Assembly: GCA_965248925.1 (NCBI GenBank)
Contig: CBDFLE010000006.1
Coordinates: 2,112,001 to 2,176,000 of the forward strand
DNA length: 64,000 nucleotides
Reading direction: 5' to 3'
Source of the DNA: Candidatus Multivoradales bacterium
GTDB lineage: Bacteria; Acidobacteriota; Thermoanaerobaculia; Multivoradales; J023
Shown here: piece after piece, positions 1-64,000 of the stretch
Position numbering within the stretch: the first letter of the stretch is position 1
Layout: each line of letters begins with the position of its first letter
Translations under genes and position numbers: made by a program
The notes under the pieces: generated by a model
Seen by the model: only the letters and a program-made list of their open reading frames with translations
Told to the model about the DNA's origin: nothing
Databases searched by the model: none

Positions 1-110
1 CCATCCCGCTGACCGCGATCCTCCATCGCGGCACCGTGCGCGACGTGCAGGTAGGGTCCTTCGATGGGCAAGCTATGGCCGAGTTGTTAGACAGATTGCT
101 AGAAGAGTAG
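1..110 (+). CDS. 3' end of probable TlpA/thioredoxin-like protein (partial)
   Basis: Frame 3 reads IPLTAILHRGTVRDVQVGSFDGQAMAELLDRLLEE*, resembling the cis-Pro/C-terminal helix region of TlpA-like redoxins. Confidence 0.45.
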   Translation, partial: IPLTAILHRGTVRDVQVGSFDGQAMAELLDRLLEE

Positions 111-155
111 CTCACAGAACACCACCCCGATCCAAGCACTGAGGAAGCCACCGCC

Positions 156-3100
156 GTGCAGCCAACCCCTAACGCTGGCCACTGGCCATCCTTGACTTCC
201 TTCAGCAGGGCTGCCTGCGCCACCCTGCTGCTGGTGTTCGTCGCCTGCGCCCCGCCCGAGCCACAAACCGATCTCGCCTCGGTGCGCGCCCTACTGGCCC
301 GCGGCGTGGCCCATGCTGAGATCGACCAGTGGGCCAAGGCCCTGGAACTCTTCCAGCAAGCCGCCGAGCTGGCTCCCGAAGAACCGGTTGCCGCCTACGA
401 TTTGGGATTGGCCCTGTTCCGCACCGGCGACCGGCAAGCGGCCCGAGAATGGCTCGACCGCGCCCAGGCGAACGCCCCAGCCGACCTCGGGGCACGTATC
501 GAGCTACTGCGAGGCAAGCTGGCCTACGAAGACGGTAACGACCCGCAAGAACTCGAAGCCCACCGCCGCGCCAGCAGTCTTGATCCGGAAGAAGCTGCCT
601 ACGCCCACGCTTTGGCGCAGCTCTATCTGCGACTCGGCGCAGAGGAAAAATATGGCGTACAGGTCGAGCAAGCACATCGCCTGTGGCCCAACAACGCTTA
701 CCTGGCCACTGAGGCCGCGCTCTGGCGCCTCGACCAAAGCGACCTCAGGGTCCGTCGCCAAGGGATGGCGCTACTAGAAACACTGGCTGCCCGCAGTCCC
801 CGCGATGAGATCAACGCCTACCTGGAGAAGGGGCGCCTTCAGCTCGAAGCGAAGCCGACCCCCGCCAAGGTGCCCACGCCACTGCGCATCGTGGCCAACC
901 TGCTGCGTCCCACCAAGTCTTTCCGGAGCGACGCGGCGGAGCTTCAGGCCCGCCTTGAGCCCACCCCGCTGAGCGACCCGACACAGCCCGCGACCGTCAC
1001 CGAGGTTTCGCCAGCCCTCTCTCCGGAGGTGAGCTTCGCCACCGCGGCCCTGGTCCCGGCTCTGCCCTTGGCGGCCGGCGAGAAGATACTGGCGGCAGTG
1101 CTGGTCGACGACTCGACCGCCCACCGCCCCAGCGCGGCGCGCGACGCCGGCATCGCCATCGTCGGTGACCGCGGGCTCTACATGCTGGCTCGAGGTGCCG
1201 CGGCTTTCCAAACACTGGCCGAGATTCCCGGCGAAGTTCACCAGCTGCTCGCTGGTGATGTCAACGACGACGAACGCATGGAGTTGCTGCTGCTCACCGC
1301 TAGTGGTCCGCGGCTGTGGGGCCGCGACGACGCTGGCGAATGGGCCGAGGTCCCCCTCGACGAACAGCTCAGCAGCACCGTCCTGCAACGTGGTTTATTG
1401 GTTGACTTCGAGCACGATGGCGACCTCGACCTGCTGGCCACCGACCCGGCAGGCGCTCTAGTGCTCGTGACCCACCGAGGCGAAGCCGGATTCGGCCCGC
1501 CCACCCCCGCACCCTTGCCAGTCACCACCCCGATTCGGCGTTTGACCTCAACTGACCTTGACGGCGATGCCGACCAAGATTTGGTGCTGGCGAGCGCCAC
1601 AGAGTTGTTGATCCTGCGCAATTGGCGCCAGGGTGAGTTCGCTCTCCAGAGCCGTTTGCCGCTAGCCGAGAATGGACTTCCCCAACAGCTGCTGGCACTC
1701 GACTACAACGCCGACAGCCACCTGGACATCATCGCGCTGCTCACCGAGGGTGTCACCTGCTGGCGCGGCGACGGCCAAGCCGGCCTGCACGCCGATCCGC
1801 AAGCAATGGGGGCCACGACCGATCTTGCCGACCAAGGACAGCCGGCGCACCTCACGGTTGCCGACCTCGACCTCGACGGCGATCTAGACCTACTGCTCGC
1901 CGGCCTCTCGACAACATCACGAGACTCTGCCCTGATGGCATTGATCAACGACGGCCAAGGGCGGTTCACAGCGCGCAGCGACTTGGTCGCAGAACACGAG
2001 ACAGGCAGCAGCGGCGCCATCGTCCTCGACCTCGACGGCGACCACGATCCAGATCTACTCTCCTGGAGCGACTCTGGATCGCTGCAAGCTCTGCGCGGCA
2101 GCGGCGCCGAGGGGCAGCGGTGGTTGCGGCTGCGGCTCCGCGCGCCGGGCCGCAAAGTACCTCGCGACGGGCGCGGTGTCCGCATCCAAGTGGTGGCCGG
2201 CGACCGCATCCAATGGCTAGAGCCACAGCGCCCCAACCTCACTTTGGGACTCGGCCAAGCCCGGCCCGCGCTGATCAAGGCGACCTGGCCCAACGGCATC
2301 AGCGAATACCTCTTCGAACCCGAACCGGAGACCGAGCACATCTTGGAGTTGTCACTGCGAGTCGAAGGCTCGTGCCCCTTCCTCTATGCCTCCGACGGCC
2401 AAGAACTACGCTTCATCACCGACATTCTGGGCCTCGCTCCAGTCGGCATGCTGGCCACCGCCGACACCTACGTACCAGCCGATCCCGAAGAGTATCTGCG
2501 CCTTCCGAGGTGGGTGGCACCTCAGAATGGGGTACTCGAACTAGTGATCACCGAAGAGCTGCGCGAGGTCCTGATTCTTGACCAGGCTGAGCTGGTGGCG
2601 GTCGACGCCAAGCCCCAGGTCGAGGTCTACAACGGCGAGAAATGGCTGATGGACTCGGTGCGCGGCCTTGAGCTGCGCCTGATGAGCCCTTTCGCCGCCC
2701 CGGCCTCGGTCCGTGATGACCGCGGCCGCGAAGTGCTCGAGATAGTGCGCCAGCGCGACGAGCGATACCTGACCAACCATCGCGGCCCCAACCGCTACCA
2801 GGGCGCGGTGACACCGCACCAGCTGACCATTGAACTGCCAACGGCCACCGCCGCCGCCGAACACCCAGCGCTGGTGCTGGTCGGCTGGCTGCATTGGGCC
2901 AACACCAGCACCAACGTGGCCCGCTCCCAAGACCCGCAGGGGGCGCCAATCTTCCCCTACCTCGAAGTACCCGACGGCGCCGGTGGTTGGCGGCGGACGA
3001 CGGTACCGGTCGGCCTACCGGCGGGCAAAACCAAGCCGGTGGTGGTCGATCTCAGCGGCATGCTCGACCCCGCGGACCCACGGCTGCGCATCACCACCGA

Positions 3101-3722
3101 CTTCGAGGTCTACTGGGACCTGATCGCCAGCGCTTCCCTATTGTCGCCGGAGGCAACCCCCCATCACCTCCACCGCCTGGCGCCGAGCAGTGCCGAGCTA
3201 CGTTGGAGCGGTTTCTCGCGCTGGTTCAGGACCGCCGCCAACGGTCCCTACCTCTTCGACTACCAAGACCGCCGCCCCTACCCCTGGCGCACCGACGCCG
3301 CCGGCCAGGAAGTAGTGCTCTCGTGGCAAGAGCACGAGGGCTACTACACCGCCTTCGGACCGGTCGATAGGTTACTGGCCCGAGCCGACGATTCCAGTGT
3401 CGTTCTGGGATCCGGCGAAGAACTCAGACTGAGCTTCGATGTGGCCTCCCTGCCACCCCTGCCCACCGGCTGGCAGCGTACTTACTTCCTACACTCCGAA
3501 GGCTGGGAAAAAGACGGTGATCCCAACGTCTCCTGCTCCCAAACCGTCGAGCCCTTGCCCTACCGCGGCATGACCCGAGATCCTTGCTCCGGCCGCTCGG
3601 TAGCGTCTGATGTGGCCGGTGCGCCGCGGACCCGCTGGGTCGGGCGGGATCGCTTGCAGCGGCGGGTGGGGGCGTGGGGGGACCGGGCCACGCTGCCCGG
3701 ACAAACCAACGCCGGGCGGTAG
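156..3722 (+). CDS. TPR + FG-GAP/VCBS repeat + ASPIC/UnbV (CRTAC1-like) lipoprotein
   Basis: Lipobox-like FVAC, N-terminal TPR helices, several DxDGDxDL Ca-binding repeats, ASPIC-like GLG..WPNG, C-terminal GSCPFLY/GWEKDGD domain. Confidence 0.85.
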   Translation: MQPTPNAGHWPSLTSFSRAACATLLLVFVACAPPEPQTDLASVRALLARGVAHAEIDQWAKALELFQQAAELAPEEPVAAYDLGLALFRTGDRQAAREWLDRAQANAPADLGARIELLRGKLAYEDGNDPQELEAHRRASSLDPEEAAYAHALAQLYLRLGAEEKYGVQVEQAHRLWPNNAYLATEAALWRLDQSDLRVRRQGMALLETLAARSPRDEINAYLEKGRLQLEAKPTPAKVPTPLRIVANLLRPTKSFRSDAAELQARLEPTPLSDPTQPATVTEVSPALSPEVSFATAALVPALPLAAGEKILAAVLVDDSTAHRPSAARDAGIAIVGDRGLYMLARGAAAFQTLAEIPGEVHQLLAGDVNDDERMELLLLTASGPRLWGRDDAGEWAEVPLDEQLSSTVLQRGLLVDFEHDGDLDLLATDPAGALVLVTHRGEAGFGPPTPAPLPVTTPIRRLTSTDLDGDADQDLVLASATELLILRNWRQGEFALQSRLPLAENGLPQQLLALDYNADSHLDIIALLTEGVTCWRGDGQAGLHADPQAMGATTDLADQGQPAHLTVADLDLDGDLDLLLAGLSTTSRDSALMALINDGQGRFTARSDLVAEHETGSSGAIVLDLDGDHDPDLLSWSDSGSLQALRGSGAEGQRWLRLRLRAPGRKVPRDGRGVRIQVVAGDRIQWLEPQRPNLTLGLGQARPALIKATWPNGISEYLFEPEPETEHILELSLRVEGSCPFLYASDGQELRFITDILGLAPVGMLATADTYVPADPEEYLRLPRWVAPQNGVLELVITEELREVLILDQAELVAVDAKPQVEVYNGEKWLMDSVRGLELRLMSPFAAPASVRDDRGREVLEIVRQRDERYLTNHRGPNRYQGAVTPHQLTIELPTATAAAEHPALVLVGWLHWANTSTNVARSQDPQGAPIFPYLEVPDGAGGWRRTTVPVGLPAGKTKPVVVDLSGMLDPADPRLRITTDFEVYWDLIASASLLSPEATPHHLHRLAPSSAELRWSGFSRWFRTAANGPYLFDYQDRRPYPWRTDAAGQEVVLSWQEHEGYYTAFGPVDRLLARADDSSVVLGSGEELRLSFDVASLPPLPTGWQRTYFLHSEGWEKDGDPNVSCSQTVEPLPYRGMTRDPCSGRSVASDVAGAPRTRWVGRDRLQRRVGAWGDRATLPGQTNAGR

Positions 3723-3733
3723 GCGCCGTCACT
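3428..3733 (+). repeat. Direct repeat A, copy 1 (3' end of ASPIC gene)
   Basis: Colinear with 6073-6380, e.g. shared cactccgaaggctggg and gggcgggatcgcttgcagcg. Confidence 0.85.
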
Positions 3734-3827
3734 GCAGCTTTGTTCGAGTGCGGTACGCTATACTGAAGTCTGTGGTTTGCAGCCGCCGTAGGAACGGGAT
3801 TCCACGGATCAAACCGGAAAGATTACG

Positions 3828-4109
3828 ATGAAGAAAGAGACGATCTCATTCGAAGTATCCCAAGATCTGCTGGCTTCTTTGAAGCTCGGCTCCACCGCCC
3901 TTGCTCGGAGTATCCGTCTGCTCGCCGCCATCGCCTACTTTCGCAACAAGAAGCTGTCCCTGGGCAAAGCCGCACAGCTCGCGGGCCTCAACCGGCTGCA
4001 CTTCATGGACGTGCTGGCCAAGGAAGGCGTCGTGGTCTTCGACTATGACGAATCAGTGCTGGCCAGCGATCTCGAAGGGATCACTCGACTGAGACCTGAC
4101 TCGGCGTGA
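3828..4109 (+). CDS. UPF0175 family HTH antitoxin
   Basis: LSLGKAAQLAGLNRLHFMDVL motif; GTGA overlap with downstream PIN gene. Confidence 0.85.
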   Translation: MKKETISFEVSQDLLASLKLGSTALARSIRLLAAIAYFRNKKLSLGKAAQLAGLNRLHFMDVLAKEGVVVFDYDESVLASDLEGITRLRPDSA

Positions 4110-4588
4110 TCATCAGTAACGCAACGCCCCTGATTGCCTTCTCGCGCATCGGTCGACTCGACTTGCTTCGTGAGACGCTCGCGGAGCCGCTAGTGATTCC
4201 GGCGGCGGTAGCCAGTGAGATCTCGGACTATGAGAAGGGTGAACCAGGTAGCATCGACCTGACACCTGAGACCTGGATCCAGACGCGGTCCGTCCAGGAC
4301 GAGCTGCAGGTGAGCTTGCTACTGCCAACTCTAGATCGTGGAGAGGCCGAGGTGATCGCGCTGGGCCTGGAGCAGCAGGCCAGACTGGTGCTCCTTGACG
4401 AGCTGGCCGGCCGCAAGGTAGCCGAGTCCCTGGGATTGAGGATAACCGGCTCGGTCGGAGTCTTGATCAGGGCCAAGCAACTCGGCGAGATTACGACGAT
4501 CAAGCCACTGCTCGAGCACATGGTGCGCGAGGGCCTGTACTTCAGCCAAAGATTCCTCGATGCCGTGCTCCATCAGGTTGGGGAGTGA
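4106..4588 (+). CDS. DUF3368-type PIN-domain toxin
   Basis: IISNATPLI, LDRGEAEVI, LLDELAGR, ITGSVGVLIRAK motifs. Confidence 0.85.
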   Translation: MIISNATPLIAFSRIGRLDLLRETLAEPLVIPAAVASEISDYEKGEPGSIDLTPETWIQTRSVQDELQVSLLLPTLDRGEAEVIALGLEQQARLVLLDELAGRKVAESLGLRITGSVGVLIRAKQLGEITTIKPLLEHMVREGLYFSQRFLDAVLHQVGE

Positions 4589-4771
4589 ATCACTATTTGG
4601 GCCGCCACGTACTAGTACAGGCACCGAGATCCCTGGTGCTCGCTGGCTGTTGGACTGGGGCGGCAGAGCGGCTGGACGCAAACGCCGCGCCGTTGCAGCC
4701 GTTGCCGCAGGGGAAGTCATGAGAAACGACTGGTCCTGCCGGCCGTGGGCAGATCTCGCGCGACACCAGTC

Positions 4772-4850
4772 TCAGAGACGATCTCGTTCGCCGGGCTCTA
4801 CATCAAGCACTTCCTTGAGGACCGCCAGCAGCTGGACGCGGCTGCAGCGC
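4772..4850 (-). pseudogene. 3' remnant of RHH/HicB-like antitoxin (paralog of 14967-15203)
   Basis: SRVQLLAVLKEVLDVEPGERDRL* vs SREKLLAVLEKAPDVEPDKRDCL*; DNA is colinear. Confidence 0.65.
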
Positions 4851-4884
4851 CCAAGGAAGCGGACGCAGGGACTAGAGAAGGAAC

Positions 4885-4912
4885 GGGGCGAGGGCTGAAC
4901 CCTCGCCCCTAG
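4885..4912. repeat. REP-like hairpin followed by CTAG
   Basis: GGGGCGAGGG-CTGAA-CCCTCGCCCC perfect 10-bp stem. Confidence 0.5.
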
Positions 4913-5166
4913 AGATATGTGCGACCGGGGCAAGCAAGGACGCAGTATCTCTGCGCGTTGCCTATCGGCCGCTGGTAACTTTAGGTGGGGTTTCATGAGT
5001 GAACCCCTTGCACTTGCTTCGGAGTGTTAAACGCCGTAAGCTGCAAGCGCAATTTGCCCAACGGCGCGCTCGCGCGCCCTCCGGGCCGCCAAAGCCTGAA
5101 ACCGTTGAAAAGTTCTTCAGGCTGGCATAGTTAGCAGGACTGGGTCGGCCTCAGGGCCGGCCCTCT

Positions 5167-5676
5167 TCACGTCTTCCACATGCTGATCTCCTCGGTCGAA
5201 GACAGGCGGTATTGGTGTGCAACCCCGCCTTGATCTACCTCCATGACTTCATCCCGAACTAGGCGCCCGATTACCGTCTTGATCGAGTTCTTATGTACAT
5301 CCCTGCCTACTTCTTCGCTGACCGCATTTCGCATATCAGTGCGGGTGAACCATCTACCTTCGAAGCGCTGTTGTGCTATCTCGGGAATCAGCCGACTCAA
5401 ATACCCACGCGGGAGAGTACCTTTCGGCGTTAGCTCCAGCTTCACCCGCCCAGATATTGGCCCGGCAGATGAGGAGGACTTCGTCTCGAAGCCTTCTTCG
5501 AAGGCGTCGGTCTGGCCAAGGCCGAGCGCCCGCCGAACATCGGCGTCTCGTTCAAGCTCCTACAACTCCGCCTCCAGCTCGCGGTACCGCCGATCCACGT
5601 CCGCATACCTGGCTAGCTTCTCTGTGATATTCCGGGCTCTCTTGAAGCGTTCATCACGGGTTCCAAAGTCGGTCAT
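5167..5676 (-). pseudogene. Coiled-coil + winged-HTH protein with in-frame TAG at 5560-5562
   Basis: GGAGG then ATG at 5676; reads ...RELEAEL*ELERDADV... in frame with the 92-aa wHTH-like ORF 5167-5445. Confidence 0.6.
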
Positions 5677-5820
5677 GATGTCCTCCATTTTTTAGCGAGC
5701 CCAAAGTGTCATGTCCCCCTTACGTACCGCAAGTAGAGCTACGATTGGTGTACTAGAAGGGGGTCACAAGACACGAGCCCCTGTGGGTGGGTAGGGGGGG
5801 GTACCCATCGGGAGCCTTCA

Positions 5821-5844
5821 CGAGGGATTGAAATCCCTCGCTAG
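5821..5844. repeat. REP-like hairpin followed by CTAG
   Basis: CGAGGGAT-TGAA-ATCCCTCG perfect 8-bp stem; a second hairpin CACCTG-TTTT-CAGGTG at 5878-5893. Confidence 0.5.
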
Positions 5845-6072
5845 GGTGTGACGTCGCTGACGGGACGAAGAGCAAGGCACCTGTTTTCAGGTGTTTGTGG
5901 ATTCTCCGAGACATCGCAGAGGTAACGAGACACCGCAAGCGAAGCTGGCGGCAGTCGGCACCAAGCTCAAAGTCAAGGGTGTCAATGTCGAGCACCGGCT
6001 GAGTGATCCGCTGCTCGACCTGCTCTTGCCCCGGCTATGCCTCTTCGCTATCCCACCTCGGACCACCACGGC

Positions 6073-6380
6073 TGTAAGCTTCGACGTGGCCTCCCTGCCG
6101 CCGCTATCCACCGGCTGTTAGCGCACCTACATCCTGCACTCCGAAGGCTGGGTGAAAGAAGGCGGCCCTAACGTGTCCTGCTCCCGCACCCTCGAGCCCC
6201 TGCCCTACTGCGGCACGGTCGACGCCCCCTGCTCAGACTACGAGGCTGCACCTGGCTCGACACCGTCGGCTCGGACGCGCTGGGTTGGGCGGGATCGCTT
6301 GCAGCGACGGGTGGGGGGCGTGGGTGGACAAAGCCGCGGTGGCCGGACACGTCAAGGCCGAGCGACAGAAGCCGTCACGG
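6073..6380 (+). pseudogene. Direct repeat A, copy 2: decayed copy of the ASPIC gene 3' end
   Basis: SFDVASLPPLSTGC*RTYILHSEGWVKEGGPNVSCSRTLEPLPY..RTRWVGRDRLQRRVG with a stop and a frameshift in the G run. Confidence 0.85.
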
Positions 6381-6402
6381 CCCGCGGCTCTCGCAGGGGC
6401 GG

Positions 6403-6732
6403 CTAATCCGAGTCGCCGAGACCAGAGCGTCGTTCAACTTTCCACAACGCCACGAGATCGCGGGCGCCGTGAATCAGACCCAGGATGTAGATCTTCTTTT
6501 CGCGAATCTCATAGAGCAACCGGTAGTTGCCAACCAGAAGTTCTCGAACGCTGGGCTCCCGGAGTTCAGGAACCACTCGACAGCGATGTGCCAGCTCATC
6601 GAGCGAGCGAGCCTGGCTGCGGATGCTCTCGACAAAGGCCGCGGCCTAGCCTGGCGAATCCTCGGCGATGTAGTCGGCGGTGTGCTCGAGATCCCGCCAA
6701 GCTGTCTCGGTCCAGACTACTTGTCGAGCCAT
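6403..6732 (-). pseudogene. parE: ParE/RelE toxin with in-frame TAG at codon 29 (6646-6648)
   Basis: MARQVVWTETAWRDLEHTADYIAEDSPG*AAAFVESI...RVVPEL..RELLVGNYRLLYEI..IHGARDL; absent from the ORF track. Confidence 0.85.
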
Positions 6733-6905
6733 CGAGCCATCCGGCGCTCGACATCAACCTGTGGGATCACCCGCCCAGCTTTGACGTCTTGGCGGCCCCG
6801 CTCAATGCGCTGGAGGACGTAGAGGTGGTACTGGATGTCTTCTAGCGAAGTCTCCTCGGGCAAAGTGTCGAGGATCTTCTGAGTTGCCTGTTTCGCGCTC
6901 GCCAT
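6717..6905 (-). CDS. Antitoxin of the ParE module
   Basis: LPEETSLEDIQYHLYVLQRIERGRQDVKAGRVIP, overlapping the toxin start. Confidence 0.8.
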   Translation of the reverse strand: MASAKQATQKILDTLPEETSLEDIQYHLYVLQRIERGRQDVKAGRVIPQVDVERRMARWLDK

Positions 6906-7059
6906 AGGTTTCATCATACCGCCAATTCAGCAGCCCCTCAGGGTTGTCTCCGGTTGAATTCTGATCAACCGCGATCTGTGCCAGCAGACCTCCGTCAGAG
7001 TTCTGAACACCGACAACAGCAGGTCCTCTCACCACCGCAGACGCCCCCCCAGCCCTCCT

Positions 7060-8483
7060 CCAGCGCCAGCCGGAAGGCGGCCATCTCTTCGCCGTTGCGC
7101 ACTAGCAAGAGGTCGCCGACCAACACCGGGTGATTCCAGGTCTTGCCCTTGATGGCCGGGAATCGCGCTAGCTCGATGAAGCGACCGGGCTTGGCCGCCA
7201 CCAGCACGAGCTCGCCTTTCTCTGACAACACCAGTAGGCAGGTCGCCGTTCGCCATCAGGGCCGGCTGCACGATGCCGCTCGGCCACGAGTGCTCCCAGA
7301 GCGGCGTGCCGCCAGCCAGGGTGACACTGGTCGCACCGGCACCGCTCAGCACTACGATCTGCACGACCCCGTCGAGGATCAGAAGATGTGGCGAGCTGTA
7401 GCTCCCGGCGGTGGTGAGGTCGTAGGCGACCAGCCCGCCAGCGTAGACGATAACGACGTCGCCAATCACCAAGGGCGAGTTCGTGAAGCCCCAGTCCGGC
7501 ACCTCGGCACCGGTGTCGGCGGCCGCGTTGCGCGACCATACGACACTGCCGTCTCCGGCGACCAGAGCGTTGAGGATTCCAGTCGCACCGAGGGTGTAGA
7601 CGCGGTCACCGCTCAGGGAGGGTGTTGCCCGCGGACCGGCGCCGGCATTGGACTCCCAAAAGCGGGTCGGGTCCCGATGTCTCCACAGCGGCTCGCCGGT
7701 GGTCGCGTCGTAGCAGGAGACGACCTCGTCGTCACCGCGCTGCTCCTGGGTGAAGAGGAGGTTACCGCTCACCGCAAAGGACGACCAACCCGGTCCGATC
7801 GGCCGGCGCCACAGCTCGGCCGGCGGCGACCGAGACCAATCGGTCTCGATGCGCACATCGTGGATGATGCTATCGCGGTCGGGACCGCGAAAGCCGGGTC
7901 ATTCGACCTCGGCTTGCGCTGCTGCTAGTAGCTGGGCCTGCGCGACCGGCTCGTCATCGGCTCGAGCGAGGAGCTTCGGCTCAGCGGTCTGCGACCATCG
8001 CCAGGCCAAATCCGATCCTGTGGCGGAAACACCATCGGTCCGCAAGAGAGTCCAGACTCCGCCAGCCAGCAGGATGGCGGCGACCATCGTGGCGCGCCGC
8101 GGTCCCGGGGCGAGGTGACGGCTGAGCACCGCCCAAGCGACCAGGGCGAGACACAGGACCGGGATGGCGAGAATGTAGAACATCATCCCCATCCCGCCGG
8201 TGGCAATCGACACATGGAGGAGGCGCGAATTCACCGCCAGGAAGATGATCATCAAGGCGATGGCGGCCCAGCGCTCAAACCGAGGCGCCCGGCTGAAGAA
8301 GGCCCACCAGACGACGATAGCCAAGCCGCCGAGCAAGGCACCAATCGCCCCGTAGAGCTCGGCCTCGGGTACGATCCAGGGAATGCCAAATCTGCCCAGC
8401 CATTGCAGCAGAACAATCGTCACGCCGGGCCACAGTCGGAGCGATCTTTGCCGAGTTGCACCGTCGGTCTGCTCGATGGCCAT
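7060..8483 (-). pseudogene. Decayed paralog of the membrane-anchored PQQ-like beta-propeller protein (38509-40236)
   Basis: Shared motifs LRLWPGV, RFWESNAGAGPRATP, GKTWNHP; TGG>TGA at 7899-7901 (WPGFRG), internal deletions and a frameshift. Confidence 0.9.
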
Positions 8484-8544
8484 CTCCAACTCTCCCATGG
8501 GTCTGTTGCTTCTTGCCGCCGGTTCCTTCGGTGATTCCGAGGTG

Positions 8545-8615
8545 CGGCGACGCTCAACCCTACGCCTTGGAGACCGCGAAGTTTTCGATGCGAGACGAGT
8601 TGGCTGAGACGGCCA
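8545..8615 (-). promoter_or_regulatory. Diverged copy of the PQQ-gene upstream element (repeat C)
   Basis: Minus strand cgaaaacttcgcggtctccaaggcgtagggttgagcgtc matches 35797-35838 and 38420-38460. Confidence 0.55.
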
Positions 8616-8913
8616 GGAGGCAGTCGCCAGCTCCTCCCGCGACCTCTGATCTGGGGACCAGCGCCCCATCCCCGGCAGGGTGGGCCTGGTGTGCGGGTGC
8701 TGTTTGCAGATTGCCGCCGCGCCCAAGGGTACGGTGCTACGACCCAGGTGGCACCTTTCTAGACCCTCACCGGCACCGTGGGGTGGTCCACGCCCTCAAC
8801 CTCCGGCGCCACCGCCCCGGTGAGCTACTCGAGGTGTTCGGGGACCGCCGAGCGGCGGCCGCCCGGCGGTGAGAAGAAGCCTCCTCGTCGAGCCGGGCGG
8901 CAGATATCGGTAC

Positions 8914-10008
8914 TCAGCTCGGAGAGGAGCTCGCGCTGGGAGAAAGGGGCGCCGGGTTCTTACGTTCCTGTTTGGCCCGAGTGAGCAAGACACCTTGTCC
9001 CATCTCCACCCTGCCCGGTCCGATCCGGGCTTTCAGACGCAGGGGAAAGCGAGTCGACGCCACCGCGTCGGCGAGCTCGAGTCCCAGGCTGTCCCCTTGA
9101 AACTCCACCTCGCCGGCATAGGTCGGCTGGCCGGTCGTGGAGAAGAAGCTGAGATGGGCGGTGCCATCTTTCCCGGGATCGCAGCAGATCAGATGATCCA
9201 CCGAGTAGGTCCCTGCCTCTTGCGAACGCAAGGTGAGCAATCCCAGCAGGAGGCGGCGCCGGATCAGGGGCTCGAAGCTACCTCCGAGAAACGCCTCCCG
9301 ATTCAGCAGCAGCGGTTGATCGTCGCCTCCGATCTTGATTCGGAAAGCCACGCCTGGATCGATCTCGATACCGTGGAAGGTATCGTCGAAGCTCTCCAGA
9401 ACCTCTTCGATCTCTCCCGGCCCCATGGGCTCGAGGCCAACGGGGACCAACCCTGCGCTCGGCGGTAGATCACCGCGGCTGGGCTCCACCGGCGGGATGT
9501 CCCCCTGGAGGTCAAGACGAGCCGCGATTAAAGTCCGGGCGAGGTCGGCCTGGGAGCCGACACCGGCCGGACTCCCACGCAAGGCAGCGAGGCTCTCCAG
9601 GGCCTCCTGGTCGCCAATGCGCCCCAAGGACTTGGCGATCTTGGCTTCGAGAAGACGGCTCTTGGTCGCCCGTAGAGCACGCAGCAAGACCTCTTGGACA
9701 CGAGCTCTGGGTCGGCAATGGCTGATGGCGACGGCGGCCACCGCCCGCAAGCCCTTGTCCTCGTCCTGGTTCAAGAGAACCTCCGCGAGCAATTCGCAAG
9801 CTCCCTGCGGATCGATCTTCGCCAAGAGGGCCAAGGCCTTGACCCTGGCCGCGTCCCGGATGTCCCCCTGGACCAGGCGACGCAGGAGGTCGAGGTCACT
9901 CTGGGGAAGCTCGGGAATGCGCCGTGGAGGCGTTCCATGCTTGGCGTCGATCAATGACATGAGCTCCTTGGTAGCGCCCAACTCCACTAGCAGTTTTTCT
10001 TTGGCCAT
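8914..10008 (-). CDS. HEAT/PBS-repeat protein with unknown C-terminal beta domain
   Basis: ARVKALALLAKI, LRAVAAVAI, IAKSLGRIGDQEALESL repeats; AGGAGG RBS. Confidence 0.75.
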   Translation of the reverse strand: MAKEKLLVELGATKELMSLIDAKHGTPPRRIPELPQSDLDLLRRLVQGDIRDAARVKALALLAKIDPQGACELLAEVLLNQDEDKGLRAVAAVAISHCRPRARVQEVLLRALRATKSRLLEAKIAKSLGRIGDQEALESLAALRGSPAGVGSQADLARTLIAARLDLQGDIPPVEPSRGDLPPSAGLVPVGLEPMGPGEIEEVLESFDDTFHGIEIDPGVAFRIKIGGDDQPLLLNREAFLGGSFEPLIRRRLLLGLLTLRSQEAGTYSVDHLICCDPGKDGTAHLSFFSTTGQPTYAGEVEFQGDSLGLELADAVASTRFPLRLKARIGPGRVEMGQGVLLTRAKQERKNPAPLSPSASSSPS

Positions 10009-10016
10009 GATGCCTC

Positions 10017-10688
10017 CTAGCAGACGTCGCGGACGTATCCGTGCTGTTTCATGGTGTTGCCCTGGCCACTGGAAATTCCAGTATTGCTATTGGAGCTGCC
10101 GTTGCCACCGATGAAGTTGGTATTCGAGGAGACATGCTCCAGGCCCAGGTAGTGGGCGATCTCGTGGGCCATGGTGTTCCCCGAGTTGTTGAACGAGCCG
10201 TTCAGGGAGACCACTGAGCCGGTCATGTTCTTGGCGTCCTTGTCGGGGTCGCCATCGACCGCCGACCAGCCGTCGGCACCGTTCATGTTGCGCACCACGA
10301 AGACGTCGAGAAAGCTGTTGTTGACCGTCCAATCGTGGGTGAGGTCCCTGGCCTCACCTACAGAATCGATGGTGCGGTGGCTGCCCGCCTGGGCGTTGGT
10401 GATGTGCCACCAGAGGACCCGGCGGATGCCAATATCCACATCGTCGTAGATCTCCCGGGCGAATTGAATCGCGTTTTCGATCTCATTGTTGTTGGTATCC
10501 GTGAAGTCCTCCAGCCCTACTTTGATGATGTTGATACCCAAGCTCTCCCCCTGGCAGAGTTCGAGCTGACGTTTCAGAGAGAGGTCGCGACCCGGCCCGC
10601 CGTGGGCGAAGCCGAAGAAATCTCTTCGTACCCTGAACGGGGTCGAGGCCCCGACGCAGCTAGCGATGGATTTGAGACTCAGAGCCAT
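10017..10688 (-). CDS. Metzincin-type zinc metallopeptidase (M43/matrixin-like)
   Basis: HEIAHYLGLEH (HExxHxxGxxH); no signal peptide. Confidence 0.8.
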   Translation of the reverse strand: MALSLKSIASCVGASTPFRVRRDFFGFAHGGPGRDLSLKRQLELCQGESLGINIIKVGLEDFTDTNNNEIENAIQFAREIYDDVDIGIRRVLWWHITNAQAGSHRTIDSVGEARDLTHDWTVNNSFLDVFVVRNMNGADGWSAVDGDPDKDAKNMTGSVVSLNGSFNNSGNTMAHEIAHYLGLEHVSSNTNFIGGNGSSNSNTGISSGQGNTMKQHGYVRDVC

Positions 10689-10706
10689 GGTTGTTCTCCT
10701 TTAGTC

Positions 10707-11684
10707 CTATTGCAGGCCGACGAGGAGGGGAACCATGCCCTTGCCGGCAGCGAGCGGCCGAAGGGCCTTGCCGAGTACCGCGCCAAATGCCTTGGCGGGA
10801 TCCTCGGCACGCATGGCATACCCGGCGGTGGGAGACGTGGTCAGCAGATCTCCCACCCGAATGGGGCAGAGGTCGGCATCGACCTGGCAGAAAACCTTGC
10901 CGACCAAGGCGATGGGCAGGCGCCCCTCCCTGCTGGCCTGGCGATCGAGCACCAGACCCGGCTGATAGTCGCCAGCACCCGAGATCACTCCGGCGACCCG
11001 GCGATCGTAGGCCTTCGTACAAAGATCCATCCGCCCTTCGTCGTCGATTACCATGACGGCTCCGGCAGCGGTCTGCGCAATGTTGGCGATATCAAAGTCC
11101 TCGGCGCAGTCGGCATTGCGCAAGGTGATGTCGCCGGCCTGACCGTCGAGATGGATGGTCGCCTCGCTGAAACCGTCGTCATTGGACTTGTTGGTCGGGT
11201 AGAGGGCGATGTCGCCGTCCGTGCCGTTTCCTCCCAGGCGCAGGTTGCCTTCCTCACCGTTCAGATGCACGGTGGCCTGGGACTCGTTGCGGGCCGTGGC
11301 CTCCCTGGCAAAGAGAAAGATATCGCCGTCGGTGCCGTTGGCGCCCATCCACAGGTTGGCTTCGTCACCGTCGATGTGGACCGAATCGCTTCCGGTGGAT
11401 CTACGCAGGATGATGTCGCCGTCTTTGCCTCCGCCGCCCGCCACTAGATTACCATTGCGGCCGAGCTCGATGATCACGTCGCCCGTGGCGCTCTTGATCT
11501 TGAGATTTCCTTCGTCGGCCCCCAACTCGACGCGGGTGTTCCCGGAACCGTCTTTGAGAATGAGATCTCCATCGACGCCATTGCCTCCCAGAATGGCGTT
11601 ACCGTTGTGGCTTTCTAGCTTGAGGGTGATTTGGTTGGTGCCGGTCTTCTCGATATTTACCGTGCCTTCGAACGTTTCGGACAT
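10707..11684 (-). CDS. Gly-rich beta-repeat fibre-like protein with C-terminal Peptidase G2-like intramolecular chaperone domain
   Basis: Repeated GxNGxDGDI/HLxG units, then ADCAEDF..VAGVIS..PIALVGKV..GDLLTTS..GKAL. Confidence 0.65.
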   Translation of the reverse strand: MSETFEGTVNIEKTGTNQITLKLESHNGNAILGGNGVDGDLILKDGSGNTRVELGADEGNLKIKSATGDVIIELGRNGNLVAGGGGKDGDIILRRSTGSDSVHIDGDEANLWMGANGTDGDIFLFAREATARNESQATVHLNGEEGNLRLGGNGTDGDIALYPTNKSNDDGFSEATIHLDGQAGDITLRNADCAEDFDIANIAQTAAGAVMVIDDEGRMDLCTKAYDRRVAGVISGAGDYQPGLVLDRQASREGRLPIALVGKVFCQVDADLCPIRVGDLLTTSPTAGYAMRAEDPAKAFGAVLGKALRPLAAGKGMVPLLVGLQ

Positions 11685-11740
11685 AGGACATGACTCCTTG
11701 GTGGTACTTGTCCAGTGATTAGTTGCGTGCTTGCCTCTAG

Positions 11741-11757
11741 AGCAACGCTTGTGCCAA
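11741..11757 (-). promoter_or_regulatory. Sigma54 (-24/-12) promoter
   Basis: Minus strand TTGGCAC-AAGCG-TTGCT, matching TGGCAC-N5-TTGC, about 55 bp upstream of the 11684 start. Confidence 0.85.
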
Positions 11758-11870
11758 ACCGGGTCCCGAGACCCGCGCTCGACCTTCTTGTATCTTCCAA
11801 ACTGAACAAAACAATAGCCTCAAATGTCCTGTTCCCGCGCCGAGCCATCCTGCATCAGCGGCTGCAAGTG

Positions 11871-11896
11871 TCCCAGCTGAGCACGGGGAACTGGGA
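11871..11896. promoter_or_regulatory. Candidate enhancer (bEBP UAS) palindrome
   Basis: TCCCAG-N14-CTGGGA about 120 bp upstream of the -24 box, with an AT-rich tract (11790-11826) between them. Confidence 0.4.
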
Positions 11897-12059
11897 ACGG
11901 GCTGCCAACCCCGCCCACTTTGTTGGCTGTCCTTCGCCAACAACCTTCTCCACCCGCTGTTTCGGCGATCTACGGCCCATTCACCAGCCCTATCCTCTCG
12001 ACCGGCACAACCGACGGTAAGCCAGCGCGATCACCTGGCTGGCGGCGTTGGTCGACAGA

Positions 12060-12178
12060 GCAGTAGCGCGCGCAGAGCTCAGCCAACGCCGCCCGGGAAC
12101 CCTCCGAGCCGCCTTCGCCGGAGGCCGGCATCAGGCCCCACCGGGTGGTAGCAAAGGCCGACGACCGCAGCGATGAGC
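12060..12178 (-). pseudogene. N-terminal fragment of ECF sigma factor
   Basis: FATTRWGLM..GSRAALAELCARY is the typical start of FxTTxW-type ECF sigmas; truncated. Confidence 0.6.
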
Positions 12179-12211
12179 CATCTTTCTCGGTGCCAGACAC
12201 TTGTCGAACGG
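12179..12211 (+). repeat. 33-bp segment, 31/33 identical to 17079-17111 inside narC
   Basis: cat[c/t]tttctcggtgccagacactt[g/a]tcgaacgg. Confidence 0.85.
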
Positions 12212-12460
12212 AACTATTCGGAATTTCCGAATAGTTGCCTCCGGATCGACCTCACCCTCAGCGTAAATACCAGCTATATGTTGGTTTACGGTCGATACTG
12301 CGATCTGGAACAGCTCTGCCATGTGTCGCTGTGACAGCCAGGCACTGTGCCCTACCAGACGAACCTGGAGGCGCAGGGAGTCCTCGTGGTAGATGACGAT
12401 TTGACCCGCGGACTCCCCACCCACCGGGGTTGCCCCAGGGCTGCTCGGGTCAGTTGGCAT
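12212..12460 (-). pseudogene. rhuM: Truncated RhuM-family protein
   Basis: QIVIY..LQVRL..WLSQRHMAELFQ..TVNQHIAGIYAEGEV..EATIRKFRIV, cut at 12212. Confidence 0.75.
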
Positions 12461-12626
12461 AGTCGAGCCCTCCCGGAGCTTCGCGGATCCCCTTATTGAG
12501 GCGCTCGGACTCATCGAAGTGCTGCTCAAACTCCACCAGCGAGATTGGCCACTCCTCCGCCAGCGGAGCCCGGCTCTTCTCAGCCGGGGTCAGCCGGGAT
12601 TTGCTGGTCAAGGTGGCCATCGACAT
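12450..12626 (-). pseudogene. Chimera: AbrB N-terminus fused to HsdM-like C-terminal tail
   Basis: MSMATLTSKSRLT + FEQHFDESERLNKGIREAPGGLDYAN*, overlapping the rhuM start as in type I R-M loci. Confidence 0.5.
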
Positions 12627-12678
12627 GTCCTCCCGGTACCACCTCCACTCCTACTGGTCTCCGGGGGCTGAAGCTCGG
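12600..12678 (+). repeat. Direct repeat B, copy 1
   Basis: Colinear with 15910-15987 (ttgctggtcaaggt..atcgacat..cacctcca..ccggg.gctgaagc). Confidence 0.8.
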
Positions 12679-13003
12679 CCGTCAACAAAAACAGCCCGCT
12701 GAGGGAATCCTGAACCTGTGGAAAACCAGCCCCCCTCTTCCCCCAACCGCTGGCGGCGAGCCTGCACATTTCTAATTGTCGCCTGTGCACAGAAGTAGTT
12801 GACGTCAGGGGACTACCCCTGTCGCAAGCGGCTCACCGCTTGACGATACGCCTTGGCAAAAAGGCAATAGGCATCCTACTAAGCGGGGCGCTCCTAGTGC
12901 TTGTGGGAAAACGCGGCGGCTGGCTGGTCAAGACTTTCCGGCAGACTATCGATGCCGAAGAGGGTGGCACCACGGTCGGCCAGTTCGGCGTCGCAGATGG
13001 CTC

Positions 13004-14236
13004 CTAACATACGACATCGACCTGGCAATTCGGGGCTTCACCACTGAGCCTAAGAATTGACCAGCCAAAACGATGGTACCTATCCGCGAGGCGCGGTTCA
13101 ACGGTAGAGAATACGACTTGAAAATTCACCTCTCGCGAAAGAAAGAAACTCACATACTTCTCTAGGTTAGTCGAATCAAAATGTAGAACTGCCAGATTGA
13201 TCAATAAGAGCGTGGGCATCACTTTTGCGGTCAAACTCGCCATGGCAATTTGCATTTCCAATACGGATCGCGAGGCCATGCTGCCGGAAATCATATGGAT
13301 GGAAACTCCATCTTTCCAATTAAGATCATCACCCAATATTCGACGGGTAGCGCCATGAGAATCCACTCGCAGTCGAACATAAGTGCTAGAAACATATCTT
13401 CCGACTTGCGGCAGCAACCTGGGGACTACCAGAGGATTGACGTCCATATACTCAGCCAGCAGGTCAACATCGTCTAGCTCATCTTCCCACGAACTACCGG
13501 CCTCATCTCTTTTCCGTTTCAGAAACGACTCAAACATCTGAAGCATCAAGTGCCTCTCGTAATTGACAATCTCCATTGGTATCGGATTGAAGAGCACGTC
13601 TTCCCCATTCAAGAAGAACCTAAGCTCCTCAGAGTCGCGATACACGCGAACCATCTTTCTTGCGTATGCGTAAAAGGAAGCTGAGTATTCAACAGGCGCC
13701 GTCTTGCTCTTGTGAGCAGAGTCGTATGGCTGACTGCTCACGCCGAGCTGATCGACCCAGCGGAAGATTGTACTCTTGCCCGTTGCATTCTTGCCCACCA
13801 GCAACGTTACCTTACTTAGAGGGACAACCGTGTTGGTCACGAATACCGGATTCTCTCCGATTTCGAGCTTCTCGAGGCGATGAAGGGGAAGCCCTTCATT
13901 CTCAGCTGCGATCCGGGCCTCATGCTCATCGCGGAAGCTGCGTAGCAATCTGGCTGGGAACTTGTCGCCCCGATTGGCATCAACGACTCGGGCATGCAGG
14001 GCACATAGCCATATCCCGTTCTCTACGGATTGTCGCTCGTCCCCTGACAAGCCTCCCGCACCACGGGGGCCATCTGCAGATGCGCTAAAAATATGAGACG
14101 CTGACCCGGTCATCGACGAATCACCAGAGCCTGCTCCAGGGCCAATAGTAATCTTATCGCAACCCGAGAATGCGCAACGGTAGCCCGAGCGGGCGGCTAT
14201 CTTGCGCCTCGTTCCTGCGTCGAATTTTGCGGCCAT
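13004..14236 (-). CDS. HNH endonuclease fused to degenerate ABC-type ATPase (candidate defence protein)
   Basis: RCAFSGC..ASHI..GPR..NGIWLCALHARVVD (Zn-HNH); GKNATGKST Walker A; ISGSM signature-like; LLLIN Walker B-like; AT-richer than flanks. Confidence 0.75.
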   Translation of the reverse strand: MAAKFDAGTRRKIAARSGYRCAFSGCDKITIGPGAGSGDSSMTGSASHIFSASADGPRGAGGLSGDERQSVENGIWLCALHARVVDANRGDKFPARLLRSFRDEHEARIAAENEGLPLHRLEKLEIGENPVFVTNTVVPLSKVTLLVGKNATGKSTIFRWVDQLGVSSQPYDSAHKSKTAPVEYSASFYAYARKMVRVYRDSEELRFFLNGEDVLFNPIPMEIVNYERHLMLQMFESFLKRKRDEAGSSWEDELDDVDLLAEYMDVNPLVVPRLLPQVGRYVSSTYVRLRVDSHGATRRILGDDLNWKDGVSIHMISGSMASRSVLEMQIAMASLTAKVMPTLLLINLAVLHFDSTNLEKYVSFFLSREVNFQVVFSTVEPRLADRYHRFGWSILRLSGEAPNCQVDVVC

Positions 14237-14267
14237 TACCTATTCCCGTTCTCACGGACGGCGGATA

Positions 14268-14807
14268 TCAGGTAACCAGATCACTCAAGAGACGGTAGAC
14301 AGCCCACAGAAGTACGGCAGCCTGAACAACCACGACGAAGCCCTGAATCTGAGCCCACTTCACAAAGCTACGTGCTGACGCAGCAAAGTCACCCGACTGA
14401 GCCTTCGCCAAGCTACGCCTTACAAACCACTTGAGCGGTGGAAACATTGCCTTCTCCAACTCTCCAAAAACTATCTTGAAGTCGAGATCGAACTCAGCAA
14501 ACTTCTCACCGATCTCACGCCCAGCGGCGGAAGCTTCGGCTGCGCCTCGAAGTACTGTGGCAATGTACTTCTCGACAAGTCCAAGCACCACTGCGATCAA
14601 GAACAGCCTACCGGCTGCCCTCAAGGCAATGACGGGCAAGTGTGCCTGAAGCGAGCCCACATTGCTGATAAGGAATACCAGGGCCGCCGCGAATCCCCCC
14701 AGCAGCCAACTTGAGAAGCTATCCAGCGAAGCACTGCACTTGCCTGCCGCCTCCGATAGGAGTGCGCTCGCCAAGACCTTCTCGTGTACGTCCTCAGTGT
14801 CGCTCAT
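14268..14807 (-). CDS. Hypothetical membrane protein (about 3 TM)
   Basis: 179-aa ORF with three hydrophobic stretches; AT-richer than flanks. Confidence 0.7.
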   Translation of the reverse strand: MSDTEDVHEKVLASALLSEAAGKCSASLDSFSSWLLGGFAAALVFLISNVGSLQAHLPVIALRAAGRLFLIAVVLGLVEKYIATVLRGAAEASAAGREIGEKFAEFDLDFKIVFGELEKAMFPPLKWFVRRSLAKAQSGDFAASARSFVKWAQIQGFVVVVQAAVLLWAVYRLLSDLVT

Positions 14808-14966
14808 GGTTCAGATGCCCTTTCTCCGCCCAACGTCGAGTTCCGCTCCTGAAGGCACCAGCCGCTTGGTACCGAGTACGAGGTGAGTGGTACCCTACCC
14901 CCTTCTTCTGGTGCCGGACTGGCGGCTCGGAGTGTGGTTCACACGAGAGAACAGGCTGCGCCAGGA

Positions 14967-15203
14967 TCAGAGACAATCCCGTTTATCGGGCTCCACGTCA
15001 GGAGCCTTCTCTAGAACCGCCAACAACTTTTCTCGGCTGCCGCGCTTGGCCCGCTCCCTCAGGTAGTCAACCGTCCTGAGCGTCGCAACTTTCTCCGCCA
15101 CCGCCATAGTGACGAAATGGTCCATCGAGACGCCCTCCTGTGTTGCGACAGTCGCCGCTTGCTCGTGGAGTGACTCGGAGAGGTGTACGCTAATTCTGCT
15201 CAT
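14967..15203 (-). CDS. RHH/HicB-like antitoxin
   Basis: ISVHLSESLHEQA..EGVSMDHFVTMAVAEK; ATGA overlap with PIN gene. Confidence 0.8.
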   Translation of the reverse strand: MSRISVHLSESLHEQAATVATQEGVSMDHFVTMAVAEKVATLRTVDYLRERAKRGSREKLLAVLEKAPDVEPDKRDCL

Positions 15204-15636
15204 GGGACGACTCCTATTGTGTGCAGCAGCTGCCCAGGTGTGACGATAGCGACCCCGAACTTCTCGGAGCCCCTGAAGTCACGTTGATTGTATGTCACGA
15301 CGTAACCACACTGGGCCTTTACGGCCAGTTCCAGAAGAAGCTCGTCTTTGGGGTCGCGGAGGAAGGGGCGCCAGAGGAAGAAGATCTCGTGAGGCGCCGC
15401 GAGCGCGCAAATGGCGTCGATCAAGTCGCCGACATCCTCTGGCGTGAGGCCAAGCTCCGGTGCTGCCGCAGTAGCACGTCTTCGTATTCGAGAACCAGCG
15501 GCACTGACATGTGGACCTCGAATAGGCCGGTACCGATCAGGGAGAGCAGCTTCGATGCCGCGCCTCGGCGAGAGCGCTGGGCCGAGATGATGACATTGGT
15601 ATCGATAACGATCTGAGGTGTGGACACCTTGGACAT
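15200..15636 (-). pseudogene. PIN-domain toxin, frameshifted near 15460
   Basis: VIDTNVIISA..SVPLVLEYEDVL / ELGLTPEDVGDLIDAICA..LRDPKDELLLELAV..VTYNQRDF split over two frames. Confidence 0.8.
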
Positions 15637-15663
15637 CTTGGTCAGCCTCAGCTTCGGAAGCAT

Positions 15664-15936
15664 TCAGTCAACCAACTCGCAGGGGGCGCCCAGCTGGTGA
15701 TTCGCCGGCAGCACCCCGGCGAATCGCCTCGTCGAGTTCTTCCTCGCTCCGCGCCCGCTCCTCGGGGCCGAAAAGACCCCGTGCGTCGCAAGATCAAGGG
15801 TGGCAGCCTCTACCCACACCCGGCCGGATGGGCCTTTGCGGAATTCCAGCCGGTCCCCCCGATGCACTCCGAGATGTTCCCGGATCTCTTTGGGCAAGGT
15901 CAGCTGGGCTTTGCTGGTCAAGGTAGCTATCGACAT
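15664..15936 (-). pseudogene. AbrB/MazE/SpoVT antitoxin, probably frameshifted near 15785
   Basis: ATLTSKAQLTLPKEIREHLGV..GDRLEF; the typical tail RGLFG..SEEELDEAIRRG lies in another frame. Confidence 0.7.
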
Positions 15937-15987
15937 CTCCCTACGATATCACCTCCATCCTTACCTGTCGCCGGGAGCTGAAGCCCG
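15910..15987 (+). repeat. Direct repeat B, copy 2
   Basis: See 12600-12678. Confidence 0.8.
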
Positions 15988-16068
15988 AGACTACCGACGA
16001 GATCACCAGCCACCCGGCAGCACTTCTCACGACGCCTGTCGGGGAATCTGCCCTCCATCTGCCGCGGA

Positions 16069-16084
16069 TATGACAGCCGTCATA
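16069..16084. promoter_or_regulatory. Crp/Fnr-family box TATGAC-AGCC-GTCATA, class II position
   Basis: Palindrome centred at 16076.5, 29.5 bp before -10-like TAATCT (16106); same motif at 42404-42417. Confidence 0.7.
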
Positions 16085-16105
16085 AGGCCAACTTCGTCCT
16101 CGACC

Positions 16106-16131
16106 TAATCTCCTTCTAGATCAGGAGATAA
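16106..16131. promoter_or_regulatory. Candidate Rrf2 operator overlapping -10/+1
   Basis: ATCTCCT-N8-AGGAGAT perfect inverted repeat just upstream of rrf2. Confidence 0.6.
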
Positions 16132-16143
16132 GGAAGTCAACAA

Positions 16144-16587
16144 TTGTTTTCGATGACGGCAAGCTATGCCATGAGAGCCCTCAGCCACTTGGCGCAAGCC
16201 TACGGGTGCGGACCCTTGCCGGGTCGTGATCTGGCCGAACAGGCCGAGATCCCGGTGAGCTACCTGGCGAAGATCCTGCTGGTGCTCAAGCGAGCCGGGT
16301 TCGTCAAGACCACCCGCGGTACCGGCGGTGGCTATCGCCTCGCCCAGCCGGCGAAGGGAATCTCCCTGATGCAGATAGTCGAGCAATTCGATTCTCAGAG
16401 CGCCTTCAGCGGTTGCCTGCTCTATGGCGGTCGCCCCTGCTCACCAGACTGTCCCTGCTCCGCTCATAAGCGCTGGAGCAAGGTCAAGGATACGTACTTG
16501 AGCTTTCTCGAAACGACCACTCTCGACCAGATCTCGAACCCGGCCAGCCTGCCATCGCAGCCCGGCGCGGCGCATGAGAGCAAGTAG
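16144..16587 (+). CDS. Rrf2 family Fe-S transcriptional regulator
   Basis: YAMRAL, SYLAKIL, RGTGGGYRLA; C-x7-C-x3-C-x-C-x2-H. Confidence 0.9.
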   Translation: MFSMTASYAMRALSHLAQAYGCGPLPGRDLAEQAEIPVSYLAKILLVLKRAGFVKTTRGTGGGYRLAQPAKGISLMQIVEQFDSQSAFSGCLLYGGRPCSPDCPCSAHKRWSKVKDTYLSFLETTTLDQISNPASLPSQPGAAHESK

Positions 16588-16602
16588 TCGAGCCCCAGGA
16601 GG

Positions 16603-17487
16603 ATGTCGATGGTCGGCCATCACGCCAACAGCTTAGAAACCGGGAATAGAGCGGCCCGGTGGCGCTTTCTCGCTTTCGGTCTTGCCGTCGTCTTGGCGGC
16701 TGCAATTCCGGCCCATGTGGCGGCGCAGGAAGCTGCCGAAATCTTCCGCCAGAGCTGCGTCAGCTGCCACACCATCGGCGGTGGGCGGCTGGTGGGTCCC
16801 GACCTGGCTCAGGTCAGCGAGCGTCAGGAGCGCGAGTGGTTGATCGGCTTCATCGTCGACCCCAAGGGAGTGCTCGACAGCGGCGACTCCTACGCCCTGG
16901 AGCTGAAAAGTCAGGCCGGTGGCGCGCTGATGCCGCCGGTCGCCGGTATGACCCGCCAGCGGGCCGAGGCACTGCTCGACCTGATCCTGGCCGAGTCGGC
17001 CCTGCCGGAGTCTGAATTCGCCGGTCTCGACATCGGCGACGAGCCCTTCAGCACGGTCGATATCGAACAAGGCCGGCGCATTTTTCTCGGTGCCAGACAC
17101 TTATCGAACGGTGGCCCGCCCTGCCTCTCATGCCACACCGTGGGCAGCCTCGGAGCCCTCGGCGGCGGCCGCCTCGGTCCCGACCTGACCCGGGTTTACG
17201 AGCGTCTGCAAGGGCGCAAGGGCCTGGCCTCCTGGCTGTTGGCACCAGCCACCGAAGTCATGCGGCCGGTCTATGCCGAGCAGCGCTTAACCAACGAGGA
17301 GATCCTGCCGCTGGTGGCCTTCCTCGAAGACCAGGCGCGCCATGGTAGCGAGGATCCCGGTACTTCCCAAATCACATTCCTGCTGTTGGGCTTGGCTGGC
17401 GCGGCGATCGCTTTGGTCCTCGCCGATGCCATTTGGCGGCGGCGTTTCCGCGGCGTACGCCGGCAATTGGTCCGAGGTGAGCGATGA
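16603..17487 (+). CDS. narC: Membrane-anchored di-haem cytochrome c (NarC-like)
   Basis: Signal peptide, CVSCH and CLSCH with GPDL motifs, C-terminal TM; ATGA overlap with narG. Confidence 0.8.
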
Positions 17488-20400
17488 AGATAAAGACTAA
17501 CAACCCATGGATCCAAGACGAGGTGGACCCTCAGTCCCGCGGCTGGGAGGAGTTCTACCGCAATCGCTGGCAGCACGACAAAGTGGTGCGTTCCACCCAT
17601 GGCGTCAATTGCACCGGCGGCTGTACCTGGCAGATCTACGTCAAGAACGGCATCGTCACCTGGGAGATGCAGGGGCTCGATTACCCCCTCTTGGAGCCCA
17701 GCCTGCCGCCCTATGAGCCGCGCGGTTGCCAGCGGGGCATCTCTTTCTCCTGGTACCTCTACAGTCCGCTGCGGGTAAAGTATCCCTACGCCCGCGGCGC
17801 CCTGCTCGACCTCTGGCGGGCGGCGCGGCAGCGCCACGAGGACCCGGTGGACGCCTGGAAGAGCTTGGTTTCTGACCCTGAGTCGCGGCGCCGCTACCAG
17901 CAGGCGCGGGGCAAGGGGGGCTTCCGCCGCACCGATTGGGACACGGTGCTCGAGCTGATGGCGGCGGCCAATGTCCACACCATCAAGGAGCATGGACCCG
18001 ATCGGGTGACCGGTTTCTCGCCGATCCCGGCGATGTCGATGATCAGCTACGCCGGTGGCTCGCGCTTCTTGCAGCTGTCGGGTGGCACCTCGCTGTCGTT
18101 CTACGACTGGTACTGCGACCTACCCAACGCCTCGCCTGAAACCTGGGGCGAACAGACCGATGTGCAGGAATCAGCCGATTGGTACAACGCCAAGTTGCTG
18201 GCGGTGATGGGCTCGAACCTCAACATGACCCGCACTCCGGATTGTCACTTCGCCGCCGAGGCGCGGCACAACGGCACCAAGATGTGGGTGTTCTCACCGG
18301 ACTTCTCGCAGGTCGCCAAATTCGCCGATGAATGGGTGTCGATCAACGCCGGCCAGGACGGCGCTTGGTGGATGGCGGTCAATCATGTGCTGCTCAAAGA
18401 GTTCCATCACGAACGCCAAGAAGAGAGCTTCCTCGACTACACCAAGCGCTTCACCGACTCCCCCTACTTGGTGGAACTGAAGGCCGAGAATGGCCCTTCC
18501 GGCAAGATACTGCGGGCTGGCCAGATGCTGCGCGCCAATCGCCTGGCACCCTACAAAGAGGTCGAAAATGGCGACTGGAAGTTCCTCATGTGGGATACGT
18601 CCGGTGAGCCACGGATGCCGATGGGCAGCTCGGGTTTTCGCTGGGGCAAGAAAGGGCAGTGGAATCTCAAGCTCGAAGATGGACTGACCGGCAAACCCAT
18701 CGACCCAGAGCTGAGCTTCCTGGAGCAGCCCGAAGACGTGCTGCAAGTCCGCTTCGATGATTTCGGCCAGGGCGAGAACTTGTTGCGCGGCGTGCCGGTG
18801 CGCTACCTCGAAACCGCCGACGGCGGCAAGGTCGCTGTGACCACCGCCTACGACCTGCTGATGGCCCAATACGGCGTCTCTCGCGGTCTCGAAGGTGCCT
18901 ACCCGGCGGACTACGACGACGACGCTCCCTACACCCCGGCCTGGGCCGAGAAGTACACCGGCATGAGCCGCGCCATGCTGCTGCGCTTCGCCCGTGAGTG
19001 GGGCGAGACGGCGCTCAGGACCGGCGGCAAATGCACCATTATCATCGGCGCCGGCATCAACCACTGGTACCACGCCAACCTGATGTATCGCGCCGGCATC
19101 CACGCCCTGATGCTGTGCGGCTGCATCGGCAAGAACGGTGGCGGTCTGGCACACTATGTTGGCCAGGAAAAGCTGGCCCCCGGCGAGTCCTGGGGCGCGC
19201 TGGCCATGGGCAAGGATTGGTACGGGCCCTCGCGGCTGCAGAACGCGCCGAGCTGGCACTACGTCCACACTGACCAATGGCGCTACGAGAAGTCCTTCAC
19301 CGACTACCACACGGTGCCTGAGGGCAACACCCAGGCAGGCGGCCACACCATGGACCATCAGGTCAGGGCGGTGCGCAACGGCTGGCTGCCCTTCTACCCG
19401 CAATTCAACGTCAACAGCCTCGACCTGGTCAAGCAAGCCGAAGCAGACGGAGCAAAGACCGAGGAAGAGATCTCCCAATGGTTGGTCGGGAAGCTAAAGT
19501 CGGAGGAGATTCGTTTCTCGGTAGAGGATCCCGACGCCCCTGAGAACTGGCCACGGGTTTGGTACATCTGGCGCGGCAATGCGCTGATGGCCAGCGCCAA
19601 GGGGCATGAGTACTTCCTCAAGCACTACCTCGGCACGCACACCAACACCATCGCCGAGGATATGGCCGAAGATTCGGTGACGGAGGTCAAGTGGCGCGAC
19701 GCACCGGAAGGCAAGATGGACCTGGTGGTCGATCTCAACTTCCGCATGGACACCTCGGCCTTGTACTCGGACATCGTCCTGCCAGCGGCCACCTGGTACG
19801 AGAAAGCAGATCTCAACACGACCGACATGCACAGCTTTATCCACCCCCTGTCGAAGGCGGTGCCACCCTGCTGGGAGTCGAAGAGTGACTGGCAGATCTT
19901 CCGCGAGCTGGCCAAGAAGCAGTCCGAGGTCGCGGCGCCGCACTTCCCCGAGCCGGTTAAGGACTTGGTGGCGGTGCCCCTGGCCCACGACTCAGCGGCC
20001 GAGATCGCCCAAACGCATATCGCCGATTGGAAGAGCGGCGAGGTCGAGGCCATTCCGGGTAAGACCATGCCGGCCTTCAAGATCGTCGAGCGCGACTATA
20101 AAAACCTTTACAAGCAATTCTGTGCTTTCGGTCCGCTACCGCGCAAGGGCGGCCTCGGTGCCCACGGCACCCATTACCCGATCAAGGACTTCTACGACGA
20201 ACTGGCCGCCCGGCAGCCCTGCCGCGAATGGCCCGAGGAAAACTACCCGTCGATCAAGGAGGACGAAGAGGTCTGCAACCTGATCCTGCAATTGGCCTCG
20301 GTCACCAATGGTGAGCTGGCCTACCGCTCCTACCGCGACATGGAGGAGAAGACCGGTCTGCCGCTGGTCCACCTGGCAGAGAAGAACCGTGGCACCAGGG

Positions 20401-21119
20401 TGACCTACAAGGATTTGCAGAGCCGGGTTCAAAGGCTGATCAACAGCCCCATGTGGTCCGGGCTGACCGAGAATGGCCGCGCCTACTCTCCATTCACTTA
20501 CAACGTCGAGAACCTGGTGCCATGGCGCACCCTCACCGGACGTCAGCACTTCTATCTCGACCACGAGCTCTACCTTGAGTTTGGCGAGCACCTGCCGACC
20601 TACAAGCCGAAACCACTGCCCGCGCAATACGCCGACCTGACCTTCACCGAGGAGGAGCAGGCGTCGATGATGCTCAACTACTTGACCCCGCACGGCAAAT
20701 GGCACATCCACTCGACTTACGGTGACAATCAACGGATGACCACGTTGTCGCGCGGCTGCGAGCCCCTGTGGCTCAATCATCAGGATGCCGCTCGGTTGCA
20801 GATCGAAGATAACGATTGGGTGGAGGTCTACAACGATCACGGCGTGGTGGTCACCCGCGCGGTGGTCTCGGCACGGATCCCGCCGGGCATCTGCATTCAA
20901 TATCATTCACCGGAACGCACCCTCGGGGTGCCCAAGTCACCGCTGCGCGGCAACCGCCGTGCCGGTGGCCACAACAGCCTCACCCGGACGCGCCTGAAGC
21001 CCAACCTGATGGCTGGCGGCTATGGCCAGTTCACGTTCCATTTCAACTATTGGGGTCCCACCGGCTGCAATAGAGACACCCACATCTTGGTACGCAAGCT
21101 GCCTGAGCTGAACTGGTAA
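17484..21119 (+). CDS. narG: Nitrate reductase (Nar/NXR family) alpha subunit
   Basis: [47 protein letters not shown]; no Tat signal. Confidence 0.97.
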
Positions 21120-21139
21120 AGAGCGCGGAGGAAGTAAAG

Positions 21140-22626
<1,487 letters not shown>

Positions 22627-22630
<4 letters not shown>

Positions 22631-23295
22631 ATCACCGCGAGCTGAATACCACCGGCTGGCAAGGGCTCAACACTCTCGGCCGGCTATTGATCTATCCCGT
22701 GGGCGACTTTACCGAGCGAACCGCCAAATGCCGGCAACAGTTGGCATGCCAGGGCGAGAGCAAGGTGCTAGAGCTGCTCGCGCCGGCCCTCGAGGCGCTT
22801 GAGCAGTTCTCGCTGCACGAACACGAAGAGCTCTACACCCAGACCTTTGACCTCAACCCGGTATGTACGCTGGAGGTCGGCTGGCACCTCTACGGCGAGC
22901 AGTACGAGCGCGGCCGCTTCCTGGTCCGCGCTCGCGAGTTGCTCACCGCTGTCGGTCAGGACGAAGGCGGCGAGTTGCCCGACTTCCTACCCTCACTACT
23001 TGGCGCGCTACCTCGCCAAGGGGAGAGTGAGGCGATCGACCTGGCCGCCTACCTGGTGCCGGCAGTGAGGAAAATGTGTGAAGCACTGACCGACAAAGAT
23101 CCTGAAAACCCCTACAACACCATTCTCCTCGCCGTCCTCCAAGGGCTCGAAACACGGGTGCCCGGCGACGCGGTAGAGAAAGTCGAGGACCGCTATCGGC
23201 CGCATTTGCGCGCACGGAAGCAGGATCTCGTACAGCTAGGCTCTTTTGCTCAAGGCTCCGCCAACGGGTGCTCTGCCAACCGGGGACCGCAATGA
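22627..23295 (+). CDS. narJ: Nitrate reductase Moco assembly chaperone
   Basis: ELYTQTFD, LYGEQYERG, ELPDFL; position between narH and narI. Confidence 0.9.
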
Positions 23296-23999
23296 GCTGG
23301 ACTAGCCAAATGGATACTTTCTGCTTCGCCATCCTGCCCTACCTGGCACTGGCGCTTTTCTTTGGCGGCACCATCTTCCGCTACCGGACGCAGGCGTTTT
23401 CGTATTCGAGCCTGTCGTCGCAGTTTCTTGAGAATCGCCATCACTTCTGGGCGATGGTGCCCTTTCACTACGGCATTCTCACCGTGTTGATCGGCCACAT
23501 CGTCGCTTTCCTGATCCCGCGGCAGATCTTGCTGTGGAATGCCAAACCGCTACGGCTCTACATCCTGGAGGTCTCGGCGCTAGTCTGTGGCCTGTTGTCG
23601 GTCGTCGGCCTGCTAGCCATCGTCCAGCGGCGGCTGAGTGCCAAGAAGGTGCGGATCATCACCACCCCGGCCGACTGGATGCTCTATCTGCTACTGGCGA
23701 TGCAGCTGGCCTCCGGGGTCTACGTCGCCCTCTTCTATCCCTGGGGCTCCTCATGGTTCGCCGCCTCGGCAGCGCCCTACCTGTGGTCGGTGGTGCGATT
23801 GCAACCCGACATCAGCTATCTGGTGGCCATGCCTTGGGCGGTCAAGCTACACATCATCAACGCTTTCGTAGTAGTCGGATTCTTCCCCTTCACCCGCCTG
23901 GTGCATGTGCTGGTAGTACCCAATCCCTATCTGTGGCGTAAACGCCAAGTGGTGCGGTGGAATGCTGATCCGCGAGCGCTGGCGAGGAAAAGAGGATGA
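23292..23999 (+). CDS. narI: Nitrate reductase gamma subunit (cytochrome b)
   Basis: SSLSSQFLE, PFHYGIL..GH, KLHI, FPFTRLVH. Confidence 0.95.
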   Translation: MSWTSQMDTFCFAILPYLALALFFGGTIFRYRTQAFSYSSLSSQFLENRHHFWAMVPFHYGILTVLIGHIVAFLIPRQILLWNAKPLRLYILEVSALVCGLLSVVGLLAIVQRRLSAKKVRIITTPADWMLYLLLAMQLASGVYVALFYPWGSSWFAASAAPYLWSVVRLQPDISYLVAMPWAVKLHIINAFVVVGFFPFTRLVHVLVVPNPYLWRKRQVVRWNADPRALARKRG

Positions 24000-25522
24000 G
24001 CGAGAACAAGGGCGCAATCAGAGTGCTGATCCTCAACACTCTGGCCTTCACGGTCTGCTTCGCTTGTTGGATGACCAACGGCGTGCTGATCACATTCTTG
24101 ATCGAGAACGGCATGTTCAGCTGGAGCCAATCGCAGATTGGCTGGCTGATCGGTATCCCGGTCCTGACCGGCGCCATCACCCGGTTGCCGGTGGGCATCC
24201 TGACCGACAAATACGGCGGGCGCATCGTCTACACCGTGCTGATGCTGGTGGCAGCAGTGCCGATGTACTTGCTGAGCGAGGCTTCCACCTACGGCCACTT
24301 TGTCGCCGCCAGTCTCGGCTTTGGCCTCACCGGTGCTTCCTTTGCCGTCGGCATCGCCTACACCTCGGTGTGGTTCTCGAGGGAACGCCAAGGCACTGCG
24401 CTGGGTATCTTCGGCGCTGGCAACGCCGGTGCCGCCTTGACCAGCATGGGAGCTCCTTTCCTGCTCCGCCGGCTGACCGCGGACGGCGAAAATATCGACG
24501 GCTGGCGCACCATGCCGAAGCTCTACGCCGGCGCCTTGGTAATCACCGCGATTATTTTCTTCCTGCTAACCGTGTCGAAGAAAGTTGACGACAGCCACAT
24601 CACCAGCTTCAGCCAGCGGCTGGCACCGCTCAAGCACCTGCGGGTGTGGCGCTTTGGTCTCTATTACTTTCTAGTCTTCGGTGGCTTCGTCGCTTTGGCC
24701 CAGTGGCTGATCCCCTACTACGTCAACGTCTACCTGATGCCGGTCACCGTAGCTGGCCTGATGGCCGCGATCTTCACTCTGCCCTCGGGCGTGATCCGCG
24801 CCTTGGGGGGCTGGATGTCCGACCACTGGGGTGGCCGAGTGGTGATGTTCTGGGTGCTCGGCATCTGTCTCGGCGCTTTCCTGCTGCTCAATGTGCCACG
24901 GATGGACATCGAGTCACCGGGCAAAGGGGTGATGGCTCGCAGTAGCGGGGTGGTGACCAGCGTCACCACTGAGGAGATCGTCGTCGATGACAAGTCTTAT
25001 GCCATGCGGGCGATGCCCGAGGGCTGGATCGATCAGCGTGATAGCGGCGTGGCGGTCCTACCCACCGCCGCATTCTGGCAAGAGCCGGTGGTCGAACTAG
25101 GTGAGATGGTCAACAAGAAACAGCTGTTGGCCAAGGGGGTCACCCACATTTTTTTCCAGGCCAATGTGTGGATCTTCACCGGCCTTGTGTTCATCGTCGG
25201 CATCATGATGGGGATCGGCAAGGCCGCGGTCTACCGGCTGATTCCGGACTACTTCCCTAACGATGTCGGAGTGGTGGGAGGCATCGTCGGGGTGATGGGG
25301 GGCCTGGGGGGCTTCGTCTGCCCGATCCTTTTCGGCTACATGCTGCAGTGGACCGGCATCTGGACTACTTGCTGGATCTTCTTCACCGTTCTTGCCACCA
25401 TCTGCTTCTTCTGGATGCAGTGGGTGGTACGAGAGATCCTGCGCGACCAGGCACCAACTCTGCACCGTGAGATCGAACATCCCGACGCCCGCGACCAAGA
25501 TTACGGTTGGCAGAGGGGCTAG
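23996..25522 (+). CDS. narK: NarK1-type nitrate transporter with extra loop domain
   Basis: RLPVGILTDKYGGR, GIFGAGNAG, YFLVFGGFVAL, RALGGWMSD. Confidence 0.92.
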   Translation: MSENKGAIRVLILNTLAFTVCFACWMTNGVLITFLIENGMFSWSQSQIGWLIGIPVLTGAITRLPVGILTDKYGGRIVYTVLMLVAAVPMYLLSEASTYGHFVAASLGFGLTGASFAVGIAYTSVWFSRERQGTALGIFGAGNAGAALTSMGAPFLLRRLTADGENIDGWRTMPKLYAGALVITAIIFFLLTVSKKVDDSHITSFSQRLAPLKHLRVWRFGLYYFLVFGGFVALAQWLIPYYVNVYLMPVTVAGLMAAIFTLPSGVIRALGGWMSDHWGGRVVMFWVLGICLGAFLLLNVPRMDIESPGKGVMARSSGVVTSVTTEEIVVDDKSYAMRAMPEGWIDQRDSGVAVLPTAAFWQEPVVELGEMVNKKQLLAKGVTHIFFQANVWIFTGLVFIVGIMMGIGKAAVYRLIPDYFPNDVGVVGGIVGVMGGLGGFVCPILFGYMLQWTGIWTTCWIFFTVLATICFFWMQWVVREILRDQAPTLHREIEHPDARDQDYGWQRG

Positions 25523-25530
25523 GAGAGGTC

Positions 25531-26184
25531 ATGGGTCACCGCATCACCACTCTCTTGTTGCTGGTCGGCGTCGCCTTGGCCGGTCTCACTTTGGTGCCCC
25601 GGTTAGGCGGCTTGCGCCTGCCCGGCAATCATCAAGGATTCGAGCCAGTGCAGCCGATCGCCTACTCCCACCGGCTGCACGCCGGGGAACTGTCGATCGA
25701 CTGCACCTACTGCCACTCCGGGGCAGAGCGCAGCCGTCACGCCGGCATCCCGCCGGCCGACACTTGCATGAACTGCCACCGCCTGGTCACTTCCTCGCGC
25801 AGTGCCGTGCGGGCAGAGGAAACACTGGCCGAAAAGGAGGGCCGTCAGCCCAATCGGGTCATCAGCCCCGAGCTGGCCAAGCTCTACACCGCCCTTGGCT
25901 TGGGCGAGGACCTGGAGCCGCGATCGGACCTCGAACCGCGGCCGATCGAGTGGCAGCGAATCCACCAGCTGCCCGATTTCGCCATCTTCGACCATCGCCC
26001 GCACCTGGCCGCCAACCTAGAGTGCCAGAGCTGCCACGGGCCGATCGAGGCCATGGAGCGGGTGCGCCAGGTCGAGAGCCTGTCGATGGGTTGGTGCCTC
26101 GATTGCCACCGCGACCCCACCGCCACCGGCCTCGGCGCCAAGGTCGAGGCGGCGTCGGTCGATTGCGTGACTTGTCACTACTAG
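25531..26184 (+). CDS. actA: Alternative complex III pentahaem cytochrome ActA
   Basis: N-terminal TM, PVQPIAYSHRLH, five CxxCH, LSMGWCLDCH, terminal CVTCHY. Confidence 0.88.
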   Translation: MGHRITTLLLLVGVALAGLTLVPRLGGLRLPGNHQGFEPVQPIAYSHRLHAGELSIDCTYCHSGAERSRHAGIPPADTCMNCHRLVTSSRSAVRAEETLAEKEGRQPNRVISPELAKLYTALGLGEDLEPRSDLEPRPIEWQRIHQLPDFAIFDHRPHLAANLECQSCHGPIEAMERVRQVESLSMGWCLDCHRDPTATGLGAKVEAASVDCVTCHY

Positions 26185-26220
26185 CGCCCATGACTCGTGA
26201 AGGAACGTGAAGGATACGAT

Positions 26221-29200
26221 ATGTCGCACCGAGATCCATCCACCCCAAGCAGCTGGCAAAACCTGGATGAGCTGCGCCCTGAGTCGCTGGCGGTCGACCC
26301 TGCCGAGCGCCCCAAGGCGGCGGCCCTGGCGGTCGACCGGCGTGATTTTCTCAAGGCCAGCGGCTTCTCGCTGGCGATGAGTCTGGCCGCCGGCTGTCAG
26401 CGGACGCCGGTCGAGAAGGCGATCCCTTTCCTGGTCCAACCCGAGGAAGTCGTTCCCGGGCGGCCACTGTTCTATGCTTCGACCTGCGCCGGCTGTACTG
26501 CTGGTTGTGGGGTGTTGGTGAAATGCCGCGACGGGCGACCGATCAAGATCGAAGGAAATGCCGAACATCCGCTATCCAAGGGCGGCCTGTGCGCCGTCGG
26601 CCAGGCCGCGCCGCTCGGCCTCTACGATGCTCATCGCCTCAGCGGCCCACTTAAAGGCGGAGCGCCAGCAGACTGGGACGAGGTCGACCGGCAAATCAGT
26701 CAACAGCTCGATCGCCTGGCGGCGACCGGTGGCAGAGTCCGCCTGCTGACCGAGACCCTCAACGGTCCTACCGAACAGGGGGCGACCGACCGCTTTCTGA
26801 GTCGCTTCGCCGATGCCGAACATGTGGTCTACGACCCGCTGTCGCGGTCGGCGATCGCCCAGGCCCACCGCTACTCTGACGGCAAGGCGCTGTTACCGCG
26901 ATATCGGTTTGATCGGGCTGAGGTGATCGTCAGCTTCGCCGCAGACTTCCTTGGCACCTGGATCTCACCGGTGGAGCACACCGCCGGCTACCGTTCTGGA
27001 CGCGATCTGCAAGGCAAGCCACCACGGCTCTCCCATCATGTGCAGATCGAAGGCCGTCTGTCGCTGACCGGCAGCAACGCTGACCGGCGCATGGTCAAAT
27101 CACCGGCGGAGATCAGCGCCCTGTTGCAAGCGCTCGCCACGGCGGTCGAGCAGCATTCTGGAGGAGGCCATGGCACGCGCGACAGTCACAGCAGCGGCGC
27201 AGGTCATGCTGAGCTGGCCAGCGAGCTGGCGGACCGCCTTTGGCAGGCAGCTGGAAAGTCATTGGTGGTCTGTGGCAGTCAGCACCTGGCCGACCAGGTG
27301 GCAACGCGACGGATCAACCAGCTGCTGGGCAACTACGGCTCGACCCTCGATATCGAACAGCCTTCGCGGCAAAAGCTGGGCGACGACCTACGGCTCACCG
27401 AACTGATCCGAGATCTCACCGTTGGCGCCATTGACGCTCTGCTGATCCGCGGTGTCAACCCGGTCTACGATTTGGCTGGCGACCCACGGCTGGCCACTGC
27501 CATCGCCGAGGTGCCGCTGGTGGTGTCGTTCGCCACCCACCGCGACGAGACCGCCCGCCTGGCGGCCTTCGTCTGTCCCGAACTTCACCCGCTTGAAAGC
27601 TGGCGCGACGCCGAGCCGGTAGCTGGCTTGGTGAGTGTCACCCAACCCACGATCCGGCCCTTGGGAGAAAGTCGCGATTTCATCGCCAGCCTGGCCCGGT
27701 GGACAGGCGAACCGGCCACCGCCCGCGAACAGATGCGCCGCACCTGGCAGCAGCAGATCTTCCCGCGGCGGCGGGCTGAGGCGGCGAGTGATTTTGAACG
27801 CTTCTGGGATCAATCAGTTCACGATGGTTTCGTCAAACTCGAGGCGGCGCTCGCGCCGACCGCCGTGGCCGAGCTGGTAGCGAACCCGGAGCTTGCCAGC
27901 AGCCCGCTAGCCCCCAGCTCGACCGAGGCCGGTGTCTTCACCTTGCTGCTTTACCCCAAGGTGGCGCTGTTGGATGGCCGCCACGCTGAGAATCCCTTCC
28001 TGCAAGAGCTGCCCGACCCGATCACCAAGGTGGTATGGGACAACTACGCCAGTCTGTCTCCCCGTGCCGCCGACGAGCTGGGGGTTGCCCAAGGCGATGT
28101 GGTGCGGCTGCGAGCCGAGGACGAGAACGGAGACGAGGCGGCGGAATTGGAGCTGCCGGTGTTGGTGCAGCCGGGGCAGCACGACCGGGTGGTGGCGGTG
28201 GCCCTGGGCTACGGCCGGGTCGGCACCGAGCGCTTTTCCGACGTGGGCCCGCGCTGGCTAGAGGGCCGGCCGACGGTAGCCCCCGGCGAGCAGGTCGGCG
28301 GCAATGCCGCCACCCTGGCGACCCCCACCATGGGTCAGCGCCTGAGCCACCGCGAGGGGGTTCGCCTGGAGTCCACCGGCGGTCGTCATCCGCTGGCCTC
28401 TACCCAGAGCTACCACTCGCTGGACATGCCGAGCGGCCTCGAACCGGCCTCCGGGGAACCACGGCCAATCGTCCAAGAGACCGTGCTGGCGGCCTACCAG
28501 GCCGACCCCGGCGCCGGTGCCCCCCACGCTCACCACATCGAAGGCGATCTGTGGCCCGAGCACGAGTACGAGGGTCACCACTGGGGCATGGCGATCGACC
28601 TCAACGCCTGCACTGGCTGCTCGGCCTGCACCCTCGCCTGCCAGTTGGAAAACAACGTGCCGGTGGTGGGTAAGGACGAGGTGGCCCGGCGCCGCGACAT
28701 GCATTGGCTGCGGCTCGACCGCTACTACCGCGGCGATCCCGAGGCGAGTGAATCGCTCAACATCGTCCATCAGCCGATGCTCTGCCATCACTGCGACAAC
28801 GCCCCCTGCGAGACGGTCTGTCCGGTGCTGGCCACGGTACACAGCTCAGAGGGGCTCAACCAGCAGGTCTACAACCGCTGTGTCGGCACCCGCTACTGCG
28901 CCAACAACTGTCCCTACAAAGTGCGGCGCTTCAATTGGTTCAATTATCCGCATACCGACTTGATGCAGAACCTGGCTCTCAATCCCGATGTGGTGGTGCG
29001 CTCGCGCGGGGTGATGGAGAAGTGCTCCTTCTGCGTGCAACGCATCCAGGCGGCCAAGCAGGAAGCCAAACAGCAGCGCCGTGAGCTGCTCGATGGCGAT
29101 ATCCAGCCGGCCTGTCAGCAGAGCTGCCCGGCGCAAGCCATTACTTTTGGCGATCTCGCCGACCCGCAGAGCCAGGTGGCTCAGCAGGTGGCGGATCCGC

Positions 29201-29301
29201 GCCACTACCGGCTGCTCGAAGAGCTCAATGTGCGGCCCTCCGTGGGCTATTTGCGGCGAGTCCGACATCGCCACCAGGATCAGGAGACTCACCATGGCTG
29301 A
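26221..29301 (+). CDS. actB: ACIII ActB: Tat lipoprotein, molybdopterin-oxidoreductase-like domain fused to Fe-S domain
   Basis: RRDFLK..AAGC, GRPIKIEGN, IDLNACTGCSAC, HWLRLDRYY, YNRCVGTRYCANNCPYKVRRFN, RGVMEKC. Confidence 0.92.
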   Translation: MSHRDPSTPSSWQNLDELRPESLAVDPAERPKAAALAVDRRDFLKASGFSLAMSLAAGCQRTPVEKAIPFLVQPEEVVPGRPLFYASTCAGCTAGCGVLVKCRDGRPIKIEGNAEHPLSKGGLCAVGQAAPLGLYDAHRLSGPLKGGAPADWDEVDRQISQQLDRLAATGGRVRLLTETLNGPTEQGATDRFLSRFADAEHVVYDPLSRSAIAQAHRYSDGKALLPRYRFDRAEVIVSFAADFLGTWISPVEHTAGYRSGRDLQGKPPRLSHHVQIEGRLSLTGSNADRRMVKSPAEISALLQALATAVEQHSGGGHGTRDSHSSGAGHAELASELADRLWQAAGKSLVVCGSQHLADQVATRRINQLLGNYGSTLDIEQPSRQKLGDDLRLTELIRDLTVGAIDALLIRGVNPVYDLAGDPRLATAIAEVPLVVSFATHRDETARLAAFVCPELHPLESWRDAEPVAGLVSVTQPTIRPLGESRDFIASLARWTGEPATAREQMRRTWQQQIFPRRRAEAASDFERFWDQSVHDGFVKLEAALAPTAVAELVANPELASSPLAPSSTEAGVFTLLLYPKVALLDGRHAENPFLQELPDPITKVVWDNYASLSPRAADELGVAQGDVVRLRAEDENGDEAAELELPVLVQPGQHDRVVAVALGYGRVGTERFSDVGPRWLEGRPTVAPGEQVGGNAATLATPTMGQRLSHREGVRLESTGGRHPLASTQSYHSLDMPSGLEPASGEPRPIVQETVLAAYQADPGAGAPHAHHIEGDLWPEHEYEGHHWGMAIDLNACTGCSACTLACQLENNVPVVGKDEVARRRDMHWLRLDRYYRGDPEASESLNIVHQPMLCHHCDNAPCETVCPVLATVHSSEGLNQQVYNRCVGTRYCANNCPYKVRRFNWFNYPHTDLMQNLALNPDVVVRSRGVMEKCSFCVQRIQAAKQEAKQQRRELLDGDIQPACQQSCPAQAITFGDLADPQSQVAQQVADPRHYRLLEELNVRPSVGYLRRVRHRHQDQETHHG

Positions 29302-30682
29302 TCATTCCGGCGCCATTGTGTCGACACCCGGCGTGGCAGTACCCGGCGCGGCAAGGCTGCGCCCGCCGCTGATCGCCGGCGGCAAGTCGCTGGCGGAGGT
29401 GACCGCTGATATCAGCCGGCCCCTAGAACGCCGCGCCGGTCCCCTGTGGTGGGCCGCTTTCTTGCCCTCCCTGGCTTTCTTGTTGCTCGGCGCGGTGGCG
29501 GTGACCTACCAGATCCGCACCGGCATCGGCACTTGGGGGCTCAACAAGACCGTCGGCTGGGCTTTCGACATCACTAACTTCGTTTTCTGGGTCGGCATTG
29601 GCCATGCCGGTACGCTGATCTCGGCGGTGCTCTTCCTGCTCCGCCAGCGCTGGCGTACCTCGGTCAATCGTTCCGCCGAAGCGATGACCCTCTTTGCCGT
29701 GATGTGCGCCGGGCTGTTCCCGATCATCCACATGGGCCGACCCTGGCTAGCCTTCTGGATGCTGCCTTACCCGAACGCGCGGGGTTCCTTGTGGGTCAAC
29801 TTCCGCTCGCCGTTGCTGTGGGATGTGTTCGCCATTAGCGTCTACTTCATCATCTCAGCGACGTTCTGGTACCTCGGCCTGATCCCCGACCTGGCAACCT
29901 TGCGCGATCGCCTGAAGAAGGGCCGGCGGCAGCGCTTGTTCGCCTTCGCCAGCATGGGCTGGAGTGGTTCGTTCAAAACCTGGCAGCGCTACGAGCTGGT
30001 CTATCTCCTGCTCGCCGGGCTGGCAACGCCGCTGGTGTTGTCGGTGCACTCGATTGTCAGCTTCGACTTTGCCACCTCGATCTTGCCCGGTTGGCATACC
30101 ACCATCTTGCCGCCTTACTTTGTCGCCGGGGCGATCTTCTCCGGCATGTCGATGGTGCTGACTTTGATGATCATCGCCCGCAAGACGATGCGTCTCGACG
30201 ATTACTTGACCGACAACCACATCGACTCGATGACCAAGCTGGTGCTGGTGACTTCGCTGATGGTCGGCCTGGCCTACACCACCGAATTCTTCACCGCTCT
30301 GTTCTCGGGCAACGAGTACGAGCGCTTCGCCTTCCTCAACCGTGCCCTGGGCCCCTTCGCCTGGGCCTACTGGATCATGGTGAGTTGCAACGTGCTGGTA
30401 CCGCAACTGTTCTGGTTCCGCCGGCTGCGGCGCAACTTGCTGGTGGTGTTCATCGCTTCGATCTTGATCAACGTCGGCATGTGGTTCGAACGCTTTGTGA
30501 TTATCGTCATCTCCCTGTCGCGAGATTTCCTGCCCTCGAGTTGGGCCAGCTATTCACCGACCTGGGTCGAGCTTGCCACCCTGGCCGGTAGCTTCGGCCT
30601 GTTCTTCACCTGCTTCCTGCTCTTCTGTCGCTTCCTGCCAATGATCGCCATGGCGGAAGTCAAAGGAGTGTTGAAGTCATGA
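29294..30682 (+). CDS. actC: ACIII ActC (NrfD/PsrC family quinol-binding subunit)
   Basis: ITNFVFWVGIGHAGTLISA, RSAEAMT, HMGRPW, NFRSPLLWD, GMWFERF. Confidence 0.93.
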   Translation: MADHSGAIVSTPGVAVPGAARLRPPLIAGGKSLAEVTADISRPLERRAGPLWWAAFLPSLAFLLLGAVAVTYQIRTGIGTWGLNKTVGWAFDITNFVFWVGIGHAGTLISAVLFLLRQRWRTSVNRSAEAMTLFAVMCAGLFPIIHMGRPWLAFWMLPYPNARGSLWVNFRSPLLWDVFAISVYFIISATFWYLGLIPDLATLRDRLKKGRRQRLFAFASMGWSGSFKTWQRYELVYLLLAGLATPLVLSVHSIVSFDFATSILPGWHTTILPPYFVAGAIFSGMSMVLTLMIIARKTMRLDDYLTDNHIDSMTKLVLVTSLMVGLAYTTEFFTALFSGNEYERFAFLNRALGPFAWAYWIMVSCNVLVPQLFWFRRLRRNLLVVFIASILINVGMWFERFVIIVISLSRDFLPSSWASYSPTWVELATLAGSFGLFFTCFLLFCRFLPMIAMAEVKGVLKS

Positions 30683-31242
30683 GTAAAGAAGTCATGTTTC
30701 ATCCCCATCCTTTACATCGGCATCTCGTCAGTATCTTCGACAACGAGACTGATCTGCTGGCGGCGGTGGACCACCTGCACCGCGAGGGGCTCACCATCGC
30801 CGATATTCAGACCCCCTACCCGGTTCACGGCTTGGAGCGGGCAGCTGGCCTGCGCCGCAGCCGCCTGGGCTGGGTGTGCGCTATCGCCGGTCTGTCGGCG
30901 GCAGTGGCCATGCTCGGCTTCCAGACCTGGGTGTCGGCGGTTTCCTGGCCAATCAATGTGGGCGGCAAACCATTCGCCTCGACCCCGGCCTTCGTGCCGG
31001 TGATGTTCGAAGTCGGCGTGCTGGTGGGCGGACTCAGTTCGGTGCTGGCCCTATTCATCTCCAGCCGCATGTTCCCCGGCAAGAAAGCCAAACTGGCGGC
31101 GCCGGGAGTCACCGACGACCGCTTCGTGGTGGTGCTTGAGCTGGCCAATGTTGAACACACCCGCGCTCGGGCGGTGGAACTCTGCCACCAGCACAACGCG
31201 GTGCGAGTGGAAGACCCAGCACCGCTGGGAGGTCAGCGATGA
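30679..31242 (+). CDS. actD: ACIII ActD (DUF3341)
   Basis: TPYPVHGL, WPINVGGKP, PVMFE, TDDRF. Confidence 0.9.
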   Translation: MSKEVMFHPHPLHRHLVSIFDNETDLLAAVDHLHREGLTIADIQTPYPVHGLERAAGLRRSRLGWVCAIAGLSAAVAMLGFQTWVSAVSWPINVGGKPFASTPAFVPVMFEVGVLVGGLSSVLALFISSRMFPGKKAKLAAPGVTDDRFVVVLELANVEHTRARAVELCHQHNAVRVEDPAPLGGQR

Positions 31243-31880
31243 GTGGCACAATAGCGCTCAACCGCCTTCTGGTGATCGTGCTCGCGGCGCTGATCGCCCT
31301 GAACTGGGGGCTGGCCAGGGATAGCAGCGAACGGGGGGTGGAGTTCATGCCCGAGATGGCGCGAGCGATCCCCGCCGAGTCCTACGCCGCCAACGCGGTC
31401 TTGGCCAACTCGATGACCTTGCAGCAACCGCCGGCTGGAGCCATCGCCAGGGGCTGGCTGCCGCTGCATTTGACCGCGTCGCCAGCAGACGCCCTGCGCG
31501 CCAGCCAGGAACTCAGCAACCCGTTCACAGGCGATGACCCAGCTGGCGTAGAGCGTGGTGAGTCAATCTTCGCCCGCTATTGCGTGCTATGCCACGGACC
31601 CAGCGGCGAGGGAGACGGACCGGTGGCCCAACGCGGCTTTCCGGCGCCACCCTCATTGCTCGACGCCCACGCCCAAGCGATGGGCGATGGCCAGCTCTTC
31701 CACATCATCACCTTCGGTCAAGGCAACATGCCGGGCCACGCCGCGCAACTCGACCGCGCCGACCGCTGGCGGGCGGTGCTCAGGATTCGCCAGCTGCAAG
31801 CCGCCGCCGGCCCGGCACCGGATGCCACCGTCAATATCGCCGCCACGACCGACGAAACCGTCTCTGGAGACCAGCCATGA
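31239..31880 (+). CDS. actE: ACIII ActE monohaem cytochrome c
   Basis: PPAGAIARG, CVLCHG, DGQLFHIITFGQGNM, DRW. Confidence 0.88.
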   Translation: MSGTIALNRLLVIVLAALIALNWGLARDSSERGVEFMPEMARAIPAESYAANAVLANSMTLQQPPAGAIARGWLPLHLTASPADALRASQELSNPFTGDDPAGVERGESIFARYCVLCHGPSGEGDGPVAQRGFPAPPSLLDAHAQAMGDGQLFHIITFGQGNMPGHAAQLDRADRWRAVLRIRQLQAAAGPAPDATVNIAATTDETVSGDQP

Positions 31881-33046
31881 TCGCCGAGTCTCGACTCGTC
31901 ACGGCGAGCCGTACCGAGCGCTCCTTGTGGCAGCCGCTCACCATCGCCGGCCTGGTGTTGTTCATCGGTGGTGCCATCCTGACTCCGGATCGCCTCGGGC
32001 CAAGCCTGCTGCTCTATGGTTATGGGTTGCTCGGTCTGGCGATTGGTGGTCTCTACTTCTTGGCCATTCACTACGCCACCACCGCCGGTTGGGCGACCGC
32101 TTTCAAACGGGTGCCGGAGGCTCTGACCAGCCTCGCACCGATCGCCCTGCTGTTGATCCTGGCGGCTTTCGTGACCGGTTCGACGGTGCTCTACCCCTGG
32201 CTTCGTGAAGGCGCAGAAGCGGCTTCCCTGACCCCCTTCAAGGCACGCTGGTTGAGCCCACTGTGGTTCTTCGGCCGCGCCACAATCTACGCCGTCGTGT
32301 TGATCACTTGCGGCGCTGCTCTGCGGCGCCACTCATTGGCCCAAAACCAGGACCGGAATCCAGCCCACACCGCGAGTTGCCGCCGACTGGCCGTGGTCTT
32401 TCTACTCGCTGGCTCGTTTACCGTCTGGCTAGCCTCCTTCGACTGGATCATGGCGATCGAGCCGCATTGGTACAGCACCCTTTTTGGGGTCTACAACTTC
32501 GCCGGTCACTTCACCGGTGGGCTAGCAGCGATCATCCTGGTGGTGATCGCTCTGCAACGCCGTGGTGCCCTGCCGGGGGTCACCAGCGACCACCTCCACG
32601 ATCTTGGCAAGCTGCTCTTCGCCATGAGCACCTTCTGGATGTACATGTGGTTCAGCCAAGCGATGTTGATCTGGTACAGCAACATCGCTGAGGAAGCTAT
32701 TTACTTCAACATCCGGCTGGCCAATGGCTGGCGCCCACTGTTCATCGCCAACGTGCTGCTCAACTGGGGGATACCTTTCCTAGTGCTGCTGTCGCGGCGC
32801 GCCAAGCGCAGCTCGACGGTGATGGTGCGTATTGCCCTGGTGGTGCTGGCCGGACGCTGGCTCGACCTTTACTTGATGATCTATCCGCCGCTCACCAGCG
32901 GGCCGGTGGTCGGCCTGTTGGAGGTAGGCGGCGCGCTCGCTCTACCGGGTCTTGCAGGCTTCCTGATCTGGCGCTGGTTGGAGCGAGTCCCAGCGCAGCC
33001 GAGCGGCGATCCCTATCTGCAAGAAAGCCTCCACCTTCACCAATAG
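31877..33046 (+). CDS. actF: ACIII ActF membrane subunit
   Basis: FDWIMAIEPHWYST, HLHDLGKLLFA, FWMYMWFSQ..IWY. Confidence 0.9.
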   Translation: MIAESRLVTASRTERSLWQPLTIAGLVLFIGGAILTPDRLGPSLLLYGYGLLGLAIGGLYFLAIHYATTAGWATAFKRVPEALTSLAPIALLLILAAFVTGSTVLYPWLREGAEAASLTPFKARWLSPLWFFGRATIYAVVLITCGAALRRHSLAQNQDRNPAHTASCRRLAVVFLLAGSFTVWLASFDWIMAIEPHWYSTLFGVYNFAGHFTGGLAAIILVVIALQRRGALPGVTSDHLHDLGKLLFAMSTFWMYMWFSQAMLIWYSNIAEEAIYFNIRLANGWRPLFIANVLLNWGIPFLVLLSRRAKRSSTVMVRIALVVLAGRWLDLYLMIYPPLTSGPVVGLLEVGGALALPGLAGFLIWRWLERVPAQPSGDPYLQESLHLHQ

Positions 33047-33056
33047 GAGCAGTTCG

Positions 33057-34619
33057 ATGGAACGGCAGAATCTCCACCAGTGGGATGTCGAAGACGAGAG
33101 TTTTTGGACCAAGACCGGTCAGCGAATCGCCAACCGCAATCTGTGGATCTCGATCCCCAGCTTGCTCTGTGGTTTCGCGGTGTGGCTCTATTGGAGCATC
33201 ATCACCACCCAGATGCTGGATCTTCAGTTTCCCTTCAGCAAGGGGGAGCTGTTTACCCTCAATGCCATCGCCGGTCTGACCGGTGCAACTTTGCGCATTC
33301 CGAGTTCGTTCCTGATCCGCCTAGCCGGTGGTCGCAACACCATCTTCTTCACCACCGCGTTGTTGATCCTGCCCGCCCTTGGCGCTGGCCTGGCGCTGGC
33401 CGATCCGTCCACACCGCTGTGGATGTTTCAAGTTCTGGCCGCGCTCTCGGGGCTCGGTGGCGGCAACTTTGCCTCCTCGATGTCCAACATCAGCTTCTTT
33501 TTTCCCAAGCGAGTGCAAGGCGCCTCGCTGGGTTTGAATGCTGGCCTGGGCAACCTCGGGGTCAGCATCATGCAGGTGTTGCTGCCCTGGGTCATGACCT
33601 TTTCTCTGTTCGGCGCGCTTGGCGGTAGCGGCCGGCCAGTTCCCGGTGATGCGGCGAGCACGATCTATATTCAGAATGCTGGTTTCGTCTGGGTGCCCGT
33701 CCTGGCCATCCTGGCCATCGTCGGCTTCTTCGGCATGAACAACCTGCTCACTCCCACGGTATCGCCGAAAGTCAGAGGCACCTCCGCCGCCTTGCTGCAG
33801 ATCAGTAGTCTTCTCCTGGTCGCCTTCCTCACCGCCGGTTGCGGGCTCTACCTACTGCTCGGGGTCGGGCTAAGCAAGTGGATCGTCTTGCCCTTGGTGA
33901 TGACCGCCACGGTCTTCCTGATGAAGCTCTTCCCCGGTGAGATCCGCCAGAGCCTCAACCGTCAGTATGCGATCTTCAACAACAAGCACACCTGGATCAT
34001 GACGGTGATCTACACCATGACCTTCGGTTCTTTCATCGGTTTCTCAGCCGCCTTCCCTTTGGCCATCAAAGTGATCTTCGGCTTCTCGCACGACCCCAAC
34101 GGCGCCGAGTTAGGAATCAATCCGGCAGCACCGAGCGCCTTTGCTTACGCTTGGCTCGGGCCATTGATCGGCTCTTTGATTCGCCCGGTCGGTGGCTGGA
34201 TCTCAGATATGAAGATCGGCGGCGCCAAAGTCACCCAGCTGGTCACTTTGGTGATGATCGGCTCAGCCCTCGGGGTGTCTCACTTCATGGTTCAGGCTTA
34301 CCGTTCCGAGACTCCAGAGCAGTACTTCCCTGGTTTCCTCACCCTCTTCCTGCTGCTCTTCGCGGCTACCGGAGTTGGCAACGGATCGACCTTCCGTTCG
34401 ATGGGCGTGATGTTCAACGATGAACAAGCCGGGCCGGTGCTGGGCTGGACTTCAGCAGTTGCTGCTTACGGCGCCTTCATCATCCCCAAAGTGCTCGGCG
34501 AGCAGATCCAGCTCGGCACCCCAGAGCGCGCGCTCTACGGCTTCGCCATCTTCTACGTCGTCTGCCTGCTGCTCAACTTCTGGTACTACGCCCGCAAGGG
34601 AGCCGAGATCCGCTGCTGA
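33057..34619 (+). CDS. narK: NarK2-type nitrate/nitrite antiporter
   Basis: WDVEDESFW..RNLWISIP, GGGNFASSMSNISFFFP, TFGSFIGFSAAFP, GNGSTF. Confidence 0.93.
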   Translation: MERQNLHQWDVEDESFWTKTGQRIANRNLWISIPSLLCGFAVWLYWSIITTQMLDLQFPFSKGELFTLNAIAGLTGATLRIPSSFLIRLAGGRNTIFFTTALLILPALGAGLALADPSTPLWMFQVLAALSGLGGGNFASSMSNISFFFPKRVQGASLGLNAGLGNLGVSIMQVLLPWVMTFSLFGALGGSGRPVPGDAASTIYIQNAGFVWVPVLAILAIVGFFGMNNLLTPTVSPKVRGTSAALLQISSLLLVAFLTAGCGLYLLLGVGLSKWIVLPLVMTATVFLMKLFPGEIRQSLNRQYAIFNNKHTWIMTVIYTMTFGSFIGFSAAFPLAIKVIFGFSHDPNGAELGINPAAPSAFAYAWLGPLIGSLIRPVGGWISDMKIGGAKVTQLVTLVMIGSALGVSHFMVQAYRSETPEQYFPGFLTLFLLLFAATGVGNGSTFRSMGVMFNDEQAGPVLGWTSAVAAYGAFIIPKVLGEQIQLGTPERALYGFAIFYVVCLLLNFWYYARKGAEIRC

Positions 34620-34647
34620 GCGGCCGCCACCAACCGAGAGAAAAACG

Positions 34648-35157
34648 ATGCGCCGAATACACCTGGTGGGCTCGAAGAATCACGGCAAGACCACCCTGCT
34701 GGTCGAGCTGATCGAAGCCGCCACCCACCGTGGCTTGCGAGTCGGCGCCATCAAACACACTCACCACGCCCACCAGCTTGACAAGCCCGGCAGTGATTCC
34801 TACCGCTTGCGCGGCGCCGGGGCGGCGCCCGCGGCCTTCGTCAGCGGCTCCGGGATAGGCGTCTTCCTGCCTTGCGAACCCGGCTCGTGCTACGACCGTT
34901 TAGAAGAGCTCTACGCCGACTGCGATCTGGTGCTCGTCGAAGGCGATCTCACCGCCCGCGCCACCACTATCGAAGTCTGGCGGGCTGCCGAGGGCAGGCC
35001 GCCGTTGGCGTTGAGTCAGAAAGGCATCACCGCGGTGGTGACTGACGATCCCCTCAACATCGACCTGCCGGTGCTACCTCGTACCGACATCGAAGGGCTT
35101 CTCGACCAAGTGCTGGTCCTGGCTGGGGTGCCAGACGTGGCTGGAGTCCGGGTCTGA
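34648..35157 (+). CDS. mobB: Molybdopterin-guanine dinucleotide biosynthesis protein B
   Basis: VGSKNHGKTTL, IKHTHH, DKPGSDSYR, DLVLVEG. Confidence 0.9.
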   Translation: MRRIHLVGSKNHGKTTLLVELIEAATHRGLRVGAIKHTHHAHQLDKPGSDSYRLRGAGAAPAAFVSGSGIGVFLPCEPGSCYDRLEELYADCDLVLVEGDLTARATTIEVWRAAEGRPPLALSQKGITAVVTDDPLNIDLPVLPRTDIEGLLDQVLVLAGVPDVAGVRV

Positions 35158-35281
35158 GAACCTGGGGGGGGGGGACCAGGCTTGCGAAGACGGACGCTTC
35201 AAGGTGCAGTACAGCCACGGCTCTCTTGCTTACCCATTGCACGACTGTGCTCCGTTATAGTGGATGGTGGAGGCATTACCG

Positions 35282-35506
35282 ATGGATCTACGCTACACAG
35301 CCGTTTTTGAGCAGGTCGGAGAGATGTGGATAGGCTTTGCCGAGGAGCTGCCCGGCGCCAACACTCAGGGCAAGACCCTGGAAGAAGTACGAGAAAACCT
35401 GAAAGAGGCTATTCGGCTCATCCTTGCGGCCAACCGCGACTTGGTCGAGAGGCGCAGTAAGGGCCACCGGGTGATGCGAGAGGAGCTTCTGGTGTCTGTT
35501 GGATGA
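35282..35506 (+). CDS. hicB: HicB antitoxin
   Basis: ELPGANTQGKTLEEVRENLKEAI. Confidence 0.9.
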   Translation: MDLRYTAVFEQVGEMWIGFAEELPGANTQGKTLEEVRENLKEAIRLILAANRDLVERRSKGHRVMREELLVSVG

Positions 35507-35688
35507 AGCGCCGTCAGCTCCTCAAGCACTTGAGAAGGCACGGATGCGAGCTACTTCGCGAAGGCAGTCGCCACTCCGTCTTCTGGAATTCCGGCAATCA
35601 CCAGACCAGCACTGTTCCCCGTCACACCGAGATCATCGACCTGCTCGCCAAGAAGATCTGCAAAGACCTCGGTATCCCCAAAGCCTGA
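35503..35688 (+). CDS. hicA: HicA toxin
   Basis: MKRRQLLKHL..REGSRHS..TVPRHTEI..KKICKDLGI. Confidence 0.92.
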   Translation: MKRRQLLKHLRRHGCELLREGSRHSVFWNSGNHQTSTVPRHTEIIDLLAKKICKDLGIPKA

Positions 35689-35756
35689 GACTCTGCAAAG
35701 ACCCGACAAGAAGGCACCACACCTTCTCTTTGAGCCACTCGACAACCCGCTTGCCC

Positions 35757-35845
35757 TCTGTACCCACTCATCGGCCTCACCGGTAGATACCAGAGCGACG
35801 AAACACTCGCGTTCTGTACAGCGTAGGGATCAGCGTCACGGCTTA
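35757..35845 (+). repeat. Direct repeat C, copy 1 (orphan copy of PQQ-gene upstream region)
   Basis: Colinear with 38379-38468 (tctgtaccca..cggtaga..gacgaaacac.cgcg..ctgtac.gcgtaggga..cgtcacggct). Confidence 0.85.
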
Positions 35846-35979
35846 AGACAGGCTGTGGTGGAAGTCTGCCAGGGTTCGAGTCTGAGGCGGCCTCAGAGAA
35901 GCGGCTGATAAGATCGGGCCGGATCCGGTCGGCTCTCGCTTGCTCTCTAGCCCGACGGCATCAGCGCCCCGTGGAAGCC

Positions 35980-36069
35980 TGGGCTGAGCTTCATCAGCAG
36001 GAGCTACAGGAATGCTGGGACCGCTTGCAACAGGGCCAACCTCCTCGTAGGATCGAGACTCTGCAATAA
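35980..36069 (+). pseudogene. 3' remnant of DUF4160 family gene
   Basis: WAELHQQELQECWDRLQQGQPPRRIETLQ* immediately before the DUF2442 gene. Confidence 0.7.
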
Positions 36070-36079
36070 GGAGTCGAGA

Positions 36080-36376
36080 ATGGCGCATTCTATCCACCGC
36101 GTGACATCGGTCGAGGTAATCGGTACCCATCAGCTCCGGGTGGGCTTCGAGGATGGCAACTCGCAGGAGATCGACCTCGAGCCAATTCTCAAGGGCGAAC
36201 TCTATGGCCCCCTCCGCGATCCGAAGATCTTCGCCAAGGTCGCAATAGATCCTGAACTCCACACCCTCGTCTGGCCAAACGGAGCCGACTTCGACCCCGC
36301 GATGCTTCATGACTGGCCTCGACACGAGGAACCTATGCGGAATCTAGCCAGGCGATGGGCCTTGGCGAGTGCTTAA
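36080..36376 (+). CDS. DUF2442 family protein
   Basis: LRVGFEDG..IDL..GPLRDP..TLVWPNGADFDP. Confidence 0.88.
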   Translation: MAHSIHRVTSVEVIGTHQLRVGFEDGNSQEIDLEPILKGELYGPLRDPKIFAKVAIDPELHTLVWPNGADFDPAMLHDWPRHEEPMRNLARRWALASA

Positions 36377-36469
36377 GGCCGCGGAGCAATCGCCTAGAGA
36401 ATGTACCACAACCACGGATCTGCTAATGAGAAGCGCCTCACATACCACGCTGAAAATAGACTGGTTAAG

Positions 36470-37297
36470 ATGAGTCAATTTCGACAGACTTTGATTTCCG
36501 GAACCGTTTGGATTTTGATTGCTCTCTCTGCCGCGACCCTCGGCGCTTGGCTCGACTCTCGAGGATCAGCAGACGTGCTTGGCAAGATTCTTTTCTACGG
36601 CGGAATCTTCGTCGCCACCGTCTTCTTGGTTCAGATCGTGAAGATCGTACGCTTTCATCTAGTTGGCACGCGGATGATGCGAGAAGATCCAAAAGCCTTC
36701 GCGGAGGCTGCTGCTGACTTTCGAGAAAGCGCGTCAAAGATCGACAGCGGCAGGGAAAATGCCACAGAATGCACGTCGGAGCCGAAAGCAACTCCTACCG
36801 AACATGATATCCGAGACAACAATTTCGGGAAACATTTCTATTTGATGGATTACCGTCAACACTACTCGAAATTTCTAGACGGAAGCATAGACCAGAAGCG
36901 CACACTTTCCGAATTGTTCCTGTTCCGAGGCTGGACAACACAGTTCGGGTTCAGGATCTTCAACTCACAAGAACATCTCACAGACGAAATTCTGAATAAT
37001 ATAGTAAATAGTGCAACCACACTTGGCGTAGGAATTTTTAATGTAACGCACGGGTTTGACCCGCAAGAAATACTTGGCAAGAAACTTATCGATTTGATCG
37101 AGAATCGCTGGCAAGCCTACGATGCAATCGTTGAAGGTTCTTCTGGCTCCTCACAGATTCCCACGGCTGCCTTGGTCGGGGCAGCCATGAGGAGATCAGA
37201 TATCCACGACCCGTCAAAGTTTGTTCTTTTGTCTTCTGATTTTATGAAGCATCTTATGCAGATCAAGGACGACGCCATTGACCTTGGACTCTTCTAG
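36470..37297 (+). CDS. AT-rich hypothetical protein with two N-terminal TM helices
   Basis: Long ORF, two hydrophobic segments, composition unlike host; start could be 36401. Confidence 0.65.
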   Translation: MSQFRQTLISGTVWILIALSAATLGAWLDSRGSADVLGKILFYGGIFVATVFLVQIVKIVRFHLVGTRMMREDPKAFAEAAADFRESASKIDSGRENATECTSEPKATPTEHDIRDNNFGKHFYLMDYRQHYSKFLDGSIDQKRTLSELFLFRGWTTQFGFRIFNSQEHLTDEILNNIVNSATTLGVGIFNVTHGFDPQEILGKKLIDLIENRWQAYDAIVEGSSGSSQIPTAALVGAAMRRSDIHDPSKFVLLSSDFMKHLMQIKDDAIDLGLF

Positions 37298-37510
37298 CAA
37301 GTGAGCCAAGAAGAGGTGCAGTATAGGGTCGCCCGTCTCGGCCAAGGAAGGTGCCACACCTTTGTTGAGGGCCGGATCTGGCTGGAGCGCTGGAAATGGC
37401 TGGAACGCGAGCCTGAGGCAGGTCCCGAGCTGCTGCTGCTAGGATCGCCGAAGCGGCTGTCGTCTACCAGAGAAGCCGGCGCCAGGGAAGCCAATCACCG
37501 GAGACTAGCG

Positions 37511-38005
37511 ATGGATTTTGCCAGAATTCTCAGCATCTTGGTCAGCCTGGAGAAGGAGCAAGTCGAGTACGCGATCTTCGGCGCGGTCGCATTGAACTTT
37601 CACGGCATCGTCAGAGCCACAGAGGATCTGGATCTCTTCATTCGCCCCGAAACCGAAAACATCGATCGGCTTCGCCGAGCCCTAAGAAGGGTCTACGACG
37701 ACCCCAACATCGATGAGATCAGCACCGAGGATCTGCTCGGCAACTATCCTGCGGTTCGCTATTTTCCGCCAAGTTCCGCGGACGAGGACGGTTTTTTCCT
37801 CGATATCCTGACGAGATTGGGGGAGAAGGTGAGCTTCTCCGATCTCGAGATTCAGGATATCGATGTCGAGGGTGTCAAAGCGCGGGTGGTTTCGCCCCGG
37901 TCTCTCTACTGGCTCAAGAGGGACACCATCAGAGACAAAGATCGTCTCGACGCCAGCTACCTGGCGGAGAAGTTTGATCTCGAAGACGACGAAGGAGACC
38001 GCTAG
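37511..38005 (+). CDS. Nucleotidyltransferase family protein
   Basis: FGAVAL..HG..RATEDLDLFI, LK....R.KD..D. Confidence 0.8.
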   Translation: MDFARILSILVSLEKEQVEYAIFGAVALNFHGIVRATEDLDLFIRPETENIDRLRRALRRVYDDPNIDEISTEDLLGNYPAVRYFPPSSADEDGFFLDILTRLGEKVSFSDLEIQDIDVEGVKARVVSPRSLYWLKRDTIRDKDRLDASYLAEKFDLEDDEGDR

Positions 38006-38304
38006 TGCCAATCAAGAAATTTCGCTCCATCGAAGAGATGGACGCCGCCCGAGCGGATCTCTGGTGCGATCAAATCGGGCCAGCACTTTTTCGCCGCATT
38101 GCGCGTCTCTGGGAACGTAGCTCCCGGCTCAGCCCTCGCAAGTTCCCCAAAGGAGTCATCAAGTACCGCAATCTGGAGGAAGCACAGGCTGATCGGGAAA
38201 GGTGGCAGAAGGAACACGTTCAGCGGGTGCAGCGGGAACGGCTGGAGAACGGGACGGTGCAGGTCATTCAGGCCGGGCGGTTTGGATCTCTTAAGAGCGA
38301 ATAG
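38005..38304 (+). CDS. Small hypothetical protein coupled to the NTase
   Basis: 1-nt stop/start overlap; internal repeat KFRSIEE / KYRNLEE. Confidence 0.65.
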   Translation: MPIKKFRSIEEMDAARADLWCDQIGPALFRRIARLWERSSRLSPRKFPKGVIKYRNLEEAQADRERWQKEHVQRVQRERLENGTVQVIQAGRFGSLKSE

Positions 38305-38378
38305 TGATAAGCCTCTATGAAAGCCCAACAATGAAGGCGCCACATCTTCATAATAGACCGCTAAAAATCCACTCGCTA

Positions 38379-38468
38379 TCTGTACCCAATGGCCGACCTC
38401 ATCGGTAGACACCTGAGTGACGAAACACCCGCGGACTGTACCGCGTAGGGAAGAACGTCACGGCTAGA
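38379..38468 (+). promoter_or_regulatory. Direct repeat C, copy 2; ECF-type promoter candidate of PQQ gene
   Basis: GAAAC...CGTA conserved in the three copies. Confidence 0.55.
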
Positions 38469-38508
38469 GCCACCCGCAGAGAATCACCTACCCCGAGGAA
38501 AACCCGAT

Positions 38509-40236
38509 ATGACCAGCTCGCAGACCAGTGAACCTACTCAAAGCAGGCCGCTACGGCTATGGCCCGGTGTGGCCATCGTGACGCTGCAGTGGTTGGTCAG
38601 GTTCGTCATTCCCTTCTTCGTTCCCGCGGCTGTTCTCGCCGGAGTGCTGGGTGGACTAGTGGGTGGATTCATGATCGTCCTGTGGTGGCTGTTTTTCAGC
38701 CGGGCAGCCTGGCCCGAACGCCTGGGAGCCATCGGGCTGATGGCTGTCGCGCTATTCGCCACCTCGCGGCTACTCCACGAATCGATGGCGACGGCGGGGA
38801 TGGGGGTGCTGTTCTTCATCTATGCCATCCCGGTCCTCTGCCTCGGTTTCGTGGTCTGGGCGGTGGCCAGTCGCCACCTCTCGAATAGGCTTCGACGGGC
38901 GACGATGGTCGCAACTATTCTGCTGGCCTGTGGGGTGTGGACTCTCTTCCGCACCGGCGGTATTACCGGCGAATCTGACTCAGACTTCGGTTGGCGGTGG
39001 GCACGAACGGCCGAAGAACGGCTCTTGGCCCAGGCCGACGACCTGCCAACTGCGCCCCTCACGGGTATCGAAATGCTGGCCTCGGGAGCCGACTGGCCGG
39101 GCTTTCGCGGACCCGGTCGCGACGGCATCATCCATGGCCTGCGCATCGATACCGACTGGTCAGCCTCGCCGCCGGTCGAGCTGTGGCGACGATCGATCGG
39201 GCCGGGCTGGTCCTCTTTCGCTATCCGCGGCATCCTGCTCTACACCCAGGAGCAGCGTGGCGACGACGAGGTCGTCAGTTGCTACAACGCAACCACTGGT
39301 GATCCGGTTTGGCAACACCGCGATGCGGCCCGGTTCTGGGAATCGAATGCTGGCGCCGGCCCGCGGGCGACCCCGACTCTCAGCGGAGGGCGCGTCTACA
39401 CCCTCGGAGCGACCGGAATTCTCAATGCGCTGGAAGCCCACGACGGCAGCGTCGTGTGGTCGCGCAATGTGGCGACCGACACCGGCGCGGAGCTGCCGAC
39501 TTGGGGCTTCTCAGCCTCGCCGGTAGTGACCGACGAACTGGTAATTGCCGCCACTGCCGGTCAGCTCGTCGCTTACGACCTCGACACCGGTGAGCGGCGC
39601 TGGTCTGGCCCGGACGGCGGCGACGGCTACAGCTCGCCACAGCTGCTGACGATCGACGAAGTGACGCAGGTTCTGCACCTGAGCGCAGCCGGTGCCACCA
39701 GCCTCGCACTAGCCGACGGCACGCTACTCTGGGAGCATCCGTGGAAGGGCTACCCCATCGTCCAGCCAGCCCTTACCGCCACCGGCGATGTGTTGATCAG
39801 CGCCAGCCAACAAAGCGGCCTCCGCCGACTCGGGGTCGCTCTGGGAACCGACGGCTGGACGGTCGGGGAAAGCTGGACCTCGATACGGATGAAGCCGTAC
39901 TTCAGTGACCTGGTGGTTCACCGCGGCCATGGCTTTGGCTTCGATGGTGGCATCCTCGCTTGCATCGACCTCAAGGATGGCAGCCGCAAGTGGAAAGGCG
40001 GCCGCTACGGCCACGGACAACTGGTCTTGCTGGCCGACCAAGACCTACTGCTGGTGTTGTCGGAAAAAGGCGATCTGGTATTGGTCAAAGCGACCCCTGA
40101 TCAGTTCACGGAACTGGCACGGTTGCCGGCGATCGAGGGCAAGACCTGGAACCACCCACTGCTGGTTGGCGATCTCTTAGTGGTCCGTAACGCCCAGGAG
40201 ATGGCAGCCTTCAGGCTCTCCCTCGCGGCCGGGTGA
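38509..40236 (+). CDS. Membrane-anchored PQQ-like (BamB-like) beta-propeller protein
   Basis: 5 N-terminal TMs, DWPGFRGP, GWSSF, GPRATP, YSSP, KTWNHP. Confidence 0.9.
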   Translation: MTSSQTSEPTQSRPLRLWPGVAIVTLQWLVRFVIPFFVPAAVLAGVLGGLVGGFMIVLWWLFFSRAAWPERLGAIGLMAVALFATSRLLHESMATAGMGVLFFIYAIPVLCLGFVVWAVASRHLSNRLRRATMVATILLACGVWTLFRTGGITGESDSDFGWRWARTAEERLLAQADDLPTAPLTGIEMLASGADWPGFRGPGRDGIIHGLRIDTDWSASPPVELWRRSIGPGWSSFAIRGILLYTQEQRGDDEVVSCYNATTGDPVWQHRDAARFWESNAGAGPRATPTLSGGRVYTLGATGILNALEAHDGSVVWSRNVATDTGAELPTWGFSASPVVTDELVIAATAGQLVAYDLDTGERRWSGPDGGDGYSSPQLLTIDEVTQVLHLSAAGATSLALADGTLLWEHPWKGYPIVQPALTATGDVLISASQQSGLRRLGVALGTDGWTVGESWTSIRMKPYFSDLVVHRGHGFGFDGGILACIDLKDGSRKWKGGRYGHGQLVLLADQDLLLVLSEKGDLVLVKATPDQFTELARLPAIEGKTWNHPLLVGDLLVVRNAQEMAAFRLSLAAG

Positions 40237-41632
40237 GGATCTCATTCGAGCTGCCAACACGACTACCGCAGGGAAACGCATGTCGTACGATGCGACCCAG
40301 GTCGACCGCTTGCAGCACTACTGCCAGCAGCAGCCAGACGGCGGCAGCCCTAAAGAGAGCGATCCGCTCCGCCGCCAAGCCCAGCGCCAGAGCAGGCATG
40401 CCAACCGTCCACAGACCGAGGATAGCGGCCCGTAGAAAAGGTGACGACAACTCGTAGGGGGAGTCCAACCGGGCGCGAAAGGAGTTGCCGGCCGAGGCCC
40501 ACATCCAGGTGTTGATGGACCACAGGCGAGGGGTGATCGCGACAACGATCTGAGCCAGAAAACCGAGCAGGGCCGCGACCCCATAAGCCATCGCCGCCGG
40601 CACGATCCACGCCCCGGCCGGCTGCGTCGCCAAGGCCATTCCCAGCGCTATCCCGACCACCAGATAACCCAGCGCCAGCGCGATCTGGCAGAGAGTCAGA
40701 TCGAATTTGGGTCGCGCCTTCGCCGCCGGCCGTCGATGGCGCAGCATCCAGCCGACCCGCCAGAAAAAGGTCGCCAAGCCCAGCACGATCACCCCGGCAA
40801 ACACCGCCGACCCACGACTGCCCAGTAGCAGAGTGACGAAGAGACCCAGCACCCCACCCTCGAGCACCACGGCGCCCAGCCACAACCCACGGCCCCGCGG
40901 CATCGCCGCCGGCAGCAGCATCGGCAACAGCCGGTTGCAGACCGCGATCACCAGGGTTATCGCCCAGCCAATCACCGCCAGGTGGGCGTGGGCGAAGACC
41001 CGCCCATGGACATGGGCCGGCAGGAAAGAAACCGTCTTGTCGATGCCGATCAACACTCCGAGAAACGCAGCCAAGAAAAGATTGCCGAAAGCCAGGTAGA
41101 AGGGCAGCTTGACCTCAAAGGGTAGCTTCGCAGAGGCCAGCGGCCGGAGAAAGCTTCGTGCCGGCAGCACCAAACCCACGGTCAGCAACAGCGCCGAGCC
41201 GGCCATCCCCGACGCTTCGTCGATCCAAAAATGACCCACCATTCCCGCCGCGCCAGCAGCGACTAACGCTAGCCCCCACCAGTCGCCGCGCCGAGCCGGC
41301 AAACGAGTCCCCAACGCCATCGGCGCCACCAAATAGAGAGCGCCGAGGATCGAGCAGGTGATCCAGCCGAGAGTAATCAGATGCACTACCACCAGCATCC
41401 GCGGGTGGTAGTAGAAGCCGGCGATGCTCCAGGGATCTGCCGCCATCACCGCAAAAGCAGTGCCCAAACAGAGATGGGCGAAGACAAAGTAGGCCAGCGG
41501 CAGCCTGAGCGGCGGTAGGCGCCGAGCCCAACGGCGACGCACCTCCGCAGAGGCAAACGCCAGCCTGCCGGCGGAGTTCAACAGCGACTCTGACCGCTCC
41601 CCAGGACTGTTTGCAGATCGGCCAGATGTCAT
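40211..41632 (-). CDS. Polytopic His-containing membrane protein (NnrS / haem-copper subunit I-like)
   Basis: About 12 TMs; VHLITLGW and AHAHLAVIGW; downstream of ric. Confidence 0.65.
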   Translation of the reverse strand: MTSGRSANSPGERSESLLNSAGRLAFASAEVRRRWARRLPPLRLPLAYFVFAHLCLGTAFAVMAADPWSIAGFYYHPRMLVVVHLITLGWITCSILGALYLVAPMALGTRLPARRGDWWGLALVAAGAAGMVGHFWIDEASGMAGSALLLTVGLVLPARSFLRPLASAKLPFEVKLPFYLAFGNLFLAAFLGVLIGIDKTVSFLPAHVHGRVFAHAHLAVIGWAITLVIAVCNRLLPMLLPAAMPRGRGLWLGAVVLEGGVLGLFVTLLLGSRGSAVFAGVIVLGLATFFWRVGWMLRHRRPAAKARPKFDLTLCQIALALGYLVVGIALGMALATQPAGAWIVPAAMAYGVAALLGFLAQIVVAITPRLWSINTWMWASAGNSFRARLDSPYELSSPFLRAAILGLWTVGMPALALGLAAERIALFRAAAVWLLLAVVLQAVDLGRIVRHAFPCGSRVGSSNEILTRPRGRA

Positions 41633-41683
41633 CGTTTCAGCGCCTTGCCCACGACTCGCCGGCCAATCCGGCAGAAATCGCCG

Positions 41684-42355
41684 TCAAGAAGCCAGAGAGC
41701 GGGGGAACAGAAAATTGTTCTCCAGGTGGATGTGCTCGTGCAAGGACATCTCGAGCGCTTCCAGGCCGGCCCATAGGGCGCACCAGGTATTACAGGCACC
41801 GGCGGGAGCCTGGTAGTTGTCGGTCAGCTCGCGCAGCCGCCGCAAAGCCGCTCCCGCTGACTCGTGCTCGTACTCCATCACATCGATCGGTCCGCCGGCC
41901 TGAGCGCCCCGGCCGGCGCGGATCATCGGAAAAAGAACCTCTTCCTCCTTGAGCATGTGAGACGTGAGTTCGTCGCTCAACCCGCGCAGCGTCTTGAGCA
42001 GACCCTGCAACCTCTCGGGATCCTTCTCACCATGCACCCGGTAGACCTTCTCGGCCATCGCCAACAAGCGTGGCAACTCCTCCTTCAGCGGGCCGTGGTA
42101 TGCCTCTAGGATGTGGTCGATCAGCTGTTCCAACGGCGCTGTCCCCCACGGCCGCGAGGACTGCGGCGCCTGATCGACCTCGGCTCGGATGTCGCCGATG
42201 ACCGTATCTATATCCAGCCCGCGCTGGGCACAGGCGTCAGCTAGTGACACACCGCCACCGCAGCAGAAATCGATGCCATGGCGTGAGAAAACCCGGGTCG
42301 CCAAGGGCAGGGCGCCCGCGAGGTCACCAACCTTCGTATCGCTTTGAATGTCCAT
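41684..42355 (-). CDS. ric: Iron-sulfur cluster repair di-iron protein (YtfE/ScdA/DnrN)
   Basis: GIDFCCGG, HMLKEEEVLFP, MEYEHE, HIHLENNFLFP. Confidence 0.96.
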   Translation of the reverse strand: MDIQSDTKVGDLAGALPLATRVFSRHGIDFCCGGGVSLADACAQRGLDIDTVIGDIRAEVDQAPQSSRPWGTAPLEQLIDHILEAYHGPLKEELPRLLAMAEKVYRVHGEKDPERLQGLLKTLRGLSDELTSHMLKEEEVLFPMIRAGRGAQAGGPIDVMEYEHESAGAALRRLRELTDNYQAPAGACNTWCALWAGLEALEMSLHEHIHLENNFLFPRSLAS

Positions 42356-42403
42356 TCTCAGAGCCTCCTCGACGGATTCTCCCAGGCTTCTTGGAGGCTC
42401 GAT

Positions 42404-42417
42404 ATGACAACCATCAT
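42404..42417. promoter_or_regulatory. Crp/Fnr-family box ATGAC-AACC-ATCAT serving divergent promoters
   Basis: About 30 bp from -10-like GAGAAT (ric, minus strand, 42376-81) and TAGCTT (radical SAM, 42441-46). Confidence 0.7.
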
Positions 42418-42519
42418 GCGGTCAGCCACGACTAAGAAGGTAGCTTCTGCATAGCAACAACGGTGACAACAATGGTGACTAAGAAGACGCCGCAAAAGAA
42501 CCCGAAGAGGACCTCTTCC

Positions 42520-43758
42520 ATGTACGCCGAACTGCGCACTAACCCAGCATTGCTCAAGCTAGACCTCTACTGCCGAGGAGTGCGCCTCGACGACTCCTGC
42601 TTTGTCGTCGACGATGGCGGCCGACCGATCCTCCGCACCCGCGCCGGTCTAGGCAGTGGCCTGGAGATGATCTTGCCCGGAGAGTTGTGGACCAACGTGC
42701 CAGTGAGCGAGGCCTTCGCCAAAGACTCGCCCTACACGCTCGCGCGCCAATCTGGGGGGCGCTACTTGCTGAAATGGCGGGGCGAACCAGTGGCCGAGCC
42801 GCGCCTCGCCCCGCGTCCCGACTGGTACGACCGCAAGACCCACTCCGGCAAACCGATGACCCGCATCGGCACCCTGCAAGGCACCTACCTGGGGATCTAC
42901 CAGGCCAAGGTCTGCGAATATTGGACTGAGAAGCCGGAGCGATCGAATTGCAAATTCTGCTCGGTGGGCCTGAACCTAGGGGTGGACGACGCCGACGACA
43001 AATCGGTGGAGGAGGTCCTGGAGGTCATCCGCGTGGCCCAGCGCGAGTCCGGCATCACCTACGTCGACTTCAACACCGGCCACTACGAAGGTGACACCTA
43101 CCTCGACATTTTGGAGCCCTTCATCACCCGGATCAAGAGCGAACTCGGCTTGCTGGTGGGGGTGCAAACACCGCCGCACCGCGACCTGAAGCGTTACGAC
43201 CACCTGCGGCAGATGGGCGTCAACCGGGTTTCTTTCTGCTTCGAGATCTTCGACCGTCAACTCTTCGAGGAGATCTGCCCAGGCAAGCACCGCGAGTATG
43301 GCCTCGACCACTACCTCGAAGCGATTCGCTACTGCGCCACTTTGGGGAATCGCGGTCCGCGCCACGAGCCTTGGGTATCCAACGGTGAGATCATCGCTGG
43401 TCTGGAGCCTGCCGAATCCTCGATCCGCGCCATCGACTGGATCACCTCGGTGGGAGCCATCCCCACGGTCTGTGTTTTCAGGCCGCTACAAGGCACCGAC
43501 CTGGCCGATCACCCGCCGCCGAATACCGAAGAGATGGTGCCGATCTTCCGCCGGCTCTACGAAGCGTGCATGGAACGTGGCCTACCCATCGGCTGCGCGC
43601 CAAATGTGCATGTCAGCCTGGTCATGCTGCCTGAAGAATGCAGCTCGCTGAGCAGCCACCGCTACCCCTGGCAGAACCTCAAGCTCAGCGCGATGAAGAA
43701 GATCTACGGCCGGCGATTCAACCGCCGACTCAAGGCCTTGCGGCGGAGAGCCGCCTAG
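42520..43758 (+). CDS. Radical SAM protein (biotin synthase-like / MSMEG_0568-like)
   Basis: C-x11-C-x2-C (CEYWTEKPERSNCKFC), ICPGK, IIAGLE, VFRPLQGT. Confidence 0.8.
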   Translation: MYAELRTNPALLKLDLYCRGVRLDDSCFVVDDGGRPILRTRAGLGSGLEMILPGELWTNVPVSEAFAKDSPYTLARQSGGRYLLKWRGEPVAEPRLAPRPDWYDRKTHSGKPMTRIGTLQGTYLGIYQAKVCEYWTEKPERSNCKFCSVGLNLGVDDADDKSVEEVLEVIRVAQRESGITYVDFNTGHYEGDTYLDILEPFITRIKSELGLLVGVQTPPHRDLKRYDHLRQMGVNRVSFCFEIFDRQLFEEICPGKHREYGLDHYLEAIRYCATLGNRGPRHEPWVSNGEIIAGLEPAESSIRAIDWITSVGAIPTVCVFRPLQGTDLADHPPPNTEEMVPIFRRLYEACMERGLPIGCAPNVHVSLVMLPEECSSLSSHRYPWQNLKLSAMKKIYGRRFNRRLKALRRRAA

Positions 43759-43926
43759 CCCCGGTCGACGCTGCCACTCGCCTTTCCTTCCTCCGGACAC
43801 ACCGAGGAGGGAGGGTGAGCCCTACCCCCTTGGACGGTTCGTCTCTGTTCTGACTCGTCTAGTCTCTGCAAGCTGTTGCATCTGACTACCGCTCGCCGCG
43901 TTGGCCAGAGCCGTGGAGGAGACAGG

Positions 43927-44652
43927 ATGGTCGAAACCGAACAAATCCAACATACCGAATTGCTGACTCGAGAAACTCTGCGTGACCGGCTGACCGCCTT
44001 GCCCAGGTACTCCGAGCTGTCGAGCGCCAGTCGAGAACGGCTAGTCGCCCTCGGCATCTCGCGCCTGTGCCGGGCCAACGATCACCTTTTTCGCCAGGGA
44101 GAGACTTCCGGTTCCCTCTTCATCCTGCTCAGCGGACGGATCAAGATGGTCCGATCCTTGAGTAACGGCCGCAGTGTGATGCTGGCGCTGTTCAGTGCTG
44201 GTGACGCGATCGGAGTCTCCCTGCTCGGCGGCCGACCCAGTGAGGCCAACTTCATTGCTCTCGAAAGTTCCCTGCTCCTGGAAATCCCCAGCTCCAAGCT
44301 GCTGGCTGCCACCCAAGATATGCCGCAGCTGTTGGTCGACCTGTTACCAATCCTGACCGAGAAAGTAGCCGAATGCCGCAACTGCGTCATCGAAGGCACC
44401 TTCTACCGGATCGAGCCGCGGCTCGCCAGGCTGTTCCTCAAGCTGGCGGAAACCGTCGGCCGCACCGAGCAAGCCACCACCTTCATCCCAGTACCATTGT
44501 CGCGCCAAGATCTGGCGGATATGGCGGGTACCACCATCGAGACCAGTATCCGGATCATGAGCCGCTGGGGCAAAGCAGGCATCGTCGAAACCCGCGCCGA
44601 TGGCTTCGTCTTGCACAACCGCCAAGCACTGTCAAAGACCTGCAACGGCTGA
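43927..44652 (+). CDS. Crp/Fnr family regulator (Dnr/HcpR-like)
   Basis: LFRQGE..ILLSGRIK cNMP fold; LSRQDLADMAGTTIETSIR HTH; internal CxxC. Confidence 0.9.
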   Translation: MVETEQIQHTELLTRETLRDRLTALPRYSELSSASRERLVALGISRLCRANDHLFRQGETSGSLFILLSGRIKMVRSLSNGRSVMLALFSAGDAIGVSLLGGRPSEANFIALESSLLLEIPSSKLLAATQDMPQLLVDLLPILTEKVAECRNCVIEGTFYRIEPRLARLFLKLAETVGRTEQATTFIPVPLSRQDLADMAGTTIETSIRIMSRWGKAGIVETRADGFVLHNRQALSKTCNG

Positions 44653-44704
44653 TACTCCTTCCTGGCCGCAGATGAAAGACACCTGCCGCGCACGCAGCAA
44701 CTCT

Positions 44705-45571
44705 TCACTCCCCCTCGAGTAGCGCCCGCATCTCGGCAAAGCGGGCCTTTTCCTTGGCATCGACCTCGGGATAAGAAATGTCGAGACTCTCGAGGGCCGC
44801 CACCAAAGTGCGGGCGACGGTCAGCCGCATGTAGGGCTTGTCGTCGGCCGGGATGGCATACCACGGCGCCCAAGGACGCGAAGTGGCATTGAGGGCATCT
44901 TGATAGGCCGCCTGGTATTGCTCCCAATGGCCGCGTTCACGCACATCACCGGCGGAGAACTTCCAGTTCTTCTCCGGCTCGTCGAGGCGCGACAAGAAGC
45001 GTTGCCGCTGCTCCTCCTTCGAGACATTGAGAAAGAACTTCAGGATCACCGTGCCGTTGCGCGCCAGATGCCTCTCCTGCTGGCGAATCGACTCATAGCG
45101 CTCCTCCCAGATCTGCTCCCGCACCCGTGGCAGACGCTGGCCACCGAGGTACTCAGGATGTACCTTCACCACCAGCACTTCTTCGTAATAGCTGCGATTA
45201 AAGACTCCGATCCGCCCGCGCTCCGGCAACCGCTTGGTGGTACGCCACAGGAAGTCATGATCCAGCTCTTCCGCCGAAGGCACCTTGAACGACGACACCT
45301 GACAGCCCGCCGGATTGACCCCCGACATCACTGCCCGGATAGTGCCATCCTTGCCCGCCGCATCCATCGCTTGGAAGACCAGCAAGACACTGTAGCGATC
45401 GTCGGCATAGAGCACCCGCTGAAGCTCGGCGAGGCGCTTGCGCAGCTTGCCGAGCTGCTGACGACACTCCTTCTTCCCCGGTGCCTTGGCCGGCGGCTGG
45501 GTGGCCGACTCGGCGATCTCAAAAGACTCAGCAAACGGCACCAGGTACGGACTATCGACGGCTTCAAACAT
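44705..45571 (-). CDS. ppk2: Polyphosphate kinase 2 (class III-like)
   Basis: [37 protein letters not shown]. Confidence 0.93.
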
Positions 45572-45765
45572 CTGTGCTCCTCCTCAGGTGGACGGCTCGG
45601 AATCCGAGACCGGCGTAGGCTATCGCACTCGCGCTTGCATGTTTTGCGAACAACATGGGGCTATCCTGGCCGAATCGGGACTACGATCGATAGACCAGCC
45701 GTCGTAGCCCCAGAACCAAACTAACTGACCGGCTCGCGCCTCATCGATCAAAGCACGGGCCGCTG

Positions 45766-45835
45766 ATTGCCAAGAGTCTCATTGCCAAGAAAAGCCTTGG
45801 CAACGGATCTCTTGGCAACAGATCTCTTGGCAATA
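45766..45835. repeat. 15-bp-period array: 2x TTGCCAAG then 3x CTTGGCAA
   Basis: ATTGCCAAGAGTCTC ATTGCCAAGA aaagc CTTGGCAAC ggatct CTTGGCAAC agatct CTTGGCAAT. Confidence 0.85.
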
Positions 45836-45880
45836 AGACGCTGGGGAGGGGCCCCGGGCAGGGACGAATCCAGGGCTCAA

Positions 45881-47344
45881 CTAGCCGCAGAGCTGCCGAT
45901 ACAACTCTTCGTACTCGCCGCTCTGCTTTTCCCAGGAGTAGTCCTGGCCCATGCCGTTGAGGCGTAGCAGGTGCCAGGCGTCGGGGTCTTGGTAGACCTC
46001 CAAGGCGCGTTTCAGCGCCCAGGCGAAGCCGGTGGAGTCGTAGTGGTCGAAGACGAAGCCGGTGCCCTCGCCCGAGGCGACTGAGAATTGCTCGACGGTG
46101 TCGGCCAGGCCACCAGTCTTGCGCACCACCGGCGGAGTGCCGTAGCGCAGGCTGTACATTTGGTTCAAGCCGCAGGGCTCGAAGCGGGAGGGCATCAGGA
46201 AGATGTCGGCGCCGGCCTCAATCAAATGCGCCAACGGCTCGTTATAGCCGCGGTAGTAGCAAACTTTCTGCGGATGGGCCTGCTGTAGCTGCTGGAAGAA
46301 GCCCTCGTACTGCTCTTCACCGGTGCCGAGCACGGTCAGGCGCACGTCGAGGTGGCGCAGCATCTGCGGCAGGGCATCGTACATCAGCTCGAATCCCTTC
46401 TGCCCGGTCAGCCGCGAGACGATCCCCAACACCGGCGCCCGCTCGCCCCGGGGCAGGCCGAGTTCGGCCAGCAGATGCTCTTTGTTCTCACGCTTGCCGC
46501 GCTTGACGCTCTTGATCGAATAACGCCGCTTGATGTGCTGATCGACCGACGGATCCCACTCGCCGTAGTCGACTCCATTGACGATGCCGACGACCGAGGA
46601 GCTGCGCTCCCGCAGCAGTGCGTCGAGACCAAAACCGTGGGCCTCGGTCTGGATCTCGCGAGCATAGGTGCGGCTGACCGTGGTGACCACGTCGGCATAG
46701 AGCAGGCCGGTCTTGAGAAAACTGATAGCGCCCTGTTCGAGATCTTTCTGGAAAAGTTTCGAGCGAACGCGCCCGAGACCCAGATTGCCTAGCACCTCGG
46801 CCGGGAAGACCCCCTGGTAGGCCAAGTTGTGAATGGTCAGCACGGTCTTGGTGTCGGCGAACAGCTGATCCCAGCCGTAGAGGGCCTGGCGATAGAGCGG
46901 CACCAACGCTGAATGCCAATCGTTGGCGTGCAGCACATCGGGCTTAAAACCCATCCGCTGACAGCACTCGAACACCGCCCGCGACAGCAGGCTGAAGCGC
47001 AGATGCTCGTCCCAATCGCCGGTGTAGATGCCGTCCCGATGGTAGAGCTGTGGACAGTTGATGAAGTAAACGTCGCAGTCCGAGCCCGGCAGCTTGGCCG
47101 AGAAAACCGAGAATGTAACTGCCTGCTCACCGAGGTCGACCCGCAGCTGGCGCAGGAACTCGACCGGCGTAAAGTCGAAGCGCTCACTGTCGATCTTCGA
47201 GTACAGAGGGGTGAAAACCCGTACATCGTGGCCGCGCCGCAGTAATGCCGCTGGCAGGGCGCCCGCCACATCGGCTAGGCCACCGGTCTTCGAAAAGGGC
47301 GCCACTTCCGCGGCGACAAAAGCGATCTTGAGGGGTTCAGACAA
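45881..47344 (-). CDS. glgA: Glycogen synthase
   Basis: KTGGLADV, HANDWH, TIHNLAYQG, MPSRFEPCGL. Confidence 0.97.
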   Translation of the reverse strand: MSEPLKIAFVAAEVAPFSKTGGLADVAGALPAALLRRGHDVRVFTPLYSKIDSERFDFTPVEFLRQLRVDLGEQAVTFSVFSAKLPGSDCDVYFINCPQLYHRDGIYTGDWDEHLRFSLLSRAVFECCQRMGFKPDVLHANDWHSALVPLYRQALYGWDQLFADTKTVLTIHNLAYQGVFPAEVLGNLGLGRVRSKLFQKDLEQGAISFLKTGLLYADVVTTVSRTYAREIQTEAHGFGLDALLRERSSSVVGIVNGVDYGEWDPSVDQHIKRRYSIKSVKRGKRENKEHLLAELGLPRGERAPVLGIVSRLTGQKGFELMYDALPQMLRHLDVRLTVLGTGEEQYEGFFQQLQQAHPQKVCYYRGYNEPLAHLIEAGADIFLMPSRFEPCGLNQMYSLRYGTPPVVRKTGGLADTVEQFSVASGEGTGFVFDHYDSTGFAWALKRALEVYQDPDAWHLLRLNGMGQDYSWEKQSGEYEELYRQLCG

Positions 47345-47349
47345 GGCTG

Positions 47350-48660
47350 CTAAACCACCGTACCGGGCTCGATCACCGCGTTCGAGGGCACCACGATCAC
47401 CCCACCGCGGATGCAGTAGTTCTCGCCATCGGCTTCCTCGACCCCGCCTTCGTTGACCAACTGCGCGCCGTCGCCGATCCGCGCTCCGGAATCGATGATG
47501 GCGCGGCGAATCCGGCAGTCCTTGCCAATACCGAAGGGCACCGGGCTGAGACCATCGCCGGTGTGCTGCCCTGAGCCGGTACCCATGATCACGCTCTCAA
47601 CGATCTCGGTGCCTTGGCGAATCATCGAGCGAGTACCGATCACCGAGCGCTCGACCGACTTGGCCAGCAACACACTGCCCTCACAGAGCACCGAATGTTT
47701 GATCTCGCAACCCCGCACCTTGACTCCGGGCAAGAAGCGCGGGTGGGTGTAGATCGGATAGTCCGGGTGGTAAAGGTTGAGCGGTGGCTTGGGGAAGGTC
47801 AGTTCCAGGTTGGCCTCGTGGAAGGCTGGAATGGTGCCGATATCGCGCCAGTAGCCATTGTAAAGAAAGCCGTAGACGCGCAGATTGTGGATCGCCGCCG
47901 GGATGATCTCCTTGCCGAAATCAGTGCTGCTGGCGTCCTGCTGAAAGACCTCCTGCAAGGCTCCGCGGCGGAACACATACATCCCCATGCTGGCCAGCAG
48001 CATGCCGGGTTCGGCCTCGATACCGAGCTGGCTGATGGTCGCCGCATCGAGAGCCAGGCGATCGAGTTCGCCCTCTTCCTGCGGCTTCTCGACGAATTCG
48101 ACGATCCGCCCCTCCGCATCGCTGCGCATGATTCCCAGGCTCTTGGCCTCGGACCGAGGCACCGGCTTGACGGCGATAGTCAAATCGGCCTGATGCTCGC
48201 GGTGGTGGGTGACGAAGTCGCGCATGTTCAGCAGGTAAAGCTGATCGCCCGACAGCACCAGCACCTCGCGCTGACGCAGAAAAGTCAGCCGGCCGAGGTT
48301 GTGGCGCACCGCGTCGGCGGTTCCTTGATACCAGCTGCTGCCGGTGTCGATGCTCTGCGACGCCGCCAGGATGTTCACGAAGCCCTGTGAAAAATTATCG
48401 AAGCGGTAGGTCTGGGCGATATGCCGATGCAGGCTGGCGCTATTGAACTGAGTGAGGACAAAGATCTTGTCGATACCGGCGTGCAAGCTGTTGGAGATCG
48501 GAATGTCGATCAGCCGAAACTTGCCGGCCACCGGCACGGCCGGCTTGGCGCGGTATTGGGTCAACGGCCACAGGCGGGTCCCCTGACCTCCTCCGAGAAT
48601 TGCGGTGATGACCTGATCCAAAGTGCTTCTCCAGTTGGGATGCTGCGGAATCCGAGGCAT
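47350..48660 (-). CDS. glgC: Glucose-1-phosphate adenylyltransferase
   Basis: LGGGQGTRLWPLT..RAKPAVP, WYQGTADAV, LSGDQ, FVEKP, DFGKEIIP. Confidence 0.97.
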   Translation of the reverse strand: MPRIPQHPNWRSTLDQVITAILGGGQGTRLWPLTQYRAKPAVPVAGKFRLIDIPISNSLHAGIDKIFVLTQFNSASLHRHIAQTYRFDNFSQGFVNILAASQSIDTGSSWYQGTADAVRHNLGRLTFLRQREVLVLSGDQLYLLNMRDFVTHHREHQADLTIAVKPVPRSEAKSLGIMRSDAEGRIVEFVEKPQEEGELDRLALDAATISQLGIEAEPGMLLASMGMYVFRRGALQEVFQQDASSTDFGKEIIPAAIHNLRVYGFLYNGYWRDIGTIPAFHEANLELTFPKPPLNLYHPDYPIYTHPRFLPGVKVRGCEIKHSVLCEGSVLLAKSVERSVIGTRSMIRQGTEIVESVIMGTGSGQHTGDGLSPVPFGIGKDCRIRRAIIDSGARIGDGAQLVNEGGVEEADGENYCIRGGVIVVPSNAVIEPGTVV

Positions 48661-48705
48661 CTTACAGGGGAAGCCGAGCCGTCACCAGGAGATTCCCCAA
48701 CCCTC

Positions 48706-48764
48706 GGCAGTCGGCGGAAATCCTTGCCCACGCGTCCCGGGTGGGACAAGATCTGCCGACCGCC
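48706..48764. repeat. Long imperfect inverted repeat in divergent promoter region
   Basis: GGCAGTCGGCGGAAATCCTTGCCCAC ... GTGGGACAAGATCTGCCGACCGCC. Confidence 0.6.
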
Positions 48765-48804
48765 AACATGACTCTTCGTCGCCTCGCGGTAGGAGATCCA
48801 CACC

Positions 48805-50028
48805 ATGCCCAACGTCGTCTTCGTCGCCCCGTACTTCATGGACACCACCCTGCGCTTCATCGAAGCGGTGGCGGAACATCCAGGCTCGCGCACGGTGCTA
48901 ATCGGCCAGGAGCGCAAGCAGAAACTACCCGACAACCTACGCCGTTCGCTGGCCGCCTATCTGCAAGTCGACGATGTCTTCGACAGCACCGCGCTGACCG
49001 AGACCGTGCGGCAAGTCGCCGAGCGAGCCGGCGGCGTCGAGCGGTTGCTCGGCACTTTGGAGCATCTGCAAGTGCCCCTGGCACAGGTGCGCGAAGCCCT
49101 CGACATTCCCGGCCTCGGCGTCGCGGCGGCCGAGAGCTTCCGCGACAAGGCACGGATGAAGACCCTGTTGCAAAAGGCCGGCCTACCTTGCGCCCGCCAC
49201 CGACGCCTCGAAAGCGCGGCCGAAGCCGCCGACTTCGCCGCCGAGGTCGGGTTTCCCCTGGTGATCAAACCCCTCGCCGGGGCGGGTTCCAAAAACACCT
49301 TTCAGGTCGCCGACCAGGCTGAACTCGACGACGCCCTGCGCCACGCTCCACCCGACCCTCAGCGGCCGATGCTGGCCGAAGAATTCGTCTCAGGCGATGA
49401 GCATTCCTTCGACGGCATTTCCATCGATGGCAAGCTAGTCTGGCATTCGCTGAGCCACTACCTACCAGGCTGTCTGGAGGCGATCCGCCAGCCGTGGGTG
49501 CAATGGTGCCTCTACTTGCCGCGAGAAGTCGAGGATCCGCGCTACGACGATATCCGCCAAGCCGCCGCCAGCACCCTTGACGTACTCGGCCAAACCACCG
49601 GCGTCTGCCACCTCGAGTGGTTCCGCCGGCCCGACGGCAGCCTGGCGATCTCTGAGGTCGGCGCCCGTCCCGGCGGCGTGCAGCTTTCTAAGCTGATCTC
49701 CTACGCCAACGACTTCGACTACTTCCGCGCTCTCGCCCGCTTGATGGTCGACCACCGGTGGACCTCGCCGCAGCGCAAGTACGCTTGCGGCGCCGCCTTC
49801 CTCCGCGGCCAGGGCGCCGGCCGGCGGGTCAAGGCCATCCACGGCATGCAACAAGCCCAAGAAGAACTCGGCCCCTTGGTGGTCGAGACCCAGCTACCAA
49901 GAATCGGCCACCCAGCCTCAGGCACCTACGAAGGTGAAGGCTGGGTGATCCTCCGCCACCCCGAGACCGCGGTCCTGCACCGCGCCCTCGGCCGGCTGGT
50001 CAGCCTGGTGCGGGTCGAGTTGGGTTAG
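48805..50028 (+). CDS. ATP-grasp domain protein
   Basis: FRDKARMK, PLVIKPLAGAGS, EEFV, HLEWF, EVGARPGG. Confidence 0.9.
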   Translation: MPNVVFVAPYFMDTTLRFIEAVAEHPGSRTVLIGQERKQKLPDNLRRSLAAYLQVDDVFDSTALTETVRQVAERAGGVERLLGTLEHLQVPLAQVREALDIPGLGVAAAESFRDKARMKTLLQKAGLPCARHRRLESAAEAADFAAEVGFPLVIKPLAGAGSKNTFQVADQAELDDALRHAPPDPQRPMLAEEFVSGDEHSFDGISIDGKLVWHSLSHYLPGCLEAIRQPWVQWCLYLPREVEDPRYDDIRQAAASTLDVLGQTTGVCHLEWFRRPDGSLAISEVGARPGGVQLSKLISYANDFDYFRALARLMVDHRWTSPQRKYACGAAFLRGQGAGRRVKAIHGMQQAQEELGPLVVETQLPRIGHPASGTYEGEGWVILRHPETAVLHRALGRLVSLVRVELG

Positions 50029-50163
50029 TTGCTAACGATCAGTCTGGAGAACACAATCCGGCAATCGAATCGAACCCGCCAGCCACTGACTTGTGGCAAG
50101 ATTCGAGACTCCACGAACCGAGGTCGGCCGACCGCTTGAAGGCGGTTCGTCTAAGGAGGCTCC

Positions 50164-51387
50164 ATGGCCCTCAATGTGCTGATGTTCTCCCCCGGCTTTC
50201 CGGCCGAGATGCCTCATTTCACCCGCGGGCTGGCGCAGGTCGGGGCTACCGTGCTCGGCCTGGGCGACCATCCGCCGGGGGTCTTGCCCCAGACCGCCAG
50301 GCAGGCACTCGACGACTACTTGCAGGTGTCGAACTTATTCGACGAGCAAGCGGTGATCCGCCAAGTCCAGCAGTGGGCGGGAAGGCGGCCGATCGACCGG
50401 GTGGAGTGCCTGTGGGAACCGGGAATGGTGCTGGCCGCCAAGCTGCGCGAAGCCCTTGGCCTGCCAGGAATGACTGTCGAACAGACCCTGCCCTTTCGCG
50501 ACAAGGAGCTGATGAAGCAGGTGCTCGACCGCGCCGGGGTACGTACTCCGCGCCATTTCCGCGCCACCAGCGTCGGCGAGATCCGCGAGGCAGTGAAAAA
50601 AGTCGGCTATCCGCTGATCTTGAAACCAATTGCCGGCGCCGGCTCTGCCGACACCTATCGAGTGGACGACCCGGACCGGCTCGAGGAAGTGCTGCCGCGG
50701 CTCGGCCATGTAGCGGAACTCAGCGTCGAAGAATTCATCGCCGGTGAGGAGTTCACTTTCGACACCCTCGCCGCCGCCGGTGAGATTCTCTACGAAAACA
50801 TCGCCTGGTATCGGCCCAACCCGCTGGTCGCCCGCAGCGAGCAGTGGATCAGCCCGCAGACGATAAGTCTGCGCGACCTCGATGCCCCACGCCTGGCACC
50901 GGGGCGCAAACTCGGCCGACAGGTCAGCAAAGCCCTCGGCTTCAAGACCGGCTTCTCACATATGGAGTGGTTCTTGACGGCCGATGGCAAAGCGGTGTTC
51001 GGCGAGATCGGCGCCCGTCCCCCCGGTGCCCGCTCGGTCGACATCATGAACTATGCCTCGGATATCGATGTCTACGCCGGCTGGGCCGAGGCGGTCTGCC
51101 ATGGCCGCTTCTCACAGCGGGTCGAGCGCAAATACAACGCGGCGGTGATCTTCAAGCGAGCCCAGGGCGAGGGCCGCATCCGCCACATCGCCGGCCTGGC
51201 GCGGCTACGACGGGATTTCGGCCAACACATCGCCGCTATCGACCTACTGCCAATCGGCGCCCCGCGACGCAATTGGAAGCAAACACTGGTCTCGGACGGC
51301 TTTCTGGTAGTGCGTCACCACGACCTGCAACAAACCCTTGAGATGGCCGATCGGGTGGGTACGGACCTGCAACTCTACGCCAGCTGA
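50164..51387 (+). CDS. ATP-grasp domain protein (paralog)
   Basis: FRDKELMK, ILKPIAGAGS, EEFI, HMEWF, EIGARPPG. Confidence 0.9.
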   Translation: MALNVLMFSPGFPAEMPHFTRGLAQVGATVLGLGDHPPGVLPQTARQALDDYLQVSNLFDEQAVIRQVQQWAGRRPIDRVECLWEPGMVLAAKLREALGLPGMTVEQTLPFRDKELMKQVLDRAGVRTPRHFRATSVGEIREAVKKVGYPLILKPIAGAGSADTYRVDDPDRLEEVLPRLGHVAELSVEEFIAGEEFTFDTLAAAGEILYENIAWYRPNPLVARSEQWISPQTISLRDLDAPRLAPGRKLGRQVSKALGFKTGFSHMEWFLTADGKAVFGEIGARPPGARSVDIMNYASDIDVYAGWAEAVCHGRFSQRVERKYNAAVIFKRAQGEGRIRHIAGLARLRRDFGQHIAAIDLLPIGAPRRNWKQTLVSDGFLVVRHHDLQQTLEMADRVGTDLQLYAS

Positions 51388-51624
51388 AGCGCCGGGATAG
51401 AGAGATTGCCGCCCGCCGTTCGCCCGCCGCCGGAGGGCAATGCGGACGCACAGCAACTCCTATGTGGGTGAGTGGCCACGATTGAGCAATCGACCCACTT
51501 ACCCAAAAATCAAGGTGCTCAGCTGGACTCCCCACCGGGCCCGAGCTGGATCACTTGGAGAATCCTATCGCCAGGCCGAGAAATACCCCTTCCGCGGCCT
51601 GGCTCTTTTTTTCCGACGGCCTTC

Positions 51625-52137
51625 TCAAGCGGGAACAGCGCTGCGATGAGGGGGCGCCTTGGCGGCTGGACGGCCCGCCTTGGGACCCGCCGTCGACCCA
51701 TCGGGATGCATATCGATGCTGCCGCGAAAGTTGGCGCCATTCTCCAGACTCACTCGCGGCGCCGTGGCATTGCCCTCGACCTTGCCAGTCTTGCGAATCA
51801 CCACTTCTTCTTCGCCGTGTAGATTGCCATGGACCTCACCCTCGACACAGATCTTGCGACCATGGATATCGGCCTTTACCCAACCTCCAGAACCCACGGT
51901 GACACTCTGGTGGGCCAGGGAAATTGCGCCCTCGACGCGGCCTTCGACCAACAGATCCTCTTCGCCGCTGATGTCGCCCTTGATCGAGATCGACGGGCCG
52001 ATGGTGGCGAGCCGCGAGGCCGAGGCGGACGGAGTCTTGGTCTGCCCCTTTACCACCTCACTTGAGGTCGGCGCGGGAGCCACCACCAGCTCAGCACGCG
52101 CCGTGGACGGTGGATCGTTCTTCTTCCAAACAGCCAT
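51625..52137 (-). CDS. Bactofilin (polymer-forming cytoskeletal protein)
   Basis: IGPSISIKGDISGEEDLLVEGRVEGAI..GANFRGSIDM. Confidence 0.92.
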   Translation of the reverse strand: MAVWKKNDPPSTARAELVVAPAPTSSEVVKGQTKTPSASASRLATIGPSISIKGDISGEEDLLVEGRVEGAISLAHQSVTVGSGGWVKADIHGRKICVEGEVHGNLHGEEEVVIRKTGKVEGNATAPRVSLENGANFRGSIDMHPDGSTAGPKAGRPAAKAPPHRSAVPA

Positions 52138-52254
52138 GAATTCCTCCTCGATCAAACACTGGTTCGGACGACCCGACAACAACCCCCAAATCGGAACATG
52201 AGGATATTTGAATTAGAGGATAAAAAACAAGCCTGTAGCTCACCGCGAGCGAGA

Positions 52255-53688
52255 TTACCGATTGAGTCCCCGCCCCTCCCGCCGCGGCGCTTCCAGCAGC
52301 AGATAGAGCACATTGTCCGAGAACACCGAATCGCGGGTTAGACCAAGATGACTGGAGGGCAGGAAAAGGACATTGCGCCAAGTCACCGGCGAACGCAGAG
52401 TCGGCTGCCAATCATCGGCCGTGCGGCCATCGGCCAAGGCCGAGGAGCGCAACACGCGACCATCGCCGGGACCTTGGCGAAAGACCTCGAGAGCGCCGTT
52501 CTGCATCTCAATGGCCAGCACCGCGTCGGTGGACCTTGCGTCGCCGACTATCAAATAGAGTTCGGTGCCGGCCGGCGCAACCGCCGGACGATCGAGCGCA
52601 CCGTGGAACAGGCGCGCCAAAGCGAGTTGGCGGCTCAGATACTGGTAGGCGATCTGCCGCCGCTCAGCGACGGACTTGGAAGGTAGCAGGAGAGCCAACA
52701 TGGTATCGGCATCGGCCGAGGCCAAACCCCAACCTAGGCGTTGCCAAAGCTGCGGATCGTAGAGGTCGGGCAAGAGAGTGTCCGGTCGAGCGCGCTCCAC
52801 AAATGCCCCGTGGCGAGGCCGCTGCAACAGCTGATATGCCGCGGGAAAAGTACCGATCAACACCGGATCGTAGCGCGCCAAAGTGGGCGCGTGCCGCACC
52901 CCTTCGACCAACTGCACCAAGGCTTCGGCCGCGCCGGCGTTGGGAGTGCCGATCAACACCGCGCGCTCAACCAACGCGGCCCCCTGCCAGGTGAGTTCGG
53001 GCAGCGGCCCCTCGGGGCTCAAGACCTGATCGCCATAGCGCAGGTAATAGCGCGCCAGCAGCCCACCCATCGAATGAGCAACCAGATCGAAGCGAACTTC
53101 ACGGTCGATTCCTTTCTGGCGCCACTCAGCCTCGACATAGGCTTTCTTATCGAGAAGAAAATGATGCAAGCGAGCAGCGTTCTGGGAGTTATCGAGGCGC
53201 CAGTCGTAGTCAAACTGAAAACAGGTGTAGTGCTCGCCGCCGTAGTCGATAGCGCCAGCGACCCCAAGATTCTGATCGCGGTAGCCGCCAGCCCCGAGGG
53301 TGGCTAGGATATTGAAATAAGCCTTGAGTTCGACCGGCAAACCGAGCAATCGAACGCGGACGGTATCGAGCACCCCTGCCGGCACCACCCCGCTAGTCTG
53401 CTCCGGATCCAGCGGTAAGGCCACCAGACGAGCGCCATCAGGCTTCGCCGGGTTGGCATAGCCACCACCGAAAGCGCCCCAAACAACCCTGCCGGTTCCT
53501 AGCTCCTCCAGACGGCTACCCATCAAGCCGGGAATCACCACGATCGGATTGCGCTCGGTGTGAAGGTCGGCTGCTGCGCGGTCGTAGATCTGCCCCAAGT
53601 CCGGCGGCTGAATCCGCAGCGAGCAGCCCAGCCCAAAGGCACAAACCAGGGCCCAGAGCGCCAGATAGCTATTGCGTCGCGTAACCAT
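52255..53688 (-). CDS. Alpha/beta hydrolase lipoprotein (LCAT/PGAP1-like lipase/acyltransferase)
   Basis: Lipobox GLGC, IPGLMGSRL, YDWR, AHSMGG, GTPNAG, GDG, HL. Confidence 0.85.
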   Translation of the reverse strand: MVTRRNSYLALWALVCAFGLGCSLRIQPPDLGQIYDRAAADLHTERNPIVVIPGLMGSRLEELGTGRVVWGAFGGGYANPAKPDGARLVALPLDPEQTSGVVPAGVLDTVRVRLLGLPVELKAYFNILATLGAGGYRDQNLGVAGAIDYGGEHYTCFQFDYDWRLDNSQNAARLHHFLLDKKAYVEAEWRQKGIDREVRFDLVAHSMGGLLARYYLRYGDQVLSPEGPLPELTWQGAALVERAVLIGTPNAGAAEALVQLVEGVRHAPTLARYDPVLIGTFPAAYQLLQRPRHGAFVERARPDTLLPDLYDPQLWQRLGWGLASADADTMLALLLPSKSVAERRQIAYQYLSRQLALARLFHGALDRPAVAPAGTELYLIVGDARSTDAVLAIEMQNGALEVFRQGPGDGRVLRSSALADGRTADDWQPTLRSPVTWRNVLFLPSSHLGLTRDSVFSDNVLYLLLEAPRREGRGLNR

Positions 53689-53693
53689 GCGGC

Positions 53694-55130
53694 TCAGTGG
53701 ACTGGGAGACGAGGATCTTCGAGCAGCAAATAGAGCACGTTCTGGGTGAACGCCGGTTCGGTGGTCATCGCGAAGTGTCGTGAAAGCATGAAGCGGACCT
53801 CGCGCCAGGCGATCGGCGAGATCAGGCGCGGGTATTTGGCGCCGCCGATCCGCTCATCCATCAGCGCGCTGGAGCGCAACACACTGCCATCACCAGAACC
53901 ACGCTTTAGAGTGCGTAGGGCGCCACTTGACAGGTCAACCCCCAACAGGCTCGAGGTGGGCTCACCCGCGCCCACGATCAAGACCAAATCGGTTCCGGTC
54001 GGTGGCTTGGCCGGCCGGTCAATAGATTCTTGGAATTGGCGCGCCAAGCGTAGATTGAGGCGCAGCCTCTCGATGGCGTGGGCGCGCCGGGTCGGTTCGA
54101 GTTCGAGATCCGGTGCCAGCCAGGAAATCTGCTCAAGAACATCCGGCGATGCCAATCCCCAACCCAGACGAATCCACAGATCCACATCCAACAAGTCGCC
54201 AACTGGCTGACTTGGATCCTCAGCATCGACCAGCGGCCGGTGACGGGCGCGCGGCAACATCTGGTAGGAGGCCGGATAGGTGCCCACCAGCCCTGGCGGA
54301 TAATGCGGTGTGCCCGGAGCGAACTTGACCCCGTGGACCAAATTGAGCAACGCCTTGGCGCTGCCAGCGTTGGGCGGCGCCACCAGGATGGCACGCTCGA
54401 CGTTCTCCGCCCCAGCCCAGTTGAGTTCCGGCAATGAGCCGTCTTCAGGCAGCGGTTGTGGGCCATGGCGCAGGTAGTAGCGCAGCAAAAGTCCGCCCAT
54501 CGAATGGGCGATGACATCGAACCTCGCTTGGTAGTAGTCGATGCCGTAGTACCGCGCCACCTCGCGCTCCAAGTAGGCTCGTTTCTCGAGGATGAACTGG
54601 TGCAGGCGGGCGGCGTTGGCGGCGTTGTCTTGGCGCCAGTCATAGGCGAATTGGAAGCAGTTGTAAGGCTCGTCGCCATAGTCGATCACCCCGGCGCGAC
54701 CGATCTCCTCGTCGCGGTAGCCAGCCTCGGTAAGCGACGCCATGATGCGCCCGTAGACTTGCACATCGAGGGGCCAGCCGAGCAGCCGCACCTCGAGCTC
54801 GGTCAACACACCGGTGGGCTCGACCCGTGGCCAAGGCTCCTCGGGACGCAGCGGCAAGGCGATCAAGCGGGCTTCCTGTGGATCCTTAGGGTCAGCCGTG
54901 TGGCGGCCAAACGAGCCCCACACCACTCGGCCGCTCTCAGCATCCTCCAGCCGGGAGCCAAGGAAGCCCGGAATGACGATCACCGGATTGCGATCAGGCG
55001 CCGGGAATGGTGCTGCTGGCTGGTAGAGCTTGGCCAGGTCAGGGCTCTTGAGAGCCTCGACACAAGCGCCTTGGACCAGCGCTACCAACGCCAGGACGGC
55101 CAACGGTCCTAGCCATAGCAAATGTCGCAT
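53694..55130 (-). CDS. Alpha/beta hydrolase lipoprotein (tandem paralog)
   Basis: Lipobox-like QGAC, IPGFLGSRL, YDWR, AHSMGG, GDG. Confidence 0.85.
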   Translation of the reverse strand: MRHLLWLGPLAVLALVALVQGACVEALKSPDLAKLYQPAAPFPAPDRNPVIVIPGFLGSRLEDAESGRVVWGSFGRHTADPKDPQEARLIALPLRPEEPWPRVEPTGVLTELEVRLLGWPLDVQVYGRIMASLTEAGYRDEEIGRAGVIDYGDEPYNCFQFAYDWRQDNAANAARLHQFILEKRAYLEREVARYYGIDYYQARFDVIAHSMGGLLLRYYLRHGPQPLPEDGSLPELNWAGAENVERAILVAPPNAGSAKALLNLVHGVKFAPGTPHYPPGLVGTYPASYQMLPRARHRPLVDAEDPSQPVGDLLDVDLWIRLGWGLASPDVLEQISWLAPDLELEPTRRAHAIERLRLNLRLARQFQESIDRPAKPPTGTDLVLIVGAGEPTSSLLGVDLSSGALRTLKRGSGDGSVLRSSALMDERIGGAKYPRLISPIAWREVRFMLSRHFAMTTEPAFTQNVLYLLLEDPRLPVH

Positions 55131-55134
55131 CACT

Positions 55135-56034
55135 TTAGGATCCGTACGCCGCCCAATTTTGGATGCGACCCCGAATGCGACCAAAGCCAAGTTCTGCAAA
55201 GAGCGGATCGACCCGCTTGGCTTGCGCTCCCAAGTAGCGCAACTGCGTCAGGCTCGCCGTTGCCGGAGCGTCGCGAGCGATAGTCGCCAGCTGCTTTGAC
55301 AACACGGCAATCTCGCGCTGCGCGGCGAGCTTCTTGGCCAACGATTTGGCGCCGCGAATCGGCAACTCGGCAACTTCGTCGAGCCGTTCGTAGATCGCCT
55401 CAAGGGTCGGCATCTGGGCGAGCAGCGCAGCGGCCGTCTTGGCACCCACCCCGGCGACCCCGGGAATGTTGTCGACCGCGTCGCCCGCTAGGCCCAAATA
55501 GTCGGGGATCTGCTCCGGGCGGACCCCAAACTTGGCTTCGATCTCGGCCACGCCGTAGCGCTGCTGCTTGGCGAAGTCGAGCATCTCCACCCGCTCGCCC
55601 ACCAGCTGGCCGAGGTCCTTGTCCGAGGAAACCACTACGATGCGATGGCCGGCGGCGAGCAGCGGGTCGCTTAGGGTACCGATCAGATCATCGGCCTCAT
55701 AGCGCGGATCGACAAAGTTGCAGGCACCCAGTGCTGCGCTGATCTGCTGACACCACTGCAACTGCGCTACCAGCTCTGGCGGCGGCGGGTCACGCTGCGC
55801 TTTGTAGGGCGGATAGATCTCGTTGCGGAAGCTGGTGTCGAGACTCTCGTCAAAGGCCAGGGCGAGGTGACTGACTTGTTCCTCGGCGATCAGCCGTAGC
55901 AAGAAGCCGGCAAAGCCATAGGCCGCGTTGACCTGTGCGCCATCCGGCGTGGTCATCGAACTCGGCAGCGCGAAATAAGCGCGAAAGATGTACGGACTGG
56001 CATCCACCAGATGAATGGTGTGCGACGTGGGCAT
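55135..56034 (-). CDS. Stand-alone 5'-3' exonuclease / flap endonuclease (PolA N-terminal-like)
   Basis: VDAS..FRAYF, YKAQR, EADDLIGT, SSDKD, GDAVDNIPGVAGVGAKTA. Confidence 0.92.
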   Translation of the reverse strand: MPTSHTIHLVDASPYIFRAYFALPSSMTTPDGAQVNAAYGFAGFLLRLIAEEQVSHLALAFDESLDTSFRNEIYPPYKAQRDPPPPELVAQLQWCQQISAALGACNFVDPRYEADDLIGTLSDPLLAAGHRIVVVSSDKDLGQLVGERVEMLDFAKQQRYGVAEIEAKFGVRPEQIPDYLGLAGDAVDNIPGVAGVGAKTAAALLAQMPTLEAIYERLDEVAELPIRGAKSLAKKLAAQREIAVLSKQLATIARDAPATASLTQLRYLGAQAKRVDPLFAELGFGRIRGRIQNWAAYGS

Positions 56035-56168
56035 GGCAAGCCTTCCTCGAAACAGATTCAGCCCCGGCAGCAGGGACACGGCATCCTAGCAGCCCATCTC
56101 CAGCTTACCGAGCAAGTGAAAACCAGGCAGCTCGCGGCGAGGATCCGCCAGAGGGTAGGATGTGGGGG

Positions 56169-56576
56169 ATGCAAGAGCAGTGGAAGCAAAAGGCCGTGGC
56201 GCTGGTCAACCAGCGGGTACCCAACTGGGTCGCGCTCTACCTGTTCGGCTCGCAGGTCGACCGCGCAACTCACGGCGGCAGCGATCTTGATCTAGCCCTC
56301 CTGGCCTCCACACCACAGGACCCCCAAGCACGGTGGGATCTAGAGCAAGACTTGAGCCGCATTCTCGGTCAATCGGTCGACTTGATCGATTTGCTACGAG
56401 CGTCGACCGTCTTCCGCCAGCAAGTGATCAGTAGCGGCACGATCCTCGCCGAGAACCAACCCAGCGAACGCGAACAGTTCGAGGTCTGGGTACACTCCGC
56501 CTACACTCGCCTCAACGAAGAGCGGCGGGAGATCCTGGCCGATATCGAGCAGCGAGGCAGCGTCTATGGCCGCTAA
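56169..56576 (+). CDS. mntA: MntA minimal nucleotidyltransferase antitoxin
   Basis: LFGSQ-x9-DLDLA (GSx10DxD), VDLIDL. Confidence 0.88.
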   Translation: MQEQWKQKAVALVNQRVPNWVALYLFGSQVDRATHGGSDLDLALLASTPQDPQARWDLEQDLSRILGQSVDLIDLLRASTVFRQQVISSGTILAENQPSEREQFEVWVHSAYTRLNEERREILADIEQRGSVYGR

Positions 56577-57006
56577 CCCACCGATCAACGATGTGTTGAT
56601 CAACAAGGCGGCCATCATCGAACGCTGCGTCGCTCGGGTGCGAGAGGTCTACGCCGGGGAACCGCGCAATTTGGTAAGAGACATCACCCGCCAAGACTCG
56701 ATCCTGCTCAACTTGCAACGCACCTGCGAAGCGGCCATCGACCTGGCCATGCTCCTGGTGCGCAAGCACAAGCTCGGTCCGCCGCAGGAAAGCCGGGACG
56801 CCTTCATCTTCCTCGCCGAGGCTGACATTCTCGACCGGGTGCTCGCCGAGCGAATGATGAGAATGGTCGGCTTCCGCAACATCGCAGTACACAACTACCG
56901 CCATCTTGACCTGCGGATCGTGCAGAGCATCATCACTGACCACCTGGAGCACTTCCTCGCCTTCTCGAGCTGGGCGCTGACCCATGGTCAGAGTGCCGAG
57001 GATTGA
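56566..57006 (+). CDS. hepT: HepT (DUF86, HEPN) RNase toxin
   Basis: LQRTCEAAID, GFRNIAVHNY (Rx4HxY). Confidence 0.9.
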   Translation: MAANPPINDVLINKAAIIERCVARVREVYAGEPRNLVRDITRQDSILLNLQRTCEAAIDLAMLLVRKHKLGPPQESRDAFIFLAEADILDRVLAERMMRMVGFRNIAVHNYRHLDLRIVQSIITDHLEHFLAFSSWALTHGQSAED

Positions 57007-59900
57007 GGGCTCGGCGTCTTGCGGCCGACGTTCTGACCCAGCCAAGGAAGGTAGCGAGCGACTCGCCGGGTTGCGGGATGATCGGGACCACGAGCAGCTT
57101 TGAGCTGGGCGTGGGACTCTCGTAACAGCAACTCCCCCGCGGCCTCTCGCTCTAACCGCAACCGCGCCACGGCCAACGCGGCACGGGCTTCGGCAGCGCG
57201 CCAGTGCTCCCTGGGCAACGCCTCGTCGGCCACCTCTACCGCCTGGCTCAAGACGTCATCGGCTTCTGACAAGCGCTCCCGGGCGATCCATGTCCAGCCC
57301 AACCCGACAAGAGACTGCACCAGGCTGGGGTGCTTGGCGGGCAAGGTGTCGCGCTGCATTTGGAGAGCTTCCTGAAAGCTCTTCGCCGCTTCCTCAGTGC
57401 GACCAAGTGCAAGCTGGATGGACCCTTGGTCGGCCAGCATGGTGGGAAGGTTCTCCCGTCGCTGAAGACCCCGCCCAAGGGGCAGCGCCTGCTCGATCAG
57501 CGAGTTCGCCTGCGGGTCCAGCCCCTGCAAATGTAGCGCGACAGCGTGATGCCAGAGGTTGAACACATACAGCTCGTGTTCCTTGCCAACGGTCTCCGCG
57601 AATCGCCGTTCGGCGCTGGCGAAGAGAGGCATCGCCTCGGCGAAGCGACCGGTCCCGGCGAGGTCCAGCGCCAGGCTGTCGAGGGTCGAAGCGTAGTAAG
57701 GACTGGTCTCGCCCATACCTTCTAGCACCAGGGGCAAGACCTCCCGGTGCAGCTCTGCGGCTTCCTCGAAACGACCGAGAGCATGCAAGAAAACAGCGAA
57801 GTTGTGAAGGTTGGGTGCCAGGTTCGGATGACGGTCGCCCTGTAGGCGACGCTTCATCGCGATACCTTCTCGATAGAGCGGCTCTGCCCGCCGCCAATCG
57901 CCCTGGCGGAACAAGACCACCGCCAGGTTGCCCGTCGCCGTCGCGACCAGCGGATATTCGCCACCATGCACCGCTTTCCAGATCGCCAGGGCCTCGGCCA
58001 GGGCGCTTTCGGCGCCCTCGTAGTCCCCGACCCGTTTGAGAATATTGCCCAAGTTGTTGAGATTGAAAGCCACCTCATTGGAGCCATTGCCGAAAAGCTG
58101 CCGCGCCTCCTCGAGCGCTCGTTGTTGAAAAAGAATCGCCCGCTCGAGATCACCCTGGCTCTTATGGGCGAAAGCGAGCTGACCCAACGCATGAAAGACC
58201 AACGATCGATCTCCACCCTCGAATCGGTCATATCTCGCGACCGCCTCATCCAGGGTCTTTACCGCCTCTGCCCAGGCACCCTTGGCGTTGTGTTGCAGAC
58301 CGAGGTAAGCCAGAACATCGGCTACGGCGCGGTCTTGCTCGCCGCGAAGAGTCTTCGTCAGCTGGAGAGCCTGGTCTAGAAGCAACAGCGCGTCGTCGTA
58401 CTCACCCAGAACGCCAGACACCCGACCCAGGGCTCGAAGCATCTCCAAACGCACCTCGGGCTGATCCGTGAGATCGGCGTTCAACTGTTCGATTCCGCGG
58501 GCGACCAACTGCTTGGCGGTGATTTCCTTGCCGCGCGACTGCGCCGGGTCGGCGGCGTCGAAAAGAGCGACCAGATACTCCTGGGTTGCCCTGAGTTTGT
58601 CGGATTCGAGCCGCGCGCGATCGCGCTCCCGAGCAGCCTCTGTCGCCTGCCAAGCAGTGCCGACCAGACCCAAGACCAGGGCCAGGAAGACAGCCGCCGC
58701 AGCAGCCACGCCAAAGCGATGACGGCCCGCGAACTTACCGACCCGATACAGCCAGCCCGCTCGGCGAACTCGCACCGGCAGACCTTGGCGGAAACGATGA
58801 ATCTCCTCAAGCAACGCTTCCACCGAGGGATAGCGGTCGCCGGTGTCTTTGGCCAAGGCCGTGAGCACGACGAGATCCAGATCTCCGCGAATCCTTCTTG
58901 CCAACCGCTCCTGTGCTCTTTCGCCTTGGGTAGAGGTCTCGTCACTCAGAAGGGCCACCGAGGGTGCGGGTGGCGTGGTTTCGCAGACCGCCCGGCGGAT
59001 CTCCTCCGCAGTCGTCAACGGCATCGGATATGGCGACCGTCCAGCCAACAGCTCATAGAGCAGAATCCCCAGGGAGTAGACGTCGGACGCAACCGTGACG
59101 GCCGCACCGCGAATCTGCTCCGGAGAGGCGTAATCGGGCGTCAACACCAGCGCGCCAACGACAGTTAGGGCGGCCGAGCCCGCAGCGGCGGCGTCGAGCA
59201 CCTTGGCGATCCCAAAGTCGACCAGCTTGACGACTCCGTCGGCAGTCACCAAGACGTTCGAGGGCTTGAGATCCCGGTGGACGACCAACCGCCCATGGGC
59301 GTACTGCACCGCCTGGCAGACAGCGACAAAGAGGTCGAGCCGGCGCCGCAGCCCGAACTCATGGCGGCGGCAGAAACGAGTGATCGGCTCGCCCTCGATG
59401 TACTCCATGGCAAAGTACGGCTGCCCCTCGACGGCCAGACCACCCTCGAGAAGCCGCGCGATACCGGGGTGTTCGAGGCGGGCGAGGATCTGGCGCTCTT
59501 GAAGAAACCGCGCCAGGATGGCTTCAGAGTCCATCCCTCGCTGGATCAGCTTCAGAGCCACCCGCTGCTCGAAGCCTCCCTCGGTGCGTTCCCCCAGATA
59601 GACCACGCCCATGCCACCGCGACCCAACTCGCGAACGACGTTGTACGGACCGATCTGCCGCGGCTGCGACAGCAGCGTTTCGATCAACCTGGCGCTTTTC
59701 TGGGTGTCGAGTTCGGCATCGAGCATGCCGTCGCCTCTATGGGCAGCGAGTAGGGACCTCACTTGAGCAACGACCTCCGGCTCGTCCAAGGCAACCGCTT
59801 GCAGCAATGCGGCGCGAGCTTGCGGAGCGGCTGCGAGCACCTGGCCGAAGAGTTCACCGATGCGCCGGTGATTGACTCCCGACTCGCCCGGACCCCTCAT
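56988..59900 (-). CDS. Hanks-type Ser/Thr kinase with TM and TPR repeats
   Basis: GRGGMGVVY, HRDLKPSN, DFG, TPDYASPEQ; C-terminal TPRs; ATGA overlap with ECF gene. Confidence 0.93.
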   Translation of the reverse strand: MRGPGESGVNHRRIGELFGQVLAAAPQARAALLQAVALDEPEVVAQVRSLLAAHRGDGMLDAELDTQKSARLIETLLSQPRQIGPYNVVRELGRGGMGVVYLGERTEGGFEQRVALKLIQRGMDSEAILARFLQERQILARLEHPGIARLLEGGLAVEGQPYFAMEYIEGEPITRFCRRHEFGLRRRLDLFVAVCQAVQYAHGRLVVHRDLKPSNVLVTADGVVKLVDFGIAKVLDAAAAGSAALTVVGALVLTPDYASPEQIRGAAVTVASDVYSLGILLYELLAGRSPYPMPLTTAEEIRRAVCETTPPAPSVALLSDETSTQGERAQERLARRIRGDLDLVVLTALAKDTGDRYPSVEALLEEIHRFRQGLPVRVRRAGWLYRVGKFAGRHRFGVAAAAAVFLALVLGLVGTAWQATEAARERDRARLESDKLRATQEYLVALFDAADPAQSRGKEITAKQLVARGIEQLNADLTDQPEVRLEMLRALGRVSGVLGEYDDALLLLDQALQLTKTLRGEQDRAVADVLAYLGLQHNAKGAWAEAVKTLDEAVARYDRFEGGDRSLVFHALGQLAFAHKSQGDLERAILFQQRALEEARQLFGNGSNEVAFNLNNLGNILKRVGDYEGAESALAEALAIWKAVHGGEYPLVATATGNLAVVLFRQGDWRRAEPLYREGIAMKRRLQGDRHPNLAPNLHNFAVFLHALGRFEEAAELHREVLPLVLEGMGETSPYYASTLDSLALDLAGTGRFAEAMPLFASAERRFAETVGKEHELYVFNLWHHAVALHLQGLDPQANSLIEQALPLGRGLQRRENLPTMLADQGSIQLALGRTEEAAKSFQEALQMQRDTLPAKHPSLVQSLVGLGWTWIARERLSEADDVLSQAVEVADEALPREHWRAAEARAALAVARLRLEREAAGELLLRESHAQLKAARGPDHPATRRVARYLPWLGQNVGRKTPSPQSSAL

Positions 59901-60499
59901 GAAGGTGATCGCTCATCCTCGCCCGAGGCCAGCTCGCGATGTAGCCAAGCCCGAGCCAACGCCCAGTCTCGATCGACCGTGCGTGGCGCAACTTCTAGCA
60001 GCTCCGCCGTTTGGTCGACGTCGAGCCCGCCGAAAAACCGACACTCCACCACCCGAGCCGGCCGCGGATGGTGCCGCTCGAGGCGGCCGAGCGCGGCGTC
60101 GAGATCGAGGATCTCGGCGGCAAATCCACCGCTACCGAGCAAACCCTCATTGAGAGTCAGCGGACGGTTGCCACTGCCGCGCTTTTGGCTATTTCGGCGC
60201 CTGGCGGCCTCGACCAGCACTTGCCGCATCGCGCGGGCGGCGGCGGCAAAGAAATAGCCGCGGCCGCGGCGAGCGACACTGGTAGCATCGACCAGCTTGA
60301 GGTAGGCCTCATGCACCAGGCCCGTCGTGTCGAGGGTGGCGTTGTTGCCTTCGCGCGCCAACTGGGCATGAGCCATGCGGCGCAGCTCGCGATAAACCAG
60401 CGGCACCAGGCGGTCGAGTTTCTCTTGCCGGCCACCCAGCTTCTCAGAGGTCGTTACCAGCAACTCGGTGACGCTGTCGCGATTCGGGTCGCGACTCAT
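59897..60499 (-). CDS. ECF sigma factor, kinase-associated type (TIGR02999-like)
   Basis: VYRELRRMA, TGLVHEAYLKL, AMRQVLVE, RFFGGL, RDWALARAWL. Confidence 0.92.
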   Translation of the reverse strand: MSRDPNRDSVTELLVTTSEKLGGRQEKLDRLVPLVYRELRRMAHAQLAREGNNATLDTTGLVHEAYLKLVDATSVARRGRGYFFAAAARAMRQVLVEAARRRNSQKRGSGNRPLTLNEGLLGSGGFAAEILDLDAALGRLERHHPRPARVVECRFFGGLDVDQTAELLEVAPRTVDRDWALARAWLHRELASGEDERSPS

Positions 60500-60635
60500 C
60501 GTTCTGTGGAGTCCATGTTTGATCCCAGATTACCGCGATGGCGCCCGAAAAGCACCTTCTGCGCAGGATAAGGGTGGTGGATCACACGCGTGTCGCGGAC
60601 GGGCAATCAATCGGAAATCGGAAAAGGACTCAAAC

Positions 60636-61064
60636 ATGACGGCAACAAGCACCAAAACGAACTTACTGGCGGGCCTCGGTTTGGCCGTGATTCTGGCCAG
60701 TCTATGGTTAGCGCCAGCGACCCAGGCCGCCGAAGTGGAAGCCTGGACGGTGTACAAGAAATTCGTCGCCGAGTGTCAGACCGCGACCTCATTCGAACCG
60801 CTGCTCCCTCTACTTCCTGACTGGCGCCGCAAGCGCGTCGAAGCCGCCGATGAAGCCAGCCGCAAAGAAACCCTCGACCGGATCTGCAAAGATGCCAAAG
60901 ACCTGCAAGACATCGCCTTCATAAGCGCCGACGAGGCGAAGGCCAAGACCGTCCTGCACTTGAAAGCCAGCTGGAACGACTCGCCAATGAAAGGGCGGGT
61001 TGTCGTCGTGCGCGAGAAAGACGGTCTGAAGGTGGACGAGTGGTTCTGGGCCACCGGCCAATGA
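60636..61064 (+). CDS. Secreted hypothetical protein
   Basis: AAGGA RBS, signal peptide ending ATQA, two Cys; ATGA overlap with next gene. Confidence 0.7.
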   Translation: MTATSTKTNLLAGLGLAVILASLWLAPATQAAEVEAWTVYKKFVAECQTATSFEPLLPLLPDWRRKRVEAADEASRKETLDRICKDAKDLQDIAFISADEAKAKTVLHLKASWNDSPMKGRVVVVREKDGLKVDEWFWATGQ

Positions 61065-63940
61065 GCAGGCTTTCAGTTCTTCGCCACGGCAGCCATCGAC
61101 GCCACCTCGTGCTGCCCCTTGTGGTCCTGCTATGGCTGGCCGTCGGCACCCAGGCCAGGGCGCAAACGGTGTGGGTCATTCCCGGCATCGGCGACTGGTA
61201 CCTCGGAGCAAATTGGAGCGCCGCGGTGCCCACCGCGGCCGACGCCACGACGATCGACAACGGCGGTACGGCGGTCGCTGATCGCGGCTCGCCATTGTTC
61301 ACGGCCGATCCCGCGACCGGCGGGCTTGACATCGGGCTGCGTACTGACCCGGCGATGGGGCCGCCCTTCGCAACCGGTGCCGCAGAACTCGTCGATCTGG
61401 ACCTCAGTGTAGGAGCCAACCTGAACGTCGGAGTCGTCGACACTGTCGCGGGCCTCTTCGACGACGCCACCGGCAGTTTGAGTTCGGCGGCAGGCGGCAG
61501 CGCCCAGGGCAATGTTCAGGTGGTCGGCCAGGCAACCGTAGGCGCGGTCACGGCCGGACCGGCAGGCGCTATCGCGAGCGGCACCATTGGCCTCTCGGGC
61601 TCCCTATCCGGAAGCGGTGTTGAGGCGCTCATCGTCGGCCAAGCCGCCGCAGGAGGAACCGCCAGCGGGAGCGTCAGTGTCGTTGGCGACGTTAGCGACT
61701 TCCGTCGCATCACCCTCGGTCAAACCAATTTGTTGAGTACCGGAGATGCTACTGGCGACCTGACCGTGGGCGGCGCGGTGATCACCAACGAGTCGCCGGT
61801 AACCACCTTCAGCATCAGCAGCCAGGCAGGTGACGGCGCCGCCAACGGCACGGCCCAGATCGCCAGTGGCATCGTCGGCTTCGTGGATATCGCGGTCGGC
61901 TCGGGCAGCACCCAAGGCGCCCCAGGAGCTGGTGGTACCGGCCTGCTCGATGTGCTCGCCGGGGGTATCTCGGCCAGCGAAGGCTTTCTGCTCGCCGTCG
62001 GCGCCACCAATGGCGACGGCAACCTGCAAGGCACCGCCAATATCAACGGCGGCATCGACCGGTTTGCGATCGTCGAAACCGGGGTCATTCGGACGATCGG
62101 CGCCGCCGGCACCGCCACTGGACTCCTCGATGTCACCGGCGGCGACATCATCGGCAGGACAGGCAGCGACTTGACAGTCGGCCGAAACCAAGGAGACGGT
62201 ATCGCCGACGGCACCGTCAGCGTCGTGGGCGGCGTCAGCGACTTCCGTCGCATCACCGTCGGCCAAACCGGCTTGTTGAGTACTGGCGATGCCACCGGCG
62301 ACCTGACCACCGGCGGCGCGTTGATAACCACCGAAATGCCGGGAACCTCGATCAACATCAGCACCCAGGCAGGTGACGGCGCCGCCAACGGCACGGCCCA
62401 GATCGCCATGGGCATCACCGGCTATTTGGATATCGCGATCGGCTCGGGCAGCACCGACGGCGCCCTGGGAGCGGGTGGTATCGGCCAACTCGACGTGCTT
62501 GCAGGAGGCATCTCGGTCAGCGAAGGCTCTCTACTCTCCGTCGGCACCACCAACGGCGACGGCAACCTACAAGGCACCGTCAACGTCAACGGCGGCATCG
62601 ACCGGTTTGACATCGTCCAAACCGGCGTCATCCGGACCCAAGGCGCCGCCGGTAACGCCACTGGACTGCTCAATGTCACCGGCGGCGGCATCACCGGCAG
62701 GACTACTGGCACCTTCACCATCGGCCAAAGCAAAGGAACTGGCGACGCCCACGGCACCGTCAACGTCGCGGGCGGGGTCAGCGACTTCCGCCGCATCACC
62801 CTCGGTCAAACCGGCTTGTTGAGTACTGGCGATGCCACCGGCGACCTGACCACCGGCGGCGCGGTGGTCACCAACGAATCGCCGGTAACCACGTTCAGCG
62901 TCAGCAGCCAGGCTGGCGACGGCACCGCCAACGGTACGGCCCAGATTGCCATGGGCATCGCTGGCTTTGTGGATATCTCAATTGGCTCGGGCAGCACCGA
63001 CGGCGCCCCGGGAGCGGGTGGTGCCGGCCAACTCGACGTGCTCGCCGGGGGTATCGCGGCCAACGAAGGCTTTCTACTCTCCGTCGGCACTACCAACGGC
63101 GACGGCAACCTACAAGGCACCCTTAATGTCAGCGGTGGCATCGATCGGTTTGCGATCGTCGAAACCGGCGTCATCCGGACGATCGGCGCCGCCGGCAACG
63201 CCACCGGACTCATCGACGTCACCGGCGGCATCACCGGCCGGAGTTTTGGCAACTTCACCGTCGGCCAGACCGCGGGCTCCGGCAACGCAGACGGTAGCGT
63301 ACAGATCGCTGGTGACCTGGCCGGCTTCCAAGCGCTGGTCATCGGCCACACCGAGCTGGGGAGCGGTGGTACGGCCAACGGATTGCTAAGAATCGAATCC
63401 GGCACGGCGACGGCCACCAGCCTTGCGGTTGGTATTGCAGAAGGGCCGGGCACCGCGCTAGGCACGATCGACCTCGACCGGACGTTGGTAGATCTCACCG
63501 CAGACCTCACGTTAGGGCCCGGTAGCCACCTCGTGCTGCATCTAGACGGATTGGTCCGAGGCCTCGAATACAGTGCGCTCGGCGCCGCCACCGCCGTGCT
63601 CGATGGAGCGCTCGACGTGCTCTTCGAATTCCTACCCACGGACGGCGTCCATCATTTCGATTTGATCCGCGGCGACAACTCCGCCAACGCCATCACCGGA
63701 GACTTCGATCCCGGCAGCGTGGCGATCACCGGCCTACCGCCGACCTACACCACCACCACCGCGATCGTCACTGATCTGGTCAACGGCCAACCCACCGCCA
63801 TCTACCGCCTGACGGTGGCTAGCGCTGGAGCACCGGTGATCGATATTCCAACCCTCGGTTCATCAAGCCTGCTCGGCCTGGCCCTATTGCTAGCCGCGAT
63901 GGGCTGTCTGGCCCTCCGCTGGCATGGAGGAGGCGCCTAG
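61061..63940 (+). CDS. Gly-rich beta-solenoid surface protein with IPTL-CTERM sorting signal
   Basis: Signal peptide, GDWxxxxNWS, beta repeats, DIPTL + TM + basic tail. Confidence 0.85.
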   Translation: MSRLSVLRHGSHRRHLVLPLVVLLWLAVGTQARAQTVWVIPGIGDWYLGANWSAAVPTAADATTIDNGGTAVADRGSPLFTADPATGGLDIGLRTDPAMGPPFATGAAELVDLDLSVGANLNVGVVDTVAGLFDDATGSLSSAAGGSAQGNVQVVGQATVGAVTAGPAGAIASGTIGLSGSLSGSGVEALIVGQAAAGGTASGSVSVVGDVSDFRRITLGQTNLLSTGDATGDLTVGGAVITNESPVTTFSISSQAGDGAANGTAQIASGIVGFVDIAVGSGSTQGAPGAGGTGLLDVLAGGISASEGFLLAVGATNGDGNLQGTANINGGIDRFAIVETGVIRTIGAAGTATGLLDVTGGDIIGRTGSDLTVGRNQGDGIADGTVSVVGGVSDFRRITVGQTGLLSTGDATGDLTTGGALITTEMPGTSINISTQAGDGAANGTAQIAMGITGYLDIAIGSGSTDGALGAGGIGQLDVLAGGISVSEGSLLSVGTTNGDGNLQGTVNVNGGIDRFDIVQTGVIRTQGAAGNATGLLNVTGGGITGRTTGTFTIGQSKGTGDAHGTVNVAGGVSDFRRITLGQTGLLSTGDATGDLTTGGAVVTNESPVTTFSVSSQAGDGTANGTAQIAMGIAGFVDISIGSGSTDGAPGAGGAGQLDVLAGGIAANEGFLLSVGTTNGDGNLQGTLNVSGGIDRFAIVETGVIRTIGAAGNATGLIDVTGGITGRSFGNFTVGQTAGSGNADGSVQIAGDLAGFQALVIGHTELGSGGTANGLLRIESGTATATSLAVGIAEGPGTALGTIDLDRTLVDLTADLTLGPGSHLVLHLDGLVRGLEYSALGAATAVLDGALDVLFEFLPTDGVHHFDLIRGDNSANAITGDFDPGSVAITGLPPTYTTTTAIVTDLVNGQPTAIYRLTVASAGAPVIDIPTLGSSSLLGLALLLAAMGCLALRWHGGGA
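61694..63320 (+). repeat. Three tandem 543-bp (181-aa) intragenic repeats
   Basis: agcgacttccg at 61694, 62237 and 62780. Confidence 0.9.
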
Positions 63941-64000
63941 GCACTCGGCTCGGCGGCCAACACCGATTGCACCCGCAACATCAAGCCGTCGAAACCGCAA

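Follow-up and report, generated by a model that had tools for sequence, protein, structure and literature searches.

A candidate fibre operon in a Multivoradales bacterium pairs a predicted self-cleaving fibre with a tag found on exchangeable enzymes

Introduction

What would a fibre with a self-cleaving, phage-type chaperone do in a bacterial operon, directly before the genes for a zinc protease and a HEAT protein? Fibre chaperones that cleave themselves are known to aid folding, and their removal exposes a sugar-binding tip. In the operon described here the cut is seemingly tied, across at least 11 phyla, to a dedicated tag that exchangeable enzymes carry. If this is true, it adds to PAAR/VgrG and other polymorphic systems a new logic of carrier, cargo and partner, and a possible route for the display or release of enzymes that lack signal peptides. 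It also defines a new domain, the tag, plus a short tag-tip pair. Each part taken singly is of a known kind; judged from the sequences, what is new is the proposed pairing of fibre and tag. No description of the operon or the tag was found in the literature searched, which included few subscription papers and no supplements, and excerpts of PMC9710869 and PMC8326128 hold nothing specific to the operon.

Operon Structure and Upstream Elements

The locus was analyzed within a window of 64,000 nucleotides (the whole stretch of DNA under study). The operon consists of three minus-strand open reading frames, preceded by several candidate regulatory elements:

10707-11684, minus strand: gene 1, fibre precursor, 325 aa
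10017-10688, minus strand: gene 2, tagged zinc protease, 223 aa
8914-10008, minus strand: gene 3, HEAT protein, 364 aa
11742-11756, minus strand: sigma54-type -24/-12 site TGGCAC-N5-TTGC, local to the source genome
11788-11822: AT-rich tract of 34% GC, downstream of the inverted repeats and upstream of the promoter
11871-11896: weak palindrome with 6-bp arms (11871-11876 and 11891-11896) and a 14-base spacer
11920-11943: inverted repeat of 8 bp, some 165-190 bases before the promoter

The initial annotation described three tightly spaced genes with good ribosome binding sites and no signal peptides, and this description holds: the intergenic gaps are 18 and 8 bases, a GGAG-type site precedes each gene, and none of the three N-termini is strongly hydrophobic in a 12-residue hydropathy window, a crude proxy rather than a signal-peptide predictor (best means of -0.09, 1.5 and 0.92 for genes 1, 2 and 3). 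The sigma54-type site (TGGCACAAGCGTTGC), claimed as a promoter, is real. It lies 57 bases upstream of gene 1; the window contains no other match, where 0.16 would be expected by chance, and 30 matches occur across the genome. As the source genome encodes rpoN, and the G[AS]FTGA activator motif is present in 18 of its open reading frames, the -24/-12 site before the first gene suggests that the operon is sigma54-dependent in this organism. Sigma54 control as a feature of the whole family was rejected, since the site is shared by 0/72 homologous loci and is absent from the loci of 4 related genomes. The annotated AT tract is confirmed, whereas the accompanying palindrome is only weak; a better inverted repeat, equalled in 21 of 500 shuffles, is located at 11920-11943 and could be an activator site.

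Over 6500-13000 the sequence is identical to a short-read contig that may derive from the same source DNA. The module had been called intact among pseudogenes. For one neighbour this is borne out: the PQQ-propeller gene at 7029-8726 is split, and its intact paralogue at 38509-40236 is the longer of the two. The other, a 132-aa open reading frame at 12131-12529, resembles a RhuM fragment.

Gene 1 Carries a Predicted Autochaperone

Three regions can be distinguished in gene 1:

11112-11684, minus strand: stalk (aa 1-191), all-beta Gly/Asp repeats, net charge -16
11112-11135, minus strand: pre-cleavage tip G184-D-I-x-L-x-N-A191, proposed docking site
10710-11111, minus strand: predicted G2/gp12-D4-type autochaperone (aa 192-325) with D192 and E195

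The stalk contains four G-x-N/G-G-x-D-G-D repeats (mostly 2-6 in homologues), followed by NA/DCAEDF, where the slash marks the putative cut site. Residues 192-323 align with residues 692-854 of phi29 gp12 (3GQH) with Z 14.4 and an rmsd of 2.1 over 111 aligned residues, and Foldseek matched gene 1 to 3SUC (E 9.7e-4); the C-terminus thus shows the tandem beta-tulip fold of gp12 D4. The cut site and the catalytic Glu are in register, with A191/D192 and E195 corresponding to S691/D692 and E695 of gp12; 3GQH starts at D692, and the E695Q exchange is present in 3SUC, the structure of the precursor. The motif D-x-A-E-x-F was observed in 199 of 201 gene 1 homologues. On the strength of sequence alignment and structure model, the C-terminus of gene 1 is a phi29 gp12 D4/G2-type autochaperone, as had been proposed, and by analogy with gp12 the protein is predicted to trimerise and cleave itself.

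Gene 1 gave no match to Pfam PF11962 (Peptidase_G2), scoring below the cut-off. Weak matches to this family are present in 10/72 homologues (best E 6e-4), and one longer relative reaches 24.2 bits against a cut-off of 25. Atlas matches were clusters of hypothetical proteins and one 12% Peptidase_G2 cluster. The same C-terminal fold is common to capsid decoration trimers that are not cleaved (Z 8.6-12.4). A triple-stranded beta-prism of the VgrG/gp5 type was looked for in the stalk: comparison of a monomer model with VgrG, gp5 and PVC spikes gave Z 4.3-4.8 over about 50 residues, which is within noise.

Gene 2 Consists of a Three-Helix Tag and a Zinc Protease Domain

Gene 2 has two parts:

10551-10688, minus strand: three-helix tag (aa 1-46), without a Pfam, PDB or Atlas match
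10020-10550, minus strand: reprolysin/ADAM-fold catalytic domain (aa 47-223)

The metzincin assignment made earlier is supported by a Pfam Reprolysin_3 match above the cut-off, by the zinc motif HEIAHYLGLEH at residues 175-185, which has the HExxHxxGxxH form, and by the catalytic fold (Z 15.7 to 1DTH, rmsd 2.8, 173 residues aligned). Residues 1-46 are a new modular domain; the initial annotation had missed both the tag and its exchangeable cargo. The tag family shows the pattern S-hydrophobic-R/K at positions 4, 19 and 37, with Arg at position 19 in gene 2. An arrangement of three PAAR-like beta-strands was considered for this region and rejected, because the structure model shows three helices.

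The tag is found N- or C-terminally on other proteins: galactose-oxidase-like proteins (L067, L071), a tyrosinase (L087), a lipase (L093), FN3 (L056) and pentapeptide-repeat (L098) proteins, and a papain-like protein (P0401) that comes with no genomic context. The tagged lipase, tyrosinase, galactose-oxidase-like and FN3 proteins adjoin G2-type fibres. Cargos of these types are typical extracellular enzymes, yet they lack signal peptides. A profile of the tag matched 328 representatives at 50% identity, the top one being a repeat artefact. In the genomes of 50 of the 79 fibre loci, which were covered by the tag search, all 46 tag matches (in 45 genomes) adjoin a fibre gene, and no orphan tagged protein was found in these genomes or elsewhere in the source genome. 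Among the best 16 candidates per genome in 401 genomes of the phylum there were five tag matches; the four strong ones adjoin a fibre, and the weak fifth (L154) looks spurious.

Conservation of the Three Genes

The trio co-occurs across phyla, as the initial annotation had anticipated: of 79 loci from 11 phyla, 52 contain it, or 59 when dead proteases are counted. With profiles trained on these loci, the tag was detected in 73, the HExxH protease in 58 and the HEAT gene in 59; a protease profile built from independent protein matches found gene 2 in 63/79 fibre loci. No other gene family is consistently adjacent across the 79 loci.

Proposed Mechanism and the Association of Tag and Tip

The reading that we tentatively prefer, at a little short of an even chance, is a stand-alone carrier, in which the exposed tip of a self-cutting trimeric fibre binds the tagged protease. 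By analogy with gp12, gene 1 would fold into a trimeric beta fibre aided by its C-terminal G2-type domain, which would cut itself off after Ala191. The tip thereby exposed would bind the protease encoded by gene 2 through its three-helix tag, and the HEAT protein would hold or chaperone the protease. Three Ser-capped basic helices may contact the acidic ends of the three chains around the three-fold axis; the net charge is positive in 54/81 tags and negative in 54/62 tips. The loaded fibre might act outside the cell, with lysis or a machine encoded elsewhere as conceivable exit routes. A broader proposal, which we regard as unlikely, is that a free, length-tunable trimeric needle constitutes a new polymorphic effector class. 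Release of the chaperone would uncover a three-fold socket for any enzyme with the 46-residue tag, so that zinc or cysteine proteases, lipase, tyrosinase and galactose oxidase would be exchangeable cargo, a HEAT partner would guard the protease cargo, and the needle would act on neighbouring cells or matrix without a secretion or contractile machine.

Beyond the G2 domain, tagged fibres share the tip motif GDIxLxNA, which occurs in 189/201 homologues and in 0/43 signal-peptide relatives, a clade picked from a quick, mostly unresolved G2-domain tree that served this purpose only. At loci outside the training set, the tag is on the next gene for 11/17 fibres with the GDI tip and for 1/46 others (background rate, 1.2%), although the loci are not independent, 6 of the 17 missed the threshold and the tip class was defined after the data had been seen. 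Tip and tag could both merely mark one clade.

It is improbable that the tag docks instead on the G2/beta-tulip trimer, as precursor or as released domain, which would make the released chaperone or the uncleaved fibre the carrier. This reading draws on the retention of the tag across unrelated stalk types while the G2 domain stays about 56% identical, on a few G2 positions specific to the tagged clade (C193, Y240, R255, F300 and P319), and on the binding of partners by beta-tulip trimers at three-fold axes, as described in parts of 10.1101/216911. In terms of pairwise similarity, the tag correlates better with the G2 domain (0.17) than with the tip (0.03), so that this mirror-similarity test gives no sign of tip-tag co-evolution; the tag correlates at 0.55 with its own protease and at 0.47-0.52 with gene 3. 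Against docking on the G2 trimer speak the untagged signal-peptide fibres, whose G2 domain is about as conserved, and the tip, which is the sharpest clade-specific signal.

Phage and Contractile-System Context

A nearby phage origin was rejected. The module has no match in 50,697 phage records and none in PHROG under E 0.09, none of the scanned window proteins was recognised as a structural phage protein, and no virion gene is a conserved neighbour, in line with the lack of phage context claimed before. Four close IMG/VR matches likely have a tagged next gene, with no virion gene recognised within 4 kb.

The stand-alone carrier has to be weighed against a module that is an accessory of an eCIS encoded elsewhere, its fibre or spike adding tagged cargo to the particle; to this we give a small chance only. 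The T4 gp19-type tube family is encoded in 33/50 carrier genomes, compared with 62/401 genomes in the phylum of the host, and in 7/7 GDI-tip carriers within that 401-genome sample. Contig C5 of the source genome carries an eCIS-type locus, and fibre and cargo both lack a signal peptide. The tube family is, however, frequent among close kin regardless of the module (17/23 genomes in the family, 35/61 relatives) and was not found in 17 of the 50 carriers; five carriers chosen for lacking the tube gene also showed no sheath or gp5, though their genomes may be incomplete. Among cultured carriers, Aquimarina amphilecti has a tube gene, and none was found in Altibacter lentus. No eCIS or T6SS tube, sheath, baseplate or spike gene is a conserved neighbour in the 79 loci or was seen among the window proteins scanned, and the fibre has no recognisable baseplate-attachment domain. 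The T6SS sheath is present in only 11/50 carrier genomes and absent from the source genome. Cargo for a contractile system encoded elsewhere, as suggested initially, is a possible but not a necessary reading. No export gene is linked to the locus.

Protease Activity and the HEAT Protein

Gene 3 contains HEAT repeats at about aa 50-165, as annotated, plus a C-terminal domain for which no assignment was found. HEAT genes accompany protease-type cargo and 0/7 non-protease cargos, one of the seven having little downstream sequence. In PADLOC, which covers defence systems, genes 1 and 2 had no match and gene 3 had a generic HEAT match. At 7 loci the tag and the HEAT gene are kept while the HExxH motif is lost. 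As the protease retained there is catalytically dead, attacking a target enzymatically is not always the point, and the annotated pair of protease effector and HEAT inhibitor stands as to its domain types but is weakened as a purely toxic system.

Very unlikely is a tag that acts as a pro-domain (cysteine switch) or as a HEAT-binding or oligomerisation unit of an intracellular protease-control or scaffold module whose fibre carries no enzyme: Cys11 is kept in 76/81 tags and in 107/108 tagged proteases, the similarity of the tag tracks the protease and gene 3, and dead proteases are retained, but the tag also occurs on non-proteases, at C-termini and without a HEAT gene, yet beside a fibre, and close protease relatives without the tag exist that are fused to other domains instead.

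Comparison With Known Systems

The structure of phi29 gp12 was reportedly first described by Xiang et al. in 2009. Gene 1 resembles gp12 in its C-terminal fold, in the position of the cut and in that of the Glu whose exchange for Gln traps the precursor. In contrast to gp12, it is cellular, with no virion genes around it, has a much shorter D4 insertion and falls below the Pfam cut-off; its stalk lacks an enzyme or particle-attachment domain, and it is paired with tagged cargo. The gp12 D4 domain is required for trimer assembly and is then cleaved off, according to parts of PMC3357383 and 10.1101/216911.

Like the Bdellovibrio MAT fibres (S74 group), in which a self-cutting C-terminal chaperone exposes a binding tip, gene 1 would be a bacterial phage-like trimeric beta fibre. 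Each MAT carries a signal peptide, an N-terminal domain that the group has in common and an S74 SDxxxK site (PMC10769870), whereas gene 1 fibres lack all three, rely on a G2-type domain and are accompanied by a gene for cognate cargo. Pfam gave no S74 match for gene 1, which has neither the signal peptide nor the SDxxxK site of a MAT.

The proposed likeness to PAAR/VgrG lies in a capped tip, variable enzymes and a partner gene beside the cargo. As at the VgrG/gp5 spike with its PAAR or cargo effectors in T6SS and eCIS, a single-chain pseudo-three-fold module would cap a blunt trimeric beta tip. The present locus differs in that it has no PAAR, VgrG, tube or sheath and its tag is predicted to be helical; in some carriers no contractile genes were found.

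The signal-peptide G2-type fibres of Acidobacteriota, Chloroflexota and other bacteria share the G2 family and the DxAExF motif with gene 1. A hydrophobic N-terminus is present in 39/43 of them versus 0/120 gene 1-type fibres; xITGG[AS]/D or a similar sequence stands at their end, and a tagged gene rarely follows.

The M12B reprolysin/ADAM proteases share the catalytic fold and the HExxHxxGxxH motif with gene 2. Gene 2, in contrast, has no signal peptide, carries the 46-residue tag instead of any known pro-domain, and has Ile193 rather than Met at the presumed Met-turn position, assigned from the alignment; of the 108 aligned relatives, 61 have Met there and 45 have Ile.

Operon organization and conservation

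The operon comprises three genes:
10707-11684 (-), gene 1, fibre precursor of 325 aa (stalk 1-191, G2/gp12-D4-type domain 192-325)
10017-10688 (-), gene 2, zinc protease of 223 aa, with residues 1-46 as a tag
8914-10008 (-), gene 3, HEAT protein of 364 aa

The fibre-cargo-partner module, in which the cargo is the tagged protein encoded beside the fibre, is real and conserved, and apparently undescribed so far; neither operon nor tag was found described in the literature searched. The reading frames, spacing, ribosome-binding sites and TGGCAC-N5-TTGC sigma54 site of the initial annotation were all borne out on re-inspection of the sequence. The site, 57 bases ahead of gene 1, is the single match within 64 kb (0.16 expected), and the genome carries rpoN and an activator motif in 18 ORFs; it is not a shared feature, being missing upstream of 72/72 homologues. 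The palindrome noted there is weak; a stronger one, an 8-bp inverted repeat, occupies 11920-11943. Across the operon the sequence is identical in a short-read contig that may come from the same source, and no paralogues of genes 1, 2 or 3 were found in the genome.

Synteny was assessed in the best 79 of 365 confirmed homologous loci (L-numbers), from species genomes of 11 phyla and biased to near relatives of gene 1. Gene 2 is present at 63/79 loci with a protease profile built from independent hits, and gene 3 was matched at 29 using only the window's gene 3 as query. Profiles trained on these same 79 loci detected the tag at 73, an HExxH protease at 58, HEAT at 59 and the full trio at 52, with dead protease plus HEAT at a further seven; gene order differs at three (L045, L050, L092). 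No other conserved neighbour was found in the 79 loci, where recurring families are common housekeeping or signalling genes at 14 loci or fewer in shifting positions, except for a chained neighbour cluster represented by an antisense frame. The distribution is patchy (tag match in 5/401 genomes of the host's phylum). In a Caldilineaceae genome, a 1972-aa SpvB/TcdB/Rhs-type protein is encoded immediately upstream of the fibre gene (L037:3515-9430).

The fibre and its predicted autochaperone

The gene 1 family is large (3,896 matches among 7,998 scored candidates), with homologue stalks of about 140 to 500 residues as judged from uncurated ORF starts. Its predicted model (pLDDT 87.6) combines an all-beta repeat stalk with a C-terminal domain; gene 1 scores below the Pfam Peptidase_G2 cut-off. 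The top structural match of the modelled domain is the released phi29 gp12 fragment (Z 14.4, rmsd 2.1, 111 aligned), followed by uncleaved capsid decoration proteins (Z 8.6-12.4). A gp12-type domain is preferred over a decoration protein because the sequence, with cut site and Glu in register, decides: A191/D192-C-A-E195 aligns with phi29 gp12 S691/D692-F-A-E695 (slash, cut site), the PDB gp12 fragment begins at D692, and the trapped gp12 precursor is E695Q. The cleavage motif is conserved in 199/201 homologues. In its proposed cargo logic the module resembles PAAR/VgrG loading.

D4 of gp12 is described as driving trimer assembly and being cut off (PMC3357383; 10.1101/216911), and by analogy gene 1 would trimerize and shed its C-terminal domain. 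In folding logic the fibre resembles phi29 gp12 and the Bdellovibrio S74 MAT fibres (PMC10769870). Membership in phi29 gp12/MAT-type or PAAR/VgrG systems was rejected, the module belonging to neither; a phage gene was likewise rejected after phage sequence and contig searches.

The tagged cargo and its partner

Gene 2 has a HEIAHYLGLEH zinc motif and a reprolysin/ADAM fold across residues 46-223, with Ile at the presumed Met-turn position. Homologues in L025, L032, L045, L052, L054, L062 and L066 are pseudo-proteases without the zinc-binding His/Glu that retain tag and HEAT gene. The first 46 residues fall outside the protease fold and are modelled as three short helices (5-11, 20-25, 38-46), each beginning with a near-invariant Ser (79, 71 and 76 of 81 family members); the window copy has Arg, not Ser, at the second position. 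The tag had no match in Pfam, PDB or Atlas. All 46 of its 46 matches in the 50 carrier genomes searched adjoin a fibre gene, and where fibre genes have no protease the neighbour usually bears the same tag. A papain-like protein carries the tag as well.

Tagged cargos at homologous loci
L071, galactose-oxidase-like, tag at both ends
L067, galactose-oxidase-like, tag C-terminal
L087, tyrosinase, tag C-terminal
L093, lipase, tagged
L056, FN3, tagged
L098, pentapeptide-repeat, tagged
L060, different zinc peptidase, tagged

Gene 3 has HEAT repeats (HEAT_2 match in 46/47 family members, E<0.05) and a C-terminal half without an assigned domain; there is also a shorter version of some 155 aa. The HEAT gene is missing beside 7/7 non-protease cargos, and therefore gene 3 tracks the protease and the tag tracks the fibre.

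Proposed cargo docking and alternative explanations

The best mechanism, to which we give slightly less than an even chance, is that cleavage of gene 1 would uncover a tip, the GDIxLxNA motif ending at Ala191, on which tagged cargo would dock. The next gene was scored as tagged for 11/17 GDI-tip fibres vs 1/46 others (background 1.2% of 1,214 ORFs), these loci lying outside the training set without being independent, the tip class being set after inspection, and one GDI-tip locus being left out for want of a following ORF. Most tags are basic, whereas tips are mostly acidic; the association, these opposite charges and the absence of the motif from a signal-peptide clade (below) all point to the newly exposed tip as the docking site. 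Against this, tag and tip may be just markers of one clade, and their similarities are uncorrelated (0.03; tag-gene 3, 0.47-0.52).

Docking of the tag on the G2 trimer instead is unlikely: tagged cargo does persist where the stalks are unrelated, as in three viral contigs of low GC whose tag-like stretch is C-terminal, but in an untagged signal-peptide clade (43 relatives) the G2 domain is about equally conserved, whereas the last strand differs and GDIxLxNA occurs in 0/43, vs 189/201 gene 1 homologues.

The viral contigs (L162-L164, IMG/VR, 34-41% GC), probably Bacillota prophages from the inferred host, carry fibre and cargo as an extra gene pair; the cargo has 444 aa, no Pfam match and a homologue in L195. 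The signal-peptide fibres with the same G2-type domain form a large unnamed family (L176-L194, L201-L223; proteins P0279-P0331) with up to 12 matches per genome, a G2 counterpart of MAT fibres; G2-type fibres of all types occur in 53/401 phylum genomes.

An eCIS accessory role is possible, at the same fairly low probability. A different contig of this genome carries an eCIS-type locus, and tube genes occur in 33/50 carriers vs 62/401 of the phylum sample, including 7/7 GDI-tip carriers in that sample; the baseline among kin, however, is 35/61, and no tube gene was found in 17/50 carriers, nor a sheath or gp5 gene in five of those. The association may reflect shared lifestyle. That the tag is a pro-domain, or the operon a means of intracellular control, is more improbable still.

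The eCIS-type locus (G000:C5, about 2051800-2072300; L155, L156) encodes a 1012-aa sheath, tube, Pvc16, AAA ATPase, gp5-OB, gp25 and a 2138-aa His-rich protein. A second tube gene, apparently solitary, lies at G000:C6:2740344; no T6SS sheath was found in this genome.

Genomic surroundings

The PQQ beta-propeller gene at 7029-8726 (-) is split and shortened, a break also seen in the short-read contig, and has an intact paralogue (58-68% identity) at 38509-40236 (+). Segments 12179-12211 and 12588-12677 recur 3-5 kb further, at about 17079-17111 (94% alike) and 15898-15987 (80%), surrounding what we take to be a RhuM-like fragment and toxin-antitoxin-like remnants. Within a low-GC patch (50%), 13004-14236 (-) encodes an HNH-like nuclease fused with a P-loop/AAA region, whose PADLOC matches are effector endonucleases (best PDC-M68A, E 9e-21); with the adjoining unannotated hydrophobic protein of 179 aa (14268-14807, -) it forms a candidate defence gene pair. 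The respiratory cluster at 16144-30682 (+) contains cytochrome c, molybdopterin oxidoreductase and NrfD-type genes, headed by a presumably Rrf2-like regulator.

Follow-up and report, generated by a model that had tools for sequence, protein, structure and literature searches.

Here, we describe a cluster of 15 genes from an acidobacterium in which a Thermus-type nitrate reductase is encoded together with a complete alternative complex III (ACIII). As the best reading, held at about even confidence, we propose that quinol electrons would go via ACIII and NarC/NarI to NarGH. Textbook membrane nitrate reductases draw electrons straight from the quinol pool and keep the energy by a simple redox loop, and the usual genomic neighbours of act genes are cox genes, a habit of the family and not a defining feature. 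The cluster lies in a stretch of 64,000 nucleotides (the window), in which it and its upstream region comprise the following features:

16069..16084, + strand: palindrome TATGAC-N4-GTCATA, ~73 bp 5' of the first gene, a candidate CRP/FNR-type operator
16104..16133, + strand: near-perfect 30-bp palindrome directly 5' of the Rrf2 start (11-nt arms, 91% complementary, 8 nt apart)
16144..16587, + strand: Rrf2-family regulator (PF02082 105 bits; TIGR00738 108 bits)
16603..17487, + strand: NarC, dihaem cytochrome c (PF00034; CxxCH at residues 52 and 174)
17484..21119, + strand: NarG, cytoplasmic-type catalytic subunit (TIGR01580 1522 bits, cut-off 1084)
21140..22630, + strand: NarH, iron-sulfur subunit (TIGR01660, 665 bits, above cut-off)
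22627..23295, + strand: NarJ-like chaperone (TIGR00684, 51 bits, below the cut-off of 59)
23268..23999, + strand: NarI, dihaem cytochrome b (PF02665 200 bits; likely true start ATG at 23292)
23996..25522, + strand: NarK1, NarK-like MFS transporter (MFS_1; TIGR00886 187 bits, below the cut-off of 312)
25507..26184, + strand: ActA, pentahaem cytochrome c with an N-terminal membrane helix (PF14522; five CxxCH, no CxxCK)
26197..29301, + strand: ActB (Tat-type RRDFLK motif; 6f0k_B match at 2e-195)
29294..30682, + strand: ActC, NrfD-type membrane subunit (PF03916; ATG at 29294 preceded by AGGAGA)
30679..31242, + strand: ActD (PF11821, 155 bits)
31239..31880, + strand: ActE, monohaem cytochrome c with an N-terminal hydrophobic segment (one CxxCH)
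31877..33046, + strand: ActF, second NrfD-like membrane subunit (6btm_F 2e-49; 6f0k_F 1e-47; no Pfam match)
33057..34619, + strand: NarK2, nitrate/nitrite transporter (NarU family 302 bits, TIGR00886 262 bits, both below cut-offs)
34648..35157, + strand: MobB, helper of molybdopterin guanine dinucleotide synthesis (PF03205 110 bits; TIGR00176 87 bits, above cut-off)

All 15 genes (16144–35157) are co-oriented and every one was identified, by Pfam and NCBIfam profiles or, for ActF, through structure chains, in the order Rrf2 regulator, narC, narGHJI, narK1, actABCDEF, narK2, mobB. The profile matches confirm the gene content given in an earlier note on this DNA, which had named neither the regulator at the head nor mobB at the end. 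The longest open reading frames of three genes run into their upstream neighbours, with likely true starts at 29294 (ActC), 31877 (ActF) and 34648 (MobB); after start correction, every junction is an overlap of 4–28 bp or a gap of 10–28 bp, in keeping with the tight packing claimed earlier. As also described there, the cluster has no oxidase gene; no oxidase or cox gene occurs among the scanned open reading frames of the window. Internal terminators, which the note had named as an argument against a linked unit, are not in excess (11 terminator-like sites against 12.5 expected from shuffled sequence, none of them intergenic). In the same sample, contigs from a different assembler span narH to mobB, which bears on the DNA joins and not on transcripts. 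The 15 genes are best explained as one operon headed by a cluster-binding Rrf2 regulator, probably driven from a single promoter region. The nesting of actABCDEF between narK1 and narK2 holds in the window and in its closest relative only; elsewhere the narK genes are placed otherwise. Toxin-antitoxin-type genes and low-GC stretches flank the cluster and hint at an island.

The upstream TATGAC-N4-GTCATA palindrome, which we take to resemble FNR/CRP boxes, has counterparts 5' of the first gene of related operons at −74 (L054), −89 (L075) and −86 (L029); no such box was seen in related operons L050, L007 and L015. The 30-bp palindrome is a candidate operator for the Rrf2 regulator, which carries four clustered cysteines at residues 91, 99, 103 and 105. 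A Crp/Fnr-family gene and ScdA also lie near the operon.

NarG, NarH and NarI all score above cut-offs (NarI at 133 bits with its equivalog profile, and matching E. coli NarI at 3e-22) and the four haem-ligand histidines of NarI are kept, by which NarGHI is predicted to be a respiratory nitrate reductase of the cytoplasmic type. The N-terminus of NarG has an HGVNCTGGC cluster motif and no twin-arginine (RR) motif, and the NarJ call is supported because the gene sits between narH and narI. NarC has hydrophobic segments at residues 23–41 (N-terminal, signal-like) and 259–277 (C-terminal membrane anchor); its dihaem character, this anchor and its position directly before narG assign NarC with NarGHI to a putative Thermus-type NarCGHI. 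The available text on the Thermus thermophilus narCGHJIKT operon (PMC7694296), which encodes a heterotetrameric NarCGHI, describes the same arrangement: narC, for a periplasmic dihaem cytochrome c anchored in the membrane, opens the operon and is followed by narGHJI, two MFS nitrate/nitrite transporters lie within the operon, and the whole is horizontally mobile with island-like surroundings. In Thermus, however, Nar is paired with the Nrc NADH dehydrogenase and dnr/drp regulators in an operon without ACIII (PMC7694296, same portion), whereas the operon in the window has an Rrf2 regulator at its head and a full actABCDEF inside.

With six core subunits, co-linear and in canonical order, actABCDEF is predicted to encode a complete ACIII, a quinol:cytochrome c (or cupredoxin) oxidoreductase. 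Oxidase-linked ACIIIs (Rhodothermus marinus 6F0K, Flavobacterium johnsoniae 6BTM, Roseiflexus 6LOD, 8K9E) share the ActA–F order, the pentahaem ActA, the monohaem ActE and an ActD of family PF11821. ActB comprises a molybdopterin-like half with a four-Cys cluster motif and a ferredoxin-like half with an Fe-S wire, and it matches 6f0k_B, 6lod_B, 8k9e_B and 6btm_B over its full length (2e-195 to 4e-167). Its [4Fe-4S] motif C-x2-C-x3-C...C (Cys 97, 100, 104 and 132) is absent at the aligned positions of these four solved chains; in the solved structures, the molybdopterin-like half holds no redox cofactors. Unlike the oxidase-linked complexes, the ACIII of the window lies inside a nar operon and not beside cox, its ActB belongs to a separate clade, and its partner would be NarC/NarI in place of a caa3 oxidase or auracyanin. 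Judged by sequence, the nar-linked ACIII is a distinct subtype with a predicted extra iron-sulfur site.

The pairing recurs widely. A neighbourhood search of the kind called for in the earlier note turned up another 76 distinct nar-act loci, spread over at least 10 phyla (one-genome-per-species data), and MAGs of Acidobacteriota and Planctomycetota commonly carry this type of operon. Of the closest NarI loci, 63 have 4.5 kb or more of DNA downstream, and 55 of these carry two or more act genes while eight show none within 10 kb; narC is present in all 46 related loci with enough upstream DNA, and nar genes stand alongside 14 of the 21 closest ActB loci. The NarI set includes one Methylomirabilis and one Brocadiia MAG. 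NarG occurs in six of the 41 genomes of the window's order, exactly those with a high-identity ActB beside nar. In a tree of ActB with 106 rows, a single clade (SH-aLRT 99) unites 19 nar-linked rows with two whose upstream DNA is unseen and one nos-linked row, and contains none of the 50 cox-linked rows; the tree leaves out L018, L024, L091 and L094 (frame-broken or short ActB), the duplicates L054 and L028, L004 and L005, and ActB hits covering <850 residues. The source genome has two other ActD loci, each beside cox genes, and cox2-cox1-cox3 adjoins the paralogues found in the same genomes as nar-linked ACIIIs (of 10 sampled, eight clearly, one weakly and one not at all). The proposal of a dedicated ACIII, separate from the oxidase-linked ones, is upheld by the two other ActD loci, and the recurring pairing suggests that Nar and ACIII work as one unit.

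This synteny has been printed once before, in section 10 of a study of Planctomycetota MAGs (PMC10732223), without being recognised as ACIII. The portion available shows, in 13 instances, a 'conserved six-gene cluster downstream of Nar' with the same gene set and position after nar and an 'iron-dependent transcriptional regulator' (Rrf2) drawn nearby; it does not name the cluster ACIII, states that it matches no described complex, and gives no phylogeny, fusion evidence or wider survey. The isolate label of L010, OFTM268, is of the kind used in that study, as far as its available portion shows. In Thermogutta terrifontis (PMC5673643, available portion), genes for a quinol:cytochrome c oxidoreductase likewise adjoin a cytoplasmic Nar (narGHI) and the authors suggest a role for complex III in nitrate respiration, but the neighbour there is bc1, not ACIII, and no NarC was found. 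The accessible parts of PMC9426454, PMC9270275, PMC3903129, bioRxiv 10.1101/197269, PMC10609526 and PMC13608581 do not describe a nar-ACIII link.

The operon is predicted to encode two nitrate/nitrite transporters, a full nar-linked ACIII and a nitrate reductase of the Thermus type, in which NarI and the anchored dihaem NarC form the membrane part. In the series route that we favour, menaquinol would be oxidised by ACIII at ActC, on the outer membrane face; the iron-sulfur wire of ActB and then the c haems of ActA/ActE would carry the electrons; NarC and/or the outer haem b of NarI would receive them; and NarI would carry them across the membrane to NarH and NarG, with nitrate reduced in the cytoplasm. 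NarC would be the counterpart of the fused cytochrome c domain of caa3 oxidase in ACIII-oxidase supercomplexes, and proton pumping by ACIII, if any, would add to the charge separation by Nar. Physical contact between Nar and ACIII, the direction of electron flow and extra proton translocation are what we infer from the comparison.

This route, put forward in the earlier note, survives as the best reading on comparative evidence, and the link of this ACIII to Nar proves conserved. Packing, conservation, the ActB clade, the cox-linked paralogues, gene fusions and the scarcity of other acceptors all favour it. In L033, ActA carries a fused NarI-like domain, an architecture that appears in 54 of the 120 protein clusters listed; L032 has a fusion of NarC with a NarI-like domain. 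In these fusions, the NarI-like domains keep two histidines only, which align with what we take to be the outer-haem ligands of E. coli NarI. Complex prediction for NarI with ActA scored 0.00 in two runs whose controls did not fold, which counts neither for nor against contact. In two-hybrid assays, NarC of Thermus interacts with NarI, and the enzyme depends on NarC for activity (PMC7694296, available portion), which also counts for the series route. A tighter version of it is possible, though we rate it below an even call: Nar and this ACIII subtype may form a fixed 'nitrate respirasome', with ACIII the only quinol oxidase; electrons would pass from its c haems, or from the extra ActB cluster, to NarC and NarI's outer haem b, and across to NarGH.

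Other observations speak against the series route: L032, a member of the nar-linked ActB clade, adjoins nosZ and not narGH; among 40 other Nar-ACIII genomes NrfA occurs in 12 and NosZ in four; and eight of the 63 NarI loci lack act genes. The direction proposed for Thermus NarC is opposite, outward from NarI to periplasmic reductases (PMC7694296, available portion). Loss of the NarI quinol site, considered as a sign of series wiring, was rejected, since H67, H77, H195, H213 and Arg96 are invariant in 16 nar-ACIII NarI sequences. Arg96 aligns with E. coli Lys86. NarI thus looks fully able to take quinol itself, and the series route is therefore not required.

These points lead to the alternative that survives best, which we consider rather unlikely: Nar would take menaquinol at NarI as in E. 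coli, and the co-transcribed ACIII would be a separate anaerobic quinol:cytochrome c oxidoreductase for NrfA, NosZ, Nir/Nor or oxidases, with NarC as one carrier. Besides the NarI residues and the NrfA and NosZ counts, the nosZ linkage of L032 indicates that this ACIII subtype can serve a periplasmic reductase, as read from gene order; Thermus NarC was proposed to feed Nir/Nor (PMC7694296) and some denitrifiers are said to use ACIII for N2O reduction (PMC9270275, citing Refojo 2012), both in the portions available. However, NirK, NirS, NrfA and NosZ gave no match above cut-offs in the source genome, an incomplete MAG, in which no Nor was found and no haem-copper enzyme beyond the two cox loci, each adjoining another ActD locus. 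The suggestion that this ACIII feeds Nir/Nor was thus not borne out, nor was it more widely: 22 of the 40 other Nar-ACIII genomes (incomplete MAGs) show none of NirS, NirK, NrfA and NosZ, NirS itself giving 0 matches in a search without a positive control. Weak partial NirS profile matches in relatives (30–36 bits) were read as generic propeller repeats. Nar-type ACIII also tracks NarG in six of six genomes of the window's order, and a separate branch leaves the NarI::ActA fusions unexplained.

An improbable reading runs the chain in reverse: electrons would enter at cytochrome c, given up by Fe(II) or other periplasmic donors or released in nitrite oxidation (a backward Nar/Nxr), NarC would link them to Nar or an oxidase, and ACIII would reduce quinone uphill. 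Nitrobacter has a similar cluster, with a NarC homologue as part of its nitrite oxidoreductase (PMC7694296, available portion), literature listings on iron oxidisers bring up ACIII, and the Methylomirabilis and Brocadiia MAGs fall within the NarI set. Yet NarG reaches equivalog level for narG, the hosts would be heterotrophs judging from their large genomes and their taxon, and the cluster-binding Rrf2, the Crp/Fnr-family gene nearby and ScdA are in keeping with nitrate respiration or nitrosative stress. We find it very improbable that the act-like genes encode a catalytic periplasmic enzyme instead of a quinol:cytochrome c oxidoreductase. The authors of PMC10732223 (section 10, available portion) proposed that the cluster is either a novel nitrite reductase resembling NrfAH or one component of the respiratory chain, and ActB does share with true molybdoenzymes a four-Cys cluster motif missing from all four solved ACIIIs; against this stand its full-length match to ACIII ActB chains, no PF00384 or PF01568 match at E <= 0.001, an ActA with CxxCH sites only, and all six ACIII subunits in canonical order. 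Chance juxtaposition or misassembly, at which the island-like flanks might hint, is in effect refuted: the separate ActB clade, the 55 of 63 NarI loci, the 76 further loci and the bridging contigs all speak against it.

With the series route, a Nar that has a cytochrome c in series with its own ACIII would be the anaerobic counterpart of the ACIII-oxidase supercomplex and could raise the energy yield of nitrate respiration, and the unexplained NarC subunit would get a concrete job. Should the fixed respirasome hold, many Acidobacteriota, Planctomycetota and other uncultured bacteria that respire nitrate would gain clearly more energy from each electron than the redox loop of textbook NarGHI allows, and the Nar-ACIII contact would survive in reduced form, as a relic, in the NarI::ActA fusion proteins. 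Because the operon type is common, it bears on the energy, and hence the biomass, that soil and sediment bacteria gain from nitrate.

The earlier note had described window positions 16144–35157 as 15 co-oriented genes with actABCDEF inside a narC-type nitrate reductase operon, and our ORF listing, together with Pfam and NCBIfam searches, recovered all 15 on the + strand as described. They encode nitrate reductase (Nar), a dihaem cytochrome c (NarC) and the alternative complex III ActABCDEF (ACIII), with a regulator, a NarJ-like chaperone, transporters and MobB.

Genes of the nar-act operon, window 16144–35157
Gene 1 (+), Rrf2-family regulator (Pfam/NCBIfam), four clustered Cys
Gene 2 (+), NarC, dihaem cytochrome c with 2 CxxCH, a signal-like N-terminus and, at the C-terminus, a hydrophobic anchor
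Gene 3 (+), NarG, TIGR01580 at 1522 bits vs a cut-off of 1084
Gene 4 (+), NarH, NCBIfam match at 665 bits
Gene 5 (+), NarJ-like chaperone, 51 bits, below the cut-off of 59
Gene 6 (+), NarI, PF02665 at 200 bits
Gene 7 (+), NarK-like MFS transporter, narK1 (Pfam/NCBIfam)
Gene 8 (+), ActA, multihaem cytochrome with five CxxCH and no CxxCK
Gene 9 (+), ActB, fused molybdopterin-like and ferredoxin-like halves, RRDFLK Tat-type motif
Gene 10 (+), ActC, NrfD type
Gene 11 (+), ActD, PF11821 at 155 bits
Gene 12 (+), ActE, monohaem cytochrome c with a single CxxCH
Gene 13 (+), ActF, without a Pfam match, matching ActF chains 6btm_F (2e-49) and 6f0k_F
Gene 14 (+), second NarK, narK2 (Pfam/NCBIfam)
Gene 15 (+), MobB (Pfam/NCBIfam)

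NarG has a cytoplasmic-NarG-like N-terminus without a Tat-type motif, and the ActB chains of four solved ACIIIs match the window ActB at 2e-195 to 4e-167. For ActC, ActF and MobB the longest ORF extends into the preceding gene; ATG codons at 29294 (ActC, 3’ of AGGAGA), 31877 (ActF) and 34648 (MobB) give junctions of −8, −4 and +28 bp. With these corrected starts, no overlap or gap at any of the 14 junctions exceeds 28 bp, bearing out the tight packing first proposed. No intergenic terminator-like sites were found, and the operon total of 11 such sites compares with 12.5 ± 3.8 in shuffled sequence. Same-sample contigs from a different assembler cover 21431–35500 and 21256–29028. One low-depth Logan contig carries an additional base at 35163, in a poly-G run 3’ of mobB, and another at 21826; the remaining runs match the window at both positions.

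Two palindromes precede gene 1, and further genes lie downstream of the operon:

16069–16084, palindrome TATGAC-N4-GTCATA, 5’ of gene 1
16104–16133, 30-bp palindrome, 5’ of gene 1
within 40211–44652 (−), 473-aa ORF without a Pfam match
41684–42355 (−), ScdA/hemerythrin di-iron repair protein
42463–43758 (+), radical SAM protein
43876–44652 (+), Crp/Fnr-family regulator

A box comparable to the first palindrome lies at −74, −89 and −86 from gene 1 in three related operons, and none was seen ahead of three others. The genes at 40211–44652 plausibly form an anaerobic or NO-stress neighbourhood. The operon flanks (12000–14000 and 35264–38005) look like an island: they hold small ORFs that match no Pfam family, a toxin gene of the AbiEii type (37301–38005) and stretches with a G+C content of 0.53–0.56 vs about 0.62.

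The juxtaposition of nar and act is not peculiar to this contig. Relatives were sought in one-genome-per-species data, and nar genes adjoin act in 14 of the 21 loci of the closest ActB relatives; a broader ActB search returned 80 loci, 7 of them nar-linked and the majority of the remainder beside cox2-cox1-cox3. Searching with NarI instead, we found at least two same-strand act genes in 55 of those 63 among the closest 80 loci that have at least 4.5 kb of downstream DNA, and an act gene is already visible in 8 of the 17 with less. NarC is present in every NarI locus having at least 7.8 kb upstream (46/46). After removal of duplicates, 76 distinct nar-act loci were obtained beyond the window, all of them from MAGs according to their record titles, which assign them as follows: 32 from Acidobacteriota, 22 from Planctomycetota, 4 from Ignavibacteriota, 3 from Bacteroidota, and single loci from Armatimonadota, Zixiibacteriota, Elusimicrobiota, Binatota, Myxococcota, Methylomirabilota, KSB1 and others. 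The NarI–ActA interval holds NarK-like genes in 58/76, and NarI immediately abuts ActA in 16/76; among the loci compared, only the window and the operon of its closest relative (L011) have act placed exactly between narK1 and narK2. In that relative’s operon (L011/L126, genome G011) narG is in three pieces. At L089 (Ca. Hinthialibacteria OLB16), narC-narG-narH adjoin a cox-linked (oxidase-linked), low-identity ACIII on the opposite strand, which is another way of setting Nar beside ACIII, and at L194 (Ca. Zixiibacteriota) low-identity ActC-D-E-F-like genes lie upstream, not downstream, of narC-GHJI-narK.

The operon’s ACIII belongs to a distinct subtype. ActB identity is bimodal across 40 genomes related at family or order level: 7 have a 50–68% copy, and nearly all have one of about 40%. 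Six high-identity copies were fetched, of which four are within nar-act clusters and two lie 3’ of NarC-like and NarI-like genes with no narGH; among ten low-identity copies sampled, cox adjacency is clear in 8, weak in 1 and absent in 1. NarG occurs in 6/41 genomes, and these coincide exactly with the ones whose high-identity ActB adjoins nar. A tree built from 106 ActB rows (IQ-TREE quick search, LG+G4) sustained the separation of a nar-associated ACIII, recovering a clade (SH-aLRT 99) with 19 nar-linked and 0/50 cox-linked rows; its other members are two rows for which no upstream DNA could be seen and a locus beside nosZ (L032). Two nar-linked rows (L012, L050) fall just outside, their position unresolved. 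Members of the clade come from mixed phyla, a pattern indicative of transfer of the nar-act module as a unit. NarH and ActC identities to the window proteins co-vary (Spearman 0.60, n = 27), a weak support because related rows are not independent. Cysteines 97, 100, 104 and 132 of the nar-linked ActB are all present in 21/21 nar-linked and 3/3 NarC/NarI-like rows; in cox-linked ActB they occur in 2–3 of 50 rows (Cys104 in 11/50). They are absent from the aligned positions of the four solved ActB chains, and all four are present in 7qv7_S, a true formate dehydrogenase. These comparisons uphold a putative additional Fe-S site in the nar-linked ActB.

This genome also has ACIII genes of the oxidase-linked kind, consistent with the dedicated role that the earlier note assigned to the nar-linked copy: ActD is found at three loci, and the other two are each near a haem-copper oxidase subunit I, itself present at two loci only. 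One of these (L005, G000:C6:2421000-2440999) looks decayed, with an internal TAG in cox1, ActB and ActC broken up across several frames, and a PF21804 transposase gene 3 kb away; it could be a pseudogene cluster or reflect local assembly errors. The third ACIII is split, with ActC-ActD-ActF-like genes near cox1, cox3 and cox2 (L004, G000:C6:3324000-3343999) and ActA-ActB-ActE about 40 kb away (L044, G000:C6:3283000-3302999), a trio also seen in L036, L085 and L108. The genome has one cytochrome b gene.

Related loci carry gene fusions. At L033:7671-8855 (+) a NarI-like domain is joined in frame to ActA, and L032/L125 (L032, G001:C46:145000-164999) encodes a 550-aa fusion of a NarC-like dihaem cytochrome to a NarI-like domain. 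With the L033 fusion as query, 54 of the 120 protein clusters among the matches listed combine PF02665 with multihaem c domains (P0003–P0066). Fifteen fusions aligned to the window NarI retain H77 and H195 and have lost H67 and H213; we take the equivalents of the former pair in E. coli NarI to ligate the outer haem and those of the latter the inner haem. In L096 (Ca. Angelobacter), NarC-like and NarI-like genes lie 5’ of act without narGH. Other ActA fusions carry an MFS transporter domain (P0110, 628 aa) or a TehA-like permease domain (P0082, 558 aa).

Taken jointly, the packing, conservation, separate clade, fusions and lack of other acceptors lead us to argue that the window ACIII works with Nar, and the most economical and most likely route, judged from sequence, runs in series. 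ActC would oxidise menaquinol, the ActB Fe-S wire would carry electrons onward to the ActA and ActE haems, and these would pass them to NarC, the outer NarI haem or both; from there the electrons would reach the inner haem, NarH and finally NarG. What is observed is the set of parts; contact between Nar and ACIII, this electron direction and any added proton translocation we infer.

In the chief alternative reading, ACIII forms a parallel branch that supplies other enzymes, and NarI oxidises quinol by itself. NarI of nar-act operons is indeed intact, with all four His and Arg96, which aligns to E. coli Lys86, kept in 16 sequences. The nar-linked ActB clade also includes L032, where nosZ, a nosD/F fusion, nosY, nosL, scdA, the NarC::NarI-like fusion and actABCDEF follow one another on the minus strand with no narGH within its 20 kb, and Thermus literature (PMC7694296) favours such a branch. 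Against it stand genomes without any such recipient enzyme. In this genome (97% complete) NirK, NirS, NrfA and NosZ gave no match over cut-off, and no additional haem-copper enzyme (possible Nor) was found. Five operon-bearing relatives yielded no NirK and partial NirS-profile matches only (30–36 bits); low-scoring haem-copper matches in three of them could be Nor. Among 40 further carriers from many phyla, MAGs whose completeness is not known, NrfA was found in 12 and NosZ in 4, NirK in none over cut-off (one genome just under, at 290 bits) and NirS in none, control genomes likewise giving no match; in 22 of the 40 none of the four was found.

[quoted passage not shown] In Thermogutta, according to PMC5673643, narGHI adjoins bc1 genes. 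No characterised Nar-ACIII complex was found in the literature searched. The nar-act feature is real and conserved, almost undescribed, and a variant of known systems, whose mechanism is amenable to direct testing.
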